Made by a program: the position numbers and the translations under genes. Shown here piece after piece: positions 1-64,000 of a DNA stretch of 64,000 nucleotides. Positions within the stretch are counted from its first letter, which is position 1, and each line of letters opens with the position of its first letter. Source of the stretch: a virus. The notes under the pieces were generated by a model. That model ran no database searches. It was not told the DNA's origin and saw only the letters and a list, made by a program, of their open reading frames with translations. The stretch is taken from positions 32,001-96,000 of the IMG/VR virus record IMGVR_UViG_3300043788_000114. One strand, given 5' to 3'.

Positions 1-348
1 GGGAACGCCACCATCGGCTATGGGCATAAACTGGAAGTTGGAGAGTCTTTCCCTAATCCCATTACACAAGAAGAGGCTCAGCAACTTCTCCTTGGCGATC
101 TGGCGCTTGTGGAACTCACGCTGGCTCAGTTAGTCCCTCCGAGTTGCACGCAAAGTCAGTTCGACGCTTTATGCGATTTCGGCTTCAATTTAGGCTGCGT
201 GGCCCTCAAGACAATGCTCGGGCATGGATGGGAGTTTGTTCCTCTTCAAATTCCAAGATGGGATTTTGAAAAAGTGAATGGCGTAGAGCAACAGAGTCCA
301 GCGCTTGAGGCTAGACGGCAGAGGGAAGTTGCTCTGTTTAATTCGTAG
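1..348 (+). CDS. Phage lysozyme/endolysin (GH24-like), 5' truncated by window edge
   Basis: Frame 1 reads GNATIGYGHK...ITQEEAQQLL...QFDALCDFGFNLG...LEARRQREVALF, motifs typical of P21 R/GH24 muramidases. Confidence 0.85.
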   Translation, partial: GNATIGYGHKLEVGESFPNPITQEEAQQLLLGDLALVELTLAQLVPPSCTQSQFDALCDFGFNLGCVALKTMLGHGWEFVPLQIPRWDFEKVNGVEQQSPALEARRQREVALFNS

Positions 349-356
349 GAAGAGCC

Positions 357-635
357 ATGAGCACCCCAAGACTTCATCTCGGTGGACCAAATGATGGATT
401 TGCTCGCATCGATCAGGGATTTTGCTCACTCTATCCATGTCCCGGTCGTCTCATGCTATGCGCGATGGAAACTAGAAAAGTCGAATGTCCGCAGTGGATT
501 GAGATTGAGGCCGCTAAACTTGGACGACCACCAAGCAAGGAATTGATCGAAGTGACTACCTATACCTACAAGTGCATTCATTGTGGTCATGAAGTGATGA
601 GCACCAAATTTATTGAGGATGCTCTGAAAAACTGA
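357..635 (+). CDS. Hypothetical protein, possible Zn ribbon
   Basis: 92-aa ORF in strand context; CxxC (CIHC). Confidence 0.5.
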   Translation: MSTPRLHLGGPNDGFARIDQGFCSLYPCPGRLMLCAMETRKVECPQWIEIEAAKLGRPPSKELIEVTTYTYKCIHCGHEVMSTKFIEDALKN

Positions 636-644
636 GGAATCGCT

Positions 645-827
645 ATGCCACCGGTCGAAACCTATCGCAGCGAAGAGGCGTATCGCAAAGCCAGAGCATA
701 CACGCACATTCATCACATCCCGACACATGCTACCCGCGTTTGCATTAAAGGAAAAGGGTGTCACACGGTGAAGCACCGCAAAGGGAAGAAGAAGGCGCAG
801 AAAAAGAGAGTATCGGCAAAGCGCTGA
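645..827 (+). CDS. Small highly basic protein
   Basis: GAGGA SD; K/R/H-rich, ends KKRVSAKR. Confidence 0.65.
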   Translation: MPPVETYRSEEAYRKARAYTHIHHIPTHATRVCIKGKGCHTVKHRKGKKKAQKKRVSAKR

Positions 828-966
828 TTTTCCGTGACAAGCAAGCTATTTTCGGGTATAAATTCACCATCGAGAAACGTGCCTTTCTGATCCGATCTTG
901 GGGAGGATTCAGAAAACAAGCGGCGGCTTCGGGTCAAACCGGGGCCGCCGCTTGTTGGAGGGAAGT

Positions 967-1224
967 ATGCCGAATAAGAAAAAGTCCAAGAAAAAGTGGA
1001 TCGGGCACGCCGTCAAACACAAAGGCAGCTTGACCAAGGCCGCTGAAAAGCACGGCAAGTCCGTTCCTGCTGAGGCGGAGGCGGAATCGAAATCGCCTGA
1101 CAAGAAGATCGCCGCCCGTGGCCGTCTGGCGATGCGCTTCGAGGGGAAGGCCAAGCATGGCAACATCAAAAAGGCGAAGCACCACAAGAAGCATCCTCAC
1201 AAGCGCGTGTCGGGCAAAGCATGA
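967..1224 (+). CDS. Small highly basic protein
   Basis: GGAGG SD before ATG 967; MPNKKKSKKKWIGHAVKHKGSL...HKRVSGKA. Confidence 0.7.
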   Translation: MPNKKKSKKKWIGHAVKHKGSLTKAAEKHGKSVPAEAEAESKSPDKKIAARGRLAMRFEGKAKHGNIKKAKHHKKHPHKRVSGKA

Positions 1225-1349
1225 ACGAAGTCTCATCGACGAATCTGGAGTCTGTAGGCAGGAAGAAAGTTTCGTGCGCCTGCGCTCCGAAGCGCACCGG
1301 AAAGAAGACGAAGAAGGGGCCGCGCAAGAGGATCGCAGTGAAGAGGTGA
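1221..1349 (+). CDS. 42-aa basic protein (not in ORF track)
   Basis: ATGA overlap with previous stop; MNEVSSTNLESVGRKKVSCACAPKRTGKKTKKGPRKRIAVKR. Confidence 0.6.
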   Translation: MNEVSSTNLESVGRKKVSCACAPKRTGKKTKKGPRKRIAVKR

Positions 1350-1352
1350 GAG

Positions 1353-1634
1353 ATGGCGAAGCGTAAAAAGTCCCGTGGCGCAGACATGGCAGCGCCGATG
1401 CCAACTTCCGGAAGCCGCAGGATGCATGTTGGCATCGACAGTGCAGAAAACGGATTTGTGGTTCGTGTGAGCGGCGATAGTGGCGGGAAAAATCCTACCT
1501 ACCATGAGAAAACGATGGTCGCCACATCCCCAAACCACGCGCTCCGAGTGGCCGCATCGCATCTTCGCGGCGGCGTCAAGAAGGCCCACGGCAAAAAGGG
1601 CGGCAAGAAAAAATTCGCTGCAAAGAAAATGTAA
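1353..1634 (+). CDS. Small basic protein
   Basis: GAGGTG SD; basic N- and C-termini. Confidence 0.7.
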   Translation: MAKRKKSRGADMAAPMPTSGSRRMHVGIDSAENGFVVRVSGDSGGKNPTYHEKTMVATSPNHALRVAASHLRGGVKKAHGKKGGKKKFAAKKM

Positions 1635-1642
1635 GATGACAA

Positions 1643-3148
1643 ATGGGAACATATTCTTGGCTTACGTTTCTCACCGCACGCCAGCAGCTTGCTGCGCGGC
1701 AGTACGACCCCAATAACCTCTTCTGGGCCGATGCCGAGAACGGAATTTCTATTCAGCAAGCGTTGAGGATGTTCAACGTTCTCACCTTCACGTGGAAAAC
1801 CAACTTTGCTTTCTCCTCCGCAAATCTGTGGAACTCGCTCGGGCTGATCGCCGACTCGCCCCGCCTCCGGACCATCACCGACACCTACTGCTACACGGAC
1901 ATGGAGTACAAGCTCCTCGAACCGCCAACCGGTGGAGTGTGGACGGGCACCACGCAGTTCTCGATCTCCGACCTCTCTCAGGCTCTCCAGCGGCGTAGGG
2001 ATGAAATGCTTCAGGTGTCGAACTGCAACCAGAGTTTGATGCCCAATATCCCGCTGACGCCGAACACGACAGTGACCAACCTTCCCGACACGGTGATCGA
2101 CGTCGCCCGGACCCGATATTTGCCATTACAGACGAGCACCACCGGAACCGCCTTGCAGGGCGTGAATGTGGTCAACGTTATATCGGTCACCGGGATCGCC
2201 ATCGGTCAACTTGTCGTCGGGAACGGAATACCTTATCCGACCACGGTCGCCGCAGTGGGAAGCGCCTCGATCACACTTTCGCAGTTGACGACCGGGCCAG
2301 TCTCGGGGTCGCTGGGATTCTTCACCGCGAGCACTCTCTACCGGGACGACACCATTGCGCAGGAATTCTACGAAGCACCGCTCTACCAGCAGGACCCCGG
2401 AACGCCGACAACTTTCAGCCTTTCGTCCGAGCCGCCCCTGTCGTGGGCCGTTGACATCCCGCCAGATCAGGCCGGGGTGTACGAATCGGTTGTGCTTCAG
2501 TCAGGAGCGGCCTTTGCGCCGCCCGCAAGCACGCTTATAGGCATCCCGGATGACTTCGCATGGGTTCTGGAGTGGGGAGCCCTTGCTGACCTGCTCGGGC
2601 GCGAATCTGAGGCCACAGACAGGGACCGTGCGGCATATTGCCTGCGCCGGTACCAAGACGGGCTCAACCTGCTCGTAAAGACGCCGTGGATCATGCTCGG
2701 CAAGGTGAATGGAGAGGCTGTCAATATCGATTCTATCGAGGCCACAGATCGCTACGATCCGGAGTGGGATTCAAACCCGAACGGTTTCGGTCCGGTGATC
2801 GTGACAGGAGGGATAGATTTCCTCGCCGCTCCGGTAGGCTCAGGAGTTGGCGTGACTGTACTGGGCAACGCCCCAGTCCCAGTTGCGGATGGCGACTTTG
2901 TGCAGGTGAGCCGCTCTGATTGGGACACCGTGCTTGATCTGGCGCAGTCGTTCAATGTTTTCAAGCAAGGCGGAGCGGAGTGGAAGGCCGCTCTTCAATT
3001 GGAGGCGAGAGCGATTCAGGCGTGCGCTGCTGAGAACACAAGAATCAAGTCGTATGGTTGCTTCTCCGACATCCTCGTCCAGCGTGGTCAGGTACAGGAA
3101 CGTAACCAAGAGCGATACAAAACTGCGAACGAGAAGAAGGCTCAGTAA
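1643..3148 (+). CDS. Putative virion structural protein (head-tail adaptor/tail tubular A-like, with insertion)
   Basis: 501-aa ORF, position in late module, IPDDFAWVLEWGALADLL motif resembles adaptor proteins. Confidence 0.5.
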   Translation: MGTYSWLTFLTARQQLAARQYDPNNLFWADAENGISIQQALRMFNVLTFTWKTNFAFSSANLWNSLGLIADSPRLRTITDTYCYTDMEYKLLEPPTGGVWTGTTQFSISDLSQALQRRRDEMLQVSNCNQSLMPNIPLTPNTTVTNLPDTVIDVARTRYLPLQTSTTGTALQGVNVVNVISVTGIAIGQLVVGNGIPYPTTVAAVGSASITLSQLTTGPVSGSLGFFTASTLYRDDTIAQEFYEAPLYQQDPGTPTTFSLSSEPPLSWAVDIPPDQAGVYESVVLQSGAAFAPPASTLIGIPDDFAWVLEWGALADLLGRESEATDRDRAAYCLRRYQDGLNLLVKTPWIMLGKVNGEAVNIDSIEATDRYDPEWDSNPNGFGPVIVTGGIDFLAAPVGSGVGVTVLGNAPVPVADGDFVQVSRSDWDTVLDLAQSFNVFKQGGAEWKAALQLEARAIQACAAENTRIKSYGCFSDILVQRGQVQERNQERYKTANEKKAQ

Positions 3149-6100
3149 TGGCACTAAAATTCAGAGCGCTCGACATTACGTCCCCCGTCAATCGCCTAAA
3201 AGCAGGCTTTGTCGCAATGGCCTGTAATGTTCGAGCTTATTTGGATGGCGGTTTTGCTCTCCGCAATTCGCTGACCCCGCCGTTGGTTTTAACCAACGCA
3301 GCATCGAGTCAAGTTAGCGCGGGAACTACCGGGCAAACAGGAGTAGGAGCCGCGTGGAATAACCCCGCGAATATCTTCGACACAGGAAGTGTCAATTTCA
3401 CAAATCTCCTCCTCGGAGGCGGCAACCCAACAGTATCGGAAATTCTCAATGTCACCGATCTAGGATTTGCGATCCCCGGCAGCGCGACGATTACAGGAAT
3501 CCAGTTTCAACTCCAAAGCCTTCCAGCCCTTGGCCATGGCGTCGCTATTACCTTTCAGCCAACACAAAATGGGGCGAACGCTGGAACTCCGACGACTCAA
3601 ACGCTCGGTCCCGCGCCCGGTGGACCGGTAACCATCGGTGGGCCGGGTAATCTCTTTGGATTTGCGTGGACTCCGGCGTTGATCAATGGCGCGACCGGTT
3701 TAGGGCTGAATATATCCGGAGCAGGAGGAGCCGCTCATACCTCAGCGGCTTGTGAGCTAAACTCTCTCGTCGTCACAGTGTTCTACAACACGAACATGAC
3801 GCTCATTCTGCCTGCGCCGCCGCATTCAATTCGCAGATTAAACGACTCGACTCCTAACGGACCATCGTCCGGTTACGCTCTTGTCGTTGGAGCGGGAACG
3901 GACATTTATCTCAACTCGACACAAGTTGCTTCCGGACTCTCCGGCAATCAAATTTCGCTCATTCCTTTCCGCCCGAATGCTTCCGTGCAGCCGTGGATGT
4001 ACTGGGCTGATTCGGCAGCGATGGGCAACGTCACTCTGAATACTAAATACCTCATCAATGGCAAGCCGGTGAACTTCGTTTCAAACGGCATGGGCAAGAC
4101 ACGCTCCGATGGGTTGACGTACAAAATGGGAATCGAGGAACCGCAACTCGCCCCCATTATTTCCACCGCTCCATCCAGCGTATCCGTTGGTGGTTTGTTG
4201 CAGGCAACTGACATTCCATGGACCAACTATCTCGGGCAGAACCCCGGATATAACTACGGAGAGTCGAACGGTCCACCGAATCCGGGAAGTCCAAACCCGA
4301 TAGATGGAACTCCGCCGTTTATTGTCGACGTGGCCAATGCCTCCACAGTGACAGTCACGGCCATCACTGGAACCGCGACGATCAATGGTACGTCGGCAGT
4401 ACCGACGAGTCCCGGACCAACTCCGGGATCGACAAACCCCGGTGGTTACGTGCAAGTTGGAGGAGTAGTTCCGGGAACAGTTTCCGTTGTTGTTGGTGCG
4501 TTCACGGATGGAGATGGCAATGTAGTACCTCTCGGCGTAGCGCCGCTCTACATTACATCGGTCATCGATGTGGGTGGAAACATCGGAGTGGCAATTCCCG
4601 TGCCATTTGGCGCTCAGCAGTTCCAGATTGGCATCAACTCCACGGGAAACACGTTCAATGCAAACTCGGGCTCTTTCCAGATCGAAGTTACGGTGACAAC
4701 GAATGCTCTGCCAACCGTCACATCGATTCTCGGCGACCTGACTTGCGCATATTTTGACGATTCGCCAACCTCCGGTCCAGTAGCTTCGTATATCTGGAAG
4801 AATCCGGATGATCCCGGAGGCTCGGGACCAACGCGCTCTGTCTCTGATGCGGTAGGCACAACGACAGGTGACTCCTTCATCTTCGATGCCACATTCACGG
4901 CTGGAATTCCCGGACTACCGGGAATCGGCTCGCCCACTGTACCGATGCTGTGGACAGACCTCAATCCTGATTCCGTCGCCGTAGGTTCCAATCCGATCTT
5001 TGCCGCACCACTGACGAAAACAAATCCGACGAACACACAGTTCGCCAACTTCAACTTTTGTCTTACAGGGAATATCTACTTCCCGTCTGCCGGTCTATTC
5101 ACGCTCGTCCTCACGAGCCACGATGATGTGATATGGGGAATCGGCGGCGGCGTGTCGCTGGTATCTGCCGTGGCGTCCGGCGTAGGCGAGGGTGGTGGCG
5201 TGGCAATCTCTGGATATGGCCAGACGATCACCGTGGTTGGTGGTTATCCGCTCCTTCCGAGACAAATCTACACGAGCGGATTGGGAGGAAACTACGCACA
5301 GACAACGGTAGTCGTGAGCGTTCCAGCGGCAGGCATTTACCCAATCGAACTCGACTTTGACTACTGGTTTCACTCAGGAAGAATTCTTCTGCTTGAGGGA
5401 TCGGCCACTGCTGGCGGTCCGCCGACGATCATCCCGCCTCTTCCGGCGAGCGTTAGGCAGGAGACGCAATATCGGTACGTGTACAGGTCATCGGCCACAG
5501 GAGCATTGTCGAATCCATCTCCGGAGTCAGCAGCCGAGACGGTGCCTGTCACGGCGAACACTGTCACGTCTTACTGGTCGCCCGATCCGCAGGTAGATGT
5601 TGTTGACTACTACCGCATCGATTCAGTGACATCGGATTTCACTTACGTCGCCACAGGACCTAACGACAATCTTGGACCGGGAGGAACGAATACACCGATC
5701 ACCGATTCCTTGCTGGACACTGAACTAGGATCGCAACTTCTAGAATTCGACAACTTCGAGCCATTCCCATCCATTGATCTTCCACAGAAGGGAATCTGTA
5801 ACGTCTCTGGCGGTGTCATCACATGGGTATCGGGCGGAGCTATCGGCGGAGCGTTTACAGGATTCAATATCCGCTGGCTGGGTGGAACAGTCATCCTCAT
5901 CGGCTCCCCTACGTCTCTTGCATATACACTGATCGCGCGACCAACATCGACGACGACGATCACGATTCCCGATGTTCCGGATGGAACGAATCTGGCTTAC
6001 GAGATTCCCGAACCAATTCTAGCCGCACAACCATTACCTTATGTTGACGGGCCTACGGACAATATCCCGTTTGCAAATGCAGTTGGCGATCCACTAAGAG

Positions 6101-7158
6101 GAGGAACTTTTTATTGGTCGAAGGGAAATAACCTAGACTCCGCTCCGGATACGAATCAGCAAGACATCACCGATCCGTCCGAAACTCTGAATAACTTGGC
6201 GATCACCACAGGCAAGGTGCTCTTGGGATCGATTAAGCGTTTCTGGGCCATCTTGCCCAACTTCTTCAATGCTCTGGCAACAGCTACCGGAACTTCAGGA
6301 TCAACATGGAGCACAAGGCTCACTTCAATCGACCGTGGCCTCTTTATCCCACGCTGCATCTGCGTCTCGGGCGGTGGAGGCGTGTTCTTCCGTGTCGATG
6401 ATGGGATTCATTACTCGCCATCAGGCATCTCGTCAAAGTCGATAACCGATGAAACGCTCTATCCGTTATTCCCGCATGAATCGCCCGGAGCAGGCGCTTC
6501 TTCCCCGCAGCCAATCACACGCAATGGAATCACAATCTATCCTCCAGACGATACGAAGCCGCAGCTACAGAAGATGGCATTCCAGAACGGGTATATGTAT
6601 TTTAAATATTCCGGAACGGACGGCAATCCTCACACGCTGGTATTCGATGAAGCTGCAATGGGATGGATATGGGACATAAAAAATCCGGAAGCGACATGCT
6701 ATGCGGCTAATGAGGGAGAAAGCATTCAAGGTACTCTAGTAGGATGTTTTGACGGATCGGTAAGACTTCTTTCGAGTGCTGGAACTGAGGTAGTGACGGG
6801 CACGGCTCTCACTGCCGCCATCGGCGGCGTGGGATGGAATCACATGTACGAGATCACCATCGAGTACGAATCCAAAGCAGCAGTGACATTGAGCTTCATC
6901 GCCGCCGATGTGAATAATGGAAGCTACGCCCCAAATCCTATTGTGCTTCCAGCAACAGCCGGTGGTCCGACGAAGTTCACCACGAAAGTGACTGCGAATA
7001 AGTGGCAACTACTACAGGCACAATTCCAGTCTGCCGATCCAGCGATGGCCATCTACCTAGAGGGTGTTTTCGGCAACGTAAAGGATTGGGGAACGACGGC
7101 AGGATACAGGCCGGTGAATTTCTTCATCCCTGCGGGAGGGGCCGGAGGTCAGCCATGA
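3148..7158 (+). CDS. Large tail/nozzle protein with beta-rich inserted domains (PA14-like segment)
   Basis: 1336 aa, G/T/P/V-rich; coupled TAATG start; C-terminal half resembles podovirus stabilisation/nozzle proteins. Confidence 0.55.
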   Translation: MALKFRALDITSPVNRLKAGFVAMACNVRAYLDGGFALRNSLTPPLVLTNAASSQVSAGTTGQTGVGAAWNNPANIFDTGSVNFTNLLLGGGNPTVSEILNVTDLGFAIPGSATITGIQFQLQSLPALGHGVAITFQPTQNGANAGTPTTQTLGPAPGGPVTIGGPGNLFGFAWTPALINGATGLGLNISGAGGAAHTSAACELNSLVVTVFYNTNMTLILPAPPHSIRRLNDSTPNGPSSGYALVVGAGTDIYLNSTQVASGLSGNQISLIPFRPNASVQPWMYWADSAAMGNVTLNTKYLINGKPVNFVSNGMGKTRSDGLTYKMGIEEPQLAPIISTAPSSVSVGGLLQATDIPWTNYLGQNPGYNYGESNGPPNPGSPNPIDGTPPFIVDVANASTVTVTAITGTATINGTSAVPTSPGPTPGSTNPGGYVQVGGVVPGTVSVVVGAFTDGDGNVVPLGVAPLYITSVIDVGGNIGVAIPVPFGAQQFQIGINSTGNTFNANSGSFQIEVTVTTNALPTVTSILGDLTCAYFDDSPTSGPVASYIWKNPDDPGGSGPTRSVSDAVGTTTGDSFIFDATFTAGIPGLPGIGSPTVPMLWTDLNPDSVAVGSNPIFAAPLTKTNPTNTQFANFNFCLTGNIYFPSAGLFTLVLTSHDDVIWGIGGGVSLVSAVASGVGEGGGVAISGYGQTITVVGGYPLLPRQIYTSGLGGNYAQTTVVVSVPAAGIYPIELDFDYWFHSGRILLLEGSATAGGPPTIIPPLPASVRQETQYRYVYRSSATGALSNPSPESAAETVPVTANTVTSYWSPDPQVDVVDYYRIDSVTSDFTYVATGPNDNLGPGGTNTPITDSLLDTELGSQLLEFDNFEPFPSIDLPQKGICNVSGGVITWVSGGAIGGAFTGFNIRWLGGTVILIGSPTSLAYTLIARPTSTTTITIPDVPDGTNLAYEIPEPILAAQPLPYVDGPTDNIPFANAVGDPLRGGTFYWSKGNNLDSAPDTNQQDITDPSETLNNLAITTGKVLLGSIKRFWAILPNFFNALATATGTSGSTWSTRLTSIDRGLFIPRCICVSGGGGVFFRVDDGIHYSPSGISSKSITDETLYPLFPHESPGAGASSPQPITRNGITIYPPDDTKPQLQKMAFQNGYMYFKYSGTDGNPHTLVFDEAAMGWIWDIKNPEATCYAANEGESIQGTLVGCFDGSVRLLSSAGTEVVTGTALTAAIGGVGWNHMYEITIEYESKAAVTLSFIAADVNNGSYAPNPIVLPATAGGPTKFTTKVTANKWQLLQAQFQSADPAMAIYLEGVFGNVKDWGTTAGYRPVNFFIPAGGAGGQP

Positions 7159-7318
7159 AATTTGGCAGCATCACATCGCGGCGTTGCAGGAGATGTGGCG
7201 TAGTCGGTACGTCGCAACTTCCTGACACGCCTCTGCACAGGGAGAAGAATAGTCATCGCCTCTGCGTGGGTTGCACCAACTGGCAGAGTAATAATCCGAA
7301 AAAGGGAATCAGGAATAA

Positions 7319-8188
7319 ATGAGCACGAACCCACCTAGTTTCAGGTTACCGATCAATGTGCGCGGCCTCGTGGACGATAAGGTAGCGGAGGCTATCGAGA
7401 ACCATGACGACGCAATCACCGATTTGCAGCAGGCGATCTCTCCTCTTGCCACCCAGATTACCGCTCTCAAGAGCGGAACCTCTTCATCTACCGGAACAGG
7501 GACGACGACTGTGGAGAACGTATCTACCGAGCAGATCACTAATAACTTCGTCAATAATATCGGCTTCGTCAATAACCAGACGGGTGTAACTTCCTACGCC
7601 ACTCAACAATCCGATCTCGGAAAAATAGTCGTGCTTGATGACGCGTCGGCTATCGCGGTGGCTTTGACTTCGGCTCCGGTGATCACCCTGCCGTGGTATG
7701 CCACATTCATCAACCTTGGTGCTGGGACAGCGACACTCACTCCGGTCTCCGGAACGATCAGCTATTCTGGGAATCTTGGAGCAGCATCGCTACCGCTATC
7801 TACAGGCCAATTGGCTATTGTGGGCTTCGATGGCACCAACTTCTGGGCTGCGGTAGCTGCGTTCCCTGTCGTGCCGCCACAGAACACGCCAGCCATTACC
7901 CATCAATTTCTGACTGCGTTTAATGCGATCAGTGGAGTATTCAGTCAGGCCCAACCGGCAATAGCCGATGTCTCAGGTCTCGCGGCTGCACTGGCGCTTT
8001 TGGCTCCGATTGCCAGCCCAACATTCACCGGAACGGTAACCCAGCCGGACGCACCCGTGCTCACGGCGGCGACGACGGCTACGAGCGCCACGGCTGGAGC
8101 GGCAAGCGCGCTACCAGCGACGCCAGCAGGGTATTTGGATATATCGATCAATGGAACGGTTTTCAAGGTGCCGTACTATGCGGTTTAG
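7319..8188 (+). CDS. Putative tail fibre/structural protein
   Basis: N-terminal coiled coil, A/T-rich, LAPIASPTFTG motif common in phage fibres. Confidence 0.55.
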   Translation: MSTNPPSFRLPINVRGLVDDKVAEAIENHDDAITDLQQAISPLATQITALKSGTSSSTGTGTTTVENVSTEQITNNFVNNIGFVNNQTGVTSYATQQSDLGKIVVLDDASAIAVALTSAPVITLPWYATFINLGAGTATLTPVSGTISYSGNLGAASLPLSTGQLAIVGFDGTNFWAAVAAFPVVPPQNTPAITHQFLTAFNAISGVFSQAQPAIADVSGLAAALALLAPIASPTFTGTVTQPDAPVLTAATTATSATAGAASALPATPAGYLDISINGTVFKVPYYAV

Positions 8189-8262
8189 TGTTCTTTTTAT
8201 GTGTTTTCACCATAGGGAATCGGTGTAGAATGGCGCTGTGCCGTCCGGGAGCGAGCGCCGAG

Positions 8263-9036
8263 TCAATCAAAGAGAGACGGCTGTTGGTTCCCAGATTCGT
8301 CCGTGCGTTTGTACTTTGCGAGATAGATTCTTGCCATTTTTACCCACTCCTCTATTTCCAAGATTCCGAGGCGAGTATTGCATTTTGTGCATAGCAAACC
8401 ACGACGGCATTTTTCACACCCTCTTCCAGTAGGGCAGCAACGATGATCGTGATCAATCGACATACGCTTTTTGCCACTAAACTCATATGGAATTCCGCAG
8501 AGACCGCACAGACCATTTTGCTCGGCAAATTTTGTCTCATACCACTCCTTCGTGACTCCGTAATACGAGTAATTCCTCCCTTTCGTATACTCCTTTACGT
8601 ACTCCTTGTTGGCGTCTCTCCATTCCTTGTTTTTCTTGCGATTGATCTCTGGAGGGCGCGGTTCCGCACGCCACCTCTCTGCGGCGTCGAAGGCAAAACA
8701 GTCTTTGCAGGTTGGTGCCCTTCCGTCAGCGCACCGCTTGTTCTTGTAAAAACTGTCGAGAGGTTTTTCGATCCGGCATTTCGTGCAAATCTTTGTTGTC
8801 GAGACGCCAGCGAGGATAGCCTTTTTCTCTTCAAGTGATTCGTAGTACGCGATTGTGCAGCGTTTGCACCGCGAGCAATACCCGTCGCGTGCTCGGGTAT
8901 TCTTGGTGAACTTGCTCAAAGGAAGAATCTCTTTACAAACCCTACAAATCTTCTCAGCAAAACGAGCGTCTGGGGTGTTGAATTCCGCTTGTCTTTCAAT
9001 CTCTTGGGGGTATAATGTGGCAGATGAGGGTGCCAT
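8263..9036 (-). CDS. Endonuclease VII-type HNH homing endonuclease
   Basis: Repeated CxxC fingers; QNGLCGLC...IDHDH...RGLLCTKCNTRLG; antisense to the structural operon. Confidence 0.85.
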   Translation of the reverse strand: MAPSSATLYPQEIERQAEFNTPDARFAEKICRVCKEILPLSKFTKNTRARDGYCSRCKRCTIAYYESLEEKKAILAGVSTTKICTKCRIEKPLDSFYKNKRCADGRAPTCKDCFAFDAAERWRAEPRPPEINRKKNKEWRDANKEYVKEYTKGRNYSYYGVTKEWYETKFAEQNGLCGLCGIPYEFSGKKRMSIDHDHRCCPTGRGCEKCRRGLLCTKCNTRLGILEIEEWVKMARIYLAKYKRTDESGNQQPSLFD

Positions 9037-9146
9037 GTCGCTCCTTTCAGCGATGAGGTGAGAATCGAGCAGCCACGCTCGACACCCTCAATTCTATCAC
9101 CGAGTTGCGAGGAATGCGCGTCCGGGAGCGAGCATGGAGAAAAATC

Positions 9147-9761
9147 ATGTCTTTCTTCGGGAGTCTGTTTGGGGGGCAAAATTCCACGCTTGATTCGTTA
9201 ATCCCAACCTTCGGGCAGGTTGGTGGAAATCAAGTTGGGCAAGGCCAAAAAAACCAAAGTACTGCGTCAGACTTCTGGAATTCGATTGTCGGCGGAGATG
9301 CCACGAAGACTATGCAAGCGCTGAGTCCGGAGGTGTCGGCGGAGAAGAAATCCTCTCAACTCGATACAAAAACAGCGACGGAGATGGGCAACCGCTCTGG
9401 CGGCACAAACGCATCCAACGCGGCATCCAAAGACAAAATTCATTCCGACGTCACGAATCTGATCGGGAATTTGACGAACTCATCCGCGAGCAACCTAGCA
9501 AGTCTTGGTACAAGTCAGGTCAGCACCGGCCTGAGTGCGTATGGAATGCAGGAGCAAGCGAGTCAGGAACAGCTAAGCAACTGGAGAGATTCTATCCTCG
9601 GCAAAGGAATCACTAGCGCCGCCGCATTCGCAGAATCATACGGTCTGAACAAAATACCCGGAGCTAAAAACAGTCAAAATAATAATCCCGGAGAATTCTT
9701 CAATTCGACGACATCTGGCTACCAACCCGTTTACGATGATGACGGAAATCAGATCGCCTAA
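9147..9761 (+). CDS. Putative DNA ejection/pilot protein
   Basis: MSFFGSLFGG start, G/S/Q-rich, first of the ejection-like block. Confidence 0.55.
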   Translation: MSFFGSLFGGQNSTLDSLIPTFGQVGGNQVGQGQKNQSTASDFWNSIVGGDATKTMQALSPEVSAEKKSSQLDTKTATEMGNRSGGTNASNAASKDKIHSDVTNLIGNLTNSSASNLASLGTSQVSTGLSAYGMQEQASQEQLSNWRDSILGKGITSAAAFAESYGLNKIPGAKNSQNNNPGEFFNSTTSGYQPVYDDDGNQIA

Positions 9762-9783
9762 ATCAGCGATATAGGAGACGCAC

Positions 9784-11328
9784 GTGGCGAGCGGAGAAGC
9801 TTGGCAAGCTGGCTGGAGTCTTGGGAGCGGAAAAGCAGAGCGAGAGATCGCTCACAAGCAAGCTCTGTCTGATGAAGAGCACGAGCAGAAAGTATCATTC
9901 ATTATCAATGAACTCTATAAGAACCAAGCAAAACTCGCTGCACTTAAGGACAAGGACGACAATCCACTTCCGGGATACGACAAGACCCTTAACGATATTC
10001 AGAATAATTTTCGCGATCTCAGAGAACTCCATGATCCCCAAAAATACCCCGGTGCCATTCAGCGCACTGGGTGGATGCTGACCGACGCACTCCATATCAC
10101 CAATCCTCAAGAGCGTATTCGGAAGGAAGGCGCGAAGAGAGCCGCTGGCGCTGCTGCTGACGAGCACTCAGCGTTGTCGTGGGCTGGGGCTGCGCCGATT
10201 GCGCCAGCACAAGAGGCGGCACAGAAATATGAGGCCGGTGTCAACGCCCAGTTATCTACCATCGACAAATCGAACATGTCGGACGAGGACAAGGAGCGGG
10301 CGAGGGCGGCAGTCTTCAAGATTTACCAGAGGCCGAACTACAAATTTCTCGATGTTCCCGGACTTGGAACGCAGATGTTCGACATGAACGATCCTGATTC
10401 GATTCCTGAAGGCGCTGTGCCGCACGTGAAGGAGACGATCACCGACGAAGAACTCTCTGAGTACAAGCAGGCGGTTGCCGGTGGATTTAAGGGAACCATC
10501 CAAGAATTTCGAGCGTCCAAGTCAGGAAAGATGACAGCAGGGCAATTACTGCAAGATTCTTATCTTGCAACTCTCGGTTTTCCTTCTGGCACACCGTGGG
10601 AGACGTTAACAAACCAGCAGCGTTCCGGTTACCAGCTTTACTTGAACGGTCTAAAGCAGCGCACGGCAAATCACCAAGCGACGATCACTGATCGCGATGG
10701 CAATGTACACGTGATTGACCTATCGAGTACATCTGGTCCGGTAGAAATGGCGCGTCCGGCAACTTCTAACCAGCCCCCAGAAGCAACCGGAGGACAGCCC
10801 GCTCCTACAACGCCGCAGGCAGTGAAAAACAAGGCTGCTTCAATCAGACCGCGCGCAACCAAGGCTGACATTGTTCTTAACTTCAAGAAGGCGACGCCAG
10901 ACTATACAAAGGCTAAGAACACCTACAATGATACAGAAAGAATTTCAAAACTTGCCGACAAATGGATTCTTCAGCCCAATTCCGAGGCTGACGCCAATTT
11001 CGTCCTTGCTTTGATCCGCAGCGAAGCAGGGCGCGTTAACCAGCAGGAAATCGGACAGATGTTCAATGCTGGAGGAATCTCAGAGGCTCCGGAAAGATGG
11101 GCAGCGAAAGCTGGTCATGGAGAACTCGCTCCCGATCTCAGAAAGCAGTTGGTTGACTTCGTTCACTTGCAGCGTGACGCAGCCAAGGAAGTAGTGGATG
11201 AGATGGATACGGGTTCCAGTGGAACGGCACCAAAGGGACCACCTACGGGAGCTTTTGGAACAGTGAATCATAACGGCAAGAACTACTACGTTGACGCGCA
11301 AGGGAATAATCTCGGGGTGGCTCCATAA
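9784..11328 (+). CDS. Putative internal virion (ejection) protein
   Basis: AGGAG SD, 514 aa, helical A/Q-rich, module position. Confidence 0.5.
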   Translation: MASGEAWQAGWSLGSGKAEREIAHKQALSDEEHEQKVSFIINELYKNQAKLAALKDKDDNPLPGYDKTLNDIQNNFRDLRELHDPQKYPGAIQRTGWMLTDALHITNPQERIRKEGAKRAAGAAADEHSALSWAGAAPIAPAQEAAQKYEAGVNAQLSTIDKSNMSDEDKERARAAVFKIYQRPNYKFLDVPGLGTQMFDMNDPDSIPEGAVPHVKETITDEELSEYKQAVAGGFKGTIQEFRASKSGKMTAGQLLQDSYLATLGFPSGTPWETLTNQQRSGYQLYLNGLKQRTANHQATITDRDGNVHVIDLSSTSGPVEMARPATSNQPPEATGGQPAPTTPQAVKNKAASIRPRATKADIVLNFKKATPDYTKAKNTYNDTERISKLADKWILQPNSEADANFVLALIRSEAGRVNQQEIGQMFNAGGISEAPERWAAKAGHGELAPDLRKQLVDFVHLQRDAAKEVVDEMDTGSSGTAPKGPPTGAFGTVNHNGKNYYVDAQGNNLGVAP

Positions 11329-13991
11329 TGGATGATAGTGTTCCTCAGAAGTTCGATCTGAAAAAAACAAAGGTGACGCCAATCGCCGATGATGCCCCTG
11401 CGAAATTCGATCTAAGCGCGACACCCGTCACCCCTATCGGCGGTGAGGATTTCACCAGAAAGATCAAGGGTAAAGAGAATGAAGGCTTGTATCGGATGCT
11501 TCCGGCATCCATGCAGGACTATACCGACACATCTAAAGAGGTCATGGTTCCGTACAGCAGAGTGAGCGACGCTCTGTCGTCAGGGAGATTTCGTCTACAT
11601 CCAGACGAAGAAGATCGCTTCAAAAAGGACAGCGAGCACGAAAATCAGGGACCAACGCTCATCGAACGAGCGAGCGCCAAGATTCAAAGCCTCCTGCAAC
11701 CATCGACCGGCAAAGTTGGAACGATGCCGATTGGGATTGTCCCCGGAGTTGACGTGAACGAGGCGAAGGCTGCTGGCCGCGTTTTCACCGCTCTCCCCGG
11801 ATTCATAAAAGATTTGGGGACTGCGTACCTGAATGTCGCTGCCGGAAATGAGCACTACACGACGTTGCTGGATCTAGTCGATCCGGGGCAGGTTCCGGTA
11901 CAGCTACAGCAGCAATTCCATGAGGACTTAAAGACTGACCCAACCGGGAAGCTCGCCGCTGACAATCTCGTCGGCACGCTAATGGGTATGGGGCTTATTG
12001 CTAAGGCTCCCGAGGCCGCTAGGTCCGGAGCTAAAAGCGCGGCAGAAGCGGCTGGAATATCTACCGGCAAACCAGTTGAAGCACTCCGCAACGAGGTAAG
12101 GGATACGCTCGGCGTGTGGGGAAACACCCGAAGCGTGATAAAGAAATTCGGCAAGGAATCGGAAGATACGCGGACGGAAAACAGAAATCAGGAGCAACAG
12201 CATTTAGAAAAAACACAGGACGCGCTTCATGCCACGCACGGCGTGGAGCTTCGTCACGAGGCGGAGGTACGTCTTTCGGAGTCGAAAGCGGCAGAGGAAA
12301 ATGCCGCAGCCGCGCAAAGGCACCTTGAGGAAACGCAAGAGGCTCTCCATAAGACTGCCGGTTCGGAAATGGAAGCGGAACGAGAAAATAGGAAAGCCAA
12401 GATTGATACTCTGAAAAAGCAACAAAAGGAAGAAAGAGAGTATCGGGCAACAGTGGAAGAGGTGAGAAAGCATAACGAAGAAGTTCTCCGAGACAGAGAT
12501 AAGCGAGTCCAAGCTCAGCAGAAACTAGATACCGCCTCCGAGGAATTGGACGACAAAATCGCCGATGCACAAAAGAAGGCCAAGGACGCCGATGACGCAG
12601 CATGGGATGCTTGGCGGGCAAAAATCGGCAATGCGCAGGTGAATTTGGACCCTGTAGCTTCGGTGATAAAAGCTCAGGAAGATAAGATGAACCCGCAGCA
12701 AGTGGCGGAGTTTCGCGACATTCTCAAGGAATCGGAGAAATCTGGATCGGGGACAGATGCTCTCAATAAGGCATCGCAGCAGGCATTTGGCGCGAATTAC
12801 GACGGCCTCACACAAAGCCAGAAGGATGTGATCGATCAAGACTTTTCTCAACGAGGCGTCAGCGTAGCACAGGGTGGCTCCGCTGATACGCCGATCTCAC
12901 GCCTCCACGGATGGAAGACGCAACTTGAGGATGCGGTGCGCTCAGATCGAGCAGGGAACATAAAGTATGCTATCGGTCAGGTTCTCGATGCAGTGCGGAA
13001 GTTAGAGGATAGTGTATCGAAGGAGGCTGGCGCTGACGATCTTCTCAAAAAGGCGCGCGCGTTGCACGGTCCCTATGTAGACACGTTCCGTAATCCACAG
13101 ACCACACCGAGCACCGCCGCTAACTATGTGAGATCGAAGGTGACTCCAAATTTCACTAAGGACACGAAACTTGAGGCGTACATCACTAGATTGGGAGGAT
13201 ACGACCCGTCAATTCCCAAAATAGTAAGCCACATCGACAACCTTCAAGATGGTTTGAAGGCTCTACCGAAGGATGCTCCTCTCCGCGAGCAGATTAAACC
13301 GTATCCACCAAAACCACAGCCGGTGCCATCGCCAACTCTCAAAACTCCTGAACGCACGCCGCTCCCGGATCGTCCTGTGCCGGTGGAACCAGCCGCAGTC
13401 AAAGAGCCAGAGAGGACAGCGCCACCGGACAGACCGGCAGAAGTTCCACGGCCAGAAGCTCCAAACCTTCAAGCGGAAAATGCGCAATTCATCGCCGACA
13501 AACTTCGCGCCTATGGAAAGTACGGACAATGGGTGGTGCGTCTTCTCTTCGGCGGTGGAATGGCTGTCTTGATGAAGGGTAAGAGTCCTGAGTTTGGGGG
13601 AGACCTTCTACTCGGATCGATTGGTGTGAACGTGCTCACGCACGCGCTCCGCGCCCCGCGTGTTCTCGACTGGCTGGCGAAGCCGAGCGCGGAAGACATG
13701 AAGATTATCGCTTCGCTCCCCCCAGAGGATGCAGCAAAACTGCGCGAGGCTCTCGGAAATCTGGCGGAGGAGGAGCGCGAGAAGGACCCAAGCGCCGCCA
13801 ATGTGAAGATCGCCCCGATCATGGCGGCATGGCTTGCTGGAGGGAAAGCTGCGCCTCAGCCTCCGAGTTTGCCAGATATGAAGAAGCAGGCAGACACGTT
13901 GAACCCGCCAGCGGCTCCCGGCCCGCAAGGATCAGCGCAGCCCTACACGCACATCTTCGACCCGACTACTGGTAACATCGTGGCAGCGTAG
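11328..13991 (+). CDS. Putative internal virion (ejection) protein, coiled-coil
   Basis: 887 aa, coupled start, long charged helices and Pro-rich linker. Confidence 0.5.
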   Translation: MDDSVPQKFDLKKTKVTPIADDAPAKFDLSATPVTPIGGEDFTRKIKGKENEGLYRMLPASMQDYTDTSKEVMVPYSRVSDALSSGRFRLHPDEEDRFKKDSEHENQGPTLIERASAKIQSLLQPSTGKVGTMPIGIVPGVDVNEAKAAGRVFTALPGFIKDLGTAYLNVAAGNEHYTTLLDLVDPGQVPVQLQQQFHEDLKTDPTGKLAADNLVGTLMGMGLIAKAPEAARSGAKSAAEAAGISTGKPVEALRNEVRDTLGVWGNTRSVIKKFGKESEDTRTENRNQEQQHLEKTQDALHATHGVELRHEAEVRLSESKAAEENAAAAQRHLEETQEALHKTAGSEMEAERENRKAKIDTLKKQQKEEREYRATVEEVRKHNEEVLRDRDKRVQAQQKLDTASEELDDKIADAQKKAKDADDAAWDAWRAKIGNAQVNLDPVASVIKAQEDKMNPQQVAEFRDILKESEKSGSGTDALNKASQQAFGANYDGLTQSQKDVIDQDFSQRGVSVAQGGSADTPISRLHGWKTQLEDAVRSDRAGNIKYAIGQVLDAVRKLEDSVSKEAGADDLLKKARALHGPYVDTFRNPQTTPSTAANYVRSKVTPNFTKDTKLEAYITRLGGYDPSIPKIVSHIDNLQDGLKALPKDAPLREQIKPYPPKPQPVPSPTLKTPERTPLPDRPVPVEPAAVKEPERTAPPDRPAEVPRPEAPNLQAENAQFIADKLRAYGKYGQWVVRLLFGGGMAVLMKGKSPEFGGDLLLGSIGVNVLTHALRAPRVLDWLAKPSAEDMKIIASLPPEDAAKLREALGNLAEEEREKDPSAANVKIAPIMAAWLAGGKAAPQPPSLPDMKKQADTLNPPAAPGPQGSAQPYTHIFDPTTGNIVAA

Positions 13992-13993
13992 CC

Positions 13994-16777
13994 ATGCCCG
14001 ACCCTCAGCACAAACTCGTCAAGGTAGACGACTCGATCATCAAGTTTCCGGGTGACATGCCCGACGCTGATGTGGCTGCGGTCATCAAGAAATTTACTTC
14101 CTCTCCGGACTACAAAAAGCAGACACACACCAAAAACCAGATGCCATCGGGGATCGCGACGGAGGAGTCTGAGCACAAAAGACTCACCGGCAATGTTCCG
14201 ACCGTCACGCCGGACTGGAACACGGTGCGTCGGGCCGTCTACAAGGCCACAGAGCCCACTCTCCAGAACCCGAATACCAAGCCGGTCGACAACAGCGTAA
14301 AAGCGAACGTGGACGCCGCGTGGAACGCTGGAGCGAACGCAGCGAACGTGGGAGGAAACATCGCCAAGCGCGCGGGGCGCGTGATCTTTGGCGCGGTGGA
14401 CATGGCTCCGCAGATGTTCTCGATCCTGTCGAAGCTGGGATCGCCGGACGACAAGGTTTCACAGCAGGCCGAGACGGACTTGCTCAACTTCCATCCGGGC
14501 GCACAGATCGCGGACCGGCTGAAAGAGGCTGTCCACGACTGGCGGAAGTCGAAGAGCCTTGCGGCAGAGAACGCGTTGGGGGATGTGCTTGGATTCTTCC
14601 TGCTCGACAAAGCAGGAAAGGTTCTGCCGGAAGAGAGGATCAAACAACTCAACGCGGAAGGCGTGGTGCTTCCTCCGGAGGCAAAGCCAAAAGCTCCAGC
14701 ATCGATGCCGGGACAGCCACCGACGATTGAGGGAACATTTGAGCGCGCCACGCCGAAGCAGGTTGTGCCGGTCGAAGCGGCTGCGAAGCAGACCAGAAAC
14801 ACGCCGCCCAATCTGGAGGATGTGAAGGCGGCGGCGGAGAAACTCAAGCTGCCTGAGACGAATCCTCCAGCCGCGCCGCCGTCACTCGCCGACATCAAAG
14901 CCAAGGCAGAAGCGGTAAAGGCATCCAAGCCGGAGATCGCGCCGAAGCCTGCACCGCAGCCAGTAGCGACTCAACCTGTCGCAGCGCCGCCCAAAGTCGA
15001 AACTCCCGCACCGCAACCATCCACTGCTGTTCCTCCAGAACCGCCGAAAGCCGAAGCACCGCCAGCGCCAAAAGAGGAGCCTAAAACTACCAAGTACAAA
15101 TACGGCAACACACAAGCCGACATCCCGCAAGACTCCGACGCAGGTAAAGCTCTCGCGACCGCCCGCACCCAGATCGACAAGAACGACCTGATGCCGTCAA
15201 CTAACACGACAGATGGAAGCGGTCTCGAAGAGAACGCGCACATCACTGTGCGCTATGGAATCGACGGCGAGGACACGGCAGGGATCAAAGCGTATTTGGA
15301 AAAGCAGGCACCGTTTGAGGCCACATTGGGCAAGACGACTGCCTTCCCGCCAAGCGAGCACAGCGACGGTGGAGCGCCTATCGTTGTGAACATCGAATCA
15401 CCAGAACTGCACAGGATGGAGAAGGAGATCGATGAGCACGGCAACTTTGTTGACCGTTCGTTCCCGGAGTACAAGCCACACGTCACCTTGGGATATGTGA
15501 AGCCGGAGGCTGCGCAAAAGTATGTGGGCATGAACGGGATGGAAGGGAAAAAGTTCACCGTCAACTCCGTCTCGATCAGCAACAAAGATGGGTCTATCGA
15601 GGAAGTGCCGCTCAAGGGCACGCAAACACTGGAAAATGCGGACCTCAAGCAGGTGTACAAAGCACCCCCAGCGAGCGACATCCAACTTGCCGATGCGTGG
15701 AGGAGACTGGGAGATGTAAAGAACCAACTGGCTCAACTACCCCGCCCATACGATCCAAAACCGGACGCCACGCCGGAGCAGATCGAAAAGTGGAAAGCGG
15801 ATTACAAATCGTGGGCGGAGAAAGCGGAACCGTGGCTCCAGCAGTACACCCAAGCCACTCAGCAGATTGAGGACTTGAAGAACAGAGGTATCGGAGAAAT
15901 CCGGCTACTGCCGGACAAGTCCAGAATCCTTTACCTGAACCGCGCAGGATTGAACACGCTCTACACCGGCATGGCAGGAGAAGCGCGACCGGGCTACACG
16001 CTGAGCGGCGTGAGTCTTGACCCGCACACCGTGAAGTCGATCATCGGCAACCTGATGATCCTCAAACCACCACTGCACGAGGAATTGACGGACCTGATGC
16101 TTCGTGGGATGGACAAGAAAGGTGTAGTGATCGCCGCGATCCCGCGCAAGGGCGACTCGATCCGTGAAGCGGTCTCCACGTTGCGCGAAGAATTGAATCA
16201 TGGCTGGCAGAACACCGTCGCTGACCAGATGGGGAATCATCTTCCCAAGGAAAAGTTTGCGGAGTTGAACGAGGTGATTCCGGAGGGGATGAAGAGCCAT
16301 CTCAGGATCAACTACCCGGAGATTACCGACGACGGCAGCGAGTTGATGAATCGCAGGCGGGTGCGCGAGGCAAGTGCTAAGATGCTATCCGAGGCTCCGC
16401 AAAAGCTCGGGATCACAGAAGACGAAGCTGCCGCGTATCTGTTCCAGTATTTCACCGCGCTCGAAGAACAGCACGGGGAAAAAGCTCTGGACAAATTGCT
16501 CCACATCACCGTACTCGCAAAGGAGATCAAGGATGACTACTTCCGAGCAATCGACCGAGACACCGGAAAGCAAGCAGGTGGAAGAGGTGTGGGAAGCCTT
16601 CAAGACGAAGGGCCTCGCGGGGCTCCGGGAACTGATGCACAAGCGGGACGAGGAGTACCAGAAGGCGAAGGAGCAGCCGCAAAGCAAGTGAAAGTTAAGG
16701 ACCCGGAAGGTTACATCCACATCTTCCCGGATGAGAAGTCGGCATCGGCCTTTCGTGAGGCTGCGGGGATCAAATGA
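13994..16777 (+). CDS. Polyvalent virion-associated protein with 2H phosphoesterase (Acb1-like) domain
   Basis: Two HxT motifs, AHITVRYG (about 15239) and YKPHVTLGY (about 15479); degenerate zincin-like EELNH segment later. Confidence 0.7.
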   Translation: MPDPQHKLVKVDDSIIKFPGDMPDADVAAVIKKFTSSPDYKKQTHTKNQMPSGIATEESEHKRLTGNVPTVTPDWNTVRRAVYKATEPTLQNPNTKPVDNSVKANVDAAWNAGANAANVGGNIAKRAGRVIFGAVDMAPQMFSILSKLGSPDDKVSQQAETDLLNFHPGAQIADRLKEAVHDWRKSKSLAAENALGDVLGFFLLDKAGKVLPEERIKQLNAEGVVLPPEAKPKAPASMPGQPPTIEGTFERATPKQVVPVEAAAKQTRNTPPNLEDVKAAAEKLKLPETNPPAAPPSLADIKAKAEAVKASKPEIAPKPAPQPVATQPVAAPPKVETPAPQPSTAVPPEPPKAEAPPAPKEEPKTTKYKYGNTQADIPQDSDAGKALATARTQIDKNDLMPSTNTTDGSGLEENAHITVRYGIDGEDTAGIKAYLEKQAPFEATLGKTTAFPPSEHSDGGAPIVVNIESPELHRMEKEIDEHGNFVDRSFPEYKPHVTLGYVKPEAAQKYVGMNGMEGKKFTVNSVSISNKDGSIEEVPLKGTQTLENADLKQVYKAPPASDIQLADAWRRLGDVKNQLAQLPRPYDPKPDATPEQIEKWKADYKSWAEKAEPWLQQYTQATQQIEDLKNRGIGEIRLLPDKSRILYLNRAGLNTLYTGMAGEARPGYTLSGVSLDPHTVKSIIGNLMILKPPLHEELTDLMLRGMDKKGVVIAAIPRKGDSIREAVSTLREELNHGWQNTVADQMGNHLPKEKFAELNEVIPEGMKSHLRINYPEITDDGSELMNRRRVREASAKMLSEAPQKLGITEDEAAAYLFQYFTALEEQHGEKALDKLLHITVLAKEIKDDYFRAIDRDTGKQAGGRGVGSLQDEGPRGAPGTDAQAGRGVPEGEGAAAKQVKVKDPEGYIHIFPDEKSASAFREAAGIK

Positions 16778-18153
16778 GCACTGCGCCAATCGATTACAAA
16801 GCACTCGCCAAAACTCACGGCGCTATATCCAGCGTTCATGAGAGTGACATGCCAGATTACTCGGAAGTTCCTGAGTTCCTCAAAGAAAACCTCGACATGA
16901 GCAGGGTTCAGCAAGTAGTTACTCCGCCCAAGACAGAAGAAGATAAAAAATGGACGGCACAAGTCAATAAGAGTGATCCTTACAAAATCGAAGTTTTGGC
17001 TGACGATCTTTACGGACCTCCAATCCTAAACCATGAATTGACTCACACATTCCAATTCACACGCAACAAAGATATTGGTAAGGTATCTTCTCCGATTCAA
17101 GGCAATGGATTGTCGATCTACAATTACGGCGGAGTCCAAGGACTTCAAGATGCAAGAACGCATGGAAAGACGATCTCAGATTTTAATTCTGAGCAGCAAG
17201 CGGAAATGGTTAAGGACTACAAGTTTTACCACGATCAATATCTGAAAAAGGCTGCCGAGGGAAAGATCACGGCGGAAGACGAAAAGAAGATGTATGAGCT
17301 TCAGCAGGCATACCATCCTTTCATTCAACAACTGGCGGCAATGCCGGGGGTGAACGAGAAGATCGACAGGAACGCACTGTTGGAACTCGTAGGGCTCCAG
17401 AAGCCAGTGGCGATCAATACCAAGCCTGAGCCGCCCGGACTACCGGCCTACAATACGCCGGGGCTGGGAATGCTGCCAGCCGATCCATTGATGGGAGGCA
17501 AATCACAGCCGACGCCGACTCCGAAAGTGCCAATGGACCCACGTCTAGCCGCTGTCCAGAAGCAGTTCCCGCGTCTTGCTCCGTATCTTTCGAAGGTGAT
17601 GATCCAGCAAGGGAAGAAGACGAATCCAAACGATGATCGCGGCCTAGAATTCTATCCTCCATGGGAGAGTGAGAATCCTAATCCGGGGAAGATTACGCTT
17701 GAGCTATTCGATAGGCTCCAAGGTCCGACGCTTACCACCGCGCTCGGAGGAGACCTGCTGCATTATCTTGGTGGAGTCGATCCTAAAAGCGGCAAGCCTG
17801 TAGACCCCGAGTATTATGCGATGAAGCAGGCAGTTCTCAAGGCGAGAACTCCTCAGCAGCAGGCGATGGACCAGAGGGAATACGCTAATGCAGTGAAGAA
17901 TGAAGGAGAGAAACGTCCTTTCGCGCAATGGCTTCAGCAATCCCGGATCGATGCTTACATTCGTGGATACGTGACTCCGGAATTAGGAGGAAAATATCCT
18001 GACGAGTGGAGAAAGCAGGGGCAGTACAAGTCCCCGGCGATGCTCAAAGCTGTGGAAGCAATCCGCCAATACGTGACGACAGCGCCGCAATATCCGACAC
18101 TTGAGCAAATAAAAGCAAAAGCTGCGCAACTGAGGCCTGTGGGAGTAAAGTAG
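16774..18153 (+). CDS. Polyvalent protein with zincin metallopeptidase motif
   Basis: ILNHELTHTFQ (HExxH) and downstream EQQAE. Confidence 0.6.
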   Translation: MSTAPIDYKALAKTHGAISSVHESDMPDYSEVPEFLKENLDMSRVQQVVTPPKTEEDKKWTAQVNKSDPYKIEVLADDLYGPPILNHELTHTFQFTRNKDIGKVSSPIQGNGLSIYNYGGVQGLQDARTHGKTISDFNSEQQAEMVKDYKFYHDQYLKKAAEGKITAEDEKKMYELQQAYHPFIQQLAAMPGVNEKIDRNALLELVGLQKPVAINTKPEPPGLPAYNTPGLGMLPADPLMGGKSQPTPTPKVPMDPRLAAVQKQFPRLAPYLSKVMIQQGKKTNPNDDRGLEFYPPWESENPNPGKITLELFDRLQGPTLTTALGGDLLHYLGGVDPKSGKPVDPEYYAMKQAVLKARTPQQQAMDQREYANAVKNEGEKRPFAQWLQQSRIDAYIRGYVTPELGGKYPDEWRKQGQYKSPAMLKAVEAIRQYVTTAPQYPTLEQIKAKAAQLRPVGVK

Positions 18154-18157
18154 CGCC

Positions 18158-18379
18158 ATGCTGATTCAAATTCTGGACGAGCTTTGGTTGGACATCTGGA
18201 GCGTCACCGCGATCAAGAAGATCGACGAAAAATCCTGCACGCTCTGGGTAACCGGCCAAGGCGCGATGGATGGCCTCGTACTGGACTACCCGGCAGAAGA
18301 AGTCGCGCAGGCAATCAACGACGAGCGAGAAAAAGGCGACGAGGAGCCGGAGCCTGAGGACGAAGAGCCAGAAGAATGA
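18158..18379 (+). CDS. Small acidic hypothetical protein
   Basis: 73-aa ORF coupled to the next gene by ATGA. Confidence 0.55.
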   Translation: MLIQILDELWLDIWSVTAIKKIDEKSCTLWVTGQGAMDGLVLDYPAEEVAQAINDEREKGDEEPEPEDEEPEE

Positions 18380-19293
18380 CATCCCCTGAACTTTTGACAC
18401 ACTTTGAGCACTGCCGATTAGACGGCTGGTGGAGCAGGAATTGGGAACTTCGGAAACTTCAGCCTAATGAGATGTTGCAAGAAGGTCTGAAAGTTGGCCT
18501 CACCTCCAGCCGGTCCGATTTTGGCCAACATGCCGGTGAGCACTGCTATACCCTCGGTGCCGATCCCGGACTCGAATCCAAAGAATACGATTTACACGCT
18601 CAAACGGTCCACATCGCTGCTCTGGCGGACGTGATTTCTCATGCCGTGCGCCGCGCCACAGAGCCGCCATGGAGCGTAGCGGAGCCGGTTAGGCTAGGAG
18701 ATGGCCCATACTGGCATCCAGCGGCCTTCCTAAGCCCTACTGGCGATTTTCTGAGACGCGTGGTGCTAGTTACCGCATGGAACGACGACCGGCATTACCA
18801 CGAGGCGAGGAGCTTCTTTTCACTCGGCGAAGTGTGCGTCTACGGTCTCCCTCTACAAGAGGCCGTAATCGTTTTGGGGGCCAGCAGAGATGGCAAACGC
18901 CACGGCCCACTCTCAAAAGGAATCCTCCACCCCAGAAGCAAGCAACTGCGCTTCCGAAAAAAGAACGACGTGAAGGTGCCATTCAAGGACTCTTGGGTCC
19001 CGATCTGGAGAGAGGATCGCGACGAAATCAGCACGCATGATTGGCTTCAGGCGATGCACGATGACGGAATTTTGGCCGACCATTGTTTCAGTGTGACCGT
19101 TCCAGTTCCAGAGCGGCAGGCGAGGCAGAAGATCGTCGATCTTATCGGAAGGAAACTCGATACTTTGATGGAAATGAGGGAGCAACCGGAAGGTTGTCTT
19201 TCAGTCTGCGACTGGCCCCCCTGCGCACATCGAGGGCACTGTCATTCCGGGAACCAGCCGAGTGGAAAGTATGGGTTCGTGCAGATCGGTTAA
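18376..19293 (+). CDS. Putative PD-(D/E)XK/Cas4-like nuclease (divergent)
   Basis: N-terminal SPE..F.HC and C-terminal CxxC/CxxxxxC cluster like RecB/Cas4-family proteins. Confidence 0.4.
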   Translation: MTSPELLTHFEHCRLDGWWSRNWELRKLQPNEMLQEGLKVGLTSSRSDFGQHAGEHCYTLGADPGLESKEYDLHAQTVHIAALADVISHAVRRATEPPWSVAEPVRLGDGPYWHPAAFLSPTGDFLRRVVLVTAWNDDRHYHEARSFFSLGEVCVYGLPLQEAVIVLGASRDGKRHGPLSKGILHPRSKQLRFRKKNDVKVPFKDSWVPIWREDRDEISTHDWLQAMHDDGILADHCFSVTVPVPERQARQKIVDLIGRKLDTLMEMREQPEGCLSVCDWPPCAHRGHCHSGNQPSGKYGFVQIG

Positions 19294-19508
19294 GCCAGCG
19301 GCTTGTCTCCCGGCCTGACCATCTTCGTCGCGTCAAGCACCGTTCTAGCGCCGCCATTGCGCCGCGACAGGACATCATCCAACGCGAGGTAAACAATCTT
19401 CCACATGCGCCGCACGGACTCGGATGCCTGCGTTTCCCTGCGTAACTCAAGTCGATACTGATCGCGCAGTTCCTCGACCTCTTTGTCGGTAGCGTCCGTC
19501 AGTTTCAT
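19290..19508 (-). CDS. Hypothetical protein
   Basis: Coupled ORF ending the minus-strand operon. Confidence 0.5.
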   Translation of the reverse strand: MKLTDATDKEVEELRDQYRLELRRETQASESVRRMWKIVYLALDDVLSRRNGGARTVLDATKMVRPGDKPLA

Positions 19509-19999
19509 GCTTCAACCTTCGCTGAGCGCTTTCTTATACCCTCAAGCGCTTTGTGGCAGTCCGTCTCATGGTCACAGTAGACGCAGCGACCGTTACCCCC
19601 AGCAACGAATTCCGCGCACGGCCCCAGATTTCCGGGATAAGTTGGACATTTGCACTCCGGATTATAAAATCGCTCCGTAGAGGTTGTTTGGCAAACACCC
19701 TGTGCTTCACCGGGATTTAGGGTGGTTGGATGCTTGGGAATGCACGGCATGTAGAAACTGATAGGATCGTCCATCCTCCCAGCAGCCGTTATAGCTATGG
19801 CGCATTTACATTCCTCGCAGGTCACCATCCAATAACCGCATTCTGGAGCCGGATAAGGAAGCTCCACATAGCATTGCCTCTGGCCAAACGGTAGCTTCGG
19901 CATCGCCTTTCCATGTGGATAATCTGGATCGGGAGCGCATTGCGCCTTTCCGCGTCCCGATGGCTGGAAAACGATCTTATGTTTACTCTCGTCGCTCAT
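19505..19999 (-). CDS. Cys-rich hypothetical protein
   Basis: Multiple CxxC; ATGA overlaps. Confidence 0.55.
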   Translation of the reverse strand: MSDESKHKIVFQPSGRGKAQCAPDPDYPHGKAMPKLPFGQRQCYVELPYPAPECGYWMVTCEECKCAIAITAAGRMDDPISFYMPCIPKHPTTLNPGEAQGVCQTTSTERFYNPECKCPTYPGNLGPCAEFVAGGNGRCVYCDHETDCHKALEGIRKRSAKVEA

Positions 20000-20379
20000 T
20001 TTTCCTCTCCCGGTATTGGCGTGTTGGGGTAGCGCCGCTTGGCCTCTTCGACGCTCATTTCCTGTGTGAACTCGATTTCGCTCGGGACATCCTGCTGCGG
20101 CAATGGATCGTGAACCTGAAATTCGATCTTTGCCTTTTCTTGGGGCTCGAAGAAATACTTCCCTGCCACATCGGCACAGGATTCCATCGCCTTGTACGCC
20201 TGCTTTGCGTCTTTGGTGTTCATCATGTCGAGATGGATGTGGAGATCGCGAGCGAAGAGCGCGCGGTGCATCGTCAGTAGCGCAACTCTGGCGTAGTCCT
20301 CCGGTGTTGGCGGAGCGCCGCGATGCGCACCGGTCTCGTCCACGTAGCCTCCGGGCAGTAATCGGTAGCGGTAGGTCAT
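19996..20379 (-). CDS. Hypothetical protein
   Basis: GGAGG SD and ATGA overlap place start at 20379. Confidence 0.55.
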   Translation of the reverse strand: MTYRYRLLPGGYVDETGAHRGAPPTPEDYARVALLTMHRALFARDLHIHLDMMNTKDAKQAYKAMESCADVAGKYFFEPQEKAKIEFQVHDPLPQQDVPSEIEFTQEMSVEEAKRRYPNTPIPGEEK

Positions 20380-20771
20380 AAAGCCTCCTCTCTCCTTCGC
20401 TTCAATTCTTCCCCATAAGGCCCATTCGTTTGAGCGCAGAACCAACGATTCCACAACTCAGCATCATTCTCTTGCTTCCCAATAGCCATTCTTACCGGAG
20501 CCAGCGGACCGCCAAAGTGGATGACTTCAAGGAATATATCCGCTCCGTCTGCGATCATTCGACGCTGCTCGGGAGAAAGTTCCCATCTTGTAATCGCGCT
20601 ATGGCTATTCTCAGCGGGAAGCGTCGTCAATCTGGTTGGTAGCGGAGCCTTCACATTCCCCGGCAGCGTGCGGAGTGGAACGTAGCAGCCCTGTTCCAAG
20701 GCGTAGATTTTCTCAAACTCTTCCAGCCCATCAACAACAGGACCGATGGATGCGCTCAAGTAATCGAACAT
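20376..20771 (-). CDS. Hypothetical phage protein
   Basis: Y.PL...ITRWELSPEQRRMIADGADIFL..GGPLAPV pattern; operon context. Confidence 0.55.
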   Translation of the reverse strand: MFDYLSASIGPVVDGLEEFEKIYALEQGCYVPLRTLPGNVKAPLPTRLTTLPAENSHSAITRWELSPEQRRMIADGADIFLEVIHFGGPLAPVRMAIGKQENDAELWNRWFCAQTNGPYGEELKRRREEAL

Positions 20772-21215
20772 CTATCTCGCTCCGATCTGATTTGGTACAG
20801 GGAACGTCCTCATCGCCATCTGCATGTTGTGTTGGTAATAATGCTCCTCCGACGCGCACGTTTCGTTCATTTTGAAGTAGTCCCCATCCTTCGGCTTGAC
20901 GGCCCACGGCGAGAGGAGAAACGTGGTTTCCTTGCAGAGCGGACAGTAGAACGCCATCGGCCAACCCTGCTCCGGAGGAACGATCTTTGTCACGTGGATG
21001 CCACGGCGAAAGATGCGCTCCAGATCACCGAAAGGATCGTCATGGTCAAGCTCTATGAGCGGCCCATTCCATGCGCCCGTACTCCATTCGATAGGAGGCT
21101 GACTGGGAATTCCGTTGAGAATTCCCGTAATGGCATCCTGAGAGGCGAAGAACTCCTCGCGTTCGGCAATCGTCCACTCGCGCTCACTGGGCGGGTTCTG
21201 GTTTGGCTCCGTCAT
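20772..21215 (-). CDS. Hypothetical protein
   Basis: Abutting ORF in operon. Confidence 0.5.
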   Translation of the reverse strand: MTEPNQNPPSEREWTIAEREEFFASQDAITGILNGIPSQPPIEWSTGAWNGPLIELDHDDPFGDLERIFRRGIHVTKIVPPEQGWPMAFYCPLCKETTFLLSPWAVKPKDGDYFKMNETCASEEHYYQHNMQMAMRTFPVPNQIGAR

Positions 21216-21703
21216 CTTCCTCCACTGGTCTGTACTCGGTTACCCGCCTCGGGATGCGCGAATAGGAGTATTTGCCTAATCCCTTCTTTGCTGATTCCTC
21301 GCTTTTGTACAAGCGGTACGGCTGATTCACACGCCACGTGCCGTTACTGAAATCTTCGATGATCCAGATCGGTTGGTTCATGTCTTTAACTCACGTTCTT
21401 TGTCGCGCTCTTTTTCGAGTTGACGGTAGAGCTTGACGCACGACGTGCAGTTCCTCGTCACGCAACCGCCGAGATACACGTAGCGATGGCAGAGGCCGCA
21501 AACGATGCCATCTTTCATTCTGGCTCCCACGGCCAATCGGCCAAGGATATTTCGTACCACGGTTTCTGACCGTGCCACAAGAGGACTGGCTCATCGTAGA
21601 CAATCTTGCCTTCTACGCGGCGGCGCTCGCACACTCTTCCGTTTGCGTCACGGTAAAAGGAAATATCGACTTGAATTTTATCGCCGCTCATTGCCATCAT
21701 CTT

Positions 21704-22033
21704 TCACCGCCGATAGAGTTTCTCTAACTCTTCTGGCGATAGTGATTCGGTCTGTCGATTGCTATGGTCATCTCTTTTCTCGATGAATATCTGGCATATA
21801 CAATACAGCCAAGCATCTGTGGGGTTGTATTCGCTGTGTGGCGCTAATCCAGCATGACATTTACCTTTTCCATCGGTGTGCACGCACCTAAAATGGCCGC
21901 ATACGCATATCCCATGAGTAAGTGGCGGCGCAGGAGATTGAACGATTACCGGAGAAGGTAGGACCGGAGGTTTCGGCGTGAGCGAATATACAAGTCGCGC
22001 GATCAATGCTTTCCAGAGTTCTTTCATCGCCAC
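21704..22033 (-). CDS. Cys/His-rich hypothetical protein
   Basis: CVCGH..CVH...C...CICQ.F pattern. Confidence 0.5.
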   Translation of the reverse strand: MAMKELWKALIARLVYSLTPKPPVLPSPVIVQSPAPPLTHGICVCGHFRCVHTDGKGKCHAGLAPHSEYNPTDAWLYCICQIFIEKRDDHSNRQTESLSPEELEKLYRR

Positions 22034-22677
22034 TCTCCATCGCCACTAGGACGCCTCGGCTGATCGTCGGTAGGAGTGTAGTCAAGGTCCTGCGCGCCAC
22101 CCATGGCCGTGTTGGGGATGAGCGGTACGGGTGCGGTAACGGTTCCCGGAACCGGAGCCCCGTTGGTGCGAAACAGTGCCGGATCGATACTCGGCGGGAG
22201 CGCGGGATCGGCCCCCGGCTGCATAGGAACAGGAGCCATCACCGGGTAGGTAGACCCATCCGCCAACGGGTAGCTCTGCATGGATGCCGGTTCGATCATC
22301 GGATTTCCGCCAAGCGCCCGGATCACGCTGACCAGCGACGGAATCTCGGCATTCAACGCGGCCACGCGGCCCATGTACTCCGCCCGCTGCTTGATCGCCT
22401 CCGCGAGGCGTTTCTCCGCGTAGGAACTGGCTCCTTTGAAGGCCTTCGGCATCGGTACAGTGCTCTGGCGTCTCCGGGTGAGTGCTGGCCGGGGAGCGGG
22501 CTCAGGAGCAGGTGCGGGCGGATCGACGGGGGGAGCAGGAGCGACTGCGGCTTCCTTGGCTTGTCTGGCTTTGGCCCATCTAGCATCAGAGGCAGCTTTG
22601 GCAATGGCCTTGCGCTGCTCAGGGGAAAGTTTCTCTTTCCGGGCCTTGCCACCCTCCGAACCGTGATTCTCATCCAT
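22024..22677 (-). CDS. Protein with N-terminal GGKAR...LSPEQR..IA..A..ARW putative DNA-binding motif
   Basis: Motif seen at N-termini of phage regulatory proteins; own promoter upstream (TTGCAC-17-TAGATT, minus strand). Confidence 0.55.
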   Translation of the reverse strand: MDENHGSEGGKARKEKLSPEQRKAIAKAASDARWAKARQAKEAAVAPAPPVDPPAPAPEPAPRPALTRRRQSTVPMPKAFKGASSYAEKRLAEAIKQRAEYMGRVAALNAEIPSLVSVIRALGGNPMIEPASMQSYPLADGSTYPVMAPVPMQPGADPALPPSIDPALFRTNGAPVPGTVTAPVPLIPNTAMGGAQDLDYTPTDDQPRRPSGDGEWR

Positions 22678-22740
22678 GGGGATTCCTCAAGTGCAAGCAT
22701 CGAATCTAGCACTGCAAGCATGAAAGTGCAAGGATTGATT

Positions 22741-23385
22741 TTAGCGGTTGAAAGGAGTGAGGAACTTTTCGCGCCCAACGTCGCCGCCCCATTTTTGGGA
22801 ATAGTAGTAAAGATATAGCGGGAATGTCACTGAATTCACAAACTTTCGCATTGGATCGCTGTTGATCGTCGCGCTGCCTTCGTGCTTCACGTCTGTCAGG
22901 TTCGTGTCGATACATTCCCATCCTGCCAACCTGACGCGACGATAGTAGTCGTTATCCGTTGCGTACTGCGGCAAATTCACATCCCACTCTCCCACCACAT
23001 CGATCAGATCGGTGTTGAGCGCGCACATGGTGTCGTAGTGTGTGAACAAGACTCCCCATTTGCGGCCATCTGCTGCGGACTTTCGCGCGAAGTCGAGTAG
23101 CCCTTGAGCCACACCGGGTCCAGCTTCGGCATCATTGTGCATCCAAATGCAGATTTTCTGGCCGCATTCTCTGGTGAGCCGCATGATCCAGTTGAAGGTT
23201 TGCGAACAGGACAGCGGAACAGGAGGACGTAAGACATCACCCCACCAATGAGAACCTTTTGGAAGTCCGTTTGGAGAGTTGTCGATGATCGTCAGATTCT
23301 CGTGATATTCGGGAATCGAATCGACGGCTTTAGCTAACAGGTCTTCGCGTACCACGTGCGGAACGAATGCGCTGAAATCGCTCAT
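22741..23385 (-). CDS. Glycosyltransferase family 2-like
   Basis: IIDNS, WMHNDAE, VVGEWD...YATDNDYYRRVRLAG, HEGSATI motifs. Confidence 0.75.
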   Translation of the reverse strand: MSDFSAFVPHVVREDLLAKAVDSIPEYHENLTIIDNSPNGLPKGSHWWGDVLRPPVPLSCSQTFNWIMRLTRECGQKICIWMHNDAEAGPGVAQGLLDFARKSAADGRKWGVLFTHYDTMCALNTDLIDVVGEWDVNLPQYATDNDYYRRVRLAGWECIDTNLTDVKHEGSATINSDPMRKFVNSVTFPLYLYYYSQKWGGDVGREKFLTPFNR

Positions 23386-24817
23386 TTTGAACTCCTGAAA
23401 ATTTGTGGTGACATCCCCATTGAAGCTTCGAATTGAATGGCGGGAACTGGCTCAATCATCTTGATGCCCAGTTTATTTTTGGCTTCGGTTTCAAGCCAGT
23501 CACGTTGCCTTACCAACTCTTCTGGAGAGATAAAGTCGGTCCATACATGGCTAACGTAACTACCCGGAATACCTTTGTAGTAATCGGCTGTCTGGGTAAA
23601 ATCTACGTCATTCATGTACAGCGCATCTTTAGTCTTCGACGCGGTAAATTTCCACACATTATTGCCGACTGGCTCAGCATCGTCCCAATATGGGCTGCCG
23701 GGATATGGGGTGATGATGGTGGCGTCCATTTCATCCGGACGTGTTTCTATCAACCACTCATAGGTGTCCATGATCGTCTCGTGACTTTCCCCGGCGTGGC
23801 CGAGCGACATGAGAGCCTTTACCTTGAGCCCGTGAGAATGAGCAATCTCCATACACCGCGTGTTCTGCTCACGTGTGGCCTTCTTTTCGATGTTAGTAAG
23901 TATCCTCTCAGAACCAGACTCAAATCCAACGAGTATCCAACGGAATCCAGCTTCGTACATTACATTTGCCTGCTCTTCGTTGAACAAGTTAGACTTGATA
24001 AAACCACGCAGCTTCCATTCGACGCCTAATCTTTCGGCCTCGCGCTTCAAACCACGCATTAAGTCAACCATGCTCTTACTGACGTTAAGCTCATCGTCGA
24101 AGAAATTTATAGCCGTGTACCCGTATACAGAGTGAATATGCAGAACTTCCTGAATTATGTTCTCATAATCCCTGTTACGGGTGCGCCGTAGCATTGCAGA
24201 GTTCCTTCCGGCGCAAAAGGAACACATATAGGACACCCTAATTGTCCGACGAGATGTAACGCTGGATAGCCGTCAATCGAGTAATGGTAAGATTCGACAT
24301 CGAGTAGGTGCCGTGCAGGCCATGGTGAATCAGTAAACTTTTTGTTAGTCTGCCACATGGGACTTTTTGGATCGTCCGCATCTATTAGTCCTTTGAAGAA
24401 TGGGCTTATCGCTGAGAATATTGCGTCCTCTCCATCGCCCGCAATAACAACATCGAAATGTTCTAGTATCGCTTTCATTGGCGCATCAGCCCTATGCCTA
24501 CCACGCTTATAAGAAGAATGGATCAGTGTCGGATGCGGACCGCCAAGTATTAACTTCCTTCCGGGCACTTCTCGAAGCGCCTTGGCAATTCGCATAACTG
24601 ATGGAAATTGTGGTGTTGTAGAGGTGATGCCGAATATATCTGCGCCACGATACTGCCGCACAACTTCTTCGAAGTTGGCTACTCCACATAGGTCAAGATG
24701 ATCAACTTGGTAGCCGTCGCGTTCGAGAACCGCAGCAACCTTGAGAATACCGAGAGCGGCGAACACCCGGTCTTCAAGGAGGAACGGAGACGGTGGGGTT
24801 ACGAGACATATTTTCAC
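23382..24817 (-). pseudogene. B12-binding radical SAM protein split by a 1-nt frameshift inside CxxxCxxC
   Basis: 5' part (LGILKVAAVLE, ILGGPHPT, GDGE) ends GCP; other frame continues YMCSFC...FFDDEL...GFESGSERIL. Confidence 0.8.
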
Positions 24818-25386
24818 GGCTTCCTCCAAACAGTCATTCGCTCTGCTTCTGAAAGCAGTTTCCAATTCGCTGACTTCACGAATTGATCAAGACATGCGGC
24901 GACTTCGTGGTAGTCACTGTCGTGGACCGCAAGCACTCCGCTGGGTTTCAGGAATGGAATCCAATTTGCAAAATCGCGGCCTACCTGCGGAGCGTAATGC
25001 CACCCATCGATGTAGAGAAAATCGATAGGAAAATTCCACTGTGACGCCACCAAGTCGGTAGGCATTTTGTGATAGGTGAACGGGACTTCGAGAAAATGAT
25101 TCACGATGAGATTCCAAAACGCATACGTCGCATGTTTCGGTTCCCAGAGGAGAGCGTCAACGAGGTGAATATCGAGGTCGAGGTCTTTTTGAACCTGAAG
25201 GTATACCGATGACGATCTTCCAGTGTAGGTACCCAATTCCACTACACGAGAACCGGTGGGCAACGACAGCACATGGGGAACGAACGTCTTGAGTTCCGCC
25301 GCTGTGGCGGTGCAGAGAGGATGGTCATGCGTGCCGTTCCCCTCGGCAGAGAGCGAGAATTCGTAAACCTCGTCAAATGTCTTCAT
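24814..25386 (-). CDS. Class I SAM-dependent methyltransferase (Methyltransf_24-like)
   Basis: VVELGTYTGRSS, IDFLYIDGWH, LKPSGVLAVHD. Confidence 0.8.
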   Translation of the reverse strand: MKTFDEVYEFSLSAEGNGTHDHPLCTATAAELKTFVPHVLSLPTGSRVVELGTYTGRSSSVYLQVQKDLDLDIHLVDALLWEPKHATYAFWNLIVNHFLEVPFTYHKMPTDLVASQWNFPIDFLYIDGWHYAPQVGRDFANWIPFLKPSGVLAVHDSDYHEVAACLDQFVKSANWKLLSEAERMTVWRKP

Positions 25387-25402
25387 GGCTTAAACGATAG
25401 CA

Positions 25403-26095
25403 TCATTCAGGTTTTCTCAAGGCGGAAACTTCGCCACTTAGCAGCGCGCGAAATGGGTCTGGATGGCACGGACCAGCGAAATGCGCGAACTGAGGGGATG
25501 TTCCGTAGCGAGAGTTGTATGGCATTCCATCGCGCACGATCAATGATCCGTCTTCCTTGTCGGCGGAAACCACATAGAATAGCGTCGTCAGGGTATCGAG
25601 CGGAACGAGTTCGGGATGACTGGCGGCGAGTTGGCAAAACGCAAGTTGATCCATCACGTCGGCGTTGAATCTCAATCCGGCTTTCAGAGATTCGATCCAA
25701 GCAACGATGTATTCCGGGTAGCCGCACATCATTCCGGGGTTCGGATAGCGCCAAAGACTTGTGGAGCGGTACCATTGCGCAAGCGACTCATCTGGCCAGC
25801 AATTGCGCTCGGCGGAGATTAAGAGCGGAGGCACTCGGGTGTGCATACCGTAGATATTTCCGAAGAACAGCACATCCCATGCATCGGTGAAGACGATCCG
25901 GTCGTAGCCGGAGAATTTCTTGCACATCCTGTGCCAGTAATCCACTCTCCACCTTCCAGTCATGGAGCCGATCCCGTCAGATAACGTAATAGGCTCGATA
26001 TGGAAGTCGATGTGCGCATCGCGCAGTTGCCCTTCATACTCGTCAGTCAGGTATTTTCGCTCGGTGGCATGTGCGACGACAATCACGTCTTTCAT
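25403..26095 (-). CDS. Glycosyltransferase-like protein (PLOD/LH3 GT-type)
   Basis: IVFTDAWDVLF, ISAERNCWPD, YPNPGMMCGY, DQ motifs. Confidence 0.65.
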   Translation of the reverse strand: MKDVIVVAHATERKYLTDEYEGQLRDAHIDFHIEPITLSDGIGSMTGRWRVDYWHRMCKKFSGYDRIVFTDAWDVLFFGNIYGMHTRVPPLLISAERNCWPDESLAQWYRSTSLWRYPNPGMMCGYPEYIVAWIESLKAGLRFNADVMDQLAFCQLAASHPELVPLDTLTTLFYVVSADKEDGSLIVRDGMPYNSRYGTSPQFAHFAGPCHPDPFRALLSGEVSALRKPE

Positions 26096-26101
26096 AAATC
26101 C

Positions 26102-26332
26102 TCAATCTCCGCCAGCTTCCCATCCGGTTACGCAAGAAATACAAATATAAAGGAGCACCAAGCCGTAAGCCGCTCCCCCACCCAGAATGCCTGAGAACAC
26201 ACGCTCAATCATCGTATTCGGAACGTGCAGGTAGTAAGTGAACATCCACCAAAGAAATGGCGCGACCATCAGCGCGATTGCAATCGTCCAACGGCGAGCG
26301 GTGATTGGCGGACCACCGAGTTTGTTTTCCAT
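26102..26332 (-). CDS. Small two-TM membrane protein
   Basis: Two hydrophobic stretches. Confidence 0.5.
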   Translation of the reverse strand: MENKLGGPPITARRWTIAIALMVAPFLWWMFTYYLHVPNTMIERVFSGILGGGAAYGLVLLYICISCVTGWEAGGD

Positions 26333-26365
26333 ATATGCTCCGATCTGAGCGTTACTTTGTGCCGC

Positions 26366-27583
26366 TCATTTGAATCCCTCTCGGAACCATGCTTCCCAGC
26401 GAGGCCATAGATGTTTCCAGTCGTACCGTGGATCGAGACTCGTTCGCTTGCCGATCCATTCGTTCGCCTTCGTCGCCCAATCTTGAGCATTGTAGACAGG
26501 GCGCTTGGTCGCGAACGATCCTTGATAGTGAAACGCGATAGGATCAACTTGCATTTCCTTCGGAACGAAATCAGCGGCTCCAGCGTAACTCCCCGTCACC
26601 ACGGGAGTCTGACACGCGAGGCTCTCAGCCAACGGCAGTCCGAAACCTTCAGGACCTATGCCTAGCGTCAGATCGCAGGCCGAGAATGCTTCCGCCAGTT
26701 GTTCATCGGCAATCTGCGTCAAACTAATGATCGCCCTGTCGAGAATTCCATAATCGACTAGGAGTGCGGGGAGACTCCAGAATCGCTCGTATGCATCCGT
26801 GTGCAGCCATAGCCTCACTTTTCGGTCTCTGGCAATGATCGCTGCCGTTTCTATACCGAGCGCGAAATTTTTGCGGTCCTGATTCGTCGCGCAAATTCCG
26901 ATCAGGCAGGTGTCATCAGTGATCGGTCCGCTATCCTTCATGATCTGTTGGCCGCTAGTGATCTGGAAAAACATGTGGCGGCAGAGTTGACGATGCCTCT
27001 CGTAGAACGTTTCTCTGTCTACCCCATGCGGGATACTACTTAAATGCCGCTTCGATGATTCCTCGTCTCCGATAGTCCGCCGCAAAACATCTTCGCCAAA
27101 CTCACCATAGCCAAGCAGCGTATCGAACCCGAGCGCGGTTCGCATGAGTGGGAATGACAACTTGTCGTTCGGCCCTGAGCCGTCGATTGGCGCGTAGCCA
27201 AAAAGCTTGAACGGACGTTTGATGAGCCATTGACGCAACGCCGGGTTCTTGAGCAGAGAAGATTCCGAGAGTCTTGGCTGAGCGATCCAATCCAAGCGGG
27301 ATAAATCCCAAATCGTGAATACAATCCCAGACTCATTACCAGCAAAATCGTCCCAGACTTCAGGCAAAGTCGGGATCGCCCATTCCTGCATTCCCTCAAT
27401 GACGTAGTTCGTGAACCCAAAACGCCGTGAGCCGGGTCCACCCCATCCGAGAACGCCAACCCGATAAATATCGCTTAGGTGCTCATGCACCCTTGTCGTG
27501 ATGTCACGGCATATTCTTCCGAGGCCGCTTGATGACGATGGGCTGTCGGAGATGAAGAGGATTGGCGTGGGTTTTTCGGCCAT
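26366..27583 (-). CDS. Glycosyltransferase family 4 (GT-B)
   Basis: SDSP...SGLGR, IPHGVD, NQDRKN, EGFGLPLAESLAC. Confidence 0.85.
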   Translation of the reverse strand: MAEKPTPILFISDSPSSSSGLGRICRDITTRVHEHLSDIYRVGVLGWGGPGSRRFGFTNYVIEGMQEWAIPTLPEVWDDFAGNESGIVFTIWDLSRLDWIAQPRLSESSLLKNPALRQWLIKRPFKLFGYAPIDGSGPNDKLSFPLMRTALGFDTLLGYGEFGEDVLRRTIGDEESSKRHLSSIPHGVDRETFYERHRQLCRHMFFQITSGQQIMKDSGPITDDTCLIGICATNQDRKNFALGIETAAIIARDRKVRLWLHTDAYERFWSLPALLVDYGILDRAIISLTQIADEQLAEAFSACDLTLGIGPEGFGLPLAESLACQTPVVTGSYAGAADFVPKEMQVDPIAFHYQGSFATKRPVYNAQDWATKANEWIGKRTSLDPRYDWKHLWPRWEAWFREGFK

Positions 27584-27683
27584 GCGGTTGACGATAGCGC
27601 CGAAGTGAAAGCGTGTCAAGCGTCACCAGCGGTCAACGCGTGGATAGTTGACAAAAACCAAGCAGCGCGATACCGTGCAAATG

Positions 27684-27896
27684 ATGAATGACGATCAGAT
27701 CGTCCGGCTCATTCGAGGCAAACAGGGAGAGCAATCGCTCCGCGCCTACGCATCGCAGATAGGTGTTTCAGCAGCTTATCTGTCGGATGTGCTGAACGGG
27801 CACAGAGGGCCGGGGAAGAAAATGCTGAAGTTTTTTGGAATAGAAAAGACGCGCAGGGTGACGGTCACCTACGCGGCGACAAGAAAGAAGAAGTGA
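27684..27896 (+). CDS. Cro/CI-type HTH regulator, probably leaderless
   Basis: SLRAYASQIGVSAAYLSDVLNG; TTGACA(27648)-17-TACCGT ends 7 nt before ATG. Confidence 0.8.
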   Translation: MNDDQIVRLIRGKQGEQSLRAYASQIGVSAAYLSDVLNGHRGPGKKMLKFFGIEKTRRVTVTYAATRKKK

Positions 27897-27902
27897 TAGG
27901 AG

Positions 27903-28055
27903 CTAGATCACGTGCAGCAGGTAGAGAATCAGGAGGATCACCAGAATGGTTCCCAGCCCGATCCCACCACCGGCACCCGCACCCCACTGGGTGTGGCCCC
28001 AGTAGCCGAAGCCGCCGCCGAACAGCAAGATCAACAAGATAATGATGATCAGCAT
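27903..28055 (-). CDS. DUF3309-like small membrane protein (not in ORF track)
   Basis: MLIIIILLILLFGGGFGYWGHTQWGAGAGGGIGLGTILVILLILYLLHVI. Confidence 0.7.
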   Translation of the reverse strand: MLIIIILLILLFGGGFGYWGHTQWGAGAGGGIGLGTILVILLILYLLHVI

Positions 28056-28231
28056 TAGTGACCCATCCCAAGGTGCAGCGGGAGGATGCCGCTAAACAGC
28101 GCGGATGCTACCCAAAACGCCAACCCAGCGGCAATGAGCCTGCCGAACCATGGGCTGGGCTGAGGCTGGGGATTCCAAATGGCAGCGATAGCGAACAGTA
28201 CAAACGCGAAAACCAAAAGGACGATTGACAT
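28055..28231 (-). CDS. Small two-TM membrane protein (not in ORF track)
   Basis: GAGGTG SD; MSIVLLVFAFVLFAIAAIW...RLIAAGLAFWVASALF; TAATG coupling. Confidence 0.65.
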   Translation of the reverse strand: MSIVLLVFAFVLFAIAAIWNPQPQPSPWFGRLIAAGLAFWVASALFSGILPLHLGMGH

Positions 28232-28455
28232 AGATCACCTCAAGGCAATTGGATGCCGCTTTGCGGCAAATCGTCTGTATAATTCTGCTCAAGTATGGCA
28301 ACACCCTGTTTCCAAAAGCCTGACTCGAATCCACCGGTTTGCGGCGTTCACAACGAACGTCTGGTGCCGGAACAGATTCGCGTGGACGACATGAAGATCG
28401 ATTGCCTGCGCTGCCCGAGAACCGGAAGCGTGGTGAAGGATTCGAAAAAAGAGAG

Positions 28456-28484
28456 TTGACAGGATTTCTGGACCGTGAGAGGAT
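28456..28484 (+). promoter_or_regulatory. Sigma70-like promoter of tRNA array 1
   Basis: TTGACA-17 nt-GAGGAT (weak -10), 7 nt before leader GTG. Confidence 0.6.
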
Positions 28485-28491
28485 TTGAACC

Positions 28492-28560
28492 GTGAAGACT
28501 TTGTGCCTCAGTTCGCTCTCCTCGTATAGCTCATTACTGAGCGGCAGCGGGGGTTCGTGA
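28492..28560 (+). CDS. Attenuator leader peptide 1 (MKTLCLSSLSSYSSLLSGSGGS)
   Basis: 14 consecutive Leu/Cys/Ser/Tyr codons; followed by antiterminator/terminator and Leu/Cys/Ser/Tyr tRNAs. Confidence 0.8.
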   Translation: MKTLCLSSLSSYSSLLSGSGGS

Positions 28561-28589
28561 ACTGAGTCCAGAGTGGAATTCAGTGAAGC

Positions 28590-28622
28590 GGCCTCCGAGA
28601 AATCGGGGGCTTTTTAGTTTTT
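28590..28622 (+). terminator. Attenuator terminator 1
   Basis: GCCTCCGA-GAAA-TCGGGGGC then TTTTTAGTTTTT. Confidence 0.85.
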
Positions 28623-28624
28623 GC

Positions 28625-28709
28625 GCGAGAGTGGCGAAATGGCAGCACGCAGCGGTCTTAAAAACCGTTGGAGAAATCCGTGGGGGTTCAAGTCCCCTCT
28701 CTCGCACCA
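28625..28709 (+). tRNA. tRNA-Leu(TAA)
   Basis: Cloverleaf, loop CTTAAAA, CCA. Confidence 0.9.
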
Positions 28710-28710
28710 T

Positions 28711-28785
28711 GAGCCTGTACCCAAGTGCTAAGGGAGCGGTCTGCAAAACCGTGATGCGGTGGTTGGATTCCACTCAGGCTCTCCA
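28711..28785 (+). tRNA. tRNA-Cys(GCA)
   Basis: Cloverleaf, loop CTGCAAA, U73, CCA. Confidence 0.9.
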
Positions 28786-28796
28786 AGTTTAAATGT

Positions 28797-28886
28797 GGCC
28801 CCGCTGGCGGATTGGCCCAGCCACTAGTCTTAGGAACTAGCGTCCTTAGCCGGACACTGTGGGTTCGAATCCCACCGGGGCTACCA
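28797..28886 (+). tRNA. tRNA-Leu(TAG)
   Basis: Loop CTTAGGA, long V arm, CCA. Confidence 0.9.
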
Positions 28887-28893
28887 AAGTTTT

Positions 28894-28980
28894 GCCGATG
28901 TGCTGGAATTGGAAGACGGACTGCACTCAAAACGCAGCGCGAGCAATCGCATGGGAGTTCGATCCTCCCCATCGGCACCA
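28894..28980 (+). tRNA. tRNA-Leu(CAA)
   Basis: Loop CTCAAAA, long V arm, CCA. Confidence 0.9.
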
Positions 28981-29031
28981 GATTAAGGCCGTATTAGGCG
29001 ACGAACTAAATTTAGTCGTGCGGCTAATTTT

Positions 29032-29119
29032 GGAGAGTCAACCGTTGAGGCTGACGGCGCGGTTTGCTAAACCGATGGTTCCCTTTGGGAATGGGCATCG
29101 TGCGCTCGGCTCTCCGCCA
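29032..29119 (+). tRNA. tRNA-Ser(GCT)
   Basis: Loop TTGCTAA, long V arm, G73 CCA; atypical T loop. Confidence 0.85.
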
Positions 29120-29141
29120 TGTTTGTGCAGTAAACGTGTTT

Positions 29142-29229
29142 GGGGAGTAAACCTGTCGGGCGACAGGGCTCGTCTGGAAAGCGATGCGGACCCATCGGGT
29201 TTGCGTTTCGAGTACGCTGCTCCCCGCCA
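29142..29229 (+). tRNA. tRNA-Ser(GGA)
   Basis: Loop CTGGAAA, long V arm, G73 CCA. Confidence 0.85.
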
Positions 29230-29230
29230 C

Positions 29231-29318
29231 GGAAGCGTTGGGCATTTGGCAGGCCCACCCCGCTCGAAACGGGACACACCGCAAGGTGTTGGGGATTCGA
29301 CTTCCTCCGCTTCCGCCA
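29231..29318 (+). tRNA. tRNA-Ser(CGA)
   Basis: Loop CTCGAAA, long V arm, G73 CCA. Confidence 0.9.
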
Positions 29319-29324
29319 CTGTTT

Positions 29325-29414
29325 GGATACGTTAGGCATGTGCCAAGCCTACCCCGTTTGAAGCGGGACGCTCCTGAAAGGGACTTGGGTGTTGGACTCA
29401 CCCCGTATCCGCCA
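29325..29414 (+). tRNA. tRNA-Ser(TGA)
   Basis: Loop TTTGAAG, long V arm, G73 CCA. Confidence 0.85.
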
Positions 29415-29419
29415 GATGT

Positions 29420-29506
29420 GCAGCGTATGACCGGGCGCACGGTCACCGCTCTGTAAAAGCGGCGCTCATTCGAGCATGGGGAGTTGAAGCCTCTCACGCT
29501 GCACCA
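29420..29506 (+). tRNA. tRNA-Tyr(GTA)
   Basis: Loop CTGTAAA, long V arm, CCA. Confidence 0.85.
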
Positions 29507-29561
29507 GAGATGTATAATTGGGGTGTCAGGTGCGTGAACACCCGGCTTACGCCAACCGGAA

Positions 29562-30404
29562 ATGAGGTTTCCGATGACACCCCAAGAGCAAAGTGTACCA
29601 GCGCCAACGAAGTGGTGCCAGAAGCATCTACACGAAATCTCAATATCTACGAAAAGATGCCAAGAATGCCGGAAGGCGTATTTTCGGAAATACAGAACGC
29701 TTAACAGAGAGCACCTAAATTCTCTTGATCGAGAACGGTATCGAAAAAAACACGAAGGCCAACTTCGAAAGTATAATGGCTCTCCGGGCGGTATCGCCAG
29801 AGCGACCAAATCACGTCGCGAGGCTCTCGATAAGTATTACTCCAATCCAAAGATTTGCAAAAATTGCGGAGGCCCAATAGTCGTCAAGGATGGCGAGAAG
29901 ATTCCGCAAGCAAGGAAGCGAACCTTTTGCACACGGCGGTGCGCTGCCATTTTTAACAATCATTTACGGAAAAAAGAACGAGCGTGCAAGACCTGCGGGG
30001 GAGCAGTACGCAGAACAAGCAAGAGAATGCGTAACTACTGCGACGACTGCTTAAATGTGAAACTCCTTGCGATTACTGGAAAAATATCGAAACGTGCGTT
30101 ATTTACACGGAGAAATGGGTACCAATCGGCACGGTCGCAAATCCGAAGACACGCAGAGACGGTGTTCAATCGCTCCGGAAAGAAGAAGGTCTGTGCCATT
30201 TGCGGGTATAGCCTGTACGTTGAAATCGCTCATTTGCGAGCGGTGGCCGATTTTTCTGAGGACGCGCTCATTGAAGAGATCAACGCGGTAGGTAACTTAA
30301 TAGCCTTTTGCGCCAATCATCATTGGGAATTTGACAACGATAAACTTGTCGAGGATAATGTAACGGCGGAGTGGACTGGAGATGGTTCCAGCTTGGTCTC
30401 ATAA
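29562..30404 (+). CDS. HNH endonuclease with Zn fingers
   Basis: Several CxxC; CAICGY...EIAH...NLIAFCANHHWEFD; 3' end overlaps tRNA-Met. Confidence 0.8.
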   Translation: MRFPMTPQEQSVPAPTKWCQKHLHEISISTKRCQECRKAYFRKYRTLNREHLNSLDRERYRKKHEGQLRKYNGSPGGIARATKSRREALDKYYSNPKICKNCGGPIVVKDGEKIPQARKRTFCTRRCAAIFNNHLRKKERACKTCGGAVRRTSKRMRNYCDDCLNVKLLAITGKISKRALFTRRNGYQSARSQIRRHAETVFNRSGKKKVCAICGYSLYVEIAHLRAVADFSEDALIEEINAVGNLIAFCANHHWEFDNDKLVEDNVTAEWTGDGSSLVS

Positions 30405-30442
30405 GCCAAATCACGGCGGTTCGATTCCGCTCTCCGCAACCA
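30365..30442 (+). tRNA. tRNA-Met(CAT), initiator-like 1:72 mismatch
   Basis: Loop CTCATAA, unpaired G1:A72, CCA. Confidence 0.8.
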
Positions 30443-30497
30443 TTTCATTGGAGGTTCCCATGACAGATCACTAGCGAAAGGTTGGTGAGAAACTGTC

Positions 30498-30710
30498 ATG
30501 GGAAACGCCCACGCGTGGCGTCACCGGACTGGACGTGGTACTCCCTGTCCTACCGGTTGTCTCTATTGCAAGATGCGTCCCAAGGAAGGCGAACCGGGAG
30601 AGCGGCACAAGAACTACGCCAACAAAAACTCTCGCGGTCGTCGCACTCCACGGGGCAAGCAGAACAACAAGAAGCGCAAGAGTCCAAAGCTCAAACTAGG
30701 AGTCCAATGA
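30498..30710 (+). CDS. Small basic Cys-containing protein
   Basis: 70-aa ORF, start codon buried in a 12-bp hairpin. Confidence 0.5.
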   Translation: MGNAHAWRHRTGRGTPCPTGCLYCKMRPKEGEPGERHKNYANKNSRGRRTPRGKQNNKKRKSPKLKLGVQ

Positions 30711-30759
30711 TCTTCGATCCAGAATTCGGATGGTGGAGGAGTTGGATCAGTATCGATCT

Positions 30760-31225
30760 TGGCGCGTAAGCGCTGAGTGGAGGCCGGGGGCCGCAAGGCA
30801 CTGGGTCCGTTCTCGGACGTAAACCGAGTGGTGGAGGCGGCGGCAACGCCGCCCCTAGTTTTCGAGTACGCATGTAGAAGGTGATGGAGTTTGATTTCGG
30901 ACGTGGGTTCAACTCCCACCGGCTCCACCAAGAAGCACTTGAACGAGAAGCGCCGACTTACGATCATGAACACAACGTCTCTGTTTTCGGCTAACTCAAA
31001 AAAGCGAAGCTCGTTGGCTGTCGCTCAATGGTTCGAGTGTTTCTTTGTGGGGCCGTCACGGTTTCGACGGAATTAGAGGACATCACGCAGTTCATGCCGG
31101 ATGCTGTGGCCCACGAAACGGGACAACAGAAAACTAGGTGCAGAACCATTTGCACTGCCAATGGCTGCTTAAACACCAGTCATTCGAGGGTGGCCGCAAT
31201 ACTCGTCAAAGAACCATGCGGCAAC
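30760..31225 (+). ncRNA. ssrA: Circularly permuted (two-piece) tmRNA; outer ends approximate
   Basis: 3' tRNA-like end GGTTCAACTCCCACCGGCTCCACCA (to 30930) lies upstream of 5' end GGGGCCG..GGTTTCGAC (31049); G3:U70 pair; tag frame AEPFALPMAA* at 31140-31172. Confidence 0.85.
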
Positions 31226-31232
31226 AAATTCT

Positions 31233-31388
31233 ATGCCCGAGAATCGGAGAAAAAAGCAGCGGAGAAGGAAAGTCCTGCGACAAATCGAGCGGCGCAGGCA
31301 GTTCCAGCGAGTCAATGAAATCCTGTTGCGCTCCGCTTTCGGGGTAGAATGGAAAAAGTACCGCCAGCGTGGAATCGCGGTGCCGTAA
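31233..31388 (+). CDS. Small Arg-rich protein (not in ORF track)
   Basis: MPENRRKKQRRRKVLRQIERRRQFQRVNEILLRSAFGVEWKKYRQRGIAVP. Confidence 0.4.
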   Translation: MPENRRKKQRRRKVLRQIERRRQFQRVNEILLRSAFGVEWKKYRQRGIAVP

Positions 31389-31393
31389 GTTTC

Positions 31394-31469
31394 GGGGTCG
31401 TAGCTTAATTGGAAAAGCGCTTCCTTGTCACGGAAGAAGTCGAGGGTTCAACTCCCTTCGATCCCGCCA
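31394..31469 (+). tRNA. tRNA-Asp(GTC)
   Basis: Loop TTGTCAC, G73 CCA. Confidence 0.9.
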
Positions 31470-31660
31470 AGTTTGGAGATGACATGTCCAAGAGATGGAG
31501 AAAGCGCCAAGCGAGGATGGCAGCGACAGCCGCCGCGCAGCCTGCTGTTACGGAGCAACCTGCGGCGCAACAGACAGCACCTCCGCCCGCTGCCCAGCCT
31601 GAACGCGTACAGAAGATTCCTACGTGGCCATGGCGTGCGGTAGGGTAGAGAAAAGTTTTC

Positions 31661-31735
31661 GTCCCTGTCTGCTAGAGGCGAGGCATCCGCGTTCTCATCG
31701 CGGCAACATCGGTTCGAATCCGATCAGGGACGCCA
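31661..31735 (+). tRNA. tRNA-Glu(CTC)
   Basis: Loop TTCTCAT, CCA. Confidence 0.9.
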
Positions 31736-31739
31736 AGTT

Positions 31740-31834
31740 GCGCGGCGGCGAGACAGCCGTCAGTATTTGCGTCGAGTACATCTGAGCTACCCGCTATGGA
31801 GGTAGACGCAAGTCGATCATCTGACTAGCCGCGC
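31740..31834 (+). ncRNA. Unidentified structured RNA between tRNA-Glu genes
   Basis: Nested helices GCGCGGC/GCCGCGC, GTCAG/CTGAC, TTGCGTC/GACGCAA, CTACC/GGTAG. Confidence 0.5.
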
Positions 31835-31843
31835 TTCGTTTAT

Positions 31844-31917
31844 GGGGTCGTCTTCTAACGGTAGGAAAGCTGATTTTCGCTCAGCTAATGCCGGTTCAAC
31901 TCCGGTCGGCCCTTCCA
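31844..31917 (+). tRNA. tRNA-Glu(TTC)
   Basis: Loop TTTTCGC, CCA. Confidence 0.85.
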
Positions 31918-31938
31918 ATTTTCATCCCGGAGGAACCC

Positions 31939-32178
31939 ATGCACAGCGTCTATGTGGAATACGATGGCGGCATCAACGCCGCGACCGATGAGGCAATCTA
32001 CGCTGCGGTAGGTTATGTGTTCGACGGCCAAATAAAGTGCGACTCGGGTTGCATGATTGGCGGTACGCAAACTCGCGATCTGGTCTTCCGATTTGAGGAT
32101 GGCGAGCAAGCCGCCAAGGCCGCAAGGAAACTGCGGGAACTGTCGGATGTGAGAGTCAACACGGCGATGGTGGCATAG
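31939..32178 (+). CDS. Hypothetical protein
   Basis: GGAGG SD before ATG 31939. Confidence 0.6.
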   Translation: MHSVYVEYDGGINAATDEAIYAAVGYVFDGQIKCDSGCMIGGTQTRDLVFRFEDGEQAAKAARKLRELSDVRVNTAMVA

Positions 32179-32280
32179 AGTTGCGCGGGCCGAGGGATGC
32201 TGCATACTGAGGAGCGAAGGTATGCAGCCCGAGAGGTTTGCAGACTCCCTGCTCTTTTTGACGGCCCGCTGCAAAACGTA

Positions 32281-32310
32281 AGGCCCACAGATGTTCTTGT
32301 GGGCCTTTTC
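32281..32310 (+). terminator. Intrinsic terminator between convergent units
   Basis: AGGCCCACAG-loop-TTGTGGGCCT then TTT. Confidence 0.7.
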
Positions 32311-32346
32311 GTTGAGCAACCTCTCGCAAGGTGAGTTGATTTTACC

Positions 32347-33141
32347 TTACTTCCAGCGCCTACCGCTGGATGGCTTCTTCGGAGAGTGTGGCCGTGCTGG
32401 TACCGGAGGCACAGGAACACTTGGAATCGCCCTCACTGTGGCTGGACCGGTGAACACCCCGACGCCAACAGGATCATCATCCGTCTCAGTCTTCATTCCA
32501 ACCGAACAACGCATCATCGGTGTGGTGTTGTCGTGCAGGAACGATTCGGACTGTGATGCGGAAGATCGTGCCATGTTTGCCGACGCAAACGCCATCGTCG
32601 CATAGGTCGCACGGGCGTTCTGGGCGTTGTAATTCGCCGACGCTCCGACTCCTACTCCCAACGAACTGGCCTCGTTCCACGTTTCCGGTTGCGTGCCAAG
32701 ATAGGTAAACGTCCAGTTGCCACGCTTGATCCGGTCGTCGATTGCCGCGTGAAGCGCCGTCTTTGAATATTCCTTGCTGGAGTTTTCCTCCCCATCCGTC
32801 ACGATCACGACGATAGCCTTGTCGAATGTGATGCTCTTGTCGTCATCGAGTGCTTGGAGAGTTTTTCCAACCGCATCATAGAGCGCGGTTGCTCCGCGCG
32901 GGCCGTATTTGGCAAGTTCGTCGCCGTCTATCTTGGCGATTGGAACCCCGAGGTACGGCGCATCTATTTGCGTGTCAAACGTGGTGAGCGAGAACAGATA
33001 CTCAACCTCGTTGTCCTTCTGTTGATCGGCCTGCATGTCCTTGACATAGGTCTTGAATCCGCTCAAGGTTTCCTGCCAAACGTTGGCCATGCTGCCGCTA
33101 CGATCCTGAATGAAACTGATTAGGACCTTCTTCATCTCCAT
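32347..33141 (-). CDS. von Willebrand factor A domain protein
   Basis: DRSGSM MIDAS, G.TALYDAVG, IVTDGEENSS. Confidence 0.85.
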   Translation of the reverse strand: MEMKKVLISFIQDRSGSMANVWQETLSGFKTYVKDMQADQQKDNEVEYLFSLTTFDTQIDAPYLGVPIAKIDGDELAKYGPRGATALYDAVGKTLQALDDDKSITFDKAIVVIVTDGEENSSKEYSKTALHAAIDDRIKRGNWTFTYLGTQPETWNEASSLGVGVGASANYNAQNARATYATMAFASANMARSSASQSESFLHDNTTPMMRCSVGMKTETDDDPVGVGVFTGPATVRAIPSVPVPPVPARPHSPKKPSSGRRWK

Positions 33142-33362
33142 CTCCTTTTTCTGACGTAGATTGTGTGGGGCTTGAGATCGAGATGCGCAACCAAGTCCTT
33201 AGATGGAGGCCGCACGCCGTTGTATACCTGAGAAAGGTAGGAAGCAGAGACGCCAAGCGAACTCGCGTACTCTCGAAGACTGCGTTCGCCTTGGTCCTGC
33301 TTCAATTCACCAACGACCTGATCGGTTTCCAGTGTTTCGTCCATCTCTTCCTTGCGCCACAT
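33132..33362 (-). CDS. Cro/CI-type HTH regulator, paralog of 27684..27896
   Basis: QGERSLREYASSLGVSASYLSQVYNG. Confidence 0.8.
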   Translation of the reverse strand: MWRKEEMDETLETDQVVGELKQDQGERSLREYASSLGVSASYLSQVYNGVRPPSKDLVAHLDLKPHTIYVRKRRWR

Positions 33363-33370
33363 GAGAGCTA

Positions 33371-33389
33371 GTTAAGCATTGTGCTTAAC
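33371..33389. promoter_or_regulatory. Palindromic operator between divergent promoters
   Basis: GTTAAGCA-TTG-TGCTTAAC inside the minus-strand TTGACA promoter of the HTH gene. Confidence 0.6.
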
Positions 33390-33445
33390 GATTGTCAAGA
33401 GAGAAAATCATTGACACCCTCCCTACGCGGCGCTACTCTTCTGGC

Positions 33446-33667
33446 ATGGCAGACTCCGCCGCGCAGCCGATTATCGATCTTGCCAACTCTTGGATGAACA
33501 AGGCCAAGAACATTGAGGACAAAATTGTCGGCACCCCCGGCAGGATCAAAACCAGCACATCGCCCAAGCCTCCCGCAACCACGTGGCACGATGACCGGTA
33601 CAAAACGACCGATCAAAAGGCGGCACCCCGCAAGGCCGCTCCCCGGAAGAGAACGTCGAGCAAGTAG
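33446..33667 (+). CDS. Small basic-tailed protein, probably leaderless
   Basis: TTGACA-17-TACTCT 6 nt before ATG; ends KAAPRKAAPRKRTSSK. Confidence 0.6.
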   Translation: MADSAAQPIIDLANSWMNKAKNIEDKIVGTPGRIKTSTSPKPPATTWHDDRYKTTDQKAAPRKAAPRKRTSSK

Positions 33668-33669
33668 GC

Positions 33670-33897
33670 ATGGCGCTTGAGACGGAACTCGCCTTCTTCG
33701 ACTCCCACCGCACCGAGTGGACAGAGCATCACAACGCCAAGTTTGCCGTCATTCAGGGCAAAAAGCTGCTCGGGTTCTTCGACGAGTGGGAAGATGGATT
33801 CAAGGCTGGGATCAAAGCCTTCGGCGGCAGACGCGAATTCCTCGTGAAGCAAGTGTGGATCGTCGAGCCGGTTTATGTTATCGGGGCGGTTGCCTGA
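33670..33897 (+). CDS. DUF5678-like small protein
   Basis: LETELAFF...KFAVIQG...FLVKQV pattern. Confidence 0.5.
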   Translation: MALETELAFFDSHRTEWTEHHNAKFAVIQGKKLLGFFDEWEDGFKAGIKAFGGRREFLVKQVWIVEPVYVIGAVA

Positions 33898-33974
33898 AAA
33901 AATAGGCAACAATTACCTTGACTTACCCAATACCTGTGCTATTCTTGGGTTAGCTTAAGTAAAGGATTGCCGAT

Positions 33975-34931
33975 ATGTTTGAGCCTAAAACACTTGCCGA
34001 AGCTATTCGCTACTACAGCGATGAGCAGACGTGTATCGACGTGGTTGCAGGTCTCCGCTGGCCAGATGGCAAGCCGGTATGCCCGAAGTGCTGGACGGCT
34101 GAGGGCGAGCGCAAGCACTACTGGCTCAAGACCCAAAAGCGGTGGAAGTGCTATGCCTGCCGCAAGCAATTCTCGGTCAAGGTGAACTCGATTTTCGAGG
34201 ATTCGGCCCTCAAACTGTCGGATTGGCTTATTGGCCTCTGGATGCTTGTGAACTGCAAGAACGGCGTGAGTAGCTATGAGCTATCGCGGGCCACGGGGAT
34301 CGCTCAGAAGTCAGCGTGGTTCGTTCTACAGCGCCTTCGTTACATCCTCAAGGCAGTTGACCATCGGCCCTTGGGAACGCCGGGGCCGGTCGAGGTAGAC
34401 GAATGCTATCTCGGCCCCGACGCACGCACGATGCACGCGGACAGGCGAGCCAAGTTGCAACTGGCGACAAACGGCTACGCGAAGAAAACGGCTGTGATCG
34501 GTCTGCTCGATCGCAACACGCGGCAGGTCCGAGCTGAGGTCTTACCGGAAGTCACACGCGATGTGCTGCAAGCGCGGATTCTCAAGCATTGCGGCAAGGG
34601 AACGACCGTGTACACCGATAGCCACGCCGGATACGACAACATGGATTCGCAGCGTTTCGTCCACGAAACCGTGAATCACATGATGGAGCATGTACGCGGC
34701 GATGTTTCGACGCAAGCGATTGAGAATTTCTGGTCGTGCCTCAAGAGAACACTGACCGGGACGTACATCGCGGTCGAGCCTTATCACTTGGACCTGTACC
34801 TGAATGAGCAGGTCTACCGCTTCAACAATCGCGTGAATAAAGACGATGGTCAGCGTTTCAGAAAGGCACTGAGCATGATCGGGGATCGCAGACTGACTTG
34901 GAACCGGCTTACCGGGAAGGAGGGGGCCTGA
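33975..34931 (+). CDS. IS1595 (ISXO2-like) transposase
   Basis: RWP...CPKC...CYACRKQFSV Zn ribbon; VEVDECY, VYTD, VNH, IENFWS.LKR, YLNE..YRFN. Confidence 0.95.
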   Translation: MFEPKTLAEAIRYYSDEQTCIDVVAGLRWPDGKPVCPKCWTAEGERKHYWLKTQKRWKCYACRKQFSVKVNSIFEDSALKLSDWLIGLWMLVNCKNGVSSYELSRATGIAQKSAWFVLQRLRYILKAVDHRPLGTPGPVEVDECYLGPDARTMHADRRAKLQLATNGYAKKTAVIGLLDRNTRQVRAEVLPEVTRDVLQARILKHCGKGTTVYTDSHAGYDNMDSQRFVHETVNHMMEHVRGDVSTQAIENFWSCLKRTLTGTYIAVEPYHLDLYLNEQVYRFNNRVNKDDGQRFRKALSMIGDRRLTWNRLTGKEGA

Positions 34932-34933
34932 TT

Positions 34934-35116
34934 TCAGGAGGGCTTTGCGGGGACGTAACGGAATCTCTTACGAGATGAAAATTTCTCGGCCTTGGCTCTC
35001 TCGCGTGTCTCCTGAATATCCTTCGGCGAAGCTGAGAGGACGCCAGTCAAAACCTTAGTGAAGGTGCCGCTCGGCGGCCTGTCTAATTTATCGGGATTGT
35101 TCGGAGGAGTTTTCAT
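34934..35116 (-). CDS. Small IS passenger protein
   Basis: Coupled to upstream passenger ORF. Confidence 0.4.
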   Translation of the reverse strand: MKTPPNNPDKLDRPPSGTFTKVLTGVLSASPKDIQETRERAKAEKFSSRKRFRYVPAKPS

Positions 35117-35397
35117 TTCGCTGCCGGTCTCGCGATCACGGCATGGAGCGTCACTTCGTCATCGGTAAAAGAATAGAGCACGGTCAAATCCGGCTTATGC
35201 CACGCATGATCCCCGCTTTGCGAATACACCCAAAACCGTCCCTTGAAGTGAGTGCCTTTCTCTGGCTTATGCGCTAGCGTCCATTCCAGCGAACGGTAGG
35301 CCATCTCCCCGCGCGCAAATTCTCTTGTCGCACGGTCCATATCGACAGAAAATTCTCTGTCTTGGACCACCTGTCGCAATTTAGGATTCGTTTCCAA
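35113..35397 (-). CDS. Putative RelE/ParE-like toxin
   Basis: 94 aa, L...PEKG...LTVLYSFTDDEVTLHAV, directly downstream of Panacea-like gene. Confidence 0.5.
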   Translation of the reverse strand: METNPKLRQVVQDREFSVDMDRATREFARGEMAYRSLEWTLAHKPEKGTHFKGRFWVYSQSGDHAWHKPDLTVLYSFTDDEVTLHAVIARPAAK

Positions 35398-35917
35398 AGC
35401 GCGAACTTATCACAGAATCGGCCCACGCGCGATCTTCATCTGTGATAGCTCGTGGTGTTGCCATGATAGCAAAGAGAGGAATTGTTTCACCCATTTCAGC
35501 TAGTTTCCACCACTCAGCGTGGGTCGCATCGCTGATAGATGCGGCTGTGTGAGAGCATACCGTGTCAGTCATTTTGTTAATAAACTCCAGATCGTCAGAA
35601 GTGAACAGACTTAGATCTGGCTCTGTTTTAGTTATGTATTCCGTCCGGAAGTAATTGACCACCCTTACGGTTCGAATTTCCAGCGCCCCCTCTTCCACTA
35701 ATTCCTCTAGGAGTGGGAGCATCGCGGCCACAACAGGACCATTCTTTTCCTTAATAAAGCGCGCGCCTGTCAACGCGTGCCCGTTCGTCTTCACGTAGTG
35801 ATTTGTCTCGACGTACCAAATCACCTTGTTAAGTTTCACTGCCCCCAGACGCGCAGGATTCTCCCGGCAACGTGAACACACGTAGTGCACGAGTCTTTTC
35901 AGTTTTGTCCTGTTCAT
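35381..35917 (-). CDS. Panacea/SocA (DUF4065) antitoxin-like protein
   Basis: VKLNKVIWY...LTGARF....GPV...ISDATH...W. Confidence 0.8.
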   Translation of the reverse strand: MNRTKLKRLVHYVCSRCRENPARLGAVKLNKVIWYVETNHYVKTNGHALTGARFIKEKNGPVVAAMLPLLEELVEEGALEIRTVRVVNYFRTEYITKTEPDLSLFTSDDLEFINKMTDTVCSHTAASISDATHAEWWKLAEMGETIPLFAIMATPRAITDEDRAWADSVISSRFGNES

Positions 35918-36220
35918 CTCTTTGCCGCCCTTCCGCGTCCTAGCGAACGTGGCTCCATAAAGGGGGTTTCCCAAGTTGTGCCACGTTTGCTGGACGTGAC
36001 TACAACACGTTTTGCTTGCAGGTCAATTTAGCAGCAGATTTCCACACTTGCACGCAAAAATCAGCTAGCTGCTAATTTGACGCGTCGAGTGGGGAAATAG
36101 CTTCGCCGTTCGTTCGCCCACATGGTTCGCTTTTGGGCCGGGGAAACCTGTCCTCAATTCGACTCCTCTTTTATAATACCCTTTTAAGGGGGATTTCAAG
36201 GGTTATTTCAAGGGGGGTTT

Positions 36221-36493
36221 ATGGGGGATGAACCAGAGAATAAAGGAGGGCGACCGGGAGCCGGGCCTCGTTACCCGGTAGAGATTAGAACCATGGACGC
36301 TGTCACGTCCCGAATGCTAGACACACTTGTTACGTACGGTCGGTTCGGTGACTCAAGATCACAGGTGGCTCTTTTCATCATTCGAAAGTGGCTGTTTGAG
36401 AACGAGGACCGTTTACAGAAAGCAATCGCGGCTAGGAAATTTCCCCTCGGAGACATCGATTCCGACTTTGAACCGCCGACAAATCAGAGTTAG
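36221..36493 (+). CDS. Small putative DNA-binding IS passenger protein
   Basis: GGRPG...LVTYGRFGDSRSQVALFIIRKWL, RHH-like. Confidence 0.5.
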   Translation: MGDEPENKGGRPGAGPRYPVEIRTMDAVTSRMLDTLVTYGRFGDSRSQVALFIIRKWLFENEDRLQKAIAARKFPLGDIDSDFEPPTNQS

Positions 36494-36557
36494 GAGACGG
36501 CCCATGAGCACCGGAGGCTCTGGGTTAGTCACAGTATTTATTGCCAAAAAATACGGC

Positions 36558-36586
36558 TTGACATTCTGCGCCGCCCGATGTACCGT
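36558..36586 (+). promoter_or_regulatory. Sigma70-like promoter of tRNA array 2
   Basis: TTGACA-17 nt-TACCGT, 7 nt before leader GTG. Confidence 0.75.
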
Positions 36587-36593
36587 CAAAAAC

Positions 36594-36680
36594 GTGATGA
36601 CTCGATTCCATAGCGACTTCCCAGCAACAGCGGCCACGCAGCCGCAAGGTAATCGCTCGCCTGAAATGGGGTCTCAATAG
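36594..36680 (+). CDS. Attenuator leader peptide 2 (MMTRFHSDFPATAATQPQGNRSPEMGSQ)
   Basis: Contains codons read by all 12 tRNAs of array 2. Confidence 0.8.
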   Translation: MMTRFHSDFPATAATQPQGNRSPEMGSQ

Positions 36681-36713
36681 GATTTTTCATCGCAATGGAG
36701 CGAAGAAAACTAC

Positions 36714-36755
36714 GAGGCCCCGGACACCGAAAGGTTTTCGGGGCTTCTGCTTTGT
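36714..36755 (+). terminator. Attenuator terminator 2
   Basis: GAGGCCCCGGA...TTCGGGGCTTC then TGCTTTGT (interrupted U tract). Confidence 0.7.
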
Positions 36756-36808
36756 GCGGATGAATAAAGGCGATAGCTTGAGTGGTATTTTGATGTTAAA
36801 CTCTGTGC

Positions 36809-37420
36809 ATGGCTGCAATCGATATGGCTGTGTATATGGCAGAGCGCCGGAAGAATCGGCGCGATAAACTGATTGCGATGTCGGGCGGGAGATGCATCAA
36901 GTGTAATTCAACCGACGATCTCAATTTTGACCACAAAGACCCGAAGGATCGCTCATTCCGATTGACTGGTAAGGCGCTGGATGGTTCGTGGGAAAAGATT
37001 CTTAAAGAGTGGCGAAAATGCCAGTTGCTTTGTAGGGTTTGTCACCTTCGGAAGACAAAAGAAAATGACGAGTACGGCGAACCGCCGAACAAGGGCGTTT
37101 CGAAATGGGGAGAAGTTCTTCCTGAGCACGGATGTGAAGCGGCTTACGCGCATGGTTGCAGATGCGATGAATGCTGTAAAGCGAGATACGAAGCGCGAGT
37201 TCGTCGCGGCGAATTGAAAGGTATCCGTGGACCACGAGGAGCAAATAATCCGAAGGGCGTCATCAAACACGGAACGCGCTCCGGATACCAAGCGGAGTTG
37301 AGACAAGGTTTAACTGCTTGCGATGAATGCAGAAAAGCGAACGCGGAAGAGACGCGGCGGCGCAAGCAAAATGAAAAGTTTGTTCCGAGGGAACCAGACG
37401 GTACGGTAGCGCACTGTTAA
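36809..37420 (+). CDS. HNH endonuclease
   Basis: GGRCIKC...LNFDHKDP...KCQLLCRVCH; HG...Y..GC.C..C repeats; overlaps tRNA-Asn. Confidence 0.85.
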   Translation: MAAIDMAVYMAERRKNRRDKLIAMSGGRCIKCNSTDDLNFDHKDPKDRSFRLTGKALDGSWEKILKEWRKCQLLCRVCHLRKTKENDEYGEPPNKGVSKWGEVLPEHGCEAAYAHGCRCDECCKARYEARVRRGELKGIRGPRGANNPKGVIKHGTRSGYQAELRQGLTACDECRKANAEETRRRKQNEKFVPREPDGTVAHC

Positions 37421-37458
37421 TGCGACAATAACAGGTTCGACTCCTGTCCTCGGAGCCA
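37384..37458 (+). tRNA. tRNA-Asn(GTT)
   Basis: Loop CTGTTAA, G73 CCA. Confidence 0.9.
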
Positions 37459-37467
37459 GTTTGAAGT

Positions 37468-37543
37468 TGGGGAGAAGTTCAACGGGTGGAACGCTCGGCT
37501 CTGACCCGAGAGGCAGCAAGTTCGAGACTTGCCTCCCCAGCCA
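37468..37543 (+). tRNA. tRNA-Gln(CTG)
   Basis: Loop CTCTGAC, CCA. Confidence 0.9.
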
Positions 37544-37728
37544 AGTTTGGAGGACCACATGAAGGATTATCGCGAAACGAAAAGGAACTACGCACGACGG
37601 ATGCGACCTCTCTGAAAGCAAGTTGGCCGGTGCATCTGTTGCGGCGCACGACCGGCTGAGCAAGATCGAGCGAAGTGTACGGTGTGTCTTTGAGCGCCAG
37701 AGACTTTATGCGAAGACACGAAAGAAAT

Positions 37729-37801
37729 AGGGGAATGGCCGAGCGGCTTAGGCGAGTGTCTTTGAAGCACTTTCAGGTGGGTTCAACTCCTACTTCCCCT
37801 G
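37729..37801 (+). tRNA. tRNA-Gln(TTG), CCA not encoded
   Basis: Loop CTTTGAA. Confidence 0.85.
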
Positions 37802-37802
37802 C

Positions 37803-37878
37803 GCGGGCGTAGTTCAATTGGCAGAACGTCGGAGTGCCACTCCGAAGGTTGCCGGATCGTTGCCGGTCGCCCGCTCCA
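37803..37878 (+). tRNA. tRNA-Gly(GCC)
   Basis: Loop GTGCCAC, U73 CCA. Confidence 0.85.
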
Positions 37879-37969
37879 ATTTGAAAGGGTAGTTGCAATG
37901 GAACACAGGATGATTTTGATGAGCCCGGACTTGAAGGAAGTCCACAGAGTTGTAGTTGTAAGACGCAAG

Positions 37970-38044
37970 GCACCATTAGCTCAACAGGCAGAGCACGGGA
38001 TTCGTACCCCCGAGACTGGCGTTCAAGTCGTCAATGGTGCTCCA
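37970..38044 (+). tRNA. tRNA-Thr(CGT)
   Basis: Loop TTCGTAC, CCA. Confidence 0.85.
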
Positions 38045-38094
38045 CAAGATAGCGAGCCGTCAGAATAGCGACGATTCGTTATGTAAGGCCGCGA

Positions 38095-38171
38095 GGTATG
38101 GTACGGCCCGGTGATGTGAGCCGCGGCGGGGCATGGCAAGGCTTGGTATGGTCAGGTAGGGTGTGGCATGG
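38095..38171 (+). repeat. GGNNN pentanucleotide-periodic tract
   Basis: GG at exact 5-nt spacing in 14 of 16 units. Confidence 0.8.
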
Positions 38172-38716
38172 GCAGTTTAATGCGTAGATCGGTGCTTCAG
38201 TTGAACGCTTCACTAGAAGCGATTCGCATTATTTCTGCAAAGAGGGCTTTGACTTTGTTGACTAAGGGCAAGGCCCTCACTGAGGTTTCGACGGGGATTG
38301 AGATTTATCCCGGCGTGTTCTTGCCTAGCGTGATTAGGCTTCGGCACTACGCGAGGGTTCCGCATAAGAGGCCGATTCCTTCGAGGAAGAATATCTTTGT
38401 CCGCGATGGGAACCGTTGTCTTTACTGTGGGGCCAAGGGACCGAAGGTTACTCTTGAACTTGAGCATGTTATCCCGAGGTCAAGAGGAGGACAAGGGTCG
38501 TGGGACAACTTGGTTTCGGCGTGCCACGAGTGTAACCAGAAGAAGGGTGATCGTACACCACAGGAAGCTGGAATGACTCTGATTCATCGTCCTTTGCCAG
38601 CGACGGTACACACAAACCGTTTCGTGCTTAAGCAACTTGGGGAAGAAATTTCTGAGTGGAGTCCATTTTTGTGGCAGGACAACAAGGGCGACACTCGCTT
38701 TCAGTTTGTGCATTAG
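38168..38716 (+). CDS. HNH endonuclease (McrA-like)
   Basis: VLQLNAS...PSVIRL...RKNIFVRDGNRCLYCG...EHVIPRSRGG..SWDNLVSACHECNQKKG. Confidence 0.9.
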   Translation: MGSLMRRSVLQLNASLEAIRIISAKRALTLLTKGKALTEVSTGIEIYPGVFLPSVIRLRHYARVPHKRPIPSRKNIFVRDGNRCLYCGAKGPKVTLELEHVIPRSRGGQGSWDNLVSACHECNQKKGDRTPQEAGMTLIHRPLPATVHTNRFVLKQLGEEISEWSPFLWQDNKGDTRFQFVH

Positions 38717-38737
38717 GATGGTGATCCTAAGTTTTGA

Positions 38738-38812
38738 GCCTCGCAAGCATTGCCGTCGATGCGCCGGTCCTGTAAATCGGTGAAGCCAGTTAGACTCTGG
38801 CGCGGGGCTCCA
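38738..38812 (+). tRNA. tRNA-Thr(TGT), C33
   Basis: Loop CCTGTAA, CCA. Confidence 0.8.
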
Positions 38813-38822
38813 TAACTTTCAT

Positions 38823-38898
38823 GGAGCGATTGGCCGAGAGGTAAGGCACCAGATTGTGGCTCTGGTATACGTGGTTTCGAGTACCACATCGCTCCCCA
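38823..38898 (+). tRNA. tRNA-His(GTG)
   Basis: Loop TTGTGGC, G-1:C73, CCA. Confidence 0.9.
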
Positions 38899-38906
38899 AT
38901 TTTTAC

Positions 38907-38987
38907 GGGCCGTGGAACTGCATGGGGTGGTTGCCTCTCTTGCAAAGAGGAAATGTCAGGCGAGTTCGATTCTCGCACGGTCCACCA
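38907..38987 (+). tRNA. tRNA-Ala(TGC)
   Basis: Anticodon TGC, G3:U70, CCA. Confidence 0.85.
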
Positions 38988-38993
38988 ATTATT

Positions 38994-39239
38994 ATGAAGC
39001 GACCGAAGTGTACGAAAGTCGATTTCATTGTCTGCGGTCGCATCGACGATCCGAGGACGAACAATGCTCCCGGATCGGAACTCAGGAAGTGCTCTGAGTG
39101 TGAAAGTGAAGTGAGGATTCATCCGACAACTATCGACGCGAAGATCAATGTACCGATCCTGTGTTTGCAGTGCGCACTGGCCAAGATGGAGTGTTCGGAA
39201 GAGGAGATGGAAGAGCAGGGAACAAGATTGCAGGTTTGA
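38994..39239 (+). CDS. Small Cys-rich protein between tRNAs
   Basis: CSEC...CLQC. Confidence 0.5.
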   Translation: MKRPKCTKVDFIVCGRIDDPRTNNAPGSELRKCSECESEVRIHPTTIDAKINVPILCLQCALAKMECSEEEMEEQGTRLQV

Positions 39240-39246
39240 AGATTTC

Positions 39247-39321
39247 GGACTCGTAGCTCCAATGTAGAGCGGCACGTTGAAGCCGTGCGCGTTGCTGGTT
39301 CAAGTCCAGTCGAGTCCACCA
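39247..39321 (+). tRNA. tRNA-Phe(GAA)
   Basis: Loop TTGAAGC, CCA. Confidence 0.9.
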
Positions 39322-39329
39322 AGTTTTAA

Positions 39330-39403
39330 CAGGGCGGAGCGCGGTCTGGCAGCGCACCAGTTTCGGGAACTGGCGGTCGGAGGTTCAAATCCTCTCGCCC
39401 TGA
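39330..39403 (+). tRNA. tRNA-Pro(CGG), CCA not encoded
   Basis: Loop TTCGGGA. Confidence 0.85.
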
Positions 39404-39478
39404 CGGGGATTAGCTCAGAGGCAGAGCATTCGCTTTGGGAGCGAAGGGCCGGGATTTCGAAATTCCCATCCCCGACCA
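39404..39478 (+). tRNA. tRNA-Pro(TGG)
   Basis: Loop TTTGGGA, CCA. Confidence 0.9.
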
Positions 39479-39490
39479 TTTTGAAGATGT

Positions 39491-39566
39491 GGGCTGTTAG
39501 TTCAACTGAAGAGAATATCGGTCTACGAAACCGAAGATGGAGGTTTGAGCCCTCCACGGCCTACCA
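39491..39566 (+). tRNA. tRNA-Arg(ACG)
   Basis: Loop CTACGAA, CCA. Confidence 0.9.
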
Positions 39567-39587
39567 AAAATAAACTGCGCTTTTCTA

Positions 39588-39616
39588 TTGACGCGGTTTG
39601 GGAATAGCGATAACGT
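39588..39616 (+). promoter_or_regulatory. Promoter of Y-RNA/Ro60 unit
   Basis: TTGACG-17 nt-TAACGT. Confidence 0.7.
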
Positions 39617-39620
39617 TGAT

Positions 39621-40158
39621 TTTGTCGATGGTGAAGTTTACGGATACTTCTCTTCCAAAGAAAACCTCTGTGAGCGTTTGTTCCTCGACAAAGATTTGCG
39701 GTTGGTGTAGTTTCAGTTACTTCTTAATCAGCAGGTCACGGGTTCGAGTCCCGTCAAGCAGCAATGCTTGTAGCTCAGTTGGTAGAGCAGCCGAGGCGAA
39801 AGCCAGTACCCTGAAGCGCCTGTTCCGCCGCAATAAAGTTCTCCGGTAGTGAAGAGGACGGTTACTTCACTCGAAATGAAAAACAACCGTTTTCGCTTGT
39901 TCTCCGGGGATTAAGTATGAGCCGTAGTGGTCGTAAGGGTTACTTCTTGGTTCGATTCCAAGGTTGGAAGCAATTCCTACCTGCCGATTGGTCGGCTACC
40001 CCTTGCAAATGTTCTCGGCTCTCTAAGTTCGGGTTGGTGTAGGAAACAGTTACTTCGCCTGTGGAGCGAGTAGTTCGGGTTCGAATCCCGGCGTCTTCTT
40101 CGGAAGATGTAGTGTAATGGCAGCACGCTTACGTCACTGTTCCGTCTGTTCCGCCCGA
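39621..40158 (+). ncRNA. Five tandem Y-RNA-like (YrlA-like) RNAs: 39621-39692, 39696-39833, 39840-39910, 39919-40021, 40029-40158
   Basis: Each has paired ends and shared TRGTG, GWTACTTC and TGTTC motifs; units 2 and 5 (4 partly) hold T-arm, capped acceptor-like stem, D-arm; adjacent to Ro60 gene. Confidence 0.75.
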
Positions 40159-40168
40159 TACTACTCAG

Positions 40169-40203
40169 AGAGCCTCTGCTTCGGCAGGGGCTTTTCTATT
40201 TTT
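40169..40203 (+). terminator. Intrinsic terminator between Y RNAs and Ro60 gene
   Basis: AGCCTCTGC-TTCG-GCAGGGGCT then TTTCTATTTTT. Confidence 0.85.
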
Positions 40204-40220
40204 CACCGGGAGGGTGAACG

Positions 40221-41645
40221 ATGCGTACAAACGTAGCAGAAAAGAAGGCGCTCATCTACACGCACGAGGGCGCAGTGGCGGTGTTCATCAACCCCGTCGA
40301 TCAGCTTCGCCGCTCTGTCATGGCGAACATGTTATGGGAGGACGAGTTCTACGAGGATGGCCAGTCCATTGCAAAGCGGATTCAGGAAACGACCGCCGAA
40401 ATCCTCAAGCAGAAGAACGGCGCGCAGACCGTGGCGGACATTGCGTTTGAGGCCCGCACGAAGATGAAGCTGCGTCACGTCCCGTTGCTTCTATTGGTTT
40501 CGCTCATCCGTGCGAAGACCGATCAGACACGGAAGGTTGTGGCGGAAGCCATCGCGCGTGTGGTCCAGCGGCCAGACGAGATGGGTGAATTGATCTCGCT
40601 CTACTGGAAGCTGAATGACAAGCGTGCCATGTTGCCGCACCAGATGAAGATCGGCCTCGCGGCGGCGTTCCAGAAGTTCGATGCCTACTCGCTCGGAAAG
40701 TGGAACTCGGATGCGGCGGCGGTGAAGCTGCGCGACGTCCTGTTCTTGACGCACGCGAAGCCGAAGGATCAGGCACAGGCAGAACTCTGGAAGAAGTTAG
40801 CGGAGAAGACGCTGGAGTCGCCGGATACGTGGGAGGTGGCTCTCAGCGGCGGTGCTGACAAGAAGGAGGCGTTCACTCGTCTGCTCGCCGAGGAAAAGCT
40901 GGGTGCGCTGGCGCTGCTCCGAAATCTGCGGAATATGCAGCAGGCCGGTGTCGACGTTGAGGCGATCCGCAAGGGTCTCGGAACGATGAAGACAGAGCGT
41001 GTTCTTCCCTTCCGCTTCATCACGGCGGCAAAGTACGCTCCGCAGTTGGAGCCTCAGCTTGAGCAGGCCATGTTCCGGTGCCTCGCAAGTCAGGAGAAGT
41101 TGACGGGCAAGACAGTCTTGATCGTCGATTGCTCGGGATCGATGCATGGCGGAATCTCTGCCAAATCCGAACTGGACCGTCTCAGCGCGGCTGCTGCATT
41201 GGCTATGCTGGTGCGTGAGGTCTGCGAGGATGTTGCCGTGTACGCGACGGCGGGTGACGATGGTCGGCGCATCCACGCGACGATGCTGGTTCCTCCGCGT
41301 CGTGGTTTCGGTTTGCGTGATCTGCTTTCCTACGAGAGCACGAGCCGCAAGATCGGCGGAGGTGGAATCTTCTTGAAGCAGGTGATTGAGTACGTCCGCA
41401 AGGAAGAGAAGGACACGGCGGACAGGATCATCGTCATCACCGACGAACAGGACTGCGATCTGGTAAACAAGCCAGCAAGCGCCAAGCCATTCGGGAAGAA
41501 CAACTACCTTATCAACGTGGCTAGCTTCAAGAACGGCATCGGCTACGGAGAGTGGGTCCACATCGACGGCTGGAGTGAGGCGATCTTGGATTACATCCAG
41601 CAGTACGAGCGGTTGCAGGAAACCGGCAATGAGATTTCTGCCTAA
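40221..41645 (+). CDS. rsr: Ro60/TROVE domain ribonucleoprotein (Rsr-like)
   Basis: THEGA, EFYEDG, LRHVPL, DAYSLGKW, LRDVLFLTHAKP, TWEVALS, ALLRNLRNM, LPFRF, vWA DCSGSM and ITDEQ. Confidence 0.9.
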   Translation: MRTNVAEKKALIYTHEGAVAVFINPVDQLRRSVMANMLWEDEFYEDGQSIAKRIQETTAEILKQKNGAQTVADIAFEARTKMKLRHVPLLLLVSLIRAKTDQTRKVVAEAIARVVQRPDEMGELISLYWKLNDKRAMLPHQMKIGLAAAFQKFDAYSLGKWNSDAAAVKLRDVLFLTHAKPKDQAQAELWKKLAEKTLESPDTWEVALSGGADKKEAFTRLLAEEKLGALALLRNLRNMQQAGVDVEAIRKGLGTMKTERVLPFRFITAAKYAPQLEPQLEQAMFRCLASQEKLTGKTVLIVDCSGSMHGGISAKSELDRLSAAAALAMLVREVCEDVAVYATAGDDGRRIHATMLVPPRRGFGLRDLLSYESTSRKIGGGGIFLKQVIEYVRKEEKDTADRIIVITDEQDCDLVNKPASAKPFGKNNYLINVASFKNGIGYGEWVHIDGWSEAILDYIQQYERLQETGNEISA

Positions 41646-41665
41646 TTTCCCTTGGTACCATTTGC

Positions 41666-41917
41666 CTAAAGGGCACGGCTCAACACCGTGCCCTTTCTTT
41701 TTGCCTTCTCCAGTCGCTTGCGCGCCGCGTCGTTGCGGATCGCCAAGTTGAGCCCGCTGGTGTAGCTGAGCACGAAGGAGCCACGAGTTCCTTTGAGCCG
41801 GAAGATCATGTATCCCGGCTTGAGTTCCACGATGATCTGCCGCTGGCGTCGCCGGTCGTAGACGGTGTTCTCCGTCTCGACGATGAGTTTGGATTTACGC
41901 TGCGATAGCTTGCTCAT
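41666..41917 (-). CDS. Small basic hypothetical protein
   Basis: GAGGTG SD; FRLKGTR motif. Confidence 0.55.
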   Translation of the reverse strand: MSKLSQRKSKLIVETENTVYDRRRQRQIIVELKPGYMIFRLKGTRGSFVLSYTSGLNLAIRNDAARKRLEKAKRKGTVLSRAL

Positions 41918-42461
41918 CTGACACCTCCACTATTGCGATCTTCTTTGCGTAGTACCTGACCTTCGTTTCCCACTTCTTCCGGAGCGTGGTGGCACGCTTC
42001 TCGCGCGTGAGCGCCGCCTTGAGCATCCGCTGGCAGTGAGCCAGCTTGGCGTCCGGTGCAGGGCGAGTGGTCGTTACCTTCGGCCTTACCTCCAGCGGTA
42101 GCTCATTGGCCCACGCGTAGATTTGCCGGTAGCTGCCGAAGCGTCCGTACCTTGCCGAGTGACGCATCATGTACTCATCGCGCGCTCCACGCGTGTGAGC
42201 AAGTTCGTGCGCGATCACCATTGCGAAGTCCACCTTATCTGGCGTGCGCTTGGAGAGCCGCACCTTCATCCAGTTCCCTCTAATGCTGGCTTCGCCACTA
42301 GAGTACGTGCTGCCGTTTCTCCGGGTGTATACAACCTTCACATGTAGGGATGGCGCTCCGCGCTTGCATAGATCAGGACGTTCCTCCGGCATCTGCCGAG
42401 AGATGAATGCCCGGATATGATCATCGCGCCAGTGAGTTTTGTTGCTGAGTTTGATTCGCAT
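41895..42461 (-). CDS. Putative zincin-like metalloprotein
   Basis: VIAHELAHTRG (HExxH). Confidence 0.55.
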   Translation of the reverse strand: MRIKLSNKTHWRDDHIRAFISRQMPEERPDLCKRGAPSLHVKVVYTRRNGSTYSSGEASIRGNWMKVRLSKRTPDKVDFAMVIAHELAHTRGARDEYMMRHSARYGRFGSYRQIYAWANELPLEVRPKVTTTRPAPDAKLAHCQRMLKAALTREKRATTLRKKWETKVRYYAKKIAIVEVSDEQAIAA

Positions 42462-42611
42462 AGCCGTGTTTCCCCCTGCATCTATTTTCTCATCGACGAT
42501 TTTTGTAAACTGCGAAATCGCCTGTATTCATGCGGTCTCCGACGTGTAAGTAATTGACAGTACAGTGTCGAAATAAATCTCTTGACAAGAATTTCCCATT
42601 TTGCGGTTAGA

Positions 42612-42971
42612 ATGTTCTGGGGGAGAAAATTGCTCATCATTCTGGCGCTTGTATGGATTCACTTTGTGTCGGATTTTCTGTTGCAGTCCGACAAGATGGC
42701 GATCAATAAATCGAAGAGTTGGAAGTGGCTCGGCATCCATTGCGTAACGTACTCGACGCCGTTCCTGATCTTCGGCTGGCGCTTCGCGCTGGTCACCCTT
42801 GCTTTCCATTTCGTGACGGATGCGATCACGTCGCGTGGCACAGCGTACCTGTGGAAGCGGGAGATGCGACACTGGTTCTTCTCGCTCATCGGCTTCGATC
42901 AGGCGATCCACCTGAGCACGCTGATTTTGACCTACCATTTTTTGCTTGCAAAGAATCTGGAATGGGTGTAG
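42612..42971 (+). CDS. DUF3307 family membrane protein
   Basis: HFVSDFLLQSDKMAINKS...HC..Y...HFVTD...GFDQAIH. Confidence 0.8.
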   Translation: MFWGRKLLIILALVWIHFVSDFLLQSDKMAINKSKSWKWLGIHCVTYSTPFLIFGWRFALVTLAFHFVTDAITSRGTAYLWKREMRHWFFSLIGFDQAIHLSTLILTYHFLLAKNLEWV

Positions 42972-42974
42972 GCT
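42946..42974 (+). promoter_or_regulatory. Sigma70-like promoter of tRNA array 3
   Basis: TTGCAA-17 nt-TAGGCT, 7 nt before leader GTG. Confidence 0.7.
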
Positions 42975-42981
42975 GATTTTC

Positions 42982-43068
42982 GTGCAGATAAGGACCAAAT
43001 CCGTGAACACGAGAATGACCGGGAAGCGGGTCATTTGGGGAATCGTGTCCGGGGGTTTGGGAACCTAA
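42982..43068 (+). CDS. Attenuator leader peptide 3 (MQIRTKSVNTRMTGKRVIWGIVSGGLGT)
   Basis: Contains codons read by all 12 tRNAs of array 3, including ATA, AGG, AGA, CGG, TGG. Confidence 0.8.
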   Translation: MQIRTKSVNTRMTGKRVIWGIVSGGLGT

Positions 43069-43096
43069 TCTGCAACAAGATTCGGAACTCAAAGCA

Positions 43097-43122
43097 CCCC
43101 GGCTCAGGCCGGGGATTTTTTT
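43097..43122 (+). terminator. Attenuator terminator 3
   Basis: CCCCGGC-TCAG-GCCGGGG then ATTTTTTT. Confidence 0.9.
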
Positions 43123-43135
43123 GGTCTTTGAAAAA

Positions 43136-43210
43136 GCGGGTTTAAGCTAGTTGGCAAACTGCCTGCCTCCAAATCAGGACTCAGGGGTTCGATTCCTCTA
43201 ACCCGCGCCA
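43136..43210 (+). tRNA. tRNA-Trp(CCA)
   Basis: Loop CTCCAAA, G73 CCA. Confidence 0.9.
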
Positions 43211-43211
43211 T

Positions 43212-43287
43212 CGCGACGTAGCTCAGGTGGTGGAGCGCCGATCTCATAAGTCGGAGGGCGAGGCTTCGAGTGCCTCCGTCGCGACCA
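43212..43287 (+). tRNA. tRNA-Met(CAT) (elongator Met or Ile2)
   Basis: Loop CTCATAA, CCA. Confidence 0.85.
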
Positions 43288-43293
43288 AGTTTT

Positions 43294-43388
43294 GCCGGAA
43301 TCCTCGGGCGAGGCGCTGGGATTTATAACCCCGGTTGTTGTCGGTAGATTGCCGATGTGCGAGGGATCATACCCCTCTTCCGGCCCCA
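43294..43388 (+). tRNA. Atypical tRNA with TAT anticodon (nominally Ile), long variable arm
   Basis: GCCGGAA/TTCCGGC acceptor, loop TTTATAA, V arm TCGGTA-GAT-TGCCGA, C73 CCA. Confidence 0.7.
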
Positions 43389-43390
43389 GT

Positions 43391-43467
43391 GAGCGCGTCG
43401 TATAGCGGCTGATTATACCTGCCTCTTAAGCAGGCTGACGCTGGTTCAAATCCAGCCGCGCTCACCA
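43391..43467 (+). tRNA. tRNA-Lys(CTT)
   Basis: Loop CTCTTAA, CCA. Confidence 0.9.
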
Positions 43468-43474
43468 AAGTTTT

Positions 43475-43560
43475 GGGATCGTACTCGAATTGGATGCAGA
43501 GACCTGACTTTTAATCAGCGGGGAAACCCAATGGGGGTTCGAGTCCCCCCGGTCCCACCA
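43475..43560 (+). tRNA. tRNA-Lys(TTT) with extra variable stem
   Basis: Loop CTTTTAA, GGG-GAAA-CCC insert, CCA. Confidence 0.85.
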
Positions 43561-43564
43561 AGTT

Positions 43565-43641
43565 GCTCCCGTATCGGCGCTGTCTTCTAAACAGCAGGCC
43601 GTAGACGGATGACGCGGGTTCGACTCCTGCCGGGAGCGCCA
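43565..43641 (+). tRNA. tRNA-Arg(TCT), no canonical D-arm
   Basis: Acceptor, anticodon (CTTCTAA) and T arms intact; only 7 nt between acceptor and anticodon stems. Confidence 0.75.
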
Positions 43642-43647
43642 TGTTTT

Positions 43648-43725
43648 GCCGCTGTACCTCACCCGCCTCCTAAGCGGGATTCGAGTAACTGGATGATGCC
43701 GGTTCAACTCCGGCCAGCGGCACCA
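43648..43725 (+). tRNA. tRNA-Arg(CCT), no canonical D-arm
   Basis: Loop CTCCTAA; same architecture. Confidence 0.75.
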
Positions 43726-43730
43726 GTTTT

Positions 43731-43807
43731 GCTGCCGTACCGGGTCGCCCTCCGAAGGCGAATACCGTAGATGGAGAAGGCAGGTTCGAGTCCTGTCGGC
43801 AGCGCCA
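43731..43807 (+). tRNA. tRNA-Arg(CCG), no canonical D-arm
   Basis: Loop CTCCGAA; same architecture. Confidence 0.75.
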
Positions 43808-43811
43808 GTTT

Positions 43812-43889
43812 GCAGGGTTAACTCAGTCCGCTCAGAGTGCCTCTCCTACAAAGAGGAAGCCGCAGGTTGAAATCCTGCACCCTGCACCA
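43812..43889 (+). tRNA. tRNA-Val(TAC), C33
   Basis: Loop CCTACAA, CCA. Confidence 0.85.
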
Positions 43890-43894
43890 AGTTT

Positions 43895-43969
43895 GCCGGT
43901 CAAGCACATGCGGATGTGTACTCCCTTGGTAAGGGAGAGGCAGAGAGTTCGATCCTCTCGACCGGCCCA
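43895..43969 (+). tRNA. tRNA-Thr(GGT)
   Basis: Loop TTGGTAA; 3' end one nt short of NCCA. Confidence 0.85.
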
Positions 43970-43973
43970 GTTT

Positions 43974-44048
43974 GCCGATGTAGCTCAATGGGAGAGCATT
44001 CCCTTGATAAGGGAAAGGTCAGTGGATCGGTACCACTCATCGGCACCA
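43974..44048 (+). tRNA. tRNA-Ile(GAT)
   Basis: Loop TTGATAA, CCA. Confidence 0.9.
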
Positions 44049-44065
44049 AGTGTAGAATTGCAGGC

Positions 44066-44392
44066 ATGGCTCAATGGGAAGTGACTATACGCGCAAACAT
44101 TCTCATCACAGACGATGATGATGACGAAAACCAGTTTGCTGAGCAGTACACTTTCATCTGGTCCGCGCCCGACTTCATTTCGGCAGTGATGTCAGTCCAG
44201 CAGAAGCTCGACACTTTGAACGAGCGCACGAAGAAGAAGTGGGAAGAGACTGCTCGCAAAGCACGATTCATGGAAGAATACAACATCGTCGGGTTGATCG
44301 AAACCGATCACGTGCTATTCGGCGACAAGTGGATAGATGAGTTCGTAGAACGAGGCGTAATAGATCGCAATTATGCCGAAGATGAAAGTTGA
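44066..44392 (+). CDS. Acidic hypothetical protein
   Basis: ATG after tRNA-Ile and TAGAAT; ORF ends at tRNA-Gly. Confidence 0.55.
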   Translation: MAQWEVTIRANILITDDDDDENQFAEQYTFIWSAPDFISAVMSVQQKLDTLNERTKKKWEETARKARFMEEYNIVGLIETDHVLFGDKWIDEFVERGVIDRNYAEDES

Positions 44393-44467
44393 GCGGGTGT
44401 CGTCCAACGGTAGGGCCACAGCCTTCCAAGCTGTTGACGAGGAGTTCGAATCTCCCCACCCGCTCCA
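44393..44467 (+). tRNA. tRNA-Gly(TCC)
   Basis: Loop CTTCCAA, U73 CCA. Confidence 0.9.
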
Positions 44468-44538
44468 TCACTCTCCGGAATAAAATCTGGAATAATTTGT
44501 GCTCGGAATTTCGATTTCTCCCGTGCTAAACTGCGCTC

Positions 44539-45177
44539 ATGTCTCTGAGCCTTGTCCCAATGCCGCTTCCGCCGCAGCCGTCTTTCCTGAATCCCAAGCG
44601 CAAACGACTCTGGGAAAAGTACAACGGCAAATGCCACTGGTGCGGATGCGAAACGCGGTTGGTGAATGACACAGCGCCGGATAAGGCAACCATCGATCAC
44701 ATCATCCCGCGCTACAAAGGCGGCACAAACGATCCCGCAAATCTGGTAAATTCCTGCAATCTTTGCAACAACCGGCGAAACTACGAAGATCATTTCGGAC
44801 TTGCCGAAGGCACCTTGTTAGGGAAGTACAAGGGAGGCCAGAGCAACACGGAACGCAGGGCGGCGCGGCGCGCGCAACTGAAGCACATCGCTCTAACCGG
44901 TGACGAAAAACGGGCGATCCTCGAAAGACTCGACGCTGGGAAGACACAACCACAACCACAGCCGCAAGCACCGATTCAGACGCGTCCGCCAGCGGCCCGC
45001 TACAGCACGGAGGAGGTCCTTCGCGAGCAGCGCGATCAGGCGCAGAAACGCATCGTCGAATTGCAGAAGGAATTGGATCGAGTGCAGGCCATCGCGGCGA
45101 CGCAGGAAAAAGAATTGAAGTCGATCACTGTGGTGGGGCTTATCCGGAAGCGGATCGCCGAGTGGCTTTTGTCTTGA
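44539..45177 (+). CDS. HNH endonuclease with C-terminal coiled coil
   Basis: KCHWCG...TIDHIIPRYKGG...NLVNSCNLCNNRR. Confidence 0.85.
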   Translation: MSLSLVPMPLPPQPSFLNPKRKRLWEKYNGKCHWCGCETRLVNDTAPDKATIDHIIPRYKGGTNDPANLVNSCNLCNNRRNYEDHFGLAEGTLLGKYKGGQSNTERRAARRAQLKHIALTGDEKRAILERLDAGKTQPQPQPQAPIQTRPPAARYSTEEVLREQRDQAQKRIVELQKELDRVQAIAATQEKELKSITVVGLIRKRIAEWLLS

Positions 45178-46396
45178 CACGCTGCTAGAAATGCCATACA
45201 ACCATGAGAGCGCGGTTTCCGCCGATCCCGCGCGGGGTGCGAGCACTCCCAAAAGGCTCAGCCCTCCCCCTTGCAGCGGCCTGTCGTTTTCTTCCGGTTG
45301 AGACGGGCCGTTGCTTCCTCACTTCTCCTTGTAAATAATGGATTCCTTCATCACGCTGCCGCCGTGAAACGACGGTACGATTTCAGAGAGGCGCACCGAA
45401 AGCGGCGATCTCATCGCCAGTTCAATCTGCGCTTGGCGGATCGTCGCGAGCATTCTTCTTCGCGTCCTGCGCGCGGCAGGGAATTGCGCGTGCGTACACA
45501 CCCACTCGCACCGAAAGTTGCACCAGTCGCCTCTGCTTTTCATCGAGCGTCACGGCATCGAACAGGACCCACTTTAGCTTATCGACGGCGGTCATGAATT
45601 CTCCTTCAGCAACTCTTGGTTCCTCCGCTTCGCCGCCCGCTTGAGCCTGTAGCGCGCGTTGGCGCACTTGCGGCACTCCTTGATGATCAGGCCCCCGCGA
45701 CGATGCTCGATCACGTTGGTCCCCATCTTCAGGTGGCCTTGGCGGCAGCGGTCGGATGGTTTGGGCGGCATGGAATTACGCTACCCCGAGTATGGAATTA
45801 CGTCAAGACGCGGCGATTCCTCGCCGCCGCTCGCCAGCGATGATCGAGTGGTGCTGAGTCGTGCTGAGAGTTTCCAGAGGCGGTACGTGGAGTGGTGCAG
45901 GTGGCGGGACTGGCGTAGCTTAGGCCGCTGCGGTCTCGTAGTCAAACTTCGAGCGGGCCATGAATCCTTCATCGAGAATCAGGGTGTTCAGGCGGTGCTT
46001 TGTATTGCGCGCGAGTTCCGGAAGATCGGGCCAGTGAACCTCGGCCTTTTCGCCACTGATCCCGACCACAACTCCCGGCTCCCCGGCGACAGCATTTGCC
46101 AGATACACCCTGTCCCCGACTTAGATGCTTGCACTCATTGCTTGCAGTATGCGGCCAATTCCTGCGCCTGTCAAGCAAGGATGCTCCGTATTGCTTGCGC
46201 TAGATCGGCAGATTCATCGTCTCGGCCACTGGGGTGCCGGTGGGCATTTTGCAATCCCTATGCCTCAATCGGCCATCCACGCCAATAAACCAGCGTTCAC
46301 GCTTCCTGATTCGCTTGCCACAATCGGCGCAGATTCTTCTTCCCGCCTGCTGTAATACTGGCGGGTTGAGTTCGCTGCCGCATTTGTCGCAGATGG

Positions 46397-47083
46397 TCAT
46401 TGCAGCCTCGCAAATTCGCCATGATAAACCGTTGCCGCTGCGCAATAAGCTGCATAAGCAGACTCCCTGTCGACGAAAACACCAAGATTTATTTGCCGAT
46501 TATCGCTGTCAATCCGTGCCCTCCACTTCTTGAGATGCTTTTCCCACGTTACGCCTTTATAGCCAGATTGATTGGACCTGTACCTCCGCTGATTCCGCTT
46601 TTGCTCAAAATCGTTCGCAATCCTGAGATTGATCCTGCCTTCAATAAGCCGTCGATTATCGAGTGTATCGCCGAAGGCGTGGTCGCCCTCCCGCTTGTCG
46701 CCGTAAGGAAGTCCGAGAATTTCGCGGTGCATGAAAATCGAATATGATTTCCCATTTACCCGTGGGCTACAGCGTGCGGCATAATAACTGCGTGTATGCG
46801 GGTTCCAGTGCGCTTGCCACCTAAAAAGAGACAGCCACTTATAGTCTGACTGCCAGACCAACGCGTATTGTCCCTTCGTGAGCGGAATGAGGCGGCACGG
46901 AACGCCGTCAATCTTGAACCCTCCAAGCTCTGTTCGCGGAACTATGCGACCATGGCCAGTCAGGTACCTTCTCGGCTCGCCTTTGCGAACGGCCTCTTTT
47001 GTCCGTGTTTTGTTAGAGATCGTAGTTTTTTCGCCGCAGCCGCATTGGCAATATCCGTAAGGAATGTTGGCTATTGAACTCAT
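46397..47083 (-). CDS. HNH-AP2 homing endonuclease
   Basis: CQCGCG, IPLTKGQYALV, MHREILG, DH...LDNRR..NLR, SGYKGV..WRARI...LG.F...AY..AA...HGEFA. Confidence 0.9.
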   Translation of the reverse strand: MSSIANIPYGYCQCGCGEKTTISNKTRTKEAVRKGEPRRYLTGHGRIVPRTELGGFKIDGVPCRLIPLTKGQYALVWQSDYKWLSLFRWQAHWNPHTRSYYAARCSPRVNGKSYSIFMHREILGLPYGDKREGDHAFGDTLDNRRLIEGRINLRIANDFEQKRNQRRYRSNQSGYKGVTWEKHLKKWRARIDSDNRQINLGVFVDRESAYAAYCAAATVYHGEFARLQ

Positions 47084-47433
47084 TGTTTATCCTTCGGTGG
47101 ACATGGCTTTCCGCCTGCATTATGGCTTGCCGCGTGGCACCAGAAGCAGCCGCCGACTAAATTATCTAGTCCCCATCCGAATCGTCGTCTAGTGTGAATG
47201 TGGACAAGATGCCAACGTTCAAATAGTTCTCCATCAAATGGCAAAACTCCTGAAAGATGCCTAGCGTCGAGAGGTTTGCCGTATTCATCCCGTAGCTCAC
47301 AGCGCCCTCCAGATCGCTCGTAGACGGCTTTCCTGATCGCGGCCTTCTCTTCCCTCGTCGGCTCGCCACGGCGCGGCGTAGCGCGCTTCCGGCGCACCGG
47401 AGTGTAGCGTCGGATCGGCCCGCTGCGTTTCAA
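47080..47433 (-). CDS. HNH-like small nuclease
   Basis: ERSGGRCE...H..H...NLVGGCFWCH. Confidence 0.6.
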   Translation of the reverse strand: MKRSGPIRRYTPVRRKRATPRRGEPTREEKAAIRKAVYERSGGRCELRDEYGKPLDARHLSGVLPFDGELFERWHLVHIHTRRRFGWGLDNLVGGCFWCHAASHNAGGKPCPPKDKQ

Positions 47434-47657
47434 AGGAAATCCTCATCGATGCCTGCCGCTGAGAGAACTTTTTCCGGAACGAACAGGTGCCGGTGATTCT
47501 CCCGGACCCACATCCGGACAGTTGCGTTTCCTGCCGCGTCCTTCTCGCTGATTCTCAGTTCCGCCAGCAAAAGATCGAATTTCGATGGCTCCGGAGGCGG
47601 CTCGTGCGCGCCGCGCATCATCCCCAGTTGCCAGCCGGTCAACTTGCTTCGTTTCAT
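47430..47657 (-). CDS. Hypothetical protein
   Basis: Coupled ORF in minus-strand operon. Confidence 0.5.
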   Translation of the reverse strand: MKRSKLTGWQLGMMRGAHEPPPEPSKFDLLLAELRISEKDAAGNATVRMWVRENHRHLFVPEKVLSAAGIDEDFL

Positions 47658-48151
47658 GGAAAATAGGCCCTCTGTTCTGCCGGTGTACCGGTCACGTCCT
47701 CGTACATCGCACGTCTGACGCGCTCTCGCATCTCCGGATCGAGCGTCGCCACGAACTCAAGAATGTTCTCTTCCCAATTCAAATCCCGGTGGTAAAGCGT
47801 CTCCGCCTCTTTGCCTTCAAACGGCGTCAGCGACAGATGACAGCCAAGATCGCTCGTGACCGGTACCCAGCGCGCCTGCTTCAGACGGTCGAACTTTATA
47901 AGCATCCACCACTGGCCCTGAATGCGCTCGGGTGGTTTGGTGCGGACCACTCCCCGGTCATTGCGGTAGCACCAGTAGCAGTAGAAGACGACGGTCCCGG
48001 CAGGAAACATGGACGGATCGAACGGGCGAGGATTCCAGAACTTTGCGCCCAGCTTTTCGAGCAGCCTACGCGCAACTTCTCCTTCATTTGGTGAGCCCGG
48101 TCGCTCCGCGAGACGACGGAGGGATTCAATCGTTTTGCTTTTGTTCCTCAC
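47654..48151 (-). CDS. Hypothetical protein
   Basis: IESLRRLAERPGSPNEGEVARRLLEKL (DUF2786-like N-terminus). Confidence 0.5.
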   Translation of the reverse strand: MRNKSKTIESLRRLAERPGSPNEGEVARRLLEKLGAKFWNPRPFDPSMFPAGTVVFYCYWCYRNDRGVVRTKPPERIQGQWWMLIKFDRLKQARWVPVTSDLGCHLSLTPFEGKEAETLYHRDLNWEENILEFVATLDPEMRERVRRAMYEDVTGTPAEQRAYFP

Positions 48152-48455
48152 AAACCGTCTCCTCGCTGTAATTCACGGTGCGCGTGGCCCAAACGTCGCG
48201 AGAGCGACCAAAGGACAACGTGATTTGGGTTCCACTTTTTCTCGCAGTGAGTCCGCCGCACGACAATGACAGATGATTGTCCCTGAGCGTTTGATGGAAA
48301 AGCCTTATAGCCTCAGCCTTCAGTTCTTCCTTCGAGGGCACGTGAGATTCTCTTCTGTCGCCCCATTTCCAGCGCGGAACTTGGTTCATTCGTTGCTGGA
48401 TTTCCGCAAATGGAAATTCTTCCATCAACGTCTCGAAAGCGTCTGCGAGTGTCAT
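48126..48455 (-). CDS. Hypothetical phage protein
   Basis: Coupled ORF. Confidence 0.5.
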   Translation of the reverse strand: MTLADAFETLMEEFPFAEIQQRMNQVPRWKWGDRRESHVPSKEELKAEAIRLFHQTLRDNHLSLSCGGLTARKSGTQITLSFGRSRDVWATRTVNYSEETVCEEQKQND

Positions 48456-50161
48456 ACCGTCACCTCAAACAAAGGCTGGCTCTTCCCGTGCTTCTCCAAA
48501 TAGCGACGCGCCAGATTCTTGATGCGATCAGGATCGAGTTGCAACTTTTCTACCAATTCGGCGTTGGGATCACGGATACCTTTGATCTGCTGCTCCTTCA
48601 CGCCGTTTACTTCGACCATGAACGGATCGGAGCCTTCGTCGCTGACCATGAAGTAGACGTTGACCGGATTCTCCTGCCCGTCCCGCCAGACGCGGCCAAT
48701 GTTCTGCTCGTGGACCCCCGGCGACCAGTCTAATTCACCAAACACAACCATGTTGCAACTGCCTTGCAGGCCGTCGAGCCCAGCCCCGGCGCGCAGCGAC
48801 ATGATCAGAACCTTCGCTTCGCCGGAGATGAACCTCTTTTTTGCTTCTTCTTTCTGGGGGATGGATTCCTGCCCAGTGTACATCGCAAACGGAATGTCTT
48901 TGAATTTGTCCCTCCAGATCGCGTACACCGCGTGGTGCCAGCCGTAGAGAACGACCTTTTCCCCAGACTCGACGAGCAACTTGACGAACTCAGCCACGTA
49001 AGGAGCTTTGGCAACGCCTGTCGCTTGGCGGAGCCGCCAGTCAAACTCCTCGGCTGCGCGCATCTTGTCGAGCCCCGTGCCGCCAGCCTTCAAGAGCATT
49101 TCCGCCAACTCCGCACACGTCTTGCTGACTTGTTCGAGCGCGTAAAGATCGGCGTCCACGTGCTGCACATCGGAATAGCATGGCGGCAGTTCCCGGCCAA
49201 CTTCCTTGCGGGTTCTCCGCAACATCAGACCGGCCTCACGCATATAGGAACCGAATTCTGCCGGAGAGTGGATAGTGGCTTTGTCGCTCGATCCTCCGGA
49301 AGAGCACCATTCGGTAAAGAACTCATCAGCGGAGCCGAGAGCGCCGGGAGAGATCGTCTCCATCACGTTGTATATCTCACCGCCATAGTTGTAAATTGGC
49401 GTTGCGCTCATGCCCATGCGGAACTGAACGCTGTCGGCAATATGCTTGGCCGCTTCATAGCGATTACTTCCCCCATGCCTGAGTTCCTGCACCTCATCCC
49501 AGATCACAGATCGCGACGTCCTTGCGAGGGTGTCGGCCCATCCGGACAACTTGCTGTAGCTCAGGATCGCAACATCAGGATAAGGAATAGTGTGACCTCG
49601 TTTCCTCGTCAGATCGTATGGCTGACCTTTGTTGATCACCTGAACCGCAAGCCACGGAGCAAACTTCTCCAGCATGTTCTTCACTTGGATCGGAAGATGC
49701 GTAAGCGTCACATAGATCGCCGGACGAGTTCTTGGATCGCTCAGCGCCATAAAGGCCACGATGGTCTTTCCCAGCCCCACGTCATCGGCCAAGAGCAGAG
49801 AGCCGGTGGTCAGAAAGAGTGACGCCGCGACCGTTTGGTACTCGCGTTTTTCGCAGTTAATCTCGAACGCCAGAGGAGCCTGTTGCGCGCTCAGGAATTT
49901 GTCAACCAGAGCCATCTTCTCGCGATACTGCTTTGCCATCGTACTGATTTTATCGAGGCTTTTGCTCTCCAGCGGGTAGCGCTCCAAAAACCATTCCACA
50001 TCGCGGCAGTTTTCCGGTGTCATCGAAATGGTGAGCAGCCCGACTCGACTCTTGTTGACTTTTGGGAAGACACGCTTGAATCGCAAAGCGACATGCGGAA
50101 GCAGTTTGACACCGATCATTCTGCCATCCGTCGACACTTCAATTCTCCCGTAAGTCTTCAA
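48452..50161 (-). CDS. SNF2-family helicase
   Basis: LLADDVGLGKT, WDEVQ, SATPIYN, MLRRT, GAGLDGLQ, DWSPG..EQNIGRVWR.GQ. Confidence 0.9.
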   Translation of the reverse strand: MKTYGRIEVSTDGRMIGVKLLPHVALRFKRVFPKVNKSRVGLLTISMTPENCRDVEWFLERYPLESKSLDKISTMAKQYREKMALVDKFLSAQQAPLAFEINCEKREYQTVAASLFLTTGSLLLADDVGLGKTIVAFMALSDPRTRPAIYVTLTHLPIQVKNMLEKFAPWLAVQVINKGQPYDLTRKRGHTIPYPDVAILSYSKLSGWADTLARTSRSVIWDEVQELRHGGSNRYEAAKHIADSVQFRMGMSATPIYNYGGEIYNVMETISPGALGSADEFFTEWCSSGGSSDKATIHSPAEFGSYMREAGLMLRRTRKEVGRELPPCYSDVQHVDADLYALEQVSKTCAELAEMLLKAGGTGLDKMRAAEEFDWRLRQATGVAKAPYVAEFVKLLVESGEKVVLYGWHHAVYAIWRDKFKDIPFAMYTGQESIPQKEEAKKRFISGEAKVLIMSLRAGAGLDGLQGSCNMVVFGELDWSPGVHEQNIGRVWRDGQENPVNVYFMVSDEGSDPFMVEVNGVKEQQIKGIRDPNAELVEKLQLDPDRIKNLARRYLEKHGKSQPLFEVTV

Positions 50162-50514
50162 CCAAGCATCCCCCAGCCAAGGAATAGCACTTCCACTTTC
50201 TTACCGTTTATGATTCCGGGAACAATCGAATGGCGGCAGCGGTTAGTAATAATCAGCAAGTCTCCAACTTTTTCAGATTGCATGTAACGATGGACCTGCC
50301 TCATGACCGACGCGAGTGGATGACCAACTTTCACTTCGACCCCCGTGGTGCCTACCATGAAATCTATGCGGTCATGTTTCGTAAGCCTGACTTCGGCCAA
50401 AAACTCGATCTTCTCCTTTTCAAGCGCAACGCGAATGCCATCTTGTAATTCAGCCTCGCGTGTGTAATTGAAGCGATATGTGCCGAGAAGGTTGGAAAGA
50501 TCGCTCGCTGTCAC
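50158..50514 (-). CDS. PD-(D/E)XK nuclease-like protein
   Basis: EAELQ...RIDFMV...GVEVK...QVHRY. Confidence 0.65.
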   Translation of the reverse strand: MTASDLSNLLGTYRFNYTREAELQDGIRVALEKEKIEFLAEVRLTKHDRIDFMVGTTGVEVKVGHPLASVMRQVHRYMQSEKVGDLLIITNRCRHSIVPGIINGKKVEVLFLGWGMLG

Positions 50515-50939
50515 GCCGTCACCAACTGATTCACCTGATGCTTCGATCCCTTTCTTGGCCCTCTCTTACGCGCTGACATTATCCTGATATGCTCCATAAG
50601 TTGCGCCGTAGCGCAGCGCTTCCACACAAGCAGCGCGTCGGATGTACGAACTGGTTCACATGCCTCAGCGCGGTTGACTAAAACCATAATCGGAACATAT
50701 GGAGTGATCCTTTTTATCTTTACAACTAACTGTTGGGAAGTTACCTGACCTTCCAGATACGGTGACTCGTCTACGATCACTACCAGATCGATTACTCGCT
50801 CAGTGCGGACAATGTTCATACATTCCTGAGTGCTGCTCGCCGCGAGTGGTTTGTAGCCCTTGATGTCGAGCATATACTTCACCACTGAAAGCTCGCTCTC
50901 GTTGCTGTTGACGTAGATAATAATTTTGCGCGGCCTCAC
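50511..50939 (-). CDS. Degenerate response-regulator receiver protein with basic tail
   Basis: MRPRK.I...ELSV.KYML...GY...IDLV...MSARKRGPRKG. Confidence 0.75.
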   Translation of the reverse strand: MRPRKIIIYVNSNESELSVVKYMLDIKGYKPLAASSTQECMNIVRTERVIDLVVIVDESPYLEGQVTSQQLVVKIKRITPYVPIMVLVNRAEACEPVRTSDALLVWKRCATAQLMEHIRIMSARKRGPRKGSKHQVNQLVTA

Positions 50940-51883
50940 GCGGCACCTCCGGGGAATTGGTGATATACCTTTCCGTAAAGCGTATCTGCGGAACTCCTAC
51001 GGCCTATGCGAACCAGCGTGTGTACGTCGGAGTCCTCGTTTTCCAACGCTGGATCACCTAGCGGCCATTCGGTGCCGTCAGAGCGAAGGAACTTATGTGA
51101 GACGGAAGGATGCCTGCCAAATTCTTCATGGCCAGAATCGACCCATTCACCGTTCTGTTTGAAGAAAAACGGAACCTTCGCGTTCTCACATTGCTCGCGG
51201 ATGTCATCGGCCCAGTGACTCAACATCGGCCTTGCGTTGGCTCCAGACTCTCCACCAACAATCACCCATTCAAGTTTTTCGTGACCCTCACTACTACCGC
51301 CCATGTGACCATGAGACCCTGTAAGGACATCCCAAACAGAAACGAAGTTTCTTTCTGGATGTAGAATGCAACGCAAGTTAATTTCACTCAACAATGGCTC
51401 AGCGCTGATCCCATGGACGACTGCTGGAATGGATAGCAGGATAGGAATACGATGGTTTGCCGCTTCTTGATTCTCCGTCGAAGTGAGTAACCATACATTC
51501 GGATACCCAGCACCCCAGTCTGGCGGCAAACTATCTGCTATTCTCTCAGGCCGCTTCGTGCAAAGCTGGTAGATGAACTGTGGAGTGCGGCGCATGATTT
51601 CCCAAGCATCCGCGCGCCAAGGGTCGGCCTCTTCGATAAAAAAGTCAGACCACGAATCAACAAAGATACGCTTGATGTGTCCGTATTTCGCTGGATTAGC
51701 CGCCCATTTCAGCGGCGCGTTGAAGGTCGTGTCAGAAGATCGCACTACTACGCTTGGATTCTGCCCATAGCGTGATTTCTCTGCAAACATATAACAATTT
51801 TTGCAGCCTTGGCTGACTTTGTGGCAACCCTGCCAGCAGTTCCACGTCGCGTCGGTCCAGCTTATACCTGTTTTTTCGCCCAT
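50936..51883 (-). CDS. Phage Gp37/Gp68 (DUF5131) family protein
   Basis: ISWTDATWN..GC.KVSQGCKNCY, TKRPER, SAEPLL, WVIVGGESG..ARPM, FFFKQ. Confidence 0.9.
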   Translation of the reverse strand: MGEKTGISWTDATWNCWQGCHKVSQGCKNCYMFAEKSRYGQNPSVVVRSSDTTFNAPLKWAANPAKYGHIKRIFVDSWSDFFIEEADPWRADAWEIMRRTPQFIYQLCTKRPERIADSLPPDWGAGYPNVWLLTSTENQEAANHRIPILLSIPAVVHGISAEPLLSEINLRCILHPERNFVSVWDVLTGSHGHMGGSSEGHEKLEWVIVGGESGANARPMLSHWADDIREQCENAKVPFFFKQNGEWVDSGHEEFGRHPSVSHKFLRSDGTEWPLGDPALENEDSDVHTLVRIGRRSSADTLYGKVYHQFPGGAA

Positions 51884-51893
51884 TCGCTCCCCC

Positions 51894-53396
51894 TTAGAAA
51901 GGCGCTTCTTCGTCCGGCTCTTTCGTCTGACTGTAATTCATCTTTGCCTGCTCAGGTCCTTCCTTCTTCTTTTTCTTTCCGTGCCCATATTGCGGTTGCT
52001 GGATCGGAGCATTGTCCACCTGCTGGAGCGACAAGTCATCCTCGCCGCCAACGATCCGATAGTAAATGGGAGGGCAAGCTACCGAACTTTTTGTATGGAA
52101 TTGTACCTTCCTGATCAGGTTCTTCGGCTCAACTTCAGGATTCTCGACCGTCAGGCCCATGCCCCACTCTTTCCACCCGTTGATACCTCCGCCGCGCGCC
52201 CGGTCGAAGATGGTGCCTTTTTCGCTTTTCGAAAGGTGGTGAACGATGCACACCTGACACTTGCCTTCACGCTCGATTCTTTTCGCTGCTGCAAGGACTC
52301 TGGATGTTTCCTGATTGTCGTTCTCGTTGCCTTCCCAAAGACTTCGGAAGACGTCGAAGAACACAAACTCAATCTGCCGTTCTTTGATGTTCTCAATGAT
52401 GTCAACCAGATCGGGATTGCTTTGCAGTGTCCAGCTTTCACGCTGAGAGCGGGTGTTGACGTAGAGATATTCTTCAAGGTCGATCATGCCGATGAACTCT
52501 TTAACGCCGATGTCGGCACCGTTGAGCATTCTCTTCAATCTGCTTTGGGAGAGACCCGGAGCGTCTTCTCTGGCGACTAACCCGACTTTCACGCGCTTGG
52601 GAATGCGATGCTGAAACCACGCTACCCCGGAGACCAAGTGCAAAGCCAGATCGAAAATGAGAACGGACTTTGAAGTGCCTGAGTCGCCAAGGATGAGGCC
52701 GTTGCCTTCTTTCTGAATAATCCCGTCGACCGTCCATTCGATCTGCTCTGGCGCGGAGGCGATGAATGTGCGGGCTCCGATGAAGAACGGCTCTGGATTG
52801 CGAATGAGAGCGCGGCTCGACTCGCGCAGAGACTCAGTTTCTCGCTCAAGAGACTCAAGTGTGCTGATAGCATCTTCACTCTGGTCCGCCGCTCGGGCGA
52901 TGGTGGCCGAGCAGATGCCCATAAGACGGCGTGCAATGCTTTTATCCTTGCAAATCCGGATGTAGGCGTCGATGACTGGGCGGCGGGGAAGACCCTCGGT
53001 GAGTGAAGCCAGATAGGCAACACCGCCGATAGACTCCACTTCCTTGAATTTCGACAACCGCGCGCACAGCGTCACGATGTCGATGGTTTGACCATCTTCT
53101 TCAAGTTCGGCCATGCGCAGGTAAATGCGGCGATGAGAGTCGAGGCTGAAGTCATCCGGCGTGAGAGTCAGAGCGGTTTCTTTAATTGCGCGCTGATCGA
53201 GCAGGATGGCCCCGAGGATCGTCTTCTCCGCGTCGATGTTTGCGGGGAGACCAGCTTCGAGAGTTAAATCAGGAACCGGCTTGCGCGCCTCTCGCTGACG
53301 CTCAGGCGGAGCATTGTAGCTGGGCGCGGGCGCTTCTTCCTGCGGCGGCTCAGGAGTTTTATCGTCTGCGAAGAAATCTGTTGCGTCGACCGTCAT
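51894..53396 (-). CDS. Replicative helicase: DnaB N-terminal domain plus RecA-like (AAA_25) ATPase
   Basis: LPANIDAEKTILGAILLD...DFSLDSHRRIY; GDSGTSKS; IVHH..K..RG. Confidence 0.85.
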   Translation of the reverse strand: MTVDATDFFADDKTPEPPQEEAPAPSYNAPPERQREARKPVPDLTLEAGLPANIDAEKTILGAILLDQRAIKETALTLTPDDFSLDSHRRIYLRMAELEEDGQTIDIVTLCARLSKFKEVESIGGVAYLASLTEGLPRRPVIDAYIRICKDKSIARRLMGICSATIARAADQSEDAISTLESLERETESLRESSRALIRNPEPFFIGARTFIASAPEQIEWTVDGIIQKEGNGLILGDSGTSKSVLIFDLALHLVSGVAWFQHRIPKRVKVGLVAREDAPGLSQSRLKRMLNGADIGVKEFIGMIDLEEYLYVNTRSQRESWTLQSNPDLVDIIENIKERQIEFVFFDVFRSLWEGNENDNQETSRVLAAAKRIEREGKCQVCIVHHLSKSEKGTIFDRARGGGINGWKEWGMGLTVENPEVEPKNLIRKVQFHTKSSVACPPIYYRIVGGEDDLSLQQVDNAPIQQPQYGHGKKKKKEGPEQAKMNYSQTKEPDEEAPF

Positions 53397-53773
53397 GCCT
53401 TCAATCTCCGTACCTGCGTCTCCGCAACCACCGGATCGGTAAGAATCTTCTCGCGTCCAGCCGCAAAATTAGGCCACACTTCGCGCGCTTCATCCATCGC
53501 TGCGAGGATGTCACCAAGGGATGGGAGCGCCGTCTCCCCCTCCTCCCTTTGGCTTTCCGCTAGCACCGCCATCGCCACCTGAAACGCCCTTAGGTCTAGC
53601 TGGCTCAAAATCTCCGTGTATAGTTCGAGGCTCACCTTGTCGAACTTCGCCTGACGGCAGATCGCCATCTTGGTCAGGAGGACTTTGATATTCTGCTCCT
53701 CCGAGAGATTCGGCAAGAACTGCCAAGTTGCTTTCTGCCTTGCTTGTAGGTACACGGGCATTATTTCCTCCAA
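53393..53773 (-). CDS. Putative helicase loader; true start uncertain
   Basis: Between initiator and helicase; ends LPSLGDIL; overlaps 3' end of initiator. Confidence 0.45.
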   Translation of the reverse strand: MEEIMPVYLQARQKATWQFLPNLSEEQNIKVLLTKMAICRQAKFDKVSLELYTEILSQLDLRAFQVAMAVLAESQREEGETALPSLGDILAAMDEAREVWPNFAAGREKILTDPVVAETQVRRLKA

Positions 53774-54539
53774 GTGTGAGCGGCTTACCGAAACGATCTA
53801 TCGGGCCTCGTGCGTAATCGGTCAGGTTCCTAATCCACTTTGCAGGCCGTTCGCCATGGTTGACGTCGGATCGGGCGCGGTGCCCAAGTAGGTTCTTCAT
53901 CTCGACCCCAGTGATCCTCGGATTTGCCCGAAGAAACATCGCAAGGATTTTCCCCTCGGAGCCATCCCACGGAACTGTCATTCCGGGGTTCTGCGATTCC
54001 CAATAGAAACGGATTACTTCTTTGCAGACTCGGTACCGCTCGTCCGTGCTCTCGGTACGAGAGAGTTTTTGCTTTTGAGGTTTTACTGTCTCTGTCTGTG
54101 TCTTTGTTAGAGGGGGTTCTAGGGGGGGGGCGACACTACTACGCTCTGCGTGCGCTGTCCGTGCGCTGTCCACATCTTCCATACACGCTGAGCGTGCGCT
54201 GTTCGTTCGCTCTGCGCCAATCTTATGCTTTTCATAGACTGCTTTCGCTTCCAGCCAGCGGGCGTACTGCGGTAGGTTTCGAAGCCTGTTTGAGCCGTCT
54301 ATCTGCTCAAATTTACGCAGTATGCGTGGCCCATGGATCGCCCAGAGTTCATCCCCCAAGCCGCTTTTGTCGGCGAGGTCTATTGGGTCCATAGGTATGG
54401 TGCAGTCATCTGTTTGCCATGAATCGAGGAGGAGCCAGACATAGCCAGCGCGGGCGGCGGGGTGCATAGCTTGAACAGCGGGACTCGCTTTGAGCGCGTC
54501 AACCTCCATCGGCATCCACCTTTGCCATTTAGCTGGCAC
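53511..54539 (-). CDS. Phage replication initiator (DUF1376/YdaU-like N-terminus)
   Basis: WMP.EV.....S..V..M....R.GY..LL...W...IP.D...LA...N.R pattern. Confidence 0.7.
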   Translation of the reverse strand: MPAKWQRWMPMEVDALKASPAVQAMHPAARAGYVWLLLDSWQTDDCTIPMDPIDLADKSGLGDELWAIHGPRILRKFEQIDGSNRLRNLPQYARWLEAKAVYEKHKIGAERTNSARSACMEDVDSARTAHAERSSVAPPLEPPLTKTQTETVKPQKQKLSRTESTDERYRVCKEVIRFYWESQNPGMTVPWDGSEGKILAMFLRANPRITGVEMKNLLGHRARSDVNHGERPAKWIRNLTDYARGPIDRFGKPLTLGGNNARVPTSKAESNLAVLAESLGGAEYQSPPDQDGDLPSGEVRQGEPRTIHGDFEPARPKGVSGGDGGASGKPKGGGGDGAPIPW

Positions 54540-54933
54540 TGTTGTAAATCCTGTTCGCGCTGAGGTAGTGATTGGGCTTCTTATCTGTGATCCGAGAGTT
54601 TTTGCCCGCGATCAGAGAGTTAAATCTAGGCCGGTACTTGGCAATAAACCAGCCTTCCATCGCGTCTCTGAAGTTCTTGGAAGCGCACGGTTGTATAGAA
54701 AACCTGAGATTACTTGCGGTTTCCGACGATACGATGAAATTGCCGACAAGATGTTGCGTTAAACAGATCGAGAGGTGGTTCTGGAGCCTCGCGCGAAGGT
54801 ATTTTGTCTGGCCGATGTAGACAGGACGATCTGAAAGAAACAGACAATAAATGCCGGGTCCGCGTGGGACCATGGACCATTTTCTGTCAGCTAAGCGCCA
54901 CAGCGAGACAGCCATAACCCCTCTTCGGGGCAC
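54529..54933 (-). CDS. GIY-YIG nuclease
   Basis: PGIY...VYIGQT..LRARL..H...E...I....P.FN. Confidence 0.85.
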   Translation of the reverse strand: MPRRGVMAVSLWRLADRKWSMVPRGPGIYCLFLSDRPVYIGQTKYLRARLQNHLSICLTQHLVGNFIVSSETASNLRFSIQPCASKNFRDAMEGWFIAKYRPRFNSLIAGKNSRITDKKPNHYLSANRIYNSAS

Positions 54934-55363
54934 ACTTTACCCGTAAGCTAAACCAAATGATTTGCTTGGAGAAAAGGATGCCAGCGAATTTGCCACGCCT
55001 AAAGAGTCACGCGGGGCCGGTTTTGAAGACCGACCCCGGAACTTTTCGCTGGCGGGGCATCCCGGTCATGACTCCGGGACATCCGCAACCCTAAACGTTC
55101 GTTTCCCACATGTCAACTGTGAATATTGCGGAAAAAGCAACCTCTGCGCTTTTATATGCAACAAACCATTACTACTTTGGTTCAATAATCAGATGACATG
55201 TGGTGGAACAAATCGAGTAAGTATCTGAATATAAAGGACAACAAAAATCATAATTCCATACAGATACCGCTTGACATCCTCTGCGCTCGGGTGTACGGTT
55301 TCATCAATAAACGGGCAATTACCGCAGCGAACCGGCAAAATCAGGCACACCGGGAGTGAGAAC

Positions 55364-55783
55364 GTGAAAGAGCGTACTTTGCAGGATGTGAAAGCGGGCG
55401 ATCTGATCGGCCCGGTGCGAATTCCACTTCGTGGGCAGGAAGAGGAGTGGACCGGAGTTCTCCATCCAGTGACCAGAGTCGCTACCAAGCGATTCATGAT
55501 GGGTGGGCGCTGGTACGACAAAGCAACCGGGCGAGAAATTGGGGCGCGTTTGTCGAGCTACCGATACATCCTAGCAACGCCGGAGATGATCGCCAAACAC
55601 CGCGCCAAGCAGACCGCCGCCCAAGAGGCAGAGGACACGTTGAAGGCTTTCCATGCTAGGCCCGACTACCGCGACGCCTCCGCGATCCACTTCCTGCTCG
55701 ACCAGATGAGCCCCGGCGAGCATCCTCTCGACAAGTTGACGCCAGCGGAGTGGGCTGAGTTCCGCAGAAAGTTGGAAGCGTGA
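55364..55783 (+). CDS. Hypothetical early protein
   Basis: First gene of divergent rightward operon; GGGAG SD. Confidence 0.55.
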   Translation: MKERTLQDVKAGDLIGPVRIPLRGQEEEWTGVLHPVTRVATKRFMMGGRWYDKATGREIGARLSSYRYILATPEMIAKHRAKQTAAQEAEDTLKAFHARPDYRDASAIHFLLDQMSPGEHPLDKLTPAEWAEFRRKLEA

Positions 55784-56064
55784 GCGAGCCTAACTTCACA
55801 CCGGGGCCGTGGACGCTCACTAAGTTCGACCAAGGCTTTATGATCCACGATGCTGACGGCAACCTTGTGGAGACTGTATACACGGGCGAAGCCAACGCTC
55901 GCCTGATAGCCGCCGCGCCGGACCTGTACGCCGCTCTAAAAAGGTCACGCGCATTGCTGAGTTCACTTGCGGGCGCGAGGTTTAGCAACGAAATTGTGCC
56001 TGCGTTAATTAACGAACAGGTTGCGTTGATCGACGCTGCACTCGCAAAGGCATCTAAGCCATGA
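55780..56064 (+). CDS. Phage protein (TPGPW...ANARLIAAAPDL family)
   Basis: Widespread phage motif. Confidence 0.75.
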   Translation: MSEPNFTPGPWTLTKFDQGFMIHDADGNLVETVYTGEANARLIAAAPDLYAALKRSRALLSSLAGARFSNEIVPALINEQVALIDAALAKASKP

Positions 56065-57716
56065 AATCACCAACGTTTCACGCGGAACCTTTTATGGCCG
56101 ACCACTACGAAGTGGAAGGAATTGACGCGTACAATCCTGCGGCGACTCAGCCTGTCCATTTGGGCACCGCGATTTTGTACGGAATCGTGGTCGTAGCGGT
56201 CGTGGGCGTGATAGCCGTTGCCGCGACTATCGCCGCCCTTGTTTGTGGAGTTACGCTCCTTTTCGGATGGATATTTGAGGCGCTGGGAGCAACTGCTGGG
56301 TAAGTGCCACATGAGCGAGATCGATCTTATTCCAATCCCGGAGGGTGCGGAGTGCCAAGAGGCGAGCACTTTATCTACCAAGCGTTACATCCCTTGCTGC
56401 CGTCCAGCCGTGGCGATTATCTACCACGAGCGTGACAAGCGCGGGTACCTGATGTGCGTCGGATGCGCCCAGCACAATGTCATGAACCGTGGTGGCAAGT
56501 GGGTAACCGGGACTAAGGAAACAGAGTATCTGCGTAAGTGAAAGGAACCGGGGGATCGATGGAGCAGATAAAAGAGAAATTAGCGAAGTTTGAGGACGTT
56601 GAGGTAACTGATTGCCATCCTGAGAGCTTAGACAGGATAGTGCAACAACTTGGACCAGCAGCAGTTATCGAAGGATCGGCGCACGGAAACACCTGCACTG
56701 TGCGGTGCTTTGCCAACTCGGCAGGATTCATCAAGTTCGCAATTAACCATCAAGGTTACGGAAAGGTGGCAGCGGCGTGACAGAATACTCAGAACGTTTC
56801 AGCCAACCAGAACCTCCGTCTCAATCAGAAAAGATTGATAAGTTGCGTTCGGCGCTAAGGCTGATCTTGGATCAAACCGACTACGAGGTTGGGAACTGCC
56901 GCGTGAATGAAATGGTCGGCGCGGTCCTTCCAAAAGAAGTGTTACGCATCGCGAAGGAAGCCATAAATCTATGAACTACGGCCTCTATGTCGCGCGCTCG
57001 CAGGACCCGATCTTTACCGGGACGGCGGGAGAGTGCCGCGCGCAGGTGGACAAGCTGACAGACGAGCAGAAAACCAGCGGGTGGACAATCGGGCCGATTC
57101 AGGATGTTCCTCCGCCGCTGCCCAGCGATCCGAATTTTGCGTTACGTCTCACCTTGACATCCGCTGTCATTATTGGCGTCCCGGCCTTGTTGGCGCTTGG
57201 TCTGTATCTTAGGGGGTGCAGGTAAATGGCCGGGGATATTGTCTATAGCTGCGATCTTCCGGGTTGCGACCGCACCTACAGCGCGACGAATAACTGGTTC
57301 GCGGTGCAAGCTGATGGCTTAGGACGAGTCTGCATTTACCGGTGGGAGTATGCGAAGGAAACCAGAATTCTTGAATCGTCGAAGCATTTCTGCGGTGTAG
57401 GTCATACGATCCAGCATGTCAGCAATCTTTTGACGCCAAACACGACCGACCCCAACCGCGAGTCAACACTGGAACTCAAACCGCCGCTAACGCGAGACGG
57501 CGGAGAATTAGGCAGCAATGGAGAGACTCCAGATTCTTGAAACAACCGACAATGTAAAGATCGTGCGCCTCTATCTCGAAAAGTATGAACTGCTGACGGA
57601 GGAGGACAAGCGGCTTATCCGCTTGGCACTGCACTCACTGATGAACCCGCCGATGATTTTCCGGACACAACCCGACGAAAGCACAACCGACCCGGCGCAC
57701 CGGGCAGAGGACGGCA

Positions 57717-58847
57717 ATGGCAACTGAAGGCGAATATCTTAGCCCTGAGAGCGAGAACGATCCACCCGATTCAATCGAAGCGGCCCCGTCCACGCTGGCC
57801 GTCATCACTCAGTCCGAGTACGCGGCAATGGTGGCGACGGCGAACCTGAAAGGCAACAAGCGGAGTGTCGACGAGTTCTCGAAAAAGCTGATGCTCTACG
57901 CTACGCATTCGCAGCCGGTCGCGCTGGGAATGTTTTACAGCCTGCCGCGCGCCGGGAAGCAGATTGTCGGCCCCTCGGTGCGGTTTGCGGAAGTGGTGGC
58001 TCCGTGCTGGAAGAACAACTCGACAGGCTCGCGGATCATCGGCGAGACGGAGCAGACGGTTACCGCACAGGGCGTGTTCCTCGACTACGAAGCCAACATG
58101 AGGAACGTGAAGGAGATTCCTCGCCGAATCACCAGCGGCGACGGGCGGAAATTCAACGCGGATATGATTTTGACGACTTCCAAGGCCGCGCTGAGCATCG
58201 CCTACCGCGAAGCGATTTTGAAGGGCGGTGTACCGCAGGCGCTCTGGACCCCGGCATTCGAGGAATCCAAACTGACCGCCGTGGGCAAGGCGATGAGCCA
58301 CAGCGCCCGCGTGGACGCCGCCATGGAGTACCTGACCAAACTGGGCGTGACCGAGTGGCAAATCCTCAATGCGGTGGGACTCGCATCGCCAAAAGAGATG
58401 GAGACCGAGCACCTTGTCACCCTGAAAGTGATGTGCGAAGAGATCAAGCGCGGCGACAGGACCATCGAGGCTGTCTTTGGCTCGCCGCACGACAAGGAAA
58501 TCGATGCCCTGTTCACGCAACTCAAGAAAGGCGAAGCGGAAAAGACTCTGCTGCGCCGCTCGTACATGGGCCGCGCCAAGGACCTGCTGGACTACCTGAA
58601 GGGCCAACTCGCTCCTTCCGGACAAAGCAGATCAGTCGAGACAAAGCCGGAGGCGCAAGCATCGCAAGCAGACACCGGAAGCACGCAAGCATCCAGTAAA
58701 GGAAAGGGCAAGAAGGGCAAGGATGCGGCTCAAGCCGAGCCTACCGGAGCGGCGACCGAGGAAAAGAAGCCGGAGGCCGCGCCAGAGGAGAAGGCGGAGA
58801 CCAAACCGGAAACCAAGAGCGGCGAGAGCCAGTCATTTAACTTTTAA
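57717..58847 (+). CDS. Putative single-strand annealing/recombination protein
   Basis: YSLPRAGK.I.GPSVRFAE motif, low-complexity acidic tail. Confidence 0.55.
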   Translation: MATEGEYLSPESENDPPDSIEAAPSTLAVITQSEYAAMVATANLKGNKRSVDEFSKKLMLYATHSQPVALGMFYSLPRAGKQIVGPSVRFAEVVAPCWKNNSTGSRIIGETEQTVTAQGVFLDYEANMRNVKEIPRRITSGDGRKFNADMILTTSKAALSIAYREAILKGGVPQALWTPAFEESKLTAVGKAMSHSARVDAAMEYLTKLGVTEWQILNAVGLASPKEMETEHLVTLKVMCEEIKRGDRTIEAVFGSPHDKEIDALFTQLKKGEAEKTLLRRSYMGRAKDLLDYLKGQLAPSGQSRSVETKPEAQASQADTGSTQASSKGKGKKGKDAAQAEPTGAATEEKKPEAAPEEKAETKPETKSGESQSFNF

Positions 58848-58871
58848 GTAAGTGCAACCGGGAGGAAAGAC

Positions 58872-59204
58872 ATGAAAACATTTGGAGTTGTAGTGGGGGG
58901 CGTCGTCTTGGCGCTCGCTCTAATCGTCGGGATCGACCAGTTTGGTTTCGCTCTCGGCTTGTGGGATACGACGTTCTGGGGTGTAAAGCAGCAGGACGCC
59001 CAACGGAAAGTCTTCGAACAAACACAGAGCTACGTGCAAGGCAAGATTCAGAACATCGAACAGGAATGCTTTGCATACCAAAAGGCCGATGGCGCTCAGA
59101 AGAAGGCGCTCGCTGGCGAAATCCGCAACGAAGCATCCACCATCGACATAAGCAAACTGCCATCTGATGAGCAGTCCTGCGTCGAAGAAGCGAGGGGACA
59201 ATGA
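58872..59204 (+). CDS. Membrane-anchored protein
   Basis: N-terminal TM; RKVFEQTQSYVQGK. Confidence 0.6.
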   Translation: MKTFGVVVGGVVLALALIVGIDQFGFALGLWDTTFWGVKQQDAQRKVFEQTQSYVQGKIQNIEQECFAYQKADGAQKKALAGEIRNEASTIDISKLPSDEQSCVEEARGQ

Positions 59205-59782
59205 AAATCACTCTGATGGGATTTTTGGCTTTGGTGGTTCTCGGGTGCTGCGCTTTCGATGACAACGGGTGCGGCACTGCGCCCACGTCGGACACCACTC
59301 AGCAGGTACAACAAGAAAAGATGTCTCAAGAATCAAACGCGCAGGTCGGGATGCCGGGGATAACCAACTTCACCGAGAAGAAGGTGATGAAGCGGCTCTA
59401 CGAGATGCGCGACAAGAATGTGGCGACCTACACCTATCTAGTGGACTTACAGGGGCAGTTACACCATGTCTGCGATTCGATGGGTTACGGACTTCCCTAT
59501 GGTGTCCAGTTCAGCAATCCAGAGAAGGTGATGAGTTCCAGCACTTACGCGCTGATGCCGCAGTCAGAGCCGAACGGCTTGTTTATGCCGCCAAGCGCGG
59601 AGGGAACTTGGGTAATCTGCGCATCGACCAGCGGAGAATTCACGCCGATGTATCTGGAGCCGCGTGTCATTGTCAGCCCGTTTCGTCTACGAGCGGTGGA
59701 CGACTACGCGCTCTCTGGCAACACGAACGATGCGCTCACGAAGCAGGAACTCCACTCGAAGTACATACCGGCTGTGAAGTGA
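59201..59782 (+). CDS. Putative lipoprotein
   Basis: Signal peptide with LGC; VGMP.I.NF.EK, S.GYGLPY..Q..NP, Q.EPNGL. Confidence 0.65.
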   Translation: MKITLMGFLALVVLGCCAFDDNGCGTAPTSDTTQQVQQEKMSQESNAQVGMPGITNFTEKKVMKRLYEMRDKNVATYTYLVDLQGQLHHVCDSMGYGLPYGVQFSNPEKVMSSSTYALMPQSEPNGLFMPPSAEGTWVICASTSGEFTPMYLEPRVIVSPFRLRAVDDYALSGNTNDALTKQELHSKYIPAVK

Positions 59783-60057
59783 GCTACGTCATCCATCTCG
59801 AATGGCTGGAAGGAACCAGCGTTAACGGTAGGAACGTCGATGGTCAGTACCTCCGCTCGTATGATCCTGATGCCTTTGACGGACAAGGCGACATGACGGC
59901 GACACATGACCTGAAAGAGGCGAAGCACTTTTCGGACATCAAGGCCGCGATGGAATTCTACCGCCAAGTCAGCACCGTCCGGCCTGTTCGCGGAGACGGG
60001 AAACCAAACCGACCACTCACAGCATTCACGGTGAGTTTTAAGAGTGTAGCGGATTAG
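59779..60057 (+). CDS. Hypothetical protein
   Basis: GTGA coupling; RGDGKPNRPLTAF. Confidence 0.55.
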   Translation: MSYVIHLEWLEGTSVNGRNVDGQYLRSYDPDAFDGQGDMTATHDLKEAKHFSDIKAAMEFYRQVSTVRPVRGDGKPNRPLTAFTVSFKSVAD

Positions 60058-60072
60058 CAACCGGGAGGAATC

Positions 60073-60708
60073 ATGTTCACAAGTGAATTTCGTAAAGTAG
60101 GAGAGTTGACACTCCCGTCATTTTCCGGGACGCGGGTGATGATGCTGCCCATCGTGATCGGTGAGCGCGGGAGTCTCCCTGACTTCGTATCGCACTACAA
60201 ACACACAGCATGGCGATTAGCACAGATGTGCGACGCGGACCACCTTGGCAAGGTTGGCTATCTAACTATCGACGAGAAACTTGTTCCGTCTGGGCGCACA
60301 CATCGCCGCGCCGGGATGCACGTGGACGGCGGAGAAGGCCGTGGATGGGGCGGCGGACGCCCGTGGGCCAGCAAGGCGGGAATGCTCACAGTTTCTTCGC
60401 ACCCCGGATGCCGCGCGTGGGCTCAGGAGTTCGACGGCGAAGTTGGAGACGAGGGAAGCTGCGATCATCTGGCCGATCAACTCAAATCGGATGGGACCGT
60501 GCTCGGAGCCGGGGAAGTGTACTGGCTCGGCGGTCTGTGCGTCCACGAATCTCTTCCACAACCGGAGAACGTGAAGCGTCAATTCATCAGGCTTTCCTTC
60601 CCTTCGACGGCCCCATGGTACGAGGGCTACACCGAAAACCCGTTGGGGATAAAACCGACAGGACCAATCCTGCCGCGACGCAAGTTTATGGATGAGGTAG
60701 CCGCATGA
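60073..60708 (+). CDS. Putative 2OG-Fe(II) oxygenase-like protein
   Basis: HRR.G.HVDG...VHES...RQFIRL (HxD...H...R). Confidence 0.5.
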   Translation: MFTSEFRKVGELTLPSFSGTRVMMLPIVIGERGSLPDFVSHYKHTAWRLAQMCDADHLGKVGYLTIDEKLVPSGRTHRRAGMHVDGGEGRGWGGGRPWASKAGMLTVSSHPGCRAWAQEFDGEVGDEGSCDHLADQLKSDGTVLGAGEVYWLGGLCVHESLPQPENVKRQFIRLSFPSTAPWYEGYTENPLGIKPTGPILPRRKFMDEVAA

Positions 60709-61439
60709 AGCCGGAGGAATCAATGACGGATGTACTCGAACTGGAAGATGCGCTCGCAGGAACTCACATCAAGAGTGCTTGCGAGAAAGCCGCCGCGATG
60801 GCACAGACAGCGAACAAGCCTGTGCATTTTGAATTCAACGGCACTCATGTAACTGCGCAACCGGGGGAGACAGCGGAGACGCTGGTAAACCGCTGGCAGG
60901 ATGATTTTGATGCGGCGGCGAGAGCGTGGCGCGAATCTCCAGAACGGAAGATCGAAGAGGAGAAGCGAGCAGCGGAGGAGAAAGCTGCACGCGAAGCGCA
61001 CATAACGGAAGCGGCTTCCACCGAAGCTGAGATGCGTGAAGCGAAAGTGCCGTGGCCGAAAACCAAGGAACAACTTACGGAGTACATCGAATCGCTCGTG
61101 AGCAAACAGCACGACTATGGAACCTGCGTTTACGCGATGAGCATGGCCGCAGAGGCCGCGTTTAACTACGTCTCTAATTGTCTCGGCGTGACAGGATTCC
61201 AAGCATCCTGCGCCGATCTTGACTTCATCAAGAGGACGCGCGGCATAGATGGTCCATTCATGCTCATCAAAGGCGAGGACATGCTATACCCGCAATACAA
61301 CCTAGTGGACAATCTACTCGAAGCGATGAAAGAGTGGAAGCCTTGGGCAAAAGAGGAAGCGGAGAAAAAGCTGAGCGAGAATACCTCCGCACATCCCGAT
61401 GTAATCGCGCATTGGAAAGCGCTGGCTTCGCAAAAGTAA
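60705..61439 (+). CDS. Hypothetical phage protein
   Basis: HDYGT..YA...G.TGFQA...LYPQY...HPDV..HW. Confidence 0.6.
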   Translation: MKPEESMTDVLELEDALAGTHIKSACEKAAAMAQTANKPVHFEFNGTHVTAQPGETAETLVNRWQDDFDAAARAWRESPERKIEEEKRAAEEKAAREAHITEAASTEAEMREAKVPWPKTKEQLTEYIESLVSKQHDYGTCVYAMSMAAEAAFNYVSNCLGVTGFQASCADLDFIKRTRGIDGPFMLIKGEDMLYPQYNLVDNLLEAMKEWKPWAKEEAEKKLSENTSAHPDVIAHWKALASQK

Positions 61440-61440
61440 C

Positions 61441-61836
61441 ATGGCAATCACTCTCAACTTCGCCTGCAATAACCCAGACAATGGGAACTTTATTGGTCAC
61501 TTCGACCGCATGGATGTGGATGCTGGCGATCTGCACATGGAGTTCGAAGGATCAGAGGAAACGATCACTTTTGATTTCCCGGCACGCGGCGGATACGGAA
61601 GCGTCACGATTAACGAGGAACATTTTCCTTCGCTTGCCTACAACGAGTGGTACGGAAATTGGTGCTGGAATGCAGCGTCGTTCACGTGGGTAGAAGCGCT
61701 GACCATCATCAATTATTTGGGAGCGAAAGGTTGGAGCATGACTGAGGGACCCTGTGAACTCTTTGACGCCTACAAAGATAGGCATCAGATCACGCCGCTC
61801 GAATGGAAAGCGGAGAACGAAAGAAAGATCGCATGA
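61441..61836 (+). CDS. Hypothetical protein
   Basis: Abutting ORF in operon. Confidence 0.55.
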   Translation: MAITLNFACNNPDNGNFIGHFDRMDVDAGDLHMEFEGSEETITFDFPARGGYGSVTINEEHFPSLAYNEWYGNWCWNAASFTWVEALTIINYLGAKGWSMTEGPCELFDAYKDRHQITPLEWKAENERKIA

Positions 61837-62017
61837 GACGCCAGCGCGACATCTTAGTTCTCACCATCCGCAGCCTTCACGTAGGCGAGGAGTTCTGCTG
61901 CACGTCTCGCTCCTATGAAGGGATCGAGGAGAGGCTAGAAGCCTACCGCATATCGAATCCCGGAAGGCGTTTTGCAATTCAAAAAACCAACCGTATCTAT
62001 ACGGTGAGGAGAGTCCG

Positions 62018-63325
62018 TTGACGGCCAAACTAGTCAAAATAGACCCAGCGAAAGTCCCCCCTACCCACCAGAGCACAGAGCTTTTGATGGGGTGCAAGAA
62101 AAACTACGTCACGCAAATCATCGAAGGCCGCAGGAATCCGGGTGGTGTGGAATCGGCTCGCGGCAGGGAGATTCACCACACTATGTCCCTGTACCTTTCC
62201 CACTGTGCGCGCAAAGGCGTTGCAATGGACCTGAGTGCCTTTGATGAATTCGCAAAGGGTGCAGGAGCCGTAGCGTCGAAGATTCTCGTTGGCGTCCGCG
62301 ACAGCTACGAGGTAGACTTCGCCGCCCTTTTTGCCACCGAGCTACGGATGTGCCTAGATGAAAACTTTCGACCGACAGAGCTATCGCCGGAAGTCGAAGG
62401 AATCTGCGAAGACAGCGGCGAGGAAGCGGCCTACGTCGGCACGCTTGATGGGCTGAATCTTTATCGCGAAGAAGGCAGGATCGTCGTGGATGACTTTAAG
62501 AGCCATCCAAGGCCGTACAATCCATTCGACCCAGACAAGAGTATGCAGGGGAAAGAGTATAGCCTTTTCTGCTTTCTGCATTTTCCGTGGGCGAACGAGG
62601 TGAAATTCCGATTGGTATTCGTTCGCTTTCGCAAGTTGGTACGCGAAGTGACTTACGTGCGTGATGATGTTCCAGAACTAGTCGAAGCCGTGAGGTCCAT
62701 GCGGTCGCGCCAGAAGGGGATTCACGAGGAGTACATCGCCGGAAAGGAAATCGAGGCGACAGGTAATGATGGGTGCGTGTACTGTCCGCTCCTCTCAAAT
62801 CGCGAATGCCCGATTCTGCAAGACAATCCAAACGCGCAGGGTGAACCTTCCGAGTGGTTGAGTAGCTCACTCGTCTATAGCGCATACGCCAAAGTGAACA
62901 ACGCTAGGATGCGGGCACATGTGCAGGGAACAGGCAGACCAATCGTTCTGCGCGACTATAACCAGAAGGCTTACAGTTTTGGCCCCGTAGAAAGTGAGAG
63001 TAATATCTACCCTCTTTTCAAAAAGACAGCCGATGGGATCGCCTTGGATGTGCATGGCAATCCAGATATGCCAATCGTGAGCCTTCTGCTCGATTACGCT
63101 CATGCGACTCCAGATGATACGAAATGGATGGGTAATCTTCTCATTTCATCAACAAAACTTAATAGTTACTTGGGTACTAAAGGCCGCGCGATGCTCGATC
63201 AGGCTGTTTCCGACACCGCAGACAAAGTAACTAAAGCCACTTTGAAGGTGAGCAAACCATTGGATTCTATCGACGAAGAGCCCGACGAGGGCGGCGAGGG
63301 TTGGGACGAGGACGAAGACTTTTAA
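62018..63325 (+). CDS. PD-(D/E)XK exonuclease (RecB/Cas4-like)
   Basis: RGREIH, GTLD, VDDFKS, Q..EY, C.YCP....C. Confidence 0.75.
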   Translation: MTAKLVKIDPAKVPPTHQSTELLMGCKKNYVTQIIEGRRNPGGVESARGREIHHTMSLYLSHCARKGVAMDLSAFDEFAKGAGAVASKILVGVRDSYEVDFAALFATELRMCLDENFRPTELSPEVEGICEDSGEEAAYVGTLDGLNLYREEGRIVVDDFKSHPRPYNPFDPDKSMQGKEYSLFCFLHFPWANEVKFRLVFVRFRKLVREVTYVRDDVPELVEAVRSMRSRQKGIHEEYIAGKEIEATGNDGCVYCPLLSNRECPILQDNPNAQGEPSEWLSSSLVYSAYAKVNNARMRAHVQGTGRPIVLRDYNQKAYSFGPVESESNIYPLFKKTADGIALDVHGNPDMPIVSLLLDYAHATPDDTKWMGNLLISSTKLNSYLGTKGRAMLDQAVSDTADKVTKATLKVSKPLDSIDEEPDEGGEGWDEDEDF

Positions 63326-63340
63326 GAAAGGTGTGAGGAA

Positions 63341-63955
63341 ATGGCAAAGCTCATAGTGAACGAGGAAACAACGATGAAATGGCCGGATGGTGTAGACAGA
63401 ACATTCATCCAGCTACGCAAAGAAAACAAAGCGTGGAAGAAACCGTGGAAAGCATTGGTAACTTCGCTGACCAAGGAACTGGAGGGCCTTGGGGCAACTG
63501 GCTCCGTGCTGATTTGCCGGTCGGAAGATGAACGTCAGGACCCCGGTGTTGCCGTGTGGTTCTCGATGAAGAAAGTGGACTTTGGCTGGCAGCAGGGGCT
63601 CGGGCTCCCGACTCCATCTCCGACACTCGATCAGATCGACGCGGCCTTCAAGGTCAAGGCCAAGCGGTTCCATCCTGACAACCGCGAGACTGGCGACCCG
63701 GAGCAGTTCAAGAAACTCTCCGCGTGGAAAGACGCAGCAATCGCGTGGATCACCGGAACCCACGATCACAGCCGCGAATCGGTGATGGCGATTGACCAGT
63801 ACACGGAAGCCAGATTGAACCTGTGCGCCATCCGGCTCGCCTTCGGACACATTCGTGGCCTCGCACGGGTGGGCGCTCCGGGCATCCTGTCGCAGACCCT
63901 CGGAGCATTCAGGGCCAAGCTGGCTGCGACCAGCAGTGAAGGGAAAGTGCTGTGA
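63341..63955 (+). CDS. J-domain-containing protein
   Basis: IDAAFKVKAKRFHPDN...GD.EQFK.L (HPD motif). Confidence 0.7.
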   Translation: MAKLIVNEETTMKWPDGVDRTFIQLRKENKAWKKPWKALVTSLTKELEGLGATGSVLICRSEDERQDPGVAVWFSMKKVDFGWQQGLGLPTPSPTLDQIDAAFKVKAKRFHPDNRETGDPEQFKKLSAWKDAAIAWITGTHDHSRESVMAIDQYTEARLNLCAIRLAFGHIRGLARVGAPGILSQTLGAFRAKLAATSSEGKVL

Positions 63956-64000
63956 CGAGAAAGATCAAAGTCCGCACCCGCGATGACATCAAGCCGGGAT

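Follow-up and report, generated by a model that had tools for sequence, protein, structure and literature searches.

Candidate ribosome-mediated attenuators preceding three tRNA arrays of a soil phage

Three tRNA arrays of a soil phage are each preceded by a promoter-like site, a short GTG-initiated ORF and a terminator-like hairpin, and with a probability of roughly three in four these elements are ribosome-mediated transcription attenuators of the trp/his/ilv type that control tRNA genes instead of genes for amino-acid biosynthesis. The phage thus probably makes a block of tRNAs only when the codons of that block are read slowly. The window analysed was a stretch of 64,000 nt of the record IMGVR_UViG_3300043788_000114; all positions given here are coordinates within it, and all features lie on the plus strand. 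The core of what the preliminary description had proposed, that stalling of the ribosome on a codon read by one of an array's tRNAs allows RNA polymerase to continue into the genes of that array, was backed by every computation run, whereas the proposal as a whole was supported in part.

In the mechanism envisaged, the promoter would fire a transcript whose 5′ end falls on or beside the start codon of a leader of 22–28 codons, the body of which would be a roster with roughly one codon per downstream tRNA. If the roster is read fast, the ribosome would reach the last codons and the stop codon and cover a G-rich tail, the terminator located 20–34 nt downstream would form, and transcription would end at least about 13 nt before the first tRNA. 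Slow decoding at any one position of the roster, for want of the matching charged tRNA, would hold the ribosome upstream, leaving the G-rich tail free to pair with the emerging 5′ arm of the terminator, and RNA polymerase would enter the array. The tRNAs of the array would in turn speed the reading of the leader, closing a negative-feedback loop for each block and forming an any-of-N gate on decoding capacity. Candidate triggers would be host tRNA pools ill-suited to the phage, tRNA loss in infection, and tRNA-cleaving defences. A point against this mechanism is that classical attenuators rely on runs of regulatory codons; a roster in which each tRNA has a single codon would be expected to react to severe shortage only.

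The threefold repeat of promoter-like site, 7 nt, short GTG ORF, hairpin and tRNA array was recovered by sequence reading and regular-expression matching with every element in the place described for it. In unit 1, the promoter-like site TTGACA-17 nt-GAGGAT (nt 28456–28484, TTGACA at 28456–28461) was followed by leader ORF 1 (VKTLCLSSLSSYSSLLSGSGGS, 22 sense codons, GTG at 28492 to TGA ending at 28560) and by an intrinsic terminator at nt 28590–28621, with a 9-bp stem (stem-loop 28590–28611), a GAAA loop and a T tract. Unit 2 had TTGACA-17 nt-TACCGT at nt 36558–36586 (TTGACA at 36558–36563), leader ORF 2 (VMTRFHSDFPATAATQPQGNRSPEMGSQ, 28 codons, GTG at 36594 to TAG ending at 36680) and a terminator-like hairpin at nt 36714–36763, with the 5′ arm at 36714–36728, a GAAA loop and a weak T tract (CTTCTGCTTT); an HNH-endonuclease-like ORF (nt 36809–37420) was located between this attenuator and array 2, a slot of only 79–88 nt in the relatives L002 and L003. 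In unit 3, TTGCAA-17 nt-TAGGCT (nt 42946–42974, TTGCAA at 42946–42951) preceded leader ORF 3 (VQIRTKSVNTRMTGKRVIWGIVSGGLGT, 28 codons, GTG at 42982, where relatives have ATG, to TAA ending at 43068) and an intrinsic terminator at nt 43097–43122, with 7 G-C pairs (stem-loop 43097–43114), a TCAG loop and a T7 tract. Short ORFs of 22, 28 and 28 codons at the 5′ end, upstream of the controlled genes, are the arrangement of the attenuator family, and homologues of the leader ORFs were kept in L001–L003 and L038. The -10-like hexamer and the GTG were separated by 7 nt in all three units, and because the start codon lies so close to the promoter-like site the leader mRNAs are probably leaderless. The -10 hexamers matched TATAAT poorly, and a strict promoter scan listed none of the three sites. 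Of the claimed terminators, stem-loops 1 and 3 were found by a terminator scan, whereas hairpin 2, which folds well, was not listed. No more than 13 nt separated terminator 1 from the first tRNA of array 1, and the corresponding spacing for terminator 3 was 13 nt.

Array 1 (nt 28625–29506, called by ARAGORN) comprised genes for Leu-UAA, Cys-GCA, Leu-UAG, Leu-CAA, Ser-GCU, Ser-GGA, Ser-CGA, Ser-UGA and Tyr-GUA, of which 6 of the 9 were detected at the default setting, two more at -ps95 and one at -ps90; three Ser genes were called solely under these relaxed thresholds. Array 2 (nt 37384–39566) contained Asn-GUU, Gln-CUG, Gln-UUG, Gly-GCC and Thr-CGU, an HNH ORF (nt 38168–38716), and then Thr-UGU, His-GUG, Ala-UGC, Phe-GAA, Pro-CGG, Pro-UGG and Arg-ACG, with 10 of the 12 genes detected at default, Thr-UGU at -ps95, and Asn-GUU (nt 37384–37455) by Rfam only (46.3 bits). 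Array 3 (nt 43136–44467) encoded Trp-CCA, Met-CAU, Ile-UAU, Lys-CUU, Lys-UUU, Arg-UCU, Arg-CCU, Arg-CCG, Val-UAC, Thr-GGU and Ile-GAU, followed by an ORF (nt 44067–44392) and Gly-UCC; 8 of the 12 were detected at default. Its Ile-UAU and three Arg genes (nt 43294–43390 and 43564–43806) were identified by eye and fold, neither ARAGORN nor Rfam calling them, and homology backed the three Arg genes but not Ile-UAU. In sum, 8 of the 33 window tRNAs counted rest on relaxed detection or on reading by eye. The proposed gating by a leader concerns these three arrays but not all tRNAs of the phage: a block at nt 30331–31917, with a promoter-like TTGACA-17-GATAAT (nt 30331–30359) immediately 5′ of tRNA(CAT) (nt 30365–30442) and then a permuted tmRNA, Asp-GUC, Glu-CUC and Glu-UUC, had neither a leader ORF nor a terminator in front of its genes (nt 30365–31917). 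The locus also carries, besides the tmRNA, a Ro60/Y-RNA-like module.

With wobble allowed, leaders 1, 2 and 3 contained codons for 9/9, 12/12 and 12/12 tRNAs of their own arrays, in agreement with the preliminary description; the coverage was 6/6, 10/10 and 8/8 for default-called tRNAs, and 7/9, 8/12 and 11/12 under strict Watson-Crick pairing. Cross coverage was lower, leader 1 serving 1/12 tRNAs of array 2 and 4/12 of array 3, leader 2 serving 4/9 of array 1 and 3/12 of array 3, and leader 3 serving 3/9 of array 1 and 6/12 of array 2. The two other frames and the three antisense frames of each leader covered fewer tRNAs. The codon/anticodon match thus shows specificity for both frame and array. 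A Monte Carlo test based on window codon usage gave P = 1.45e-4, 3.5e-3 and 3.5e-5 for leaders 1–3, and the observed coverage was equalled by 0 of 12610, 29 of 12424 and 0 of 12424 real in-frame segments of long ORFs. The residues noted as absent were indeed missing, namely Q/H/P/F/N/A/R/W/I from leader 1, L/C/Y/W/I/K from leader 2 and F/H/P/A/C/Y from leader 3. The split among isoacceptors was likewise correct as read, with Arg codons CGA/CGC in leader 2, which goes with tRNA-Arg(ACG), and AGA/AGG/CGG in leader 3, which goes with Arg(TCT/CCT/CCG), Thr codons ACA/ACG in leader 2 and three ACC in leader 3, and GGA in leader 3 only; under synonymous-codon resampling, however, it was significant for leader 3 alone (P = 0.026, versus 0.36 for leader 1 and 0.27 for leader 2). 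As in the attenuator family, the leaders are enriched in codons whose decoding would report on the product of the operon, the product here being tRNA and not an amino acid.

The match extended to relatives. Sixteen leader/array units from 8 phage contigs, including the window phage, were compared; they are not 16 independent cases because the window phage and L001–L003 are homologous. In these units 171 of 180 tRNAs were covered by their own leader versus 88 of 273 by leaders of other arrays in the same genome (Fisher OR 40). All 139 of 139 array amino acids were present in the own leader, while amino acids absent from an array were present in the leader in 64 cases and absent in 117; five further units (L028, L038) covered 36 of 38 array amino acids. 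Where the partitioning of tRNAs differs, the leader co-varies with array content. The Leu/Ser/Tyr leader of L009 had no Cys codon, since the Cys tRNA belongs to the other array of L009, whereas that of L014 had gained Trp and Cys codons along with those tRNAs, so that codons for Cys and Trp accompany their tRNAs. A 41-codon leader in L009 covered 26/26 tRNAs, and a 56-codon leader with all 20 amino acids was located upstream of a 40-tRNA array in L017. In an audit of all 2–8 candidate ORFs within 300 nt 5′ of each array, the chosen ORF was best or joint best every time. Synonymous choice added to the match across units: 206 tRNAs were covered, whereas resampling gave a mean of 184.5 and 0 of 5000 resamplings reached 206. 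The strict pattern of promoter followed by start codon occurred in 8 of the 16 units versus 1.2% of background start codons. Discordances were also observed: AGG was absent from three leaders although the arrays hold Arg-CCU; L003.3 had three ACC codons and no Thr-GGU gene was found; and L038.1 lacked Asp and Glu codons, yet those tRNAs follow contiguously. On five array-bearing phage contigs (G001/L026, L039, L087, L097 and L103) no convincing leader was seen.

Folding with ribosome masks, on transcripts cut before the 3′ arm of the terminator, predicted a trp-like switch in all three window units. With the ribosome stalled early, the G-rich tail (approximately nt 28548–28556 in leader 1, GGGGTCTC at nt 36668–36675 in leader 2, and approximately nt 43049–43054 in leader 3) was predicted to act as antiterminator strand by pairing with the 5′ arm of the terminator, and this pairing was lost with the ribosome at the last codons or the stop; units 1 and 3 had an additional predicted 1:2 pairing in the absence of a ribosome. 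A terminator hairpin lay between leader and array in 14 of the 16 units, at a constant 20–34 nt from the leader stop, and in 12 of these 14 the tail:5′-arm pairing was predicted with the ribosome at early or middle codons and was absent with it at the last 6–8 codons or the stop. The antiterminator of the attenuator family, exclusive with the terminator and dependent on ribosome position, is thus predicted here in silico. In L001.2 no antiterminator was predicted by folding, and in L014.b the prediction was patchy. Tail:arm duplexes had a mean of -14.2 kcal/mol within their own units versus -11.3 kcal/mol when swapped between units (permutation P = 5e-5), so that tail and terminator arm co-vary between units. 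Matched codons made up 184 of 265 codons in the leader bodies versus 36 of 84 in the last six (OR 3.0, P = 1.6e-5), that is, codons without a match are concentrated in the final six positions of the leaders. In leader 2, codons for all 12 tRNAs of array 2 sat inside codons 2–21. Some folding results, by contrast, weigh against the attenuator reading. In leader 3, a mask of the footprint alone gave a sensing range of codons 2–13, with AAG, CGG, ATT/ATC, TGG and GGA outside; these would fall inside only if trailing ribosomes mask the 5′ part too. In full-length minimum-free-energy folds the terminator was kept under every ribosome mask, so the switch would have to be kinetic, as in trp. In unit 2 and seven other units the antiterminator was predicted even without a ribosome, which implies no default termination there.

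A narrower reading of the same attenuators, possible but doubtful, is that they serve counter-defence, detecting the cleavage of tRNAs by host anticodon nucleases or by comparable immunity directed at tRNAs, and switching on the replacement block. Each block might then, tentatively, be an autonomous any-of-N sensor of decoding failure, the loss of one host tRNA species to an anticodon nuclease turning on exactly the block that replaces it, with the roster co-evolving as tRNAs are gained, lost or moved. An any-of-N design with single codons would be better suited to the almost complete disappearance of one tRNA species than to mild starvation; an RtcB RNA ligase adjoins arrays in L002, L014 and L028, and the locus of the window phage holds the tmRNA and the Ro60/Y-RNA-like module. 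Phage tRNAs that counter tRNA-cleaving defences are a published precedent (excerpts of PMC10264068 and PMC11464382). Against this reading, RtcB had 0 matches in the window phage, and the leaders span nearly the whole code and not just the few tRNAs that known nucleases target. Neither the sequence nor a stalled ribosome can separate damage from other shortage of charged tRNA. If true, this reading would add a new layer to the phage-host arms race and provide a natural, re-programmable sensor of single-codon decoding speed.

It is unlikely that the ORFs are translated and matched to their arrays but act by another route, such as an influence on how the tRNA precursor is processed at its 5′ end, on its stability or on access of Rho, in which case the sign of the response could differ. 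This would suit the matched leaders of L014.a and L028.a, which stop about 20 nt short of the first tRNA and have no terminator between, the sole hairpin of L017, which is overlapped by the leader stop codon, and the persistence of the terminator in equilibrium folds; the constant position of the terminator in 14 of 16 units, the ribosome-dependent alternative pairing in 12 of 14 and the co-variation of tail and arm argue for attenuation instead. That the ORFs are small functional peptides or chance ORFs, the terminators merely ending upstream transcripts and the codon match being coincidence or composition, is highly improbable, since the Ser/Leu-rich, low-complexity appearance of leader 1, the modest P of leader 2 alone and the weak -10 hexamers are outweighed by the joint improbability over the three window leaders, the frame-specific coverage, the complete amino-acid coverage in the 16 units, the relocation of Cys and Trp codons along with their tRNAs, and the short distance from terminators 1 and 3 to the first tRNA, which leaves no room for a promoter.

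The purpose and expression of phage tRNA sets have long been debated, with codon compensation, host tRNA decay and escape from tRNA-cleaving defences among the proposals. A literature search found no published account of leader-gated phage tRNA arrays, in line with the preliminary description. If attenuation of the arrays is real, these phages would gauge their decoding capacity one codon at a time and produce tRNAs as needed, and the debate would come down to a circuit open to direct test. Leader-peptide attenuation, a textbook mechanism of amino-acid operons, would be extended as well, to tRNA genes as controlled genes and to a design with rosters of up to 26–40 distinct sensing codons. The elements are both short and modular, and a one-codon swap is predicted to change which tRNA shortage is sensed.

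Among known systems, the cryptic trn operon of Anabaena PCC 7120, a 26-gene tRNA array, is turned on under translational stress and has TrcR as its repressor (excerpts of PMC8421152 and PMC10272220). In the available text of PMC8421152 and PMC10272220, searches for attenuat-, leader and terminator gave 0 occurrences. As proposed for the phage units, the Anabaena operon is, according to these excerpts, an accessory tRNA array that is normally silent and comes on when translation is impaired, and homing endonucleases and rtcB near arrays of this type are a further likeness to phage loci; its control, however, is ascribed there to a protein repressor, and it resides on a bacterial megaplasmid and not in a phage. 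The phage units as proposed also resemble systems in which the expression of a component of translation follows the availability of charged tRNA by a choice between terminator and antiterminator. Such are the pheM leader of the pheST operon and T-box riboswitches, which control aminoacyl-tRNA synthetase genes by tRNA charging; to our knowledge, neither controls tRNA genes. PheM senses one amino acid, whereas the phage leaders carry codons for 9–40 tRNAs, and T-boxes bind one uncharged tRNA directly and without a ribosome, whereas the phage units are proposed to be ribosome-mediated. An Rfam cmscan of nt 27000–46000 (E ≤ 0.1) gave no T-box or known leader family and matched only tRNA, tRNA-Sec, tmRNA and YrlA. 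The closest counterparts are the multivalent attenuators of enterobacterial amino-acid operons, such as the thr leader (Thr and Ile) and the ilvGMEDA leader (Ile, Leu and Val), along with trpL, hisL, leuL and pheL. With these multivalent leader-peptide attenuators (excerpts of PMC1183508) the phage units share a short ORF as leader, regulatory codons, an intrinsic terminator and, as predicted here, a mutually exclusive antiterminator occluded by a ribosome at the stop codon, as well as a predicted 1:2 pairing in window units 1 and 3. They differ in controlling tRNA genes and not biosynthetic enzymes, in having about one codon for each of 9–40 tRNAs where the amino-acid leaders have runs for one to three amino acids, in a product tRNA that would act directly on the sensor, and in an mRNA that is phage-borne and probably leaderless. 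As the downstream genes are tRNAs with inserted HNH endonuclease ORFs, and not aminoacyl-tRNA synthetase genes or genes of amino-acid biosynthesis, the phage units would work like the attenuator family without being plain members of it.

Three units, each consisting of a short leader ORF, a terminator-like hairpin and a tRNA array whose anticodons match the leader codons, were confirmed in the window, as the preliminary description had it. Upstream of arrays 1, 2 and 3 (nt 28625–29506, 37384–39566 and 43136–44467, respectively), the layout reported there was found in every case: a -35-like hexamer, 17 nt, a weak -10 (NANNNT) and, after exactly 7 nt, a GTG opening leader 1, 2 or 3 (nt 28492–28560, 36594–36680 and 42982–43068), which had 22, 28 and 28 sense codons, ended in a G-rich tail and was followed, 28–33 nt beyond this tail, by a G+C-rich hairpin with a T tract. 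A terminator scan listed the hairpins at nt 28590–28611 and 43097–43114; the one from nt 36714 had a weak T tract and was absent from that list, and a strict promoter scan listed none of the three leader promoters. Unit 2, with its weak terminator, also had an HNH endonuclease ORF separating leader from array. A GTG at nt 43003, preceded by AAGGA, was rejected as the main start of leader 3 because ATG occupies the place of nt 42982 in three IMG/VR relatives (contigs L001, L002 and L038), and because the ATA, AGG and AAA codons need the longer ORF. A conserved TCTTTGA(C/A)AA motif separates the terminator T tract from the first tRNA gene, that for Trp (nt 43123–43132; L001:11590–11600; L002:12808–12818; L038 after 11350; L009:4915–4925); it contains a -35-like TTGACA and lacks space for a -10 before the tRNA.

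With standard wobble, leaders 1, 2 and 3 contained codons for 9/9, 12/12 and 12/12 tRNAs of their own arrays, in agreement with the earlier count, and for 1 to 6 of the 9 to 12 tRNAs of the other arrays; counting only tRNAs called by default settings, coverage was 6/6, 10/10 and 8/8. Random codon strings drawn from the window's long-ORF usage reached full coverage with P = 1.45e-4, 3.5e-3 and 3.5e-5, and real in-frame windows of long ORFs did so in 0/12610, 29/12424 and 0/12424 cases for leaders 1, 2 and 3, respectively. For every leader, coverage was lower in the remaining two frames and the three antisense frames, and among the 2 to 8 candidate ORFs within 300 nt upstream of each array the chosen one was always the best or joint best. 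The match is mostly at the amino-acid level: when synonymous codons were resampled with the amino-acid sequence fixed, P was 0.36, 0.27 and 0.026, so that the claimed match to isoacceptors, correct as read, was individually significant for leader 3 only. Pooled over 16 units from the window phage and its relatives, the same resampling gave a mean of 184.5 covered tRNAs versus the 206 observed, a value reached in 0/5000 resamplings; thus, synonymous codon choice adds to the match. Collinearity of leader codons with tRNA genes was rejected as a general pattern (mean Spearman rho -0.16), negative values occurring only in the homologous family-2 leaders.

All tRNA genes of the window, which is part of a single-contig virus record of 138.5 kb with 54% G+C, lie on the plus strand between nt 28625 and 44467. 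ARAGORN called 29 tRNAs and a permuted tmRNA by default, and additionally Ser-GGA, Ser-UGA, Ser-GCU and Thr-UGU at relaxed thresholds; a tRNA with a GUU anticodon, read by eye, was matched by Rfam at nt 37384–37455 (plus strand, 46.3 bits). Four plus-strand tRNA-like genes of array 3, Ile-UAU (nt 43294–43390) and Arg-UCU, Arg-CCU and Arg-CCG (nt 43564–43806, called by neither ARAGORN nor Rfam), were likewise read by eye; all four end in CCA and have the acceptor, anticodon and T arms complete. The predicted fold of the Ile-UAU gene shows a 9-nt anticodon loop and a long variable arm, and ARAGORN reported 92-nt Ile(tat) genes at the corresponding places of contigs L009 and L014. The three Arg genes have about 7 nt in place of a normal D arm and a variable region of 18–19 nt; Arg-UCU shares 97% identity with the L038 copy and is of normal build in L001, while an Arg-CCG built like that of the window was found at L003:12024–12109. 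HNH endonuclease ORFs break up the arrays, and four such ORFs lie within or beside them (nt 29562–30404, 36809–37420, 38168–38716 and 44539–45177); arrays 1 and 2 are separated by ORFs for an IS1595-type transposase (nt 33975–34931) and a SocA/Panacea-domain protein (nt 35381–35974, minus strand).

A search of INPHARED for close deposited relatives returned short tRNA matches only. From IMG/VR, 25 loci were fetched via the neighbouring Ro60/TROVE protein and 80 via RtcB. Co-variation of leader codons with array content was found among them: in the 16 units, which represent about four architectures and are not independent, own coverage was 171/180 versus 88/273 when leaders were compared with the other arrays in their genome, and the leaders held 139/139 amino acids of their own arrays, with 117/181 non-array amino acids absent. 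These tallies omit tRNAs labelled ??? or Stop by ARAGORN, L006 (array touching the contig end), L028 and L038 (reported separately), and L026, L039, L087, L097 and L103, which were counted as negatives; no convincing leader was observed in these five further array-bearing contigs (G001/L026 being one). The three-unit architecture of the window recurred in L001, L002, L003 and L038, with homologous leaders and the frame kept. In L009, a 41-codon leader preceded a 26-tRNA array (coverage 26/26) and a separate Leu/Ser/Tyr leader a 7-tRNA array (7/7). L014 and L028 each possessed a Leu/Ser/Tyr/Trp/Cys leader plus a further leader ahead of an array of 22 to 25 tRNAs; at the codon level this second leader covered 19/25 in L014 and 15/22 in L028, and it included all amino acids of its own array in both (13/13 in L028). 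In L017, a single 56-codon leader with all 20 amino acids preceded a 40-tRNA array (35/40). Individual codons moved with their tRNAs. A Cys codon was present in the Leu/Ser/Tyr leader wherever that array held a Cys tRNA (window phage, L002, L003 and L014), and in L009, whose Cys tRNA and Cys codon both belong to the other unit, this leader had none; the Trp codon of L014 behaved likewise, and the L003 leader contained GAT and GAG where the array continues into Asp and Glu. Exceptions were AGG, absent from three leaders whose arrays hold Arg-CCU; the third unit of L003, with ACC codons present and no Thr-GGU gene found; and the first unit of L038, lacking Asp and Glu codons though the corresponding tRNAs follow contiguously. 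At L009:4600–4735, a promoter-like site leads straight into tRNA-Thr(UGU); 9 nt separate this tRNA from the start of the 41-codon leader, which would therefore sit on a transcript beginning with a tRNA.

Under the attenuation reading, a ribosome stalled on a leader codon would permit an antiterminator and thereby transcription of the array with the matching tRNA. Equilibrium folds of the full-length leader-terminator segments kept the terminator under nearly all ribosome-mask conditions, so any switch must be kinetic, as in trp; since such folding could not probe a kinetic switch, transcripts truncated immediately ahead of the terminator's 3' arm were folded with a ribosome mask, and a position-dependent antiterminator was predicted for all three window leaders. 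Without a ribosome, the G-rich tails of leaders 1 and 3 were tied up by 1:2 pairing. A stall at codons 2–15 of leader 1 left the tail pairing with the terminator's 5' arm over 8/9 nt of that arm, and one at codons 2–13 of leader 3 over 6–7 of 7 nt (4/7 at codon 9), the sensing window reaching about codon 19 with additional masking of the 5' part. In leader 2, the antiterminator formed without a ribosome and for stalls at codons 2–21, except codon 6, and was lost for stalls at codon 22 or later; the range of codons 2–21 contains every one of the twelve cognate codons. When the ribosome was placed at the final codons or at the stop, none of the three showed tail-arm pairing. The same ribosome-dependent pairing was predicted in 12/14 terminator-bearing units, not in the second unit of L001; the Leu/Ser/Tyr/Trp/Cys units of L014 and L028 had no terminator. 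Matched codons made up 184/265 in leader bodies versus 36/84 among the six final codons (OR 3.0, P 1.6e-5), tail:arm duplexes averaged -14.2 kcal/mol for own and -11.3 kcal/mol for swapped partners (permutation P 5e-5), and the terminator stems varied between homologues with the pairing preserved. With one codon per tRNA, a response should be expected only to severe shortage.

The block of tRNA(CAT), tmRNA, Asp, Glu and Glu had no leader. A fourth leader before Asp/Glu/Glu was rejected, as the small ORFs at nt 31233–31388 and from nt 31486 encoded basic proteins without the pattern; the block is accounted for instead by a strong promoter-like site of its own, immediately upstream of tRNA(CAT) (nt 30331–30359, 11/12 matches). 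The tmRNA is of the permuted two-piece type (nt 30787–31263; RF04321, 75 bits; tag AEPFALPMAA by ARAGORN), and the L017 copy matched the alphaproteobacterial tmRNA model (135 bits), which hints at an alphaproteobacterial host range for the phage group. A Ro60/TROVE plus vWA protein (nt 40221–41645) is encoded by a gene linked to tRNA arrays in several relatives, and upstream of it were an odd tRNA-His-like gene (nt 40032–40101) and a YrlA-like Y RNA match (nt 39731–39791), whose 46.5 bits fall short of the gathering score, 69. Unusual tRNA or tRNA-like genes were observed at L017:1360–1434 (UUA anticodon, which would read the stop UAA), L014:9548–9631 (four-base anticodon by ARAGORN) and in L103 (minus strand, UCA anticodon).

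Taken together, the attenuation reading of the three units is well supported in silico, and we would give it a probability of roughly three in four. The further proposal that the leaders sense tRNA damage is possible; no RtcB was found in the window phage's genome. A search of sequencing runs gave small shares of query words in six DNA runs only and matched no RNA run. An Rfam scan reported no known leader family or T-box, and a literature search, within its coverage of journals outside subscription, returned no account of tRNA genes or arrays controlled by leader-peptide attenuators; in term searches of their text, two papers on the Anabaena tRNA operon (PMC8421152, PMC10272220) and one on phage tRNA anticodons (PMC10264068) used attenuat-, leader and terminator 0 times.

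Leader-peptide attenuation is a textbook class of mechanism. What goes beyond it here is that the genes presumably controlled are tRNAs, that the leader is designed as a roster, and that the setting is a phage.

What the first reader, a model, noticed from the sequence alone, without database searches (positions are those of the whole stretch)
28456..29506. Attenuator 1: Leu/Ser/Cys/Tyr leader with classical 1:2, 2:3, 3:4 pairings
Seen: codons 4-17 are TTG TGC CTC AGT TCG CTC TCC TCG TAT AGC TCA TTA CTG AGC. The array is Leu(TAA,TAG,CAA), Cys, Ser(GCT,GGA,CGA,TGA), Tyr. CTCAGTTC (28507) pairs with GAACTGAG (28559). Alternatively GGGGGTTCG and ACTGAGTCC (28549-28569) pair with GGAATTCAGT and CGGCCTCC (28575-28596), which removes the terminator's 5' arm. 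Five different Ser codons are used, which suggests sensing of isoacceptors rather than just the amino acid.
Basis: partly seen in the sequence, partly recalled or inferred. Interest (0 to 1): 0.88.

Follow-up and report, generated by a model that had tools for sequence, protein, structure and literature searches.

The report
Leader-peptide attenuator gating phage tRNAs
A soil phage puts its block of leucine, serine, cysteine and tyrosine tRNA genes behind a tiny test gene spelled in those four amino acids and wired to a switchable transcription stop, so it probably makes these tRNAs only when ribosomes read those codons slowly.

Summary
At 28456-28624 lie a promoter, a 22-codon ORF starting 7 nt after the -10 box, a long hairpin, and a strong intrinsic terminator that ends 3 nt before the first of nine tRNA genes: Leu x3, Cys, Ser x4, Tyr. 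Codons 4-17 are all Leu, Ser, Cys or Tyr. This is the only such run in six frames of the 138.5-kb genome, and all nine anticodons have a codon in the ORF.

Folding with a ribosome parked on codons 2-15 gives an antiterminator that takes 8 of 9 bases of the terminator's 5' arm. A ribosome at the stop codon, or no ribosome, leaves the terminator free.

Thirteen of 15 related contigs, counting this genome, carry the same layout with strongly diverged sequence. Their leaders stay rich in the four amino acids, and the three-way pairing is kept through changed bases.

The best reading is a trp-style ribosome-mediated attenuator whose output is tRNA genes. Sensing of single isoacceptors is not shown by this window alone (P 0.33-0.40) but has family-level support (p 0.0013). 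No RNA data exist.

My paper searches found no account of such control of tRNA genes. The scan found the same kind before, on arrays 2 and 3 of this genome and in other phage genomes.

The parts
28456..28461 (+). -35 box TTGACA
   Evidence: TTGAC[AT] is conserved at the same place in 11 of 11 leaders examined.
28479..28484 (+). -10 box GAGGAT after a 17-nt spacer, with TG at -15/-14
   Evidence: A at position 2 and T at position 6 in 11 of 11 leaders; TG in 10 of 11.
28492..28560 (+). Leader ORF of 22 codons (MKTLCLSSLSSYSSLLSGSGGS). The GTG start lies 7 nt after the -10 box, so the mRNA is probably leaderless.
28501..28542 (+). Run of 14 Leu/Ser/Cys/Tyr codons (codons 4-17), the proposed sensing codons
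   Evidence: the only such run in six frames of the genome; 9 of 9 anticodons covered.
28507..28525 (+). Segment 1, the 5' arm of the 1:2 hairpin
28547..28566 (+). Segment 2, the 3' arm of the 1:2 hairpin. It holds the G-rich last codons and the stop codon, and it is also the 5' side of the antiterminator.
28548..28597 (+). Antiterminator (2:3), -26.1 kcal/mol, with an inner hairpin at 28561-28584
28590..28611 (+). Intrinsic terminator hairpin (3:4), 9 pairs, GAAA loop
   Evidence: One search gives -15.6 kcal/mol.
28612..28622 (+). U tract of the terminator, ending 3 nt before the first tRNA gene
28625..28709 (+). tRNA-Leu (TAA)
28711..28785 (+). tRNA-Cys (GCA)
28797..28886 (+). tRNA-Leu (TAG)
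28894..28980 (+). tRNA-Leu (CAA)
29032..29119 (+). tRNA-Ser (GCT), found only at the lowered ARAGORN threshold
29142..29229 (+). tRNA-Ser (GGA), found only at the lowered ARAGORN threshold
29231..29318 (+). tRNA-Ser (CGA)
29325..29414 (+). tRNA-Ser (TGA), found only at the lowered ARAGORN threshold
29420..29506 (+). tRNA-Tyr (GTA)

Best explanation
This is a ribosome-mediated (leader-peptide) transcription attenuator that gates a nine-gene phage tRNA block.

Transcription starts at or just before GTG 28492, and a ribosome loads on the nearly leaderless mRNA. The outcome depends on how fast the ribosome reads the ORF.

- Fast reading: the ribosome reaches the stop codon 28558-28560 and covers segment 2. 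The 3:4 terminator forms and RNA polymerase stops 3 nt before tRNA-Leu.
- No translation at all: segment 1 pairs with segment 2, and the terminator forms again.
- Slow reading of any Leu, Ser, Cys or Tyr codon in the run: the ribosome parks on segment 1. Segment 2 then pairs with segment 3 before segment 4 is made, the terminator cannot form, and polymerase reads into the tRNA genes. The new tRNAs restore decoding speed and shut the switch again, which is negative feedback on tRNA supply.

Shown here: the anatomy, the alternative pairings in silico, the composition match and the conservation. Inferred: the transcription start, translation of the ORF, stalling, read-through and the feedback.
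For: 1. Anatomy. A promoter, a 22-codon ORF and a terminator lie directly before the array, with no room for another promoter because the U tract ends 3 nt before the first tRNA.

2. Composition. Codons 4-17 are all Leu, Ser, Cys or Tyr, the only such run in the genome. All 9 anticodons of the array have a codon in the ORF. The same leader covers only 1 of 12 and 4 of 8 anticodons of the phage's other two arrays, and their own leaders cover 12 of 12 and 8 of 8.

3. Switch. With the ribosome's A site on codons 2-15 the minimum-energy fold is the antiterminator, at -24 to -33 kcal/mol and taking 7-8 of 9 arm bases. From codon 17 to the stop codon it collapses to -2 to -14 kcal/mol. This holds for assumed ribosome reaches of 11, 14 and 17 nt. 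Only 4 of 300 shuffles match it.

4. Conservation. Of 15 contigs holding the start of this array, counting this genome, 13 have the leader and terminator. Leader ORFs are only 48-76% identical between lineages, yet they keep 11-16 Leu/Ser/Cys/Tyr codons among 18-26. They cover 10/10, 9/9, 10/11, 8/8, 9/9 and 6/6 anticodons of their own arrays.

5. Compensatory change. Segments 2, 3 and 4 differ in sequence between lineages but stay complementary. In the 10 relatives folded, 0-5 of 300 shuffles reach the antiterminator.

6. Promoter layout. TTGAC[AT], a 17-nt spacer, nAnnnT, then a start codon 6-10 nt later is found in 11 of 11 leaders. The same promoter-to-start spacing occurs at other genes of this phage.

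7. Precedent. Leaderless leader peptides predicted to attenuate tRNA-synthetase and amino-acid genes are described in Deinococcus deserti (PMC4007540, passages read).
Against: - The terminator stays the equilibrium fold at all 23 ribosome positions (8-9 pairs). It beats the antiterminator by 2.4 kcal/mol once complete, so the switch has to be kinetic.
- The two CTC codons have no strict-wobble reader in this phage's array. They fit only if tRNA-Leu(UAG) reads all four CUN codons, or if they are left over from an ancestor with Leu-GAG, as in relative L061.
- Given the peptide, covering 9 of 9 anticodons is not surprising (P 0.40).
- Codons 2 and 3 (Lys, Thr) also lie in the sensitive zone but belong to another array.
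- The start is GTG, while the 10 relatives examined use ATG. As I recall, GUG is a poor leaderless start in E. coli.
- Two related contigs (L073, L092) carry the array with no leader at all, so the tRNAs can be expressed without it.
- Relative L076 keeps Cys and CUN codons in its leader without matching tRNAs in the array stretch seen.
- The host is unknown.
Confidence: 0.78

Rival explanations
1. It is a general gauge of translation rather than of particular tRNAs. Any slowing of elongation, such as host shut-off, ribosome-targeting toxins, antibiotics or amino-acid starvation, parks ribosomes in the leader and opens the array. On this reading the Leu/Ser/Cys/Tyr spelling is inherited bookkeeping and carries no isoacceptor resolution.
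For: Stalling at any of codons 2-15, including Lys and Thr, gives the antiterminator. Isoacceptor coverage and codon diversity are not significant for this window alone (P 0.40, P 0.33). The Anabaena tRNA operon is induced by translation-targeting antibiotics in general (PMC10272220 abstract; PMC8421152 passages).
Against: Three leaders in one genome each match their own array and not the others. That is pointless for a general gauge. The composition is kept through 48-76% sequence divergence. Codon diversity is raised across lineages (Fisher p 0.0013 over 8 lineages). The rare codon TTA, 5% of Leu codons in this phage, is present in 10 of 11 leaders.
Confidence: 0.12
2. It is a separate small gene with its own promoter and a fixed, somewhat leaky terminator. 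The tRNAs are made by constant read-through, and the alternative pairings have no regulatory role.
For: The terminator is the equilibrium structure in every state. Two relatives express the array without any leader.
Against: The peptide's order of residues is not conserved, only its composition, so a folded protein product is unlikely. The three-way pairing is kept by compensating changes in 11 of 11 leaders folded and beats shuffles. The stop codon always lies in or after segment 2.
Confidence: 0.06
3. It is an RNA switch that needs no ribosome. A tRNA, as in a T-box, or a protein would bind the leader RNA and choose between terminator and antiterminator, and the open frame would be incidental.
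For: The leader is highly structured (z -3.65). The codons could in principle pair with anticodons.
Against: No Rfam family matches 28456-28624, even at E up to 1. A start codon at a fixed distance from the promoter, an open frame and an in-frame stop next to segment 2 are kept in the 12 related contigs whose leaders I saw, even though the sequences differ. There is no long similarity between the leader and the tRNA genes.
Confidence: 0.04

Closest known systems
Leader-peptide attenuators of enterobacterial amino-acid operons (trpL, hisL, leuL, pheL; multivalent thrL and the ilvGMEDA leader). Named from recall; the trp mechanism is as summarised in PMC4007540, passages read.
   Same: A promoter, a short ORF rich in the relevant codons, mutually exclusive 1:2, 2:3 and 3:4 hairpins, an intrinsic terminator before the first gene, and a stop codon next to segment 2. 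As in the multivalent leaders, several amino acids are sensed.
   Different: The output is tRNA genes, not biosynthetic enzymes, so the loop closes on tRNA supply itself. Four amino acids and nine anticodons are sampled in a single leader. The mRNA is probably leaderless, with no Shine-Dalgarno sequence. The element belongs to a phage.
Leaderless leader peptides predicted to attenuate tRNA-synthetase and amino-acid genes in Deinococcus deserti (PMC4007540, passages read). The pheST attenuator of E. coli is a further example, named from recall.
   Same: The leader peptide starts at the transcript's first bases (5'-AUG or 5'-GUG). The regulated genes belong to the translation apparatus.
   Different: Those elements control synthetase or biosynthesis genes and each senses one amino acid. 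Here the tRNA genes themselves are controlled.
The silent long tRNA operon of Anabaena PCC 7120, induced under translational stress and repressed by the RHH protein TrcR (PMC8421152, passages read; PMC10272220, abstract read)
   Same: An accessory tRNA array is kept off and switched on when translation is impaired. HNH homing endonuclease genes lie in or near the array.
   Different: Control there is by a DNA-binding repressor at the promoter. The words attenuat-, leader and terminator occur 0 times in PMC8421152. Here control is by a translated leader and a terminator.
T-box riboswitches (named from recall)
   Same: A terminator/antiterminator decision that reports on the state of tRNA.
   Different: A T-box binds uncharged tRNA directly through one specifier codon and needs no ribosome. 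No T-box or other Rfam family matches here.

Membership tests
Ribosome-mediated (leader-peptide) transcription attenuator | A short ORF with a start codon directly behind a promoter and upstream of the regulated genes | tested here: met
   GTG 28492 lies 7 nt after the -10 box. The ORF has 22 codons. The same layout is found in 11 of 11 leaders.
Ribosome-mediated (leader-peptide) transcription attenuator | A cluster of codons for the amino acid(s) that the regulated genes serve | tested here: met
   14 consecutive Leu/Ser/Cys/Tyr codons, unique in the genome. 9 of 9 anticodons are covered.
Ribosome-mediated (leader-peptide) transcription attenuator | An intrinsic terminator between the leader ORF and the first regulated gene | tested here: met
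   28590-28611 plus a U tract to 28622. The first tRNA starts at 28625.
Ribosome-mediated (leader-peptide) transcription attenuator | Mutually exclusive 1:2, 2:3 and 3:4 pairings, selected by the ribosome's position | tested here: met
   In silico only. The antiterminator forms only before the 3' arm of the terminator exists, so the switch is kinetic. Shuffle control: 4 of 300. Compensatory changes are seen in relatives.
Ribosome-mediated (leader-peptide) transcription attenuator | A stop codon placed so that a terminating ribosome blocks segment 2 | tested here: met
   The stop codon 28558-28560 lies inside segment 2. With the A site at the stop codon the remaining RNA folds at only -2 kcal/mol.
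Ribosome-mediated (leader-peptide) transcription attenuator | Read-through depends on leader translation and on the supply of charged tRNA | not testable with these tools
   This needs a transcription-translation assay or data from infected cells. No RNA run is listed.
T-box riboswitch | Conserved T-box sequence and stem I with specifier-loop architecture (Rfam model) | tested here: not met
   No Rfam match in 28400-28624 at E up to 1 or at gathering score.
TrcR-type repression of tRNA arrays (Anabaena) | Direct-repeat operator in the promoter and an RHH repressor | not tested
   I searched for no operator or TrcR homologue. The attenuator anatomy does not exclude additional promoter control.

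The most novel reading that the evidence does not exclude
The leader is an isoacceptor-resolved gauge of the tRNA pool. It carries at least one codon for each of the nine tRNAs behind it. The loss of any single one, for example through a host anticodon nuclease fired as anti-phage defence, would then stall the ribosome and switch on exactly the block that holds the replacement. With the two sister attenuators, the phage would have three independently inducible tRNA rescue modules. That would make it a sensor-coupled counter-defence rather than a constitutive tRNA supplement.
Probability: 0.35. Interest if true: 0.9.

Novelty: new variant of a known kind. Interest (0 to 1): 0.8.

Why it matters
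Phage tRNA genes have been explained as codon-usage supplements or as replacements for host tRNAs cut by defence nucleases (PMC10264068, PMC11555353 and PMC12409363; abstracts seen in the listing). How phages regulate these genes is, as far as my searches show, not described.

An attenuator whose output is the very tRNAs that its leader tests would be a direct homeostatic loop on tRNA supply. It would be the first use of the trp-type mechanism for RNA genes. It would also give a simple, testable readout of which tRNAs a phage expects to lose.

The element is also compact, about 170 nt. It needs no protein factor, which could make it useful as a synthetic sensor of decoding speed.

Six paper searches found no account of leader-peptide or attenuator control of tRNA genes. 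They covered leader peptide, attenuation, tRNA genes and phage; phage-encoded tRNA and attenuator; tRNA operon, transcription attenuation and leader peptide; tRNA genes, antiterminator, ribosome stalling and bacteriophage; tRNA gene cluster, leader peptide and terminator; and the Anabaena operon. Subscription journals and supplementary files were not searchable.

Tried and rejected
- **Equilibrium folding with masked 5' segments** did not remove the terminator. I therefore moved to co-transcriptional snapshots.
- **RNA evidence.** No RNA holder is listed for 27000-32000. I did not use read laying, so nothing can be said on expression.
- **Named phage records** gave only short tRNA-Leu matches in cyanophages and no relative of the leader.
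- **A second viral pattern scan** gave 16 stretches but no new relative.
- **Ten further terminase-bearing contigs** were searched with the array DNA. One of them held it.
- **Alignment-based covariation.** The MAFFT alignment A1 of the switch region was not structurally consistent for L059, L064 and L076. I did not run the count of structure pairs or build a covariance model, and compared the folds sequence by sequence instead.
- **Automatic terminator picker.** It chose the wrong hairpin for L064 and for L101 and L102. The rows for those three from those calls are void. I redid them with the arms named.
- **Wrong offsets.** One search used wrong offsets for leaders 2 and 3, and one search replaces it.
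- **Host.** The terminase finds only 37%-identical stretches in two metagenome-assembled genomes, one labelled Acidobacteriaceae and one Chthoniobacterales. That is too distant to name a host.
- **Leader as a decayed tRNA gene.** Rejected. Only imperfect 11-17-nt matches exist between the leader region and the array.
- **Missing tRNA in relative L062.** By my own reading of the printed sequence, the 100-nt gap holds a Ser-like gene with a UGA anticodon, as its leader's TCA codon predicts. ARAGORN at -ps75 calls that stretch Arg(acg), so this stays unconfirmed.
Full report
**What the window is.** The window is bases 32001-96000 of a single 138,516-bp virus record with 54% G+C. The record has a terminase and a major head protein. 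All its tRNA genes lie in the window, together with a permuted tmRNA. Seven soil metagenome runs hold parts of the stretch, the best 26% of the sampled words. The host is unknown.

**Check of the observation.**
- The ORF 28492-28560 reads GTG AAG ACT, then 14 codons for L C L S S L S S Y S S L L S, then GGC AGC GGG GGT TCG TGA.
- The array behind it is Leu-TAA, Cys-GCA, Leu-TAG, Leu-CAA, Ser-GCT, Ser-GGA, Ser-CGA, Ser-TGA, Tyr-GTA. Six of these are called by default ARAGORN. Three Ser genes are called only at the lowered threshold. Rfam's tRNA model sees only the first four, so the Ser and Tyr genes are unusual in sequence.
- The terminator 28590-28611 has 9 pairs, a GAAA loop and a tail with 9 T in 11 bases. 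That tail ends 3 nt before tRNA-Leu.

**Is it more than chance?**
- Across all six frames of the genome there is exactly one run of 14 or more Leu/Ser/Cys/Tyr codons, and it is this one.
- Of 156,228 stop-free 21-codon windows, 88 cover all nine anticodons by strict wobble. Only 14 have 14 or more codons read by the array.
- The phage has two more units of the same build, with leaders starting at 36594 and 42982. Each leader covers all anticodons of its own array: 9/9, 12/12 and 8/8. Each covers few of the others: 1/12, 4/8, 4/9, 3/8, 3/9 and 6/12.
- For arrays 2 and 3 I used only the tRNAs that ARAGORN called at -ps90, leaving out uncertain calls and the odd Arg genes noted by another reader.

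**The switch.**
- Without a ribosome, the 60-nt hairpin 28507-28566 (-30.4 kcal/mol) ties up segment 2 and the terminator arm is left in weak local pairs only.
- With the A site on codons 2-15 and the RNA made only as far as the terminator loop, the minimum-energy fold is an antiterminator spanning 28548-28597. It holds 7-8 of the 9 bases of the terminator's 5' arm at -24 to -33 kcal/mol.
- With the A site from codon 17 to the stop codon, the antiterminator is gone.
- The result is the same for assumed ribosome reaches of 11, 14 and 17 nt.
- Once the 3' arm is present, the terminator wins by 2.4 kcal/mol. It is the equilibrium fold for every ribosome position. The decision must therefore be kinetic, as in the classical attenuators.
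- Dinucleotide shuffles of the stretch between the ribosome and the arm reach the observed coverage and energy in 4 of 300 trials.

**Relatives.**
- The terminase finds 57 viral loci at 26-82% identity.
- Five of five long records searched hold tRNA arrays. Four of them have the same order, Leu-TAA, Cys, Leu..., Ser x4, Tyr.
- Pattern scans and one more record added further contigs.
- In all I saw the start of this array on 15 contigs, counting the window's own genome. Thirteen have a promoter, a Leu/Ser/Cys/Tyr-rich ORF and a terminator before it. In one of these (L093) an HNH endonuclease gene has been inserted between the attenuator and tRNA-Leu. Two (L073 and L092, one type) have all tRNAs in a single array directly behind a protein gene, with no leader.
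- I folded 11 of the 13 leaders. L071 has the same leader as L061, and L093 was read but not folded.
- Leader ORFs of different lineages are 48-76% identical, about as diverged as the tRNA genes beside them. All keep 11-16 Leu/Ser/Cys/Tyr codons among 18-26. Residue order is shuffled rather than conserved.
- Anticodon coverage of the relatives' own arrays is 10/10, 9/9, 10/11, 8/8, 9/9 and 6/6. For the four short metagenome contigs (L090, L095, L101, L102) the arrays are cut off, so I did not score them.

**Compensatory change.** In every one of the 11 folded leaders, segment 2 lies in the last codons of the ORF. It pairs either with segment 1 in the codon run or with the 5' arm of the terminator. 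The sequences of these segments differ between lineages. For example, a G5-rich segment 2 faces a CCUCC arm in the window, GGCUCG faces CGAGCC in L059, and GAGGCU faces AGCCUC in L060 and L062. Shuffle controls out of 300:

| Leader | Shuffles reaching the observed antiterminator |
|---|---|
| L059 | 0 |
| L060 | 1 |
| L061 | 1 |
| L062 | 1 |
| L064 | 0 |
| L076 | 1 |
| L090 | 3 |
| L095 | 0 |
| L101 | 2 |
| L102 | 5 |

**Promoter and start.** All 11 leaders have TTGAC[AT], a 17-nt spacer, a -10 box with A at position 2 and T at position 6, and a start codon 6-10 nt later. Ten of the 11 also have TG at -15/-14. There is no room for a Shine-Dalgarno sequence, so the leader mRNA is leaderless or has at most about 3 untranslated bases. 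In this phage the same promoter-to-start spacing is found at three other genes: 27648 (+), 33411 (+) and 27619 (-). Leaderless leader peptides for attenuation have been described from mapped transcription starts in Deinococcus deserti (PMC4007540).

I tested this by holding the peptide fixed and redrawing synonymous codons from the phage's own usage, taken from 62 long ORFs and 23,960 codons.
- Full coverage of the nine anticodons then occurs in 40% of trials.
- The observed 9 distinct Leu and Ser codons among 14 occur in 33% of trials.
- So this window alone gives no support for isoacceptor sensing.
- Across relatives the diversity is higher than expected: Fisher p 6.5e-5 over all 11 leaders and 0.0013 over 8 lineages.
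- TTA, only 5% of the phage's Leu codons, occurs in 10 of 11 leaders.
- These leaders share ancestry, and I applied this phage's codon usage to all of them, so the p-values are rough.
- Two CTC codons have no strict reader in this array. The near-identical leader of L061 sits before an array that does hold Leu-GAG and Leu-CAG. The window's phage may therefore have lost those genes while keeping the codons.

**Comparison with what is known.**
- The mechanism fits the leader-peptide attenuator family on every feature I could test. Dependence on translation could not be tested.
- It is not a T-box or any other Rfam family.
- The nearest published biology I found is the silent long tRNA operon of Anabaena, which is induced under translational stress. 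It is controlled by the repressor TrcR (PMC10272220, abstract). The paper describing the operon contains no mention of attenuation, a leader or a terminator (PMC8421152, term search).
- Six full-text searches gave no account of attenuator control of tRNA genes.

**Earlier findings of the scan.** Earlier notes report the same kind of element at arrays 2 and 3 of this genome and in other phage genomes. I used them as leads only. From them I tested the three-leader layout, the leaderless spacing and the Anabaena pointer myself.

**Verdict.** The feature is real and conserved. It is very probably a functional attenuator that makes transcription of nine tRNA genes depend on how fast Leu, Ser, Cys and Tyr codons are decoded. 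It is a new variant of a known kind. Experimental proof is entirely lacking.

Noticed in passing
window 40221-41645 (+); low-threshold tRNA-like calls at 39678-39762, 39891-39971 and 41295-41382: A Ro60/TROVE plus vWA protein (Pfam TROVE 1.5e-11) sits between the tRNA arrays. Odd tRNA-like calls nearby might be Y-RNA-like partners.
   Followed up: no
window 30331-31263: A near-consensus promoter (TTGACA, 17 nt, GATAAT) lies 5 nt before an odd tRNA at 30365 (ARAGORN '???', Rfam 34.5 bits). A permuted tmRNA (RF04321, 75 bits) and Asp, Glu, Glu tRNAs follow. This block has no leader ORF or terminator in front.
   Followed up: partly
window 29562-30404, 36809-37420, 38168-38716, 44539-45177; L093 about 1260-1790: HNH endonuclease genes are scattered between the tRNA blocks. 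In relative L093 such a gene lies between the attenuator and tRNA-Leu.
   Followed up: partly
window 27648 (+), 33411 (+), 27619 (-): Other genes of the phage also have TTGACA, a 17-nt spacer, TAnnnT and then ATG 6-7 nt later. This suggests that leaderless mRNAs are common in this phage. The HTH gene listed from TTG 27648 probably starts at the ATG 7 nt after the -10 box.
   Followed up: partly
window 33975-34931 (+) and 35381-35974 (-): An IS1595-family transposase (Pfam 2.7e-34) and a SocA/Panacea antitoxin-domain protein (8.9e-13) lie inside the tRNA region of a phage genome.
   Followed up: no
L073 3641-8800 and L092: A more distant relative carries about 39 tRNA genes as one uninterrupted array in the same isotype order, with no leader or terminator in front. 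Splitting into attenuator-headed blocks therefore looks like a later invention of a subclade.
   Followed up: partly
window 29032-29506: The four Ser tRNAs and the Tyr tRNA escape Rfam's tRNA model even at E up to 1. Three of them also escape default ARAGORN. All end in an encoded GCCA or CCA. Their T arms look unusual.
   Followed up: no
L076 about 4045-4230 and 4405-4580: In this relative, two stretches of about 180 nt inside the Ser block read as short protein-coding inserts, not tRNAs. Cys and the other Leu tRNAs were not found in the stretch seen, although the leader keeps their codons.
   Followed up: partly

What the first reader, a model, noticed from the sequence alone, without database searches (positions are those of the whole stretch)
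36558..39566. Attenuator 2: leader lists codons for all 12 tRNAs of array 2
Seen: CGA, TTC, CAT, CCA, GCA, ACA, ACG, CAG, CCG, CAA, GGT, AAT, CGC correspond to Arg(ACG), Phe, His, Pro(TGG), Ala(TGC), Thr(TGT), Thr(CGT), Gln(CTG), Pro(CGG), Gln(TTG), Gly(GCC), Asn. The run ACG CAG CCG CAA GGT AAT CGC is seven different array tRNAs in a row. GGGGTCTC (36668-36675) pairs with GAGGCCCC (36714-36721), the terminator 5' arm.
Basis: partly seen in the sequence, partly recalled or inferred. Interest (0 to 1): 0.88.

Follow-up and report, generated by a model that had tools for sequence, protein, structure and literature searches.

The report
Codon-matched attenuator gating phage tRNA array
In this uncultured soil phage a block of twelve tRNA genes sits behind a tiny test gene written in the codons those tRNAs read and followed by a switchable transcription stop, so the phage probably makes these tRNAs only when ribosomes read those codons slowly, a control not described for tRNA genes.

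Summary
A 28-codon ORF (36594-36680) starts 7 nt after a TTGACA-17-TACCGT promoter. It carries a cognate codon for 12 of 12 tRNAs of the downstream array (37384-39566) and ends 33 nt before a strong hairpin (36714-47). Of 2795 other short ORFs in the genome, 3 cover all 12 tRNAs and none also has a 13-residue in-set run.

The two other arrays of the window have their own leaders, and the leader-by-array matrix is diagonal: 9/9, 12/12 and 8/8 tRNAs covered, against 4 or fewer off the diagonal.

Homologous leaders exist in relatives L004, L005, L006 and L031. In L034 the arrays are rearranged and the leaders change with them. Over seven genomes, 167/259 sensing codons match the leader's own array and 37/376 match other arrays.

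A G-rich segment at the ORF end pairs with the terminator's 5' arm in 13/13 leaders.

Best reading (0.8): a multivalent leader-peptide attenuator that releases tRNA transcription when any cognate aminoacyl-tRNA is scarce. All evidence is computational; no RNA data exist. Seven literature searches found no published case. This scan has reported the same design on other phage DNA.

The parts
36558..36586 (+). Sigma-70-like promoter: -35 TTGACA (36558-63), 17-nt spacer, -10 TACCGT (36581-86)
   Evidence: TTGACA is invariant in alignment A2 and is also present in L004. The consensus scan did not list it, because its -10 hexamer is weak.
36594..36680 (+). Leader ORF of 28 codons (VMTRFHSDFPATAATQPQGNRSPEMGSQ*). 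It starts 7 nt after the -10 hexamer, so it is probably leaderless.
   Evidence: It is the only ORF of 12 or more codons that ends 10-45 nt before the hairpin. Homologs exist in L004, L005, L006 and L031.
36603..36656 (+). Sensing zone: codons CGA to CGC, which hold cognate codons for all 12 array tRNAs. A ribosome stalled here leaves segment 2 uncovered.
36595..36610 (+). Segment 1 (protector): pairs with segment 2 when no ribosome is on the RNA
   Evidence: MFE structure of the free leader.
36668..36675 (+). Segment 2 (GGGGTCTC), the 5' strand of the antiterminator. It sits 3 nt before the stop codon, so a terminating ribosome masks it.
   Evidence: (duplex -17.5 kcal/mol, rank 1 of 13 arms).
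36684..36709 (+). Conserved middle hairpin enclosed by the antiterminator helix
36714..36747 (+). Terminator hairpin (segments 3 and 4), -23.9 kcal/mol, followed by TGCTTTGTG
   Evidence: L005 carries compensatory changes in the stem.
36504..36593 (+). In-frame upstream extension: ATG at 36504 with AGGAG at 36492-96. If used it would give a 58-aa product. It is not conserved.
36809..37420 (+). HNH-like endonuclease ORF inserted between the attenuator and the first tRNA. It is absent at this place in L005, L006 and L031.
   Evidence: Pfam HNH, E 0.0046, below the curated cut-off.
37384..37455 (+). tRNA-Asn(GTT)
   Evidence: Rfam, 46.3 bits. The anticodon loop CTGTTAA was read.
37468..37543 (+). 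tRNA-Gln(CTG)
37729..37802 (+). tRNA-Gln(TTG)
37803..37878 (+). tRNA-Gly(GCC)
37970..38044 (+). tRNA-Thr(CGT)
38168..38716 (+). HNH endonuclease gene inside the array
   Evidence: HNH_5, E 5.8e-17
38738..38812 (+). tRNA-Thr(TGT)
   Evidence: ARAGORN -ps90 only. Syntenic with Thr(tgt) next to His in L005, L006 and L031.
38824..38898 (+). tRNA-His(GTG)
38907..38987 (+). tRNA-Ala(TGC)
39247..39321 (+). tRNA-Phe(GAA)
39330..39404 (+). tRNA-Pro(CGG)
39404..39478 (+). tRNA-Pro(TGG)
39491..39566 (+). tRNA-Arg(ACG)

Best explanation
This is a ribosome-mediated (leader-peptide) transcription attenuator that gates a phage tRNA array.

Transcription starts at the TTGACA/TACCGT promoter. The RNA begins at or next to the start codon, and a ribosome translates the 28-codon leader while RNA polymerase moves on. 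Codons 4-21 sample every tRNA species of the array: Asn, Gln x2, Gly, Thr x2, His, Ala, Phe, Pro x2 and Arg.

If any of these aminoacyl-tRNAs is scarce, the ribosome stalls in that zone. Segment 2 (GGGGUCUC, 36668-75) stays free and pairs with GAGGCCCC (36714-21), closing a long hairpin around a conserved middle stem. The terminator cannot form, and polymerase reads on through the inserted HNH gene into the 12 tRNA genes.

If decoding is smooth, the ribosome reaches the UAG stop at 36678-80 and covers segment 2. The 36714-47 hairpin then forms and transcription stops. Without any ribosome, segment 1 (36595-610) holds segment 2, and the terminator forms as well.

The result is an OR-gate feedback on tRNA supply. 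Arrays 1 and 3 have leaders of their own built the same way.

Shown here: the anatomy, the codon matching, its conservation, and its covariation with array content. Inferred: translation of the leader, termination at the hairpin, and the direction of the response.
For: (1) Codon match. The leader covers 12/12 array tRNAs, with 16/27 cognate codons and an in-set run of 13 residues. Three of 2795 other genomic short ORFs reach 12/12, and none also has a run of 13 or more.

(2) Independent replicates in the same window. Leader 1 (28492-28560, LCLSSLSSYSSLLS) precedes Leu x3, Cys, Ser x4 and Tyr. Leader 3 (43003-43068) precedes Trp, Met, Lys x2, Val, Thr(GGT), Ile and Gly(TCC). Coverage on the diagonal is 9/9, 12/12 and 8/8; off the diagonal it is 4 or fewer.

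(3) Homologs. Leader-2 homologs were found by nhmmer and by position in L005, L006, L004 and L031. Each starts 6-7 nt after a TTGACA promoter and runs 23-31 codons. Residue order is shuffled between them but composition is kept.

(4) Covariation. In L034, Asp, Glu, Trp and Cys tRNAs have joined this array, and its leader (MMRKPHTDYCPTPATFMWQGAGEGTFM) has gained D, E, W and C and covers 14/15 tRNAs. The Asn tRNA moved to the other array, whose leader carries N. The L012 Leu/Ser/Tyr array has no Cys tRNA, and its leader has no Cys.

(5) Pooled over 15 leaders in 7 genomes, 167/259 sensing codons match the own array and 37/376 match other arrays of the same genome. For amino acids whose isoacceptors are split between arrays, 26 codons are read only by an own-array tRNA and 9 only by another array's tRNA.

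(6) In 13/13 cases the chosen ORF is the ORF, or one of two, of 12 or more codons that ends 10-45 nt before the hairpin. The frame was therefore fixed by position.

(7) Antiterminator. The duplex between the ORF end and the terminator's 5' arm averages -13.4 kcal/mol within a genome and -10.4 across genomes; 1 of 20000 permutations does as well. In the nascent RNA, before the 3' arm has been made, the MFE structure pairs the 5' arm with that upstream segment in 13/13 leaders.

(8) The free-RNA MFE shows the 1:2 protector pairing.

(9) In 11 of 13 leaders the first tRNA starts 3-41 nt after the hairpin, leaving no room for a separate promoter.

(10) Cognate codons are denser where a stall leaves segment 2 free (131/197) than further on (47/109), Fisher p = 1e-4.
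Against: No expression data exist: no RNA run holds this DNA. There is no cultured close relative; the best terminase match is 27% identity.

For leader 2, the full-length MFE keeps the terminator even when a stalled ribosome is modelled. The switch would therefore have to be kinetic. I recall that this is also the case for the trp leader.

The hairpin's U-tract is interrupted (TGCTTTGTG), and the consensus scan did not list the site as a terminator. L005 and L031 also have weak tails.

Each tRNA is sampled by only one or two codons, not by a run, so sensitivity to mild shortage may be low.

Under strict wobble, 11 of 27 codons are not cognate. Some are read by tRNAs of other arrays (AGC, TCG, GAC, GAA, ATG, GGG, ACT).

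The isoacceptor-level test has 9 exceptions among 35 informative codons.

The start is GTG/ATG with no Shine-Dalgarno; leaderless initiation is assumed and the host is unknown.

In this copy a 612-nt HNH-like gene separates the attenuator from the array. A 9/12 promoter-like site lies inside it at 37039-66.

More distant relatives (L041, L071, L017, and most arrays of L012) show no recognisable leader.

I chose the start positions within the frame and the limits of each array.
Confidence: 0.8

Rival explanations
1. The stretch is an ordinary small protein gene: 58 aa from ATG 36504 with an AGGAG Shine-Dalgarno, followed by its own terminator. The codon match with the array is coincidence.
For: The frame is open from 36327. 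ATG 36504 has AGGAG 7 nt upstream. A gene caller's 58-aa product is on record in the protein library.
Against: Apart from the ORF itself and two unrelated repeat proteins, nothing among 1.84 billion representatives matches. The two hits in viral contigs are AT-rich and spurious.

The upstream 31 codons are not conserved. In L005 similarity begins inside the leader, and in L004, L006 and L031 the ORF begins at the leader's start codon.

The TTGACA promoter inside the supposed gene is invariant. Chance does not explain three diagonal leaders or the covariation.

Initiation at 36504 on read-through transcripts would still send ribosomes through the sensing codons, so this start is compatible with attenuation.
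Confidence: 0.03
2. The leader is translated and matched to the array, but the output is not intrinsic termination versus antitermination. Stalling could instead control Rho access, RNase processing or stability of the precursor, or the polarity could be reversed.
For: The U-tract is weak in the window, L005 and L031. The terminator is still the MFE structure with a stalled ribosome. The conserved middle hairpin has no assigned role.
Against: L004, L006, L034 and leaders 1 and 3 have canonical hairpin-plus-U terminators at the same position. The segment that pairs with the 5' arm covaries with that arm. For leaders 1 and 3 the MFE switches from terminator to antiterminator when a stall is modelled.
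Confidence: 0.1
3. The region is a non-coding structured 5' leader, for example a processing signal or a binding site for a protein or tRNA, and the ORF is incidental.
For: Conserved hairpins are present, and there is no direct evidence of translation.
Against: The start and stop codons and the frame are kept in 5/5 homologs despite indels. Conservation is of in-frame codon content, not of residue order. Own-array against other-array matching exists only in that frame. Rfam finds no T-box or other cis-regulatory family here.
Confidence: 0.05

Closest known systems
Multivalent leader-peptide attenuators of enterobacterial amino-acid operons (ilvGMEDA leader with Ile/Leu/Val codons; thr leader with Thr/Ile codons; also trpL, hisL, leuL, pheL). 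Recalled from textbook knowledge. PMC1183508 and PMC3082878 were seen as search-listing abstracts only.
   Same: A short leader ORF rich in regulatory codons. Alternative 1:2, 2:3 and 3:4 pairings. An intrinsic terminator before the regulated genes. More than one amino acid is sensed through ribosome stalling.
   Different: The regulated products are tRNAs themselves, not biosynthetic enzymes. Nine amino acids and 12 isoacceptors are each sampled once or twice, rather than in runs of one to three amino acids. Matching reaches the anticodon level. The mRNA is probably leaderless. The element is phage-encoded and occurs as three parallel cassettes that partition the tRNA set.
pheST attenuator (pheM leader) of E. 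coli (recalled)
   Same: A leader-peptide attenuator that controls a component of the translation apparatus according to how well its own codon is decoded.
   Different: It regulates a synthetase, uses a single amino acid, and is cellular.
T-box riboswitches
   Same: tRNA status decides between a terminator and an antiterminator upstream of translation-related genes.
   Different: A T-box binds uncharged tRNA directly through a specifier codon and has no ORF. Rfam finds no T-box here.
Inducible L-array (trn operon) of Anabaena sp. PCC 7120 (PMC8421152 and PMC10272220; passages read through 'find')
   Same: A supernumerary tRNA array that is silent by default and induced when translation is impaired.
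   Different: Control there is at the promoter, through direct repeats over the -10 box and TSS and the repressor TrcR. The words attenuat*, leader and terminator occur 0 times in PMC8421152; attenuat*, 'leader peptide' and terminator occur 0 times in PMC10272220.

Membership tests
Ribosome-mediated (leader-peptide) transcription attenuator | Short translatable ORF in the 5' leader of the regulated transcript | tested here: met
   A 28-codon ORF starts 7 nt after the -10 hexamer. Homologous 23-31-codon ORFs start 6-7 nt after a TTGACA promoter in L004, L005, L006 and L031. Translation itself was not tested.
Ribosome-mediated (leader-peptide) transcription attenuator | Regulatory codons cognate to the regulated product are enriched in the ORF | tested here: met
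   12/12 tRNAs covered. 3 of 2795 other ORFs do as well. Matched 167/259 against mismatched 37/376.
Ribosome-mediated (leader-peptide) transcription attenuator | Stable stem-loop between the ORF and the regulated genes | tested here: met
   Hairpin at 36714-36747, -23.9 kcal/mol, 33 nt after the stop codon. A hairpin lies at the same place (19-33 nt after the stop) in the 13 leaders scored, with compensatory changes in L005.
Ribosome-mediated (leader-peptide) transcription attenuator | U-tract that makes the hairpin an intrinsic terminator | tested here: inconclusive
   The window tail is TGCTTTGTG after a stem that ends CTTC, and the site is not listed by the consensus scan. L004, L006, L034 and leaders 1 and 3 have clear U-tracts; L005 and L031 do not.
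Ribosome-mediated (leader-peptide) transcription attenuator | Antiterminator that excludes the terminator and is masked by a ribosome at the stop codon | tested here: met
   GGGGUCUC (36668-75) pairs with GAGGCCCC (36714-21). The 5' arm pairs upstream in the nascent-RNA MFE in 13/13 leaders. Within-genome against cross-genome permutation: 1/20000.
Ribosome-mediated (leader-peptide) transcription attenuator | Protector (1:2) pairing that lets the terminator form without translation | tested here: met
   In the free-RNA MFE, 36595-36610 pairs with 36661-36676. The same holds in the four homologs.
Ribosome-mediated (leader-peptide) transcription attenuator | Read-through depends on translation of the leader and on the supply of cognate aminoacyl-tRNA | not testable with these tools
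   No RNA run was listed and there is no cultured relative.
T-box riboswitch | Match to the T-box covariance model (specifier loop, T-box sequence) | tested here: not met
   No T-box hit at the gathering threshold or at E<=1 in 28000-45000.
Conserved small phage protein (58-aa ORF 36504-36680) | Homologs that span the whole ORF in relatives or databases | tested here: not met
   Only the ORF itself and two unrelated repeat proteins among 1.84 billion representatives. The upstream half is not conserved in L004, L005, L006 or L031.

The most novel reading that the evidence does not exclude
The three codon-matched leaders together form a phage-encoded monitor of the cell's decoding capacity with isoacceptor resolution. 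When a host defence cleaves or depletes particular tRNAs (anticodon nucleases), or when the phage's own shut-off of the host drains them, the ribosome stalls at exactly those codons and only the array holding the replacement tRNAs is switched on. On this reading the isotype-sorted layout of phage tRNA arrays exists because each array is one sensing unit, and leaders and arrays co-evolve as tRNA genes move between arrays.
Probability: 0.35. Interest if true: 0.92.

Novelty: new variant of a known kind. Interest (0 to 1): 0.85.

Why it matters
tRNA genes are usually described as controlled at the promoter, by growth rate or the stringent response, or in Anabaena by a repressor.

A leader-peptide attenuator that reads out the decoding of the very codons served by the downstream tRNAs would be a direct feedback loop on tRNA supply. 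It would extend a textbook mechanism to a new class of target.

It would help explain three things:
- why large phages sort their tRNA genes into arrays by isotype;
- how a phage could answer tRNA-targeting host defences only when needed;
- why terminators sit immediately upstream of tRNA arrays.

It also offers natural, compact, codon-specific sensors for synthetic biology. And it makes a long-standing question directly testable with reporters: what phage tRNAs are for, and when they are made.

Tried and rejected
The 58-aa ORF reading was rejected. I had put it at 75:25 at first. The reasons are in the rivals section.

The two viral-contig hits to the 58-aa ORF (L002, L003) are AT-rich giant-virus DNA without tRNAs and are spurious.

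Several searches gave no relatives: megablast of the region against cultured phages, the upstream 90-aa ORF in viral contigs, and the HNH-like ORF in viral contigs.

No 20-mers are shared between the window's array 2 region and L004, L005 or L006, so I gave up exact-pattern scans of the collections.

Expression: no RNA holder was listed for 36400-38100.

Cultured test bed: Caulobacter phage CcrPW carries a TROVE homolog but has no annotated tRNA array in the 15 kb either side of it. The best terminase match to a cultured phage is 27% identity.

More distant relatives (L041, L071, L017, L066, L037, L038, and the large arrays of L012) showed no convincing leader. They were left out of the pooled counts. 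L035 is near-identical to L034 and was also left out. L006 leader 1 (no hairpin found by my criteria) and L006 leader 3 (hairpin mis-called) were dropped from the structure counts but kept.

Full-length thermodynamic folding did not show a terminator-to-antiterminator switch for leader 2. It did for leaders 1 and 3.

Literature: seven searches found no paper that describes leader-peptide attenuation of tRNA genes.

Two look-ups of earlier findings gave nothing.

Full report
WHAT IS THERE

The window is bases 32001-96000 of a 138.5-kb linear virus record that is estimated complete. GC content is 54%. It holds about 37 tRNA genes in three main arrays, plus a permuted tmRNA.

The finding covers the second array and the roughly 200 bases in front of it. 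Read directly, the layout is:
- TTGACA at 36558-63, a 17-nt spacer, then TACCGT at 36581-86.
- Seven bases later, GTG ATG opens a 28-codon frame that ends at TAG 36678-80.
- GGGGTCTC lies at 36668-75.
- A hairpin spans 36714-47, with GAGGCCCC as the start of its 5' arm. Its energy is -23.9 kcal/mol. It is followed by TGCTTTGTG.
- An HNH-like ORF follows at 36809-37420. Its Pfam HNH match is E 0.0046, below the curated cut-off.
- Then come twelve tRNA genes between 37384 and 39566, interrupted by a clear HNH gene at 38168-38716 (E 5.8e-17) and small ORFs.

ARAGORN at default settings calls ten of the twelve tRNAs. Asn(GTT) comes from Rfam at 46.3 bits, and Thr(TGT) only from ARAGORN at -ps90. 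Both stand at the same place in relatives.

IS THE CODON MATCH REAL?

I used strict wobble rules: G34 reads C/U, C34 reads G, U34 reads A/G, and A34 reads U/C/A. Under them the leader holds a cognate codon for 12 of 12 array tRNAs. 16 of its 27 codons are cognate, and 13 consecutive residues come from the array's nine amino acids.

The null set was every ORF of 18-35 codons in the genome, counting every start on both strands: 2797 ORFs. Five reach 12/12 coverage, and two of those are the leader itself from its two nested starts. None of the other 2795 has both 12/12 coverage and a run of 13 or more.

The same window offers two independent replicates.
- Leader 1 (28492-28560, VKTLCLSSLSSYSSLLSGSGGS*) stands before Leu(TAA, TAG, CAA), Cys, Ser(GCT, GGA, CGA, TGA) and Tyr.
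- Leader 3 (43003-43068, VNTRMTGKRVIWGIVSGGLGT*) stands before Trp, Met, Lys x2, Val, Thr(GGT), Ile and Gly(TCC). Three unusual Arg genes that ARAGORN does not call in the window also lie there.

The 3x3 matrix of tRNAs covered is diagonal: 9/9, 12/12 and 8/8 on the diagonal, and 1-4 elsewhere.

RELATIVES

The TROVE/Ro60-like gene at 40221-41645 served as an anchor. It brought in related phage contigs from viral collections and metagenome collections.

nhmmer, followed by inspection, found leader-2 homologs in L005, L006, L004 and L031. Each starts with ATG 6-7 nt after a TTGACA-17/18-TAnnnT promoter, runs 23-31 codons, and is followed 24-33 nt later by a hairpin. The peptides are:
- MMTTRHFAATPTANQPQGRNCATGEGSQTDL
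- MRTRATHRGFTPTAQPQGNCVLAWTQ
- MMTRAHFATNPTAQPTFAQGTAV
- MTNRASNTFTHPAAQPQGNT...

Residue order differs between them, but the first 18-20 residues are drawn almost only from N, Q, G, T, H, A, F, P and R.

TTGACA is invariant in the alignment. DNA similarity does not extend upstream of the promoter.

In L005, L006 and L031 the first tRNA (Asn) starts 20-23 nt after the hairpin. The window's HNH-like gene is therefore an insertion, and in those phages the array has no room for a promoter of its own.

COVARIATION

L034 has rearranged arrays. One array holds Glu, Gln x2, Asp, Trp, Gly x2, Cys, Thr x3, His, Ala, Phe and Pro. It is preceded by MMRKPHTDYCPTPATFMWQGAGEGTFM*, which has gained D, E, W and C and covers 14/15 tRNAs. 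The Asn tRNA has moved to the Met/Val/Ile/Lys/Arg array, whose leader (MTIRTKSMMRRRINRARPSGMVCP*) carries N and lacks W.

In the distant relative L012, a Leu/Tyr/Ser array without a Cys tRNA is preceded by MRILSSSLLLSSLSYLSRDRGGGA*, which has no Cys.

In L006, the Asp and Glu tRNAs are contiguous with array 1, and its leader 1 contains D and E. In the window they sit behind a promoter of their own (30331-59, 11/12 match), and leader 1 has neither.

I pooled 15 leaders from seven genomes, leaving out the last six sense codons of each. 167/259 codons are read by the leader's own array, and 37/376 by another array of the same genome.

For amino acids whose isoacceptors are split between arrays (Gly, Thr, Arg, Ser), 26 codons are read only by an own-array tRNA, 9 only by another array's tRNA, 3 by both and 3 by neither. 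The match therefore reaches the anticodon level, imperfectly. Among the 9 other-array exceptions are the second or third codon of three leaders, in an N-terminal part that begins alike (M-x-T-R/L) in many of the leaders.

The frame was not picked for its composition. In 13/13 leaders with a called hairpin, the chosen ORF is the only ORF (9 cases) or one of two ORFs (4 cases) of 12 or more codons that ends 10-45 nt before the hairpin. I did choose the start positions within the frame and the limits of each array.

RNA SWITCH

In the free RNA, the MFE pairs 36595-610 with 36661-76 (segments 1:2) and forms the 36714-47 hairpin (segments 3:4). The four homologs behave the same way.

In the nascent RNA, cut before the 3' arm has been made, the MFE pairs the terminator's 5' arm with the G-rich segment at the ORF end in 13/13 leaders. 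In the window, 36668-75 pairs with 36714-21 and encloses a conserved middle hairpin at 36684-709. The whole nascent structure scores -28.1 kcal/mol, against -23.9 for the terminator alone.

The segment tracks its own terminator arm even where the terminators differ in sequence: GGCUAGGG with CCCUGGCC in L004, and GGCUUGGA with UCCAAGCC in L006. Within-genome duplexes average -13.4 kcal/mol and cross-genome duplexes -10.4; 1 of 20000 permutations does as well. The upstream part of each leader pairs far less well with the arm, at -2.7 to -10.8.

Segment 2 ends 3 nt before the stop codon, so a terminating ribosome would cover it. A ribosome stalled anywhere up to CGC (36654-56) would leave its core free. 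Cognate codons are denser in that productive zone (131/197) than beyond it (47/109), p = 1e-4.

There is a weak point. With the full-length RNA and a modelled stalled ribosome, the terminator remains the MFE structure for leader 2, although the MFE does switch for leaders 1 and 3. Leader 2 would therefore need a kinetic switch. I recall that this also holds for the trp leader. In addition, the U-tract is interrupted, and the consensus scan did not list the site as a terminator.

RIVALS

The frame is open back to ATG 36504, which has an AGGAG Shine-Dalgarno and would give a 58-aa product. That product has no homolog among 1.84 billion representatives; the only hits are itself and two unrelated repeat proteins. 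Its first half is not conserved in any relative, and a conserved promoter lies inside it. Ribosomes starting at 36504 would in any case read the same sensing codons.

Rfam reports no T-box or other cis-regulatory family here.

An output other than intrinsic termination remains possible, at about 0.1.

KNOWN OR NEW?

The mechanism is the classical leader-peptide attenuator in its multivalent form, as in ilvGMEDA and thr (recalled). What differs:
- the target is tRNA genes;
- twelve isoacceptors are sensed;
- matching reaches the anticodon level;
- the start is probably leaderless;
- three parallel cassettes partition the phage's tRNA set.

Seven full-text searches found no description of this for tRNA genes.

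The nearest case in print is the inducible tRNA array of Anabaena. It is controlled by promoter repeats and the repressor TrcR, and neither paper mentions attenuation, leader or terminator (passages only, supplements closed).

Earlier notes of this scan report the same design on other phage genomes, and follow-up agents reached the same reading. I did not test those genomes.

VERDICT

I put 0.8 on the attenuator reading. It is a new variant of a known kind. Translation of the leader, termination at the hairpin and the response to tRNA supply remain to be shown.

Noticed in passing
window 28457-28624: Attenuator 1. TTGACA promoter, then GTG 28492 and the leader VKTLCLSSLSSYSSLLSGSGGS*, then the terminator 28590-28611 with a clear U-tract. 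tRNA-Leu starts at 28625. With a modelled stalled ribosome the MFE switches from terminator to antiterminator.
   Followed up: partly
window 42990-43135: Attenuator 3. AAGGA Shine-Dalgarno, GTG 43003 and the leader VNTRMTGKRVIWGIVSGGLGT*, then the terminator 43097-43114 with a T7 tract. tRNA-Trp starts at 43136. The leader is conserved in L004, L005 and L006.
   Followed up: partly
window 30331-31917: A near-consensus promoter (TTGACA-17-GATAAT, 11/12) lies 6 nt before an odd tRNA at 30365-30442. A permuted two-piece tmRNA follows (Rfam RF04321, 75 bits), then Asp and Glu x2 tRNAs. This sub-array has no leader ORF.
   Followed up: no
window 39731-41645: A YrlA-like Y RNA (Rfam, 46.5 bits, below the gathering score) and a tRNA-like element at 40032-40101 lie just upstream of a TROVE/Ro60-like protein with a vWA domain (40221-41645). 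The protein is conserved at 40-89% identity across many soil phage and bacterial contigs.
   Followed up: partly
window 43564-43807: ARAGORN calls no tRNAs in this stretch. The syntenic position in L004, L005 and L006 holds Arg(TCT), Arg(CCT) and Arg(CCG). Rfam gives only a weak tRNA-Sec-like hit at 43564-43638. Leader 3 contains AGA and CGG.
   Followed up: partly
window 29562-30404, 36809-37420, 38168-38716: Three HNH-type endonuclease ORFs are interspersed in the tRNA arrays. Their positions differ between relatives, as expected of mobile insertions. The ORF at 36809-37420 overlaps tRNA-Asn by 37 nt.
   Followed up: partly
window 33975-35974: An IS1595/ISXO2-like transposase (33975-34931, + strand) and a SocA/Panacea antitoxin-like ORF (35381-35974, - strand) lie between arrays 1 and 2.
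   Followed up: no
L071 11330-11660 and L041 2320-2650: In these more distant relatives array 1 follows the TROVE gene directly. It is preceded by repeated Y-RNA-like modules, and no leader ORF is present.
   Followed up: no
genome G000:C1:1766-3958: The large terminase's best cultured match is to Tunturiibacter (Acidobacteriota) phages at 27% identity. This is a weak hint at the host phylum.
   Followed up: no
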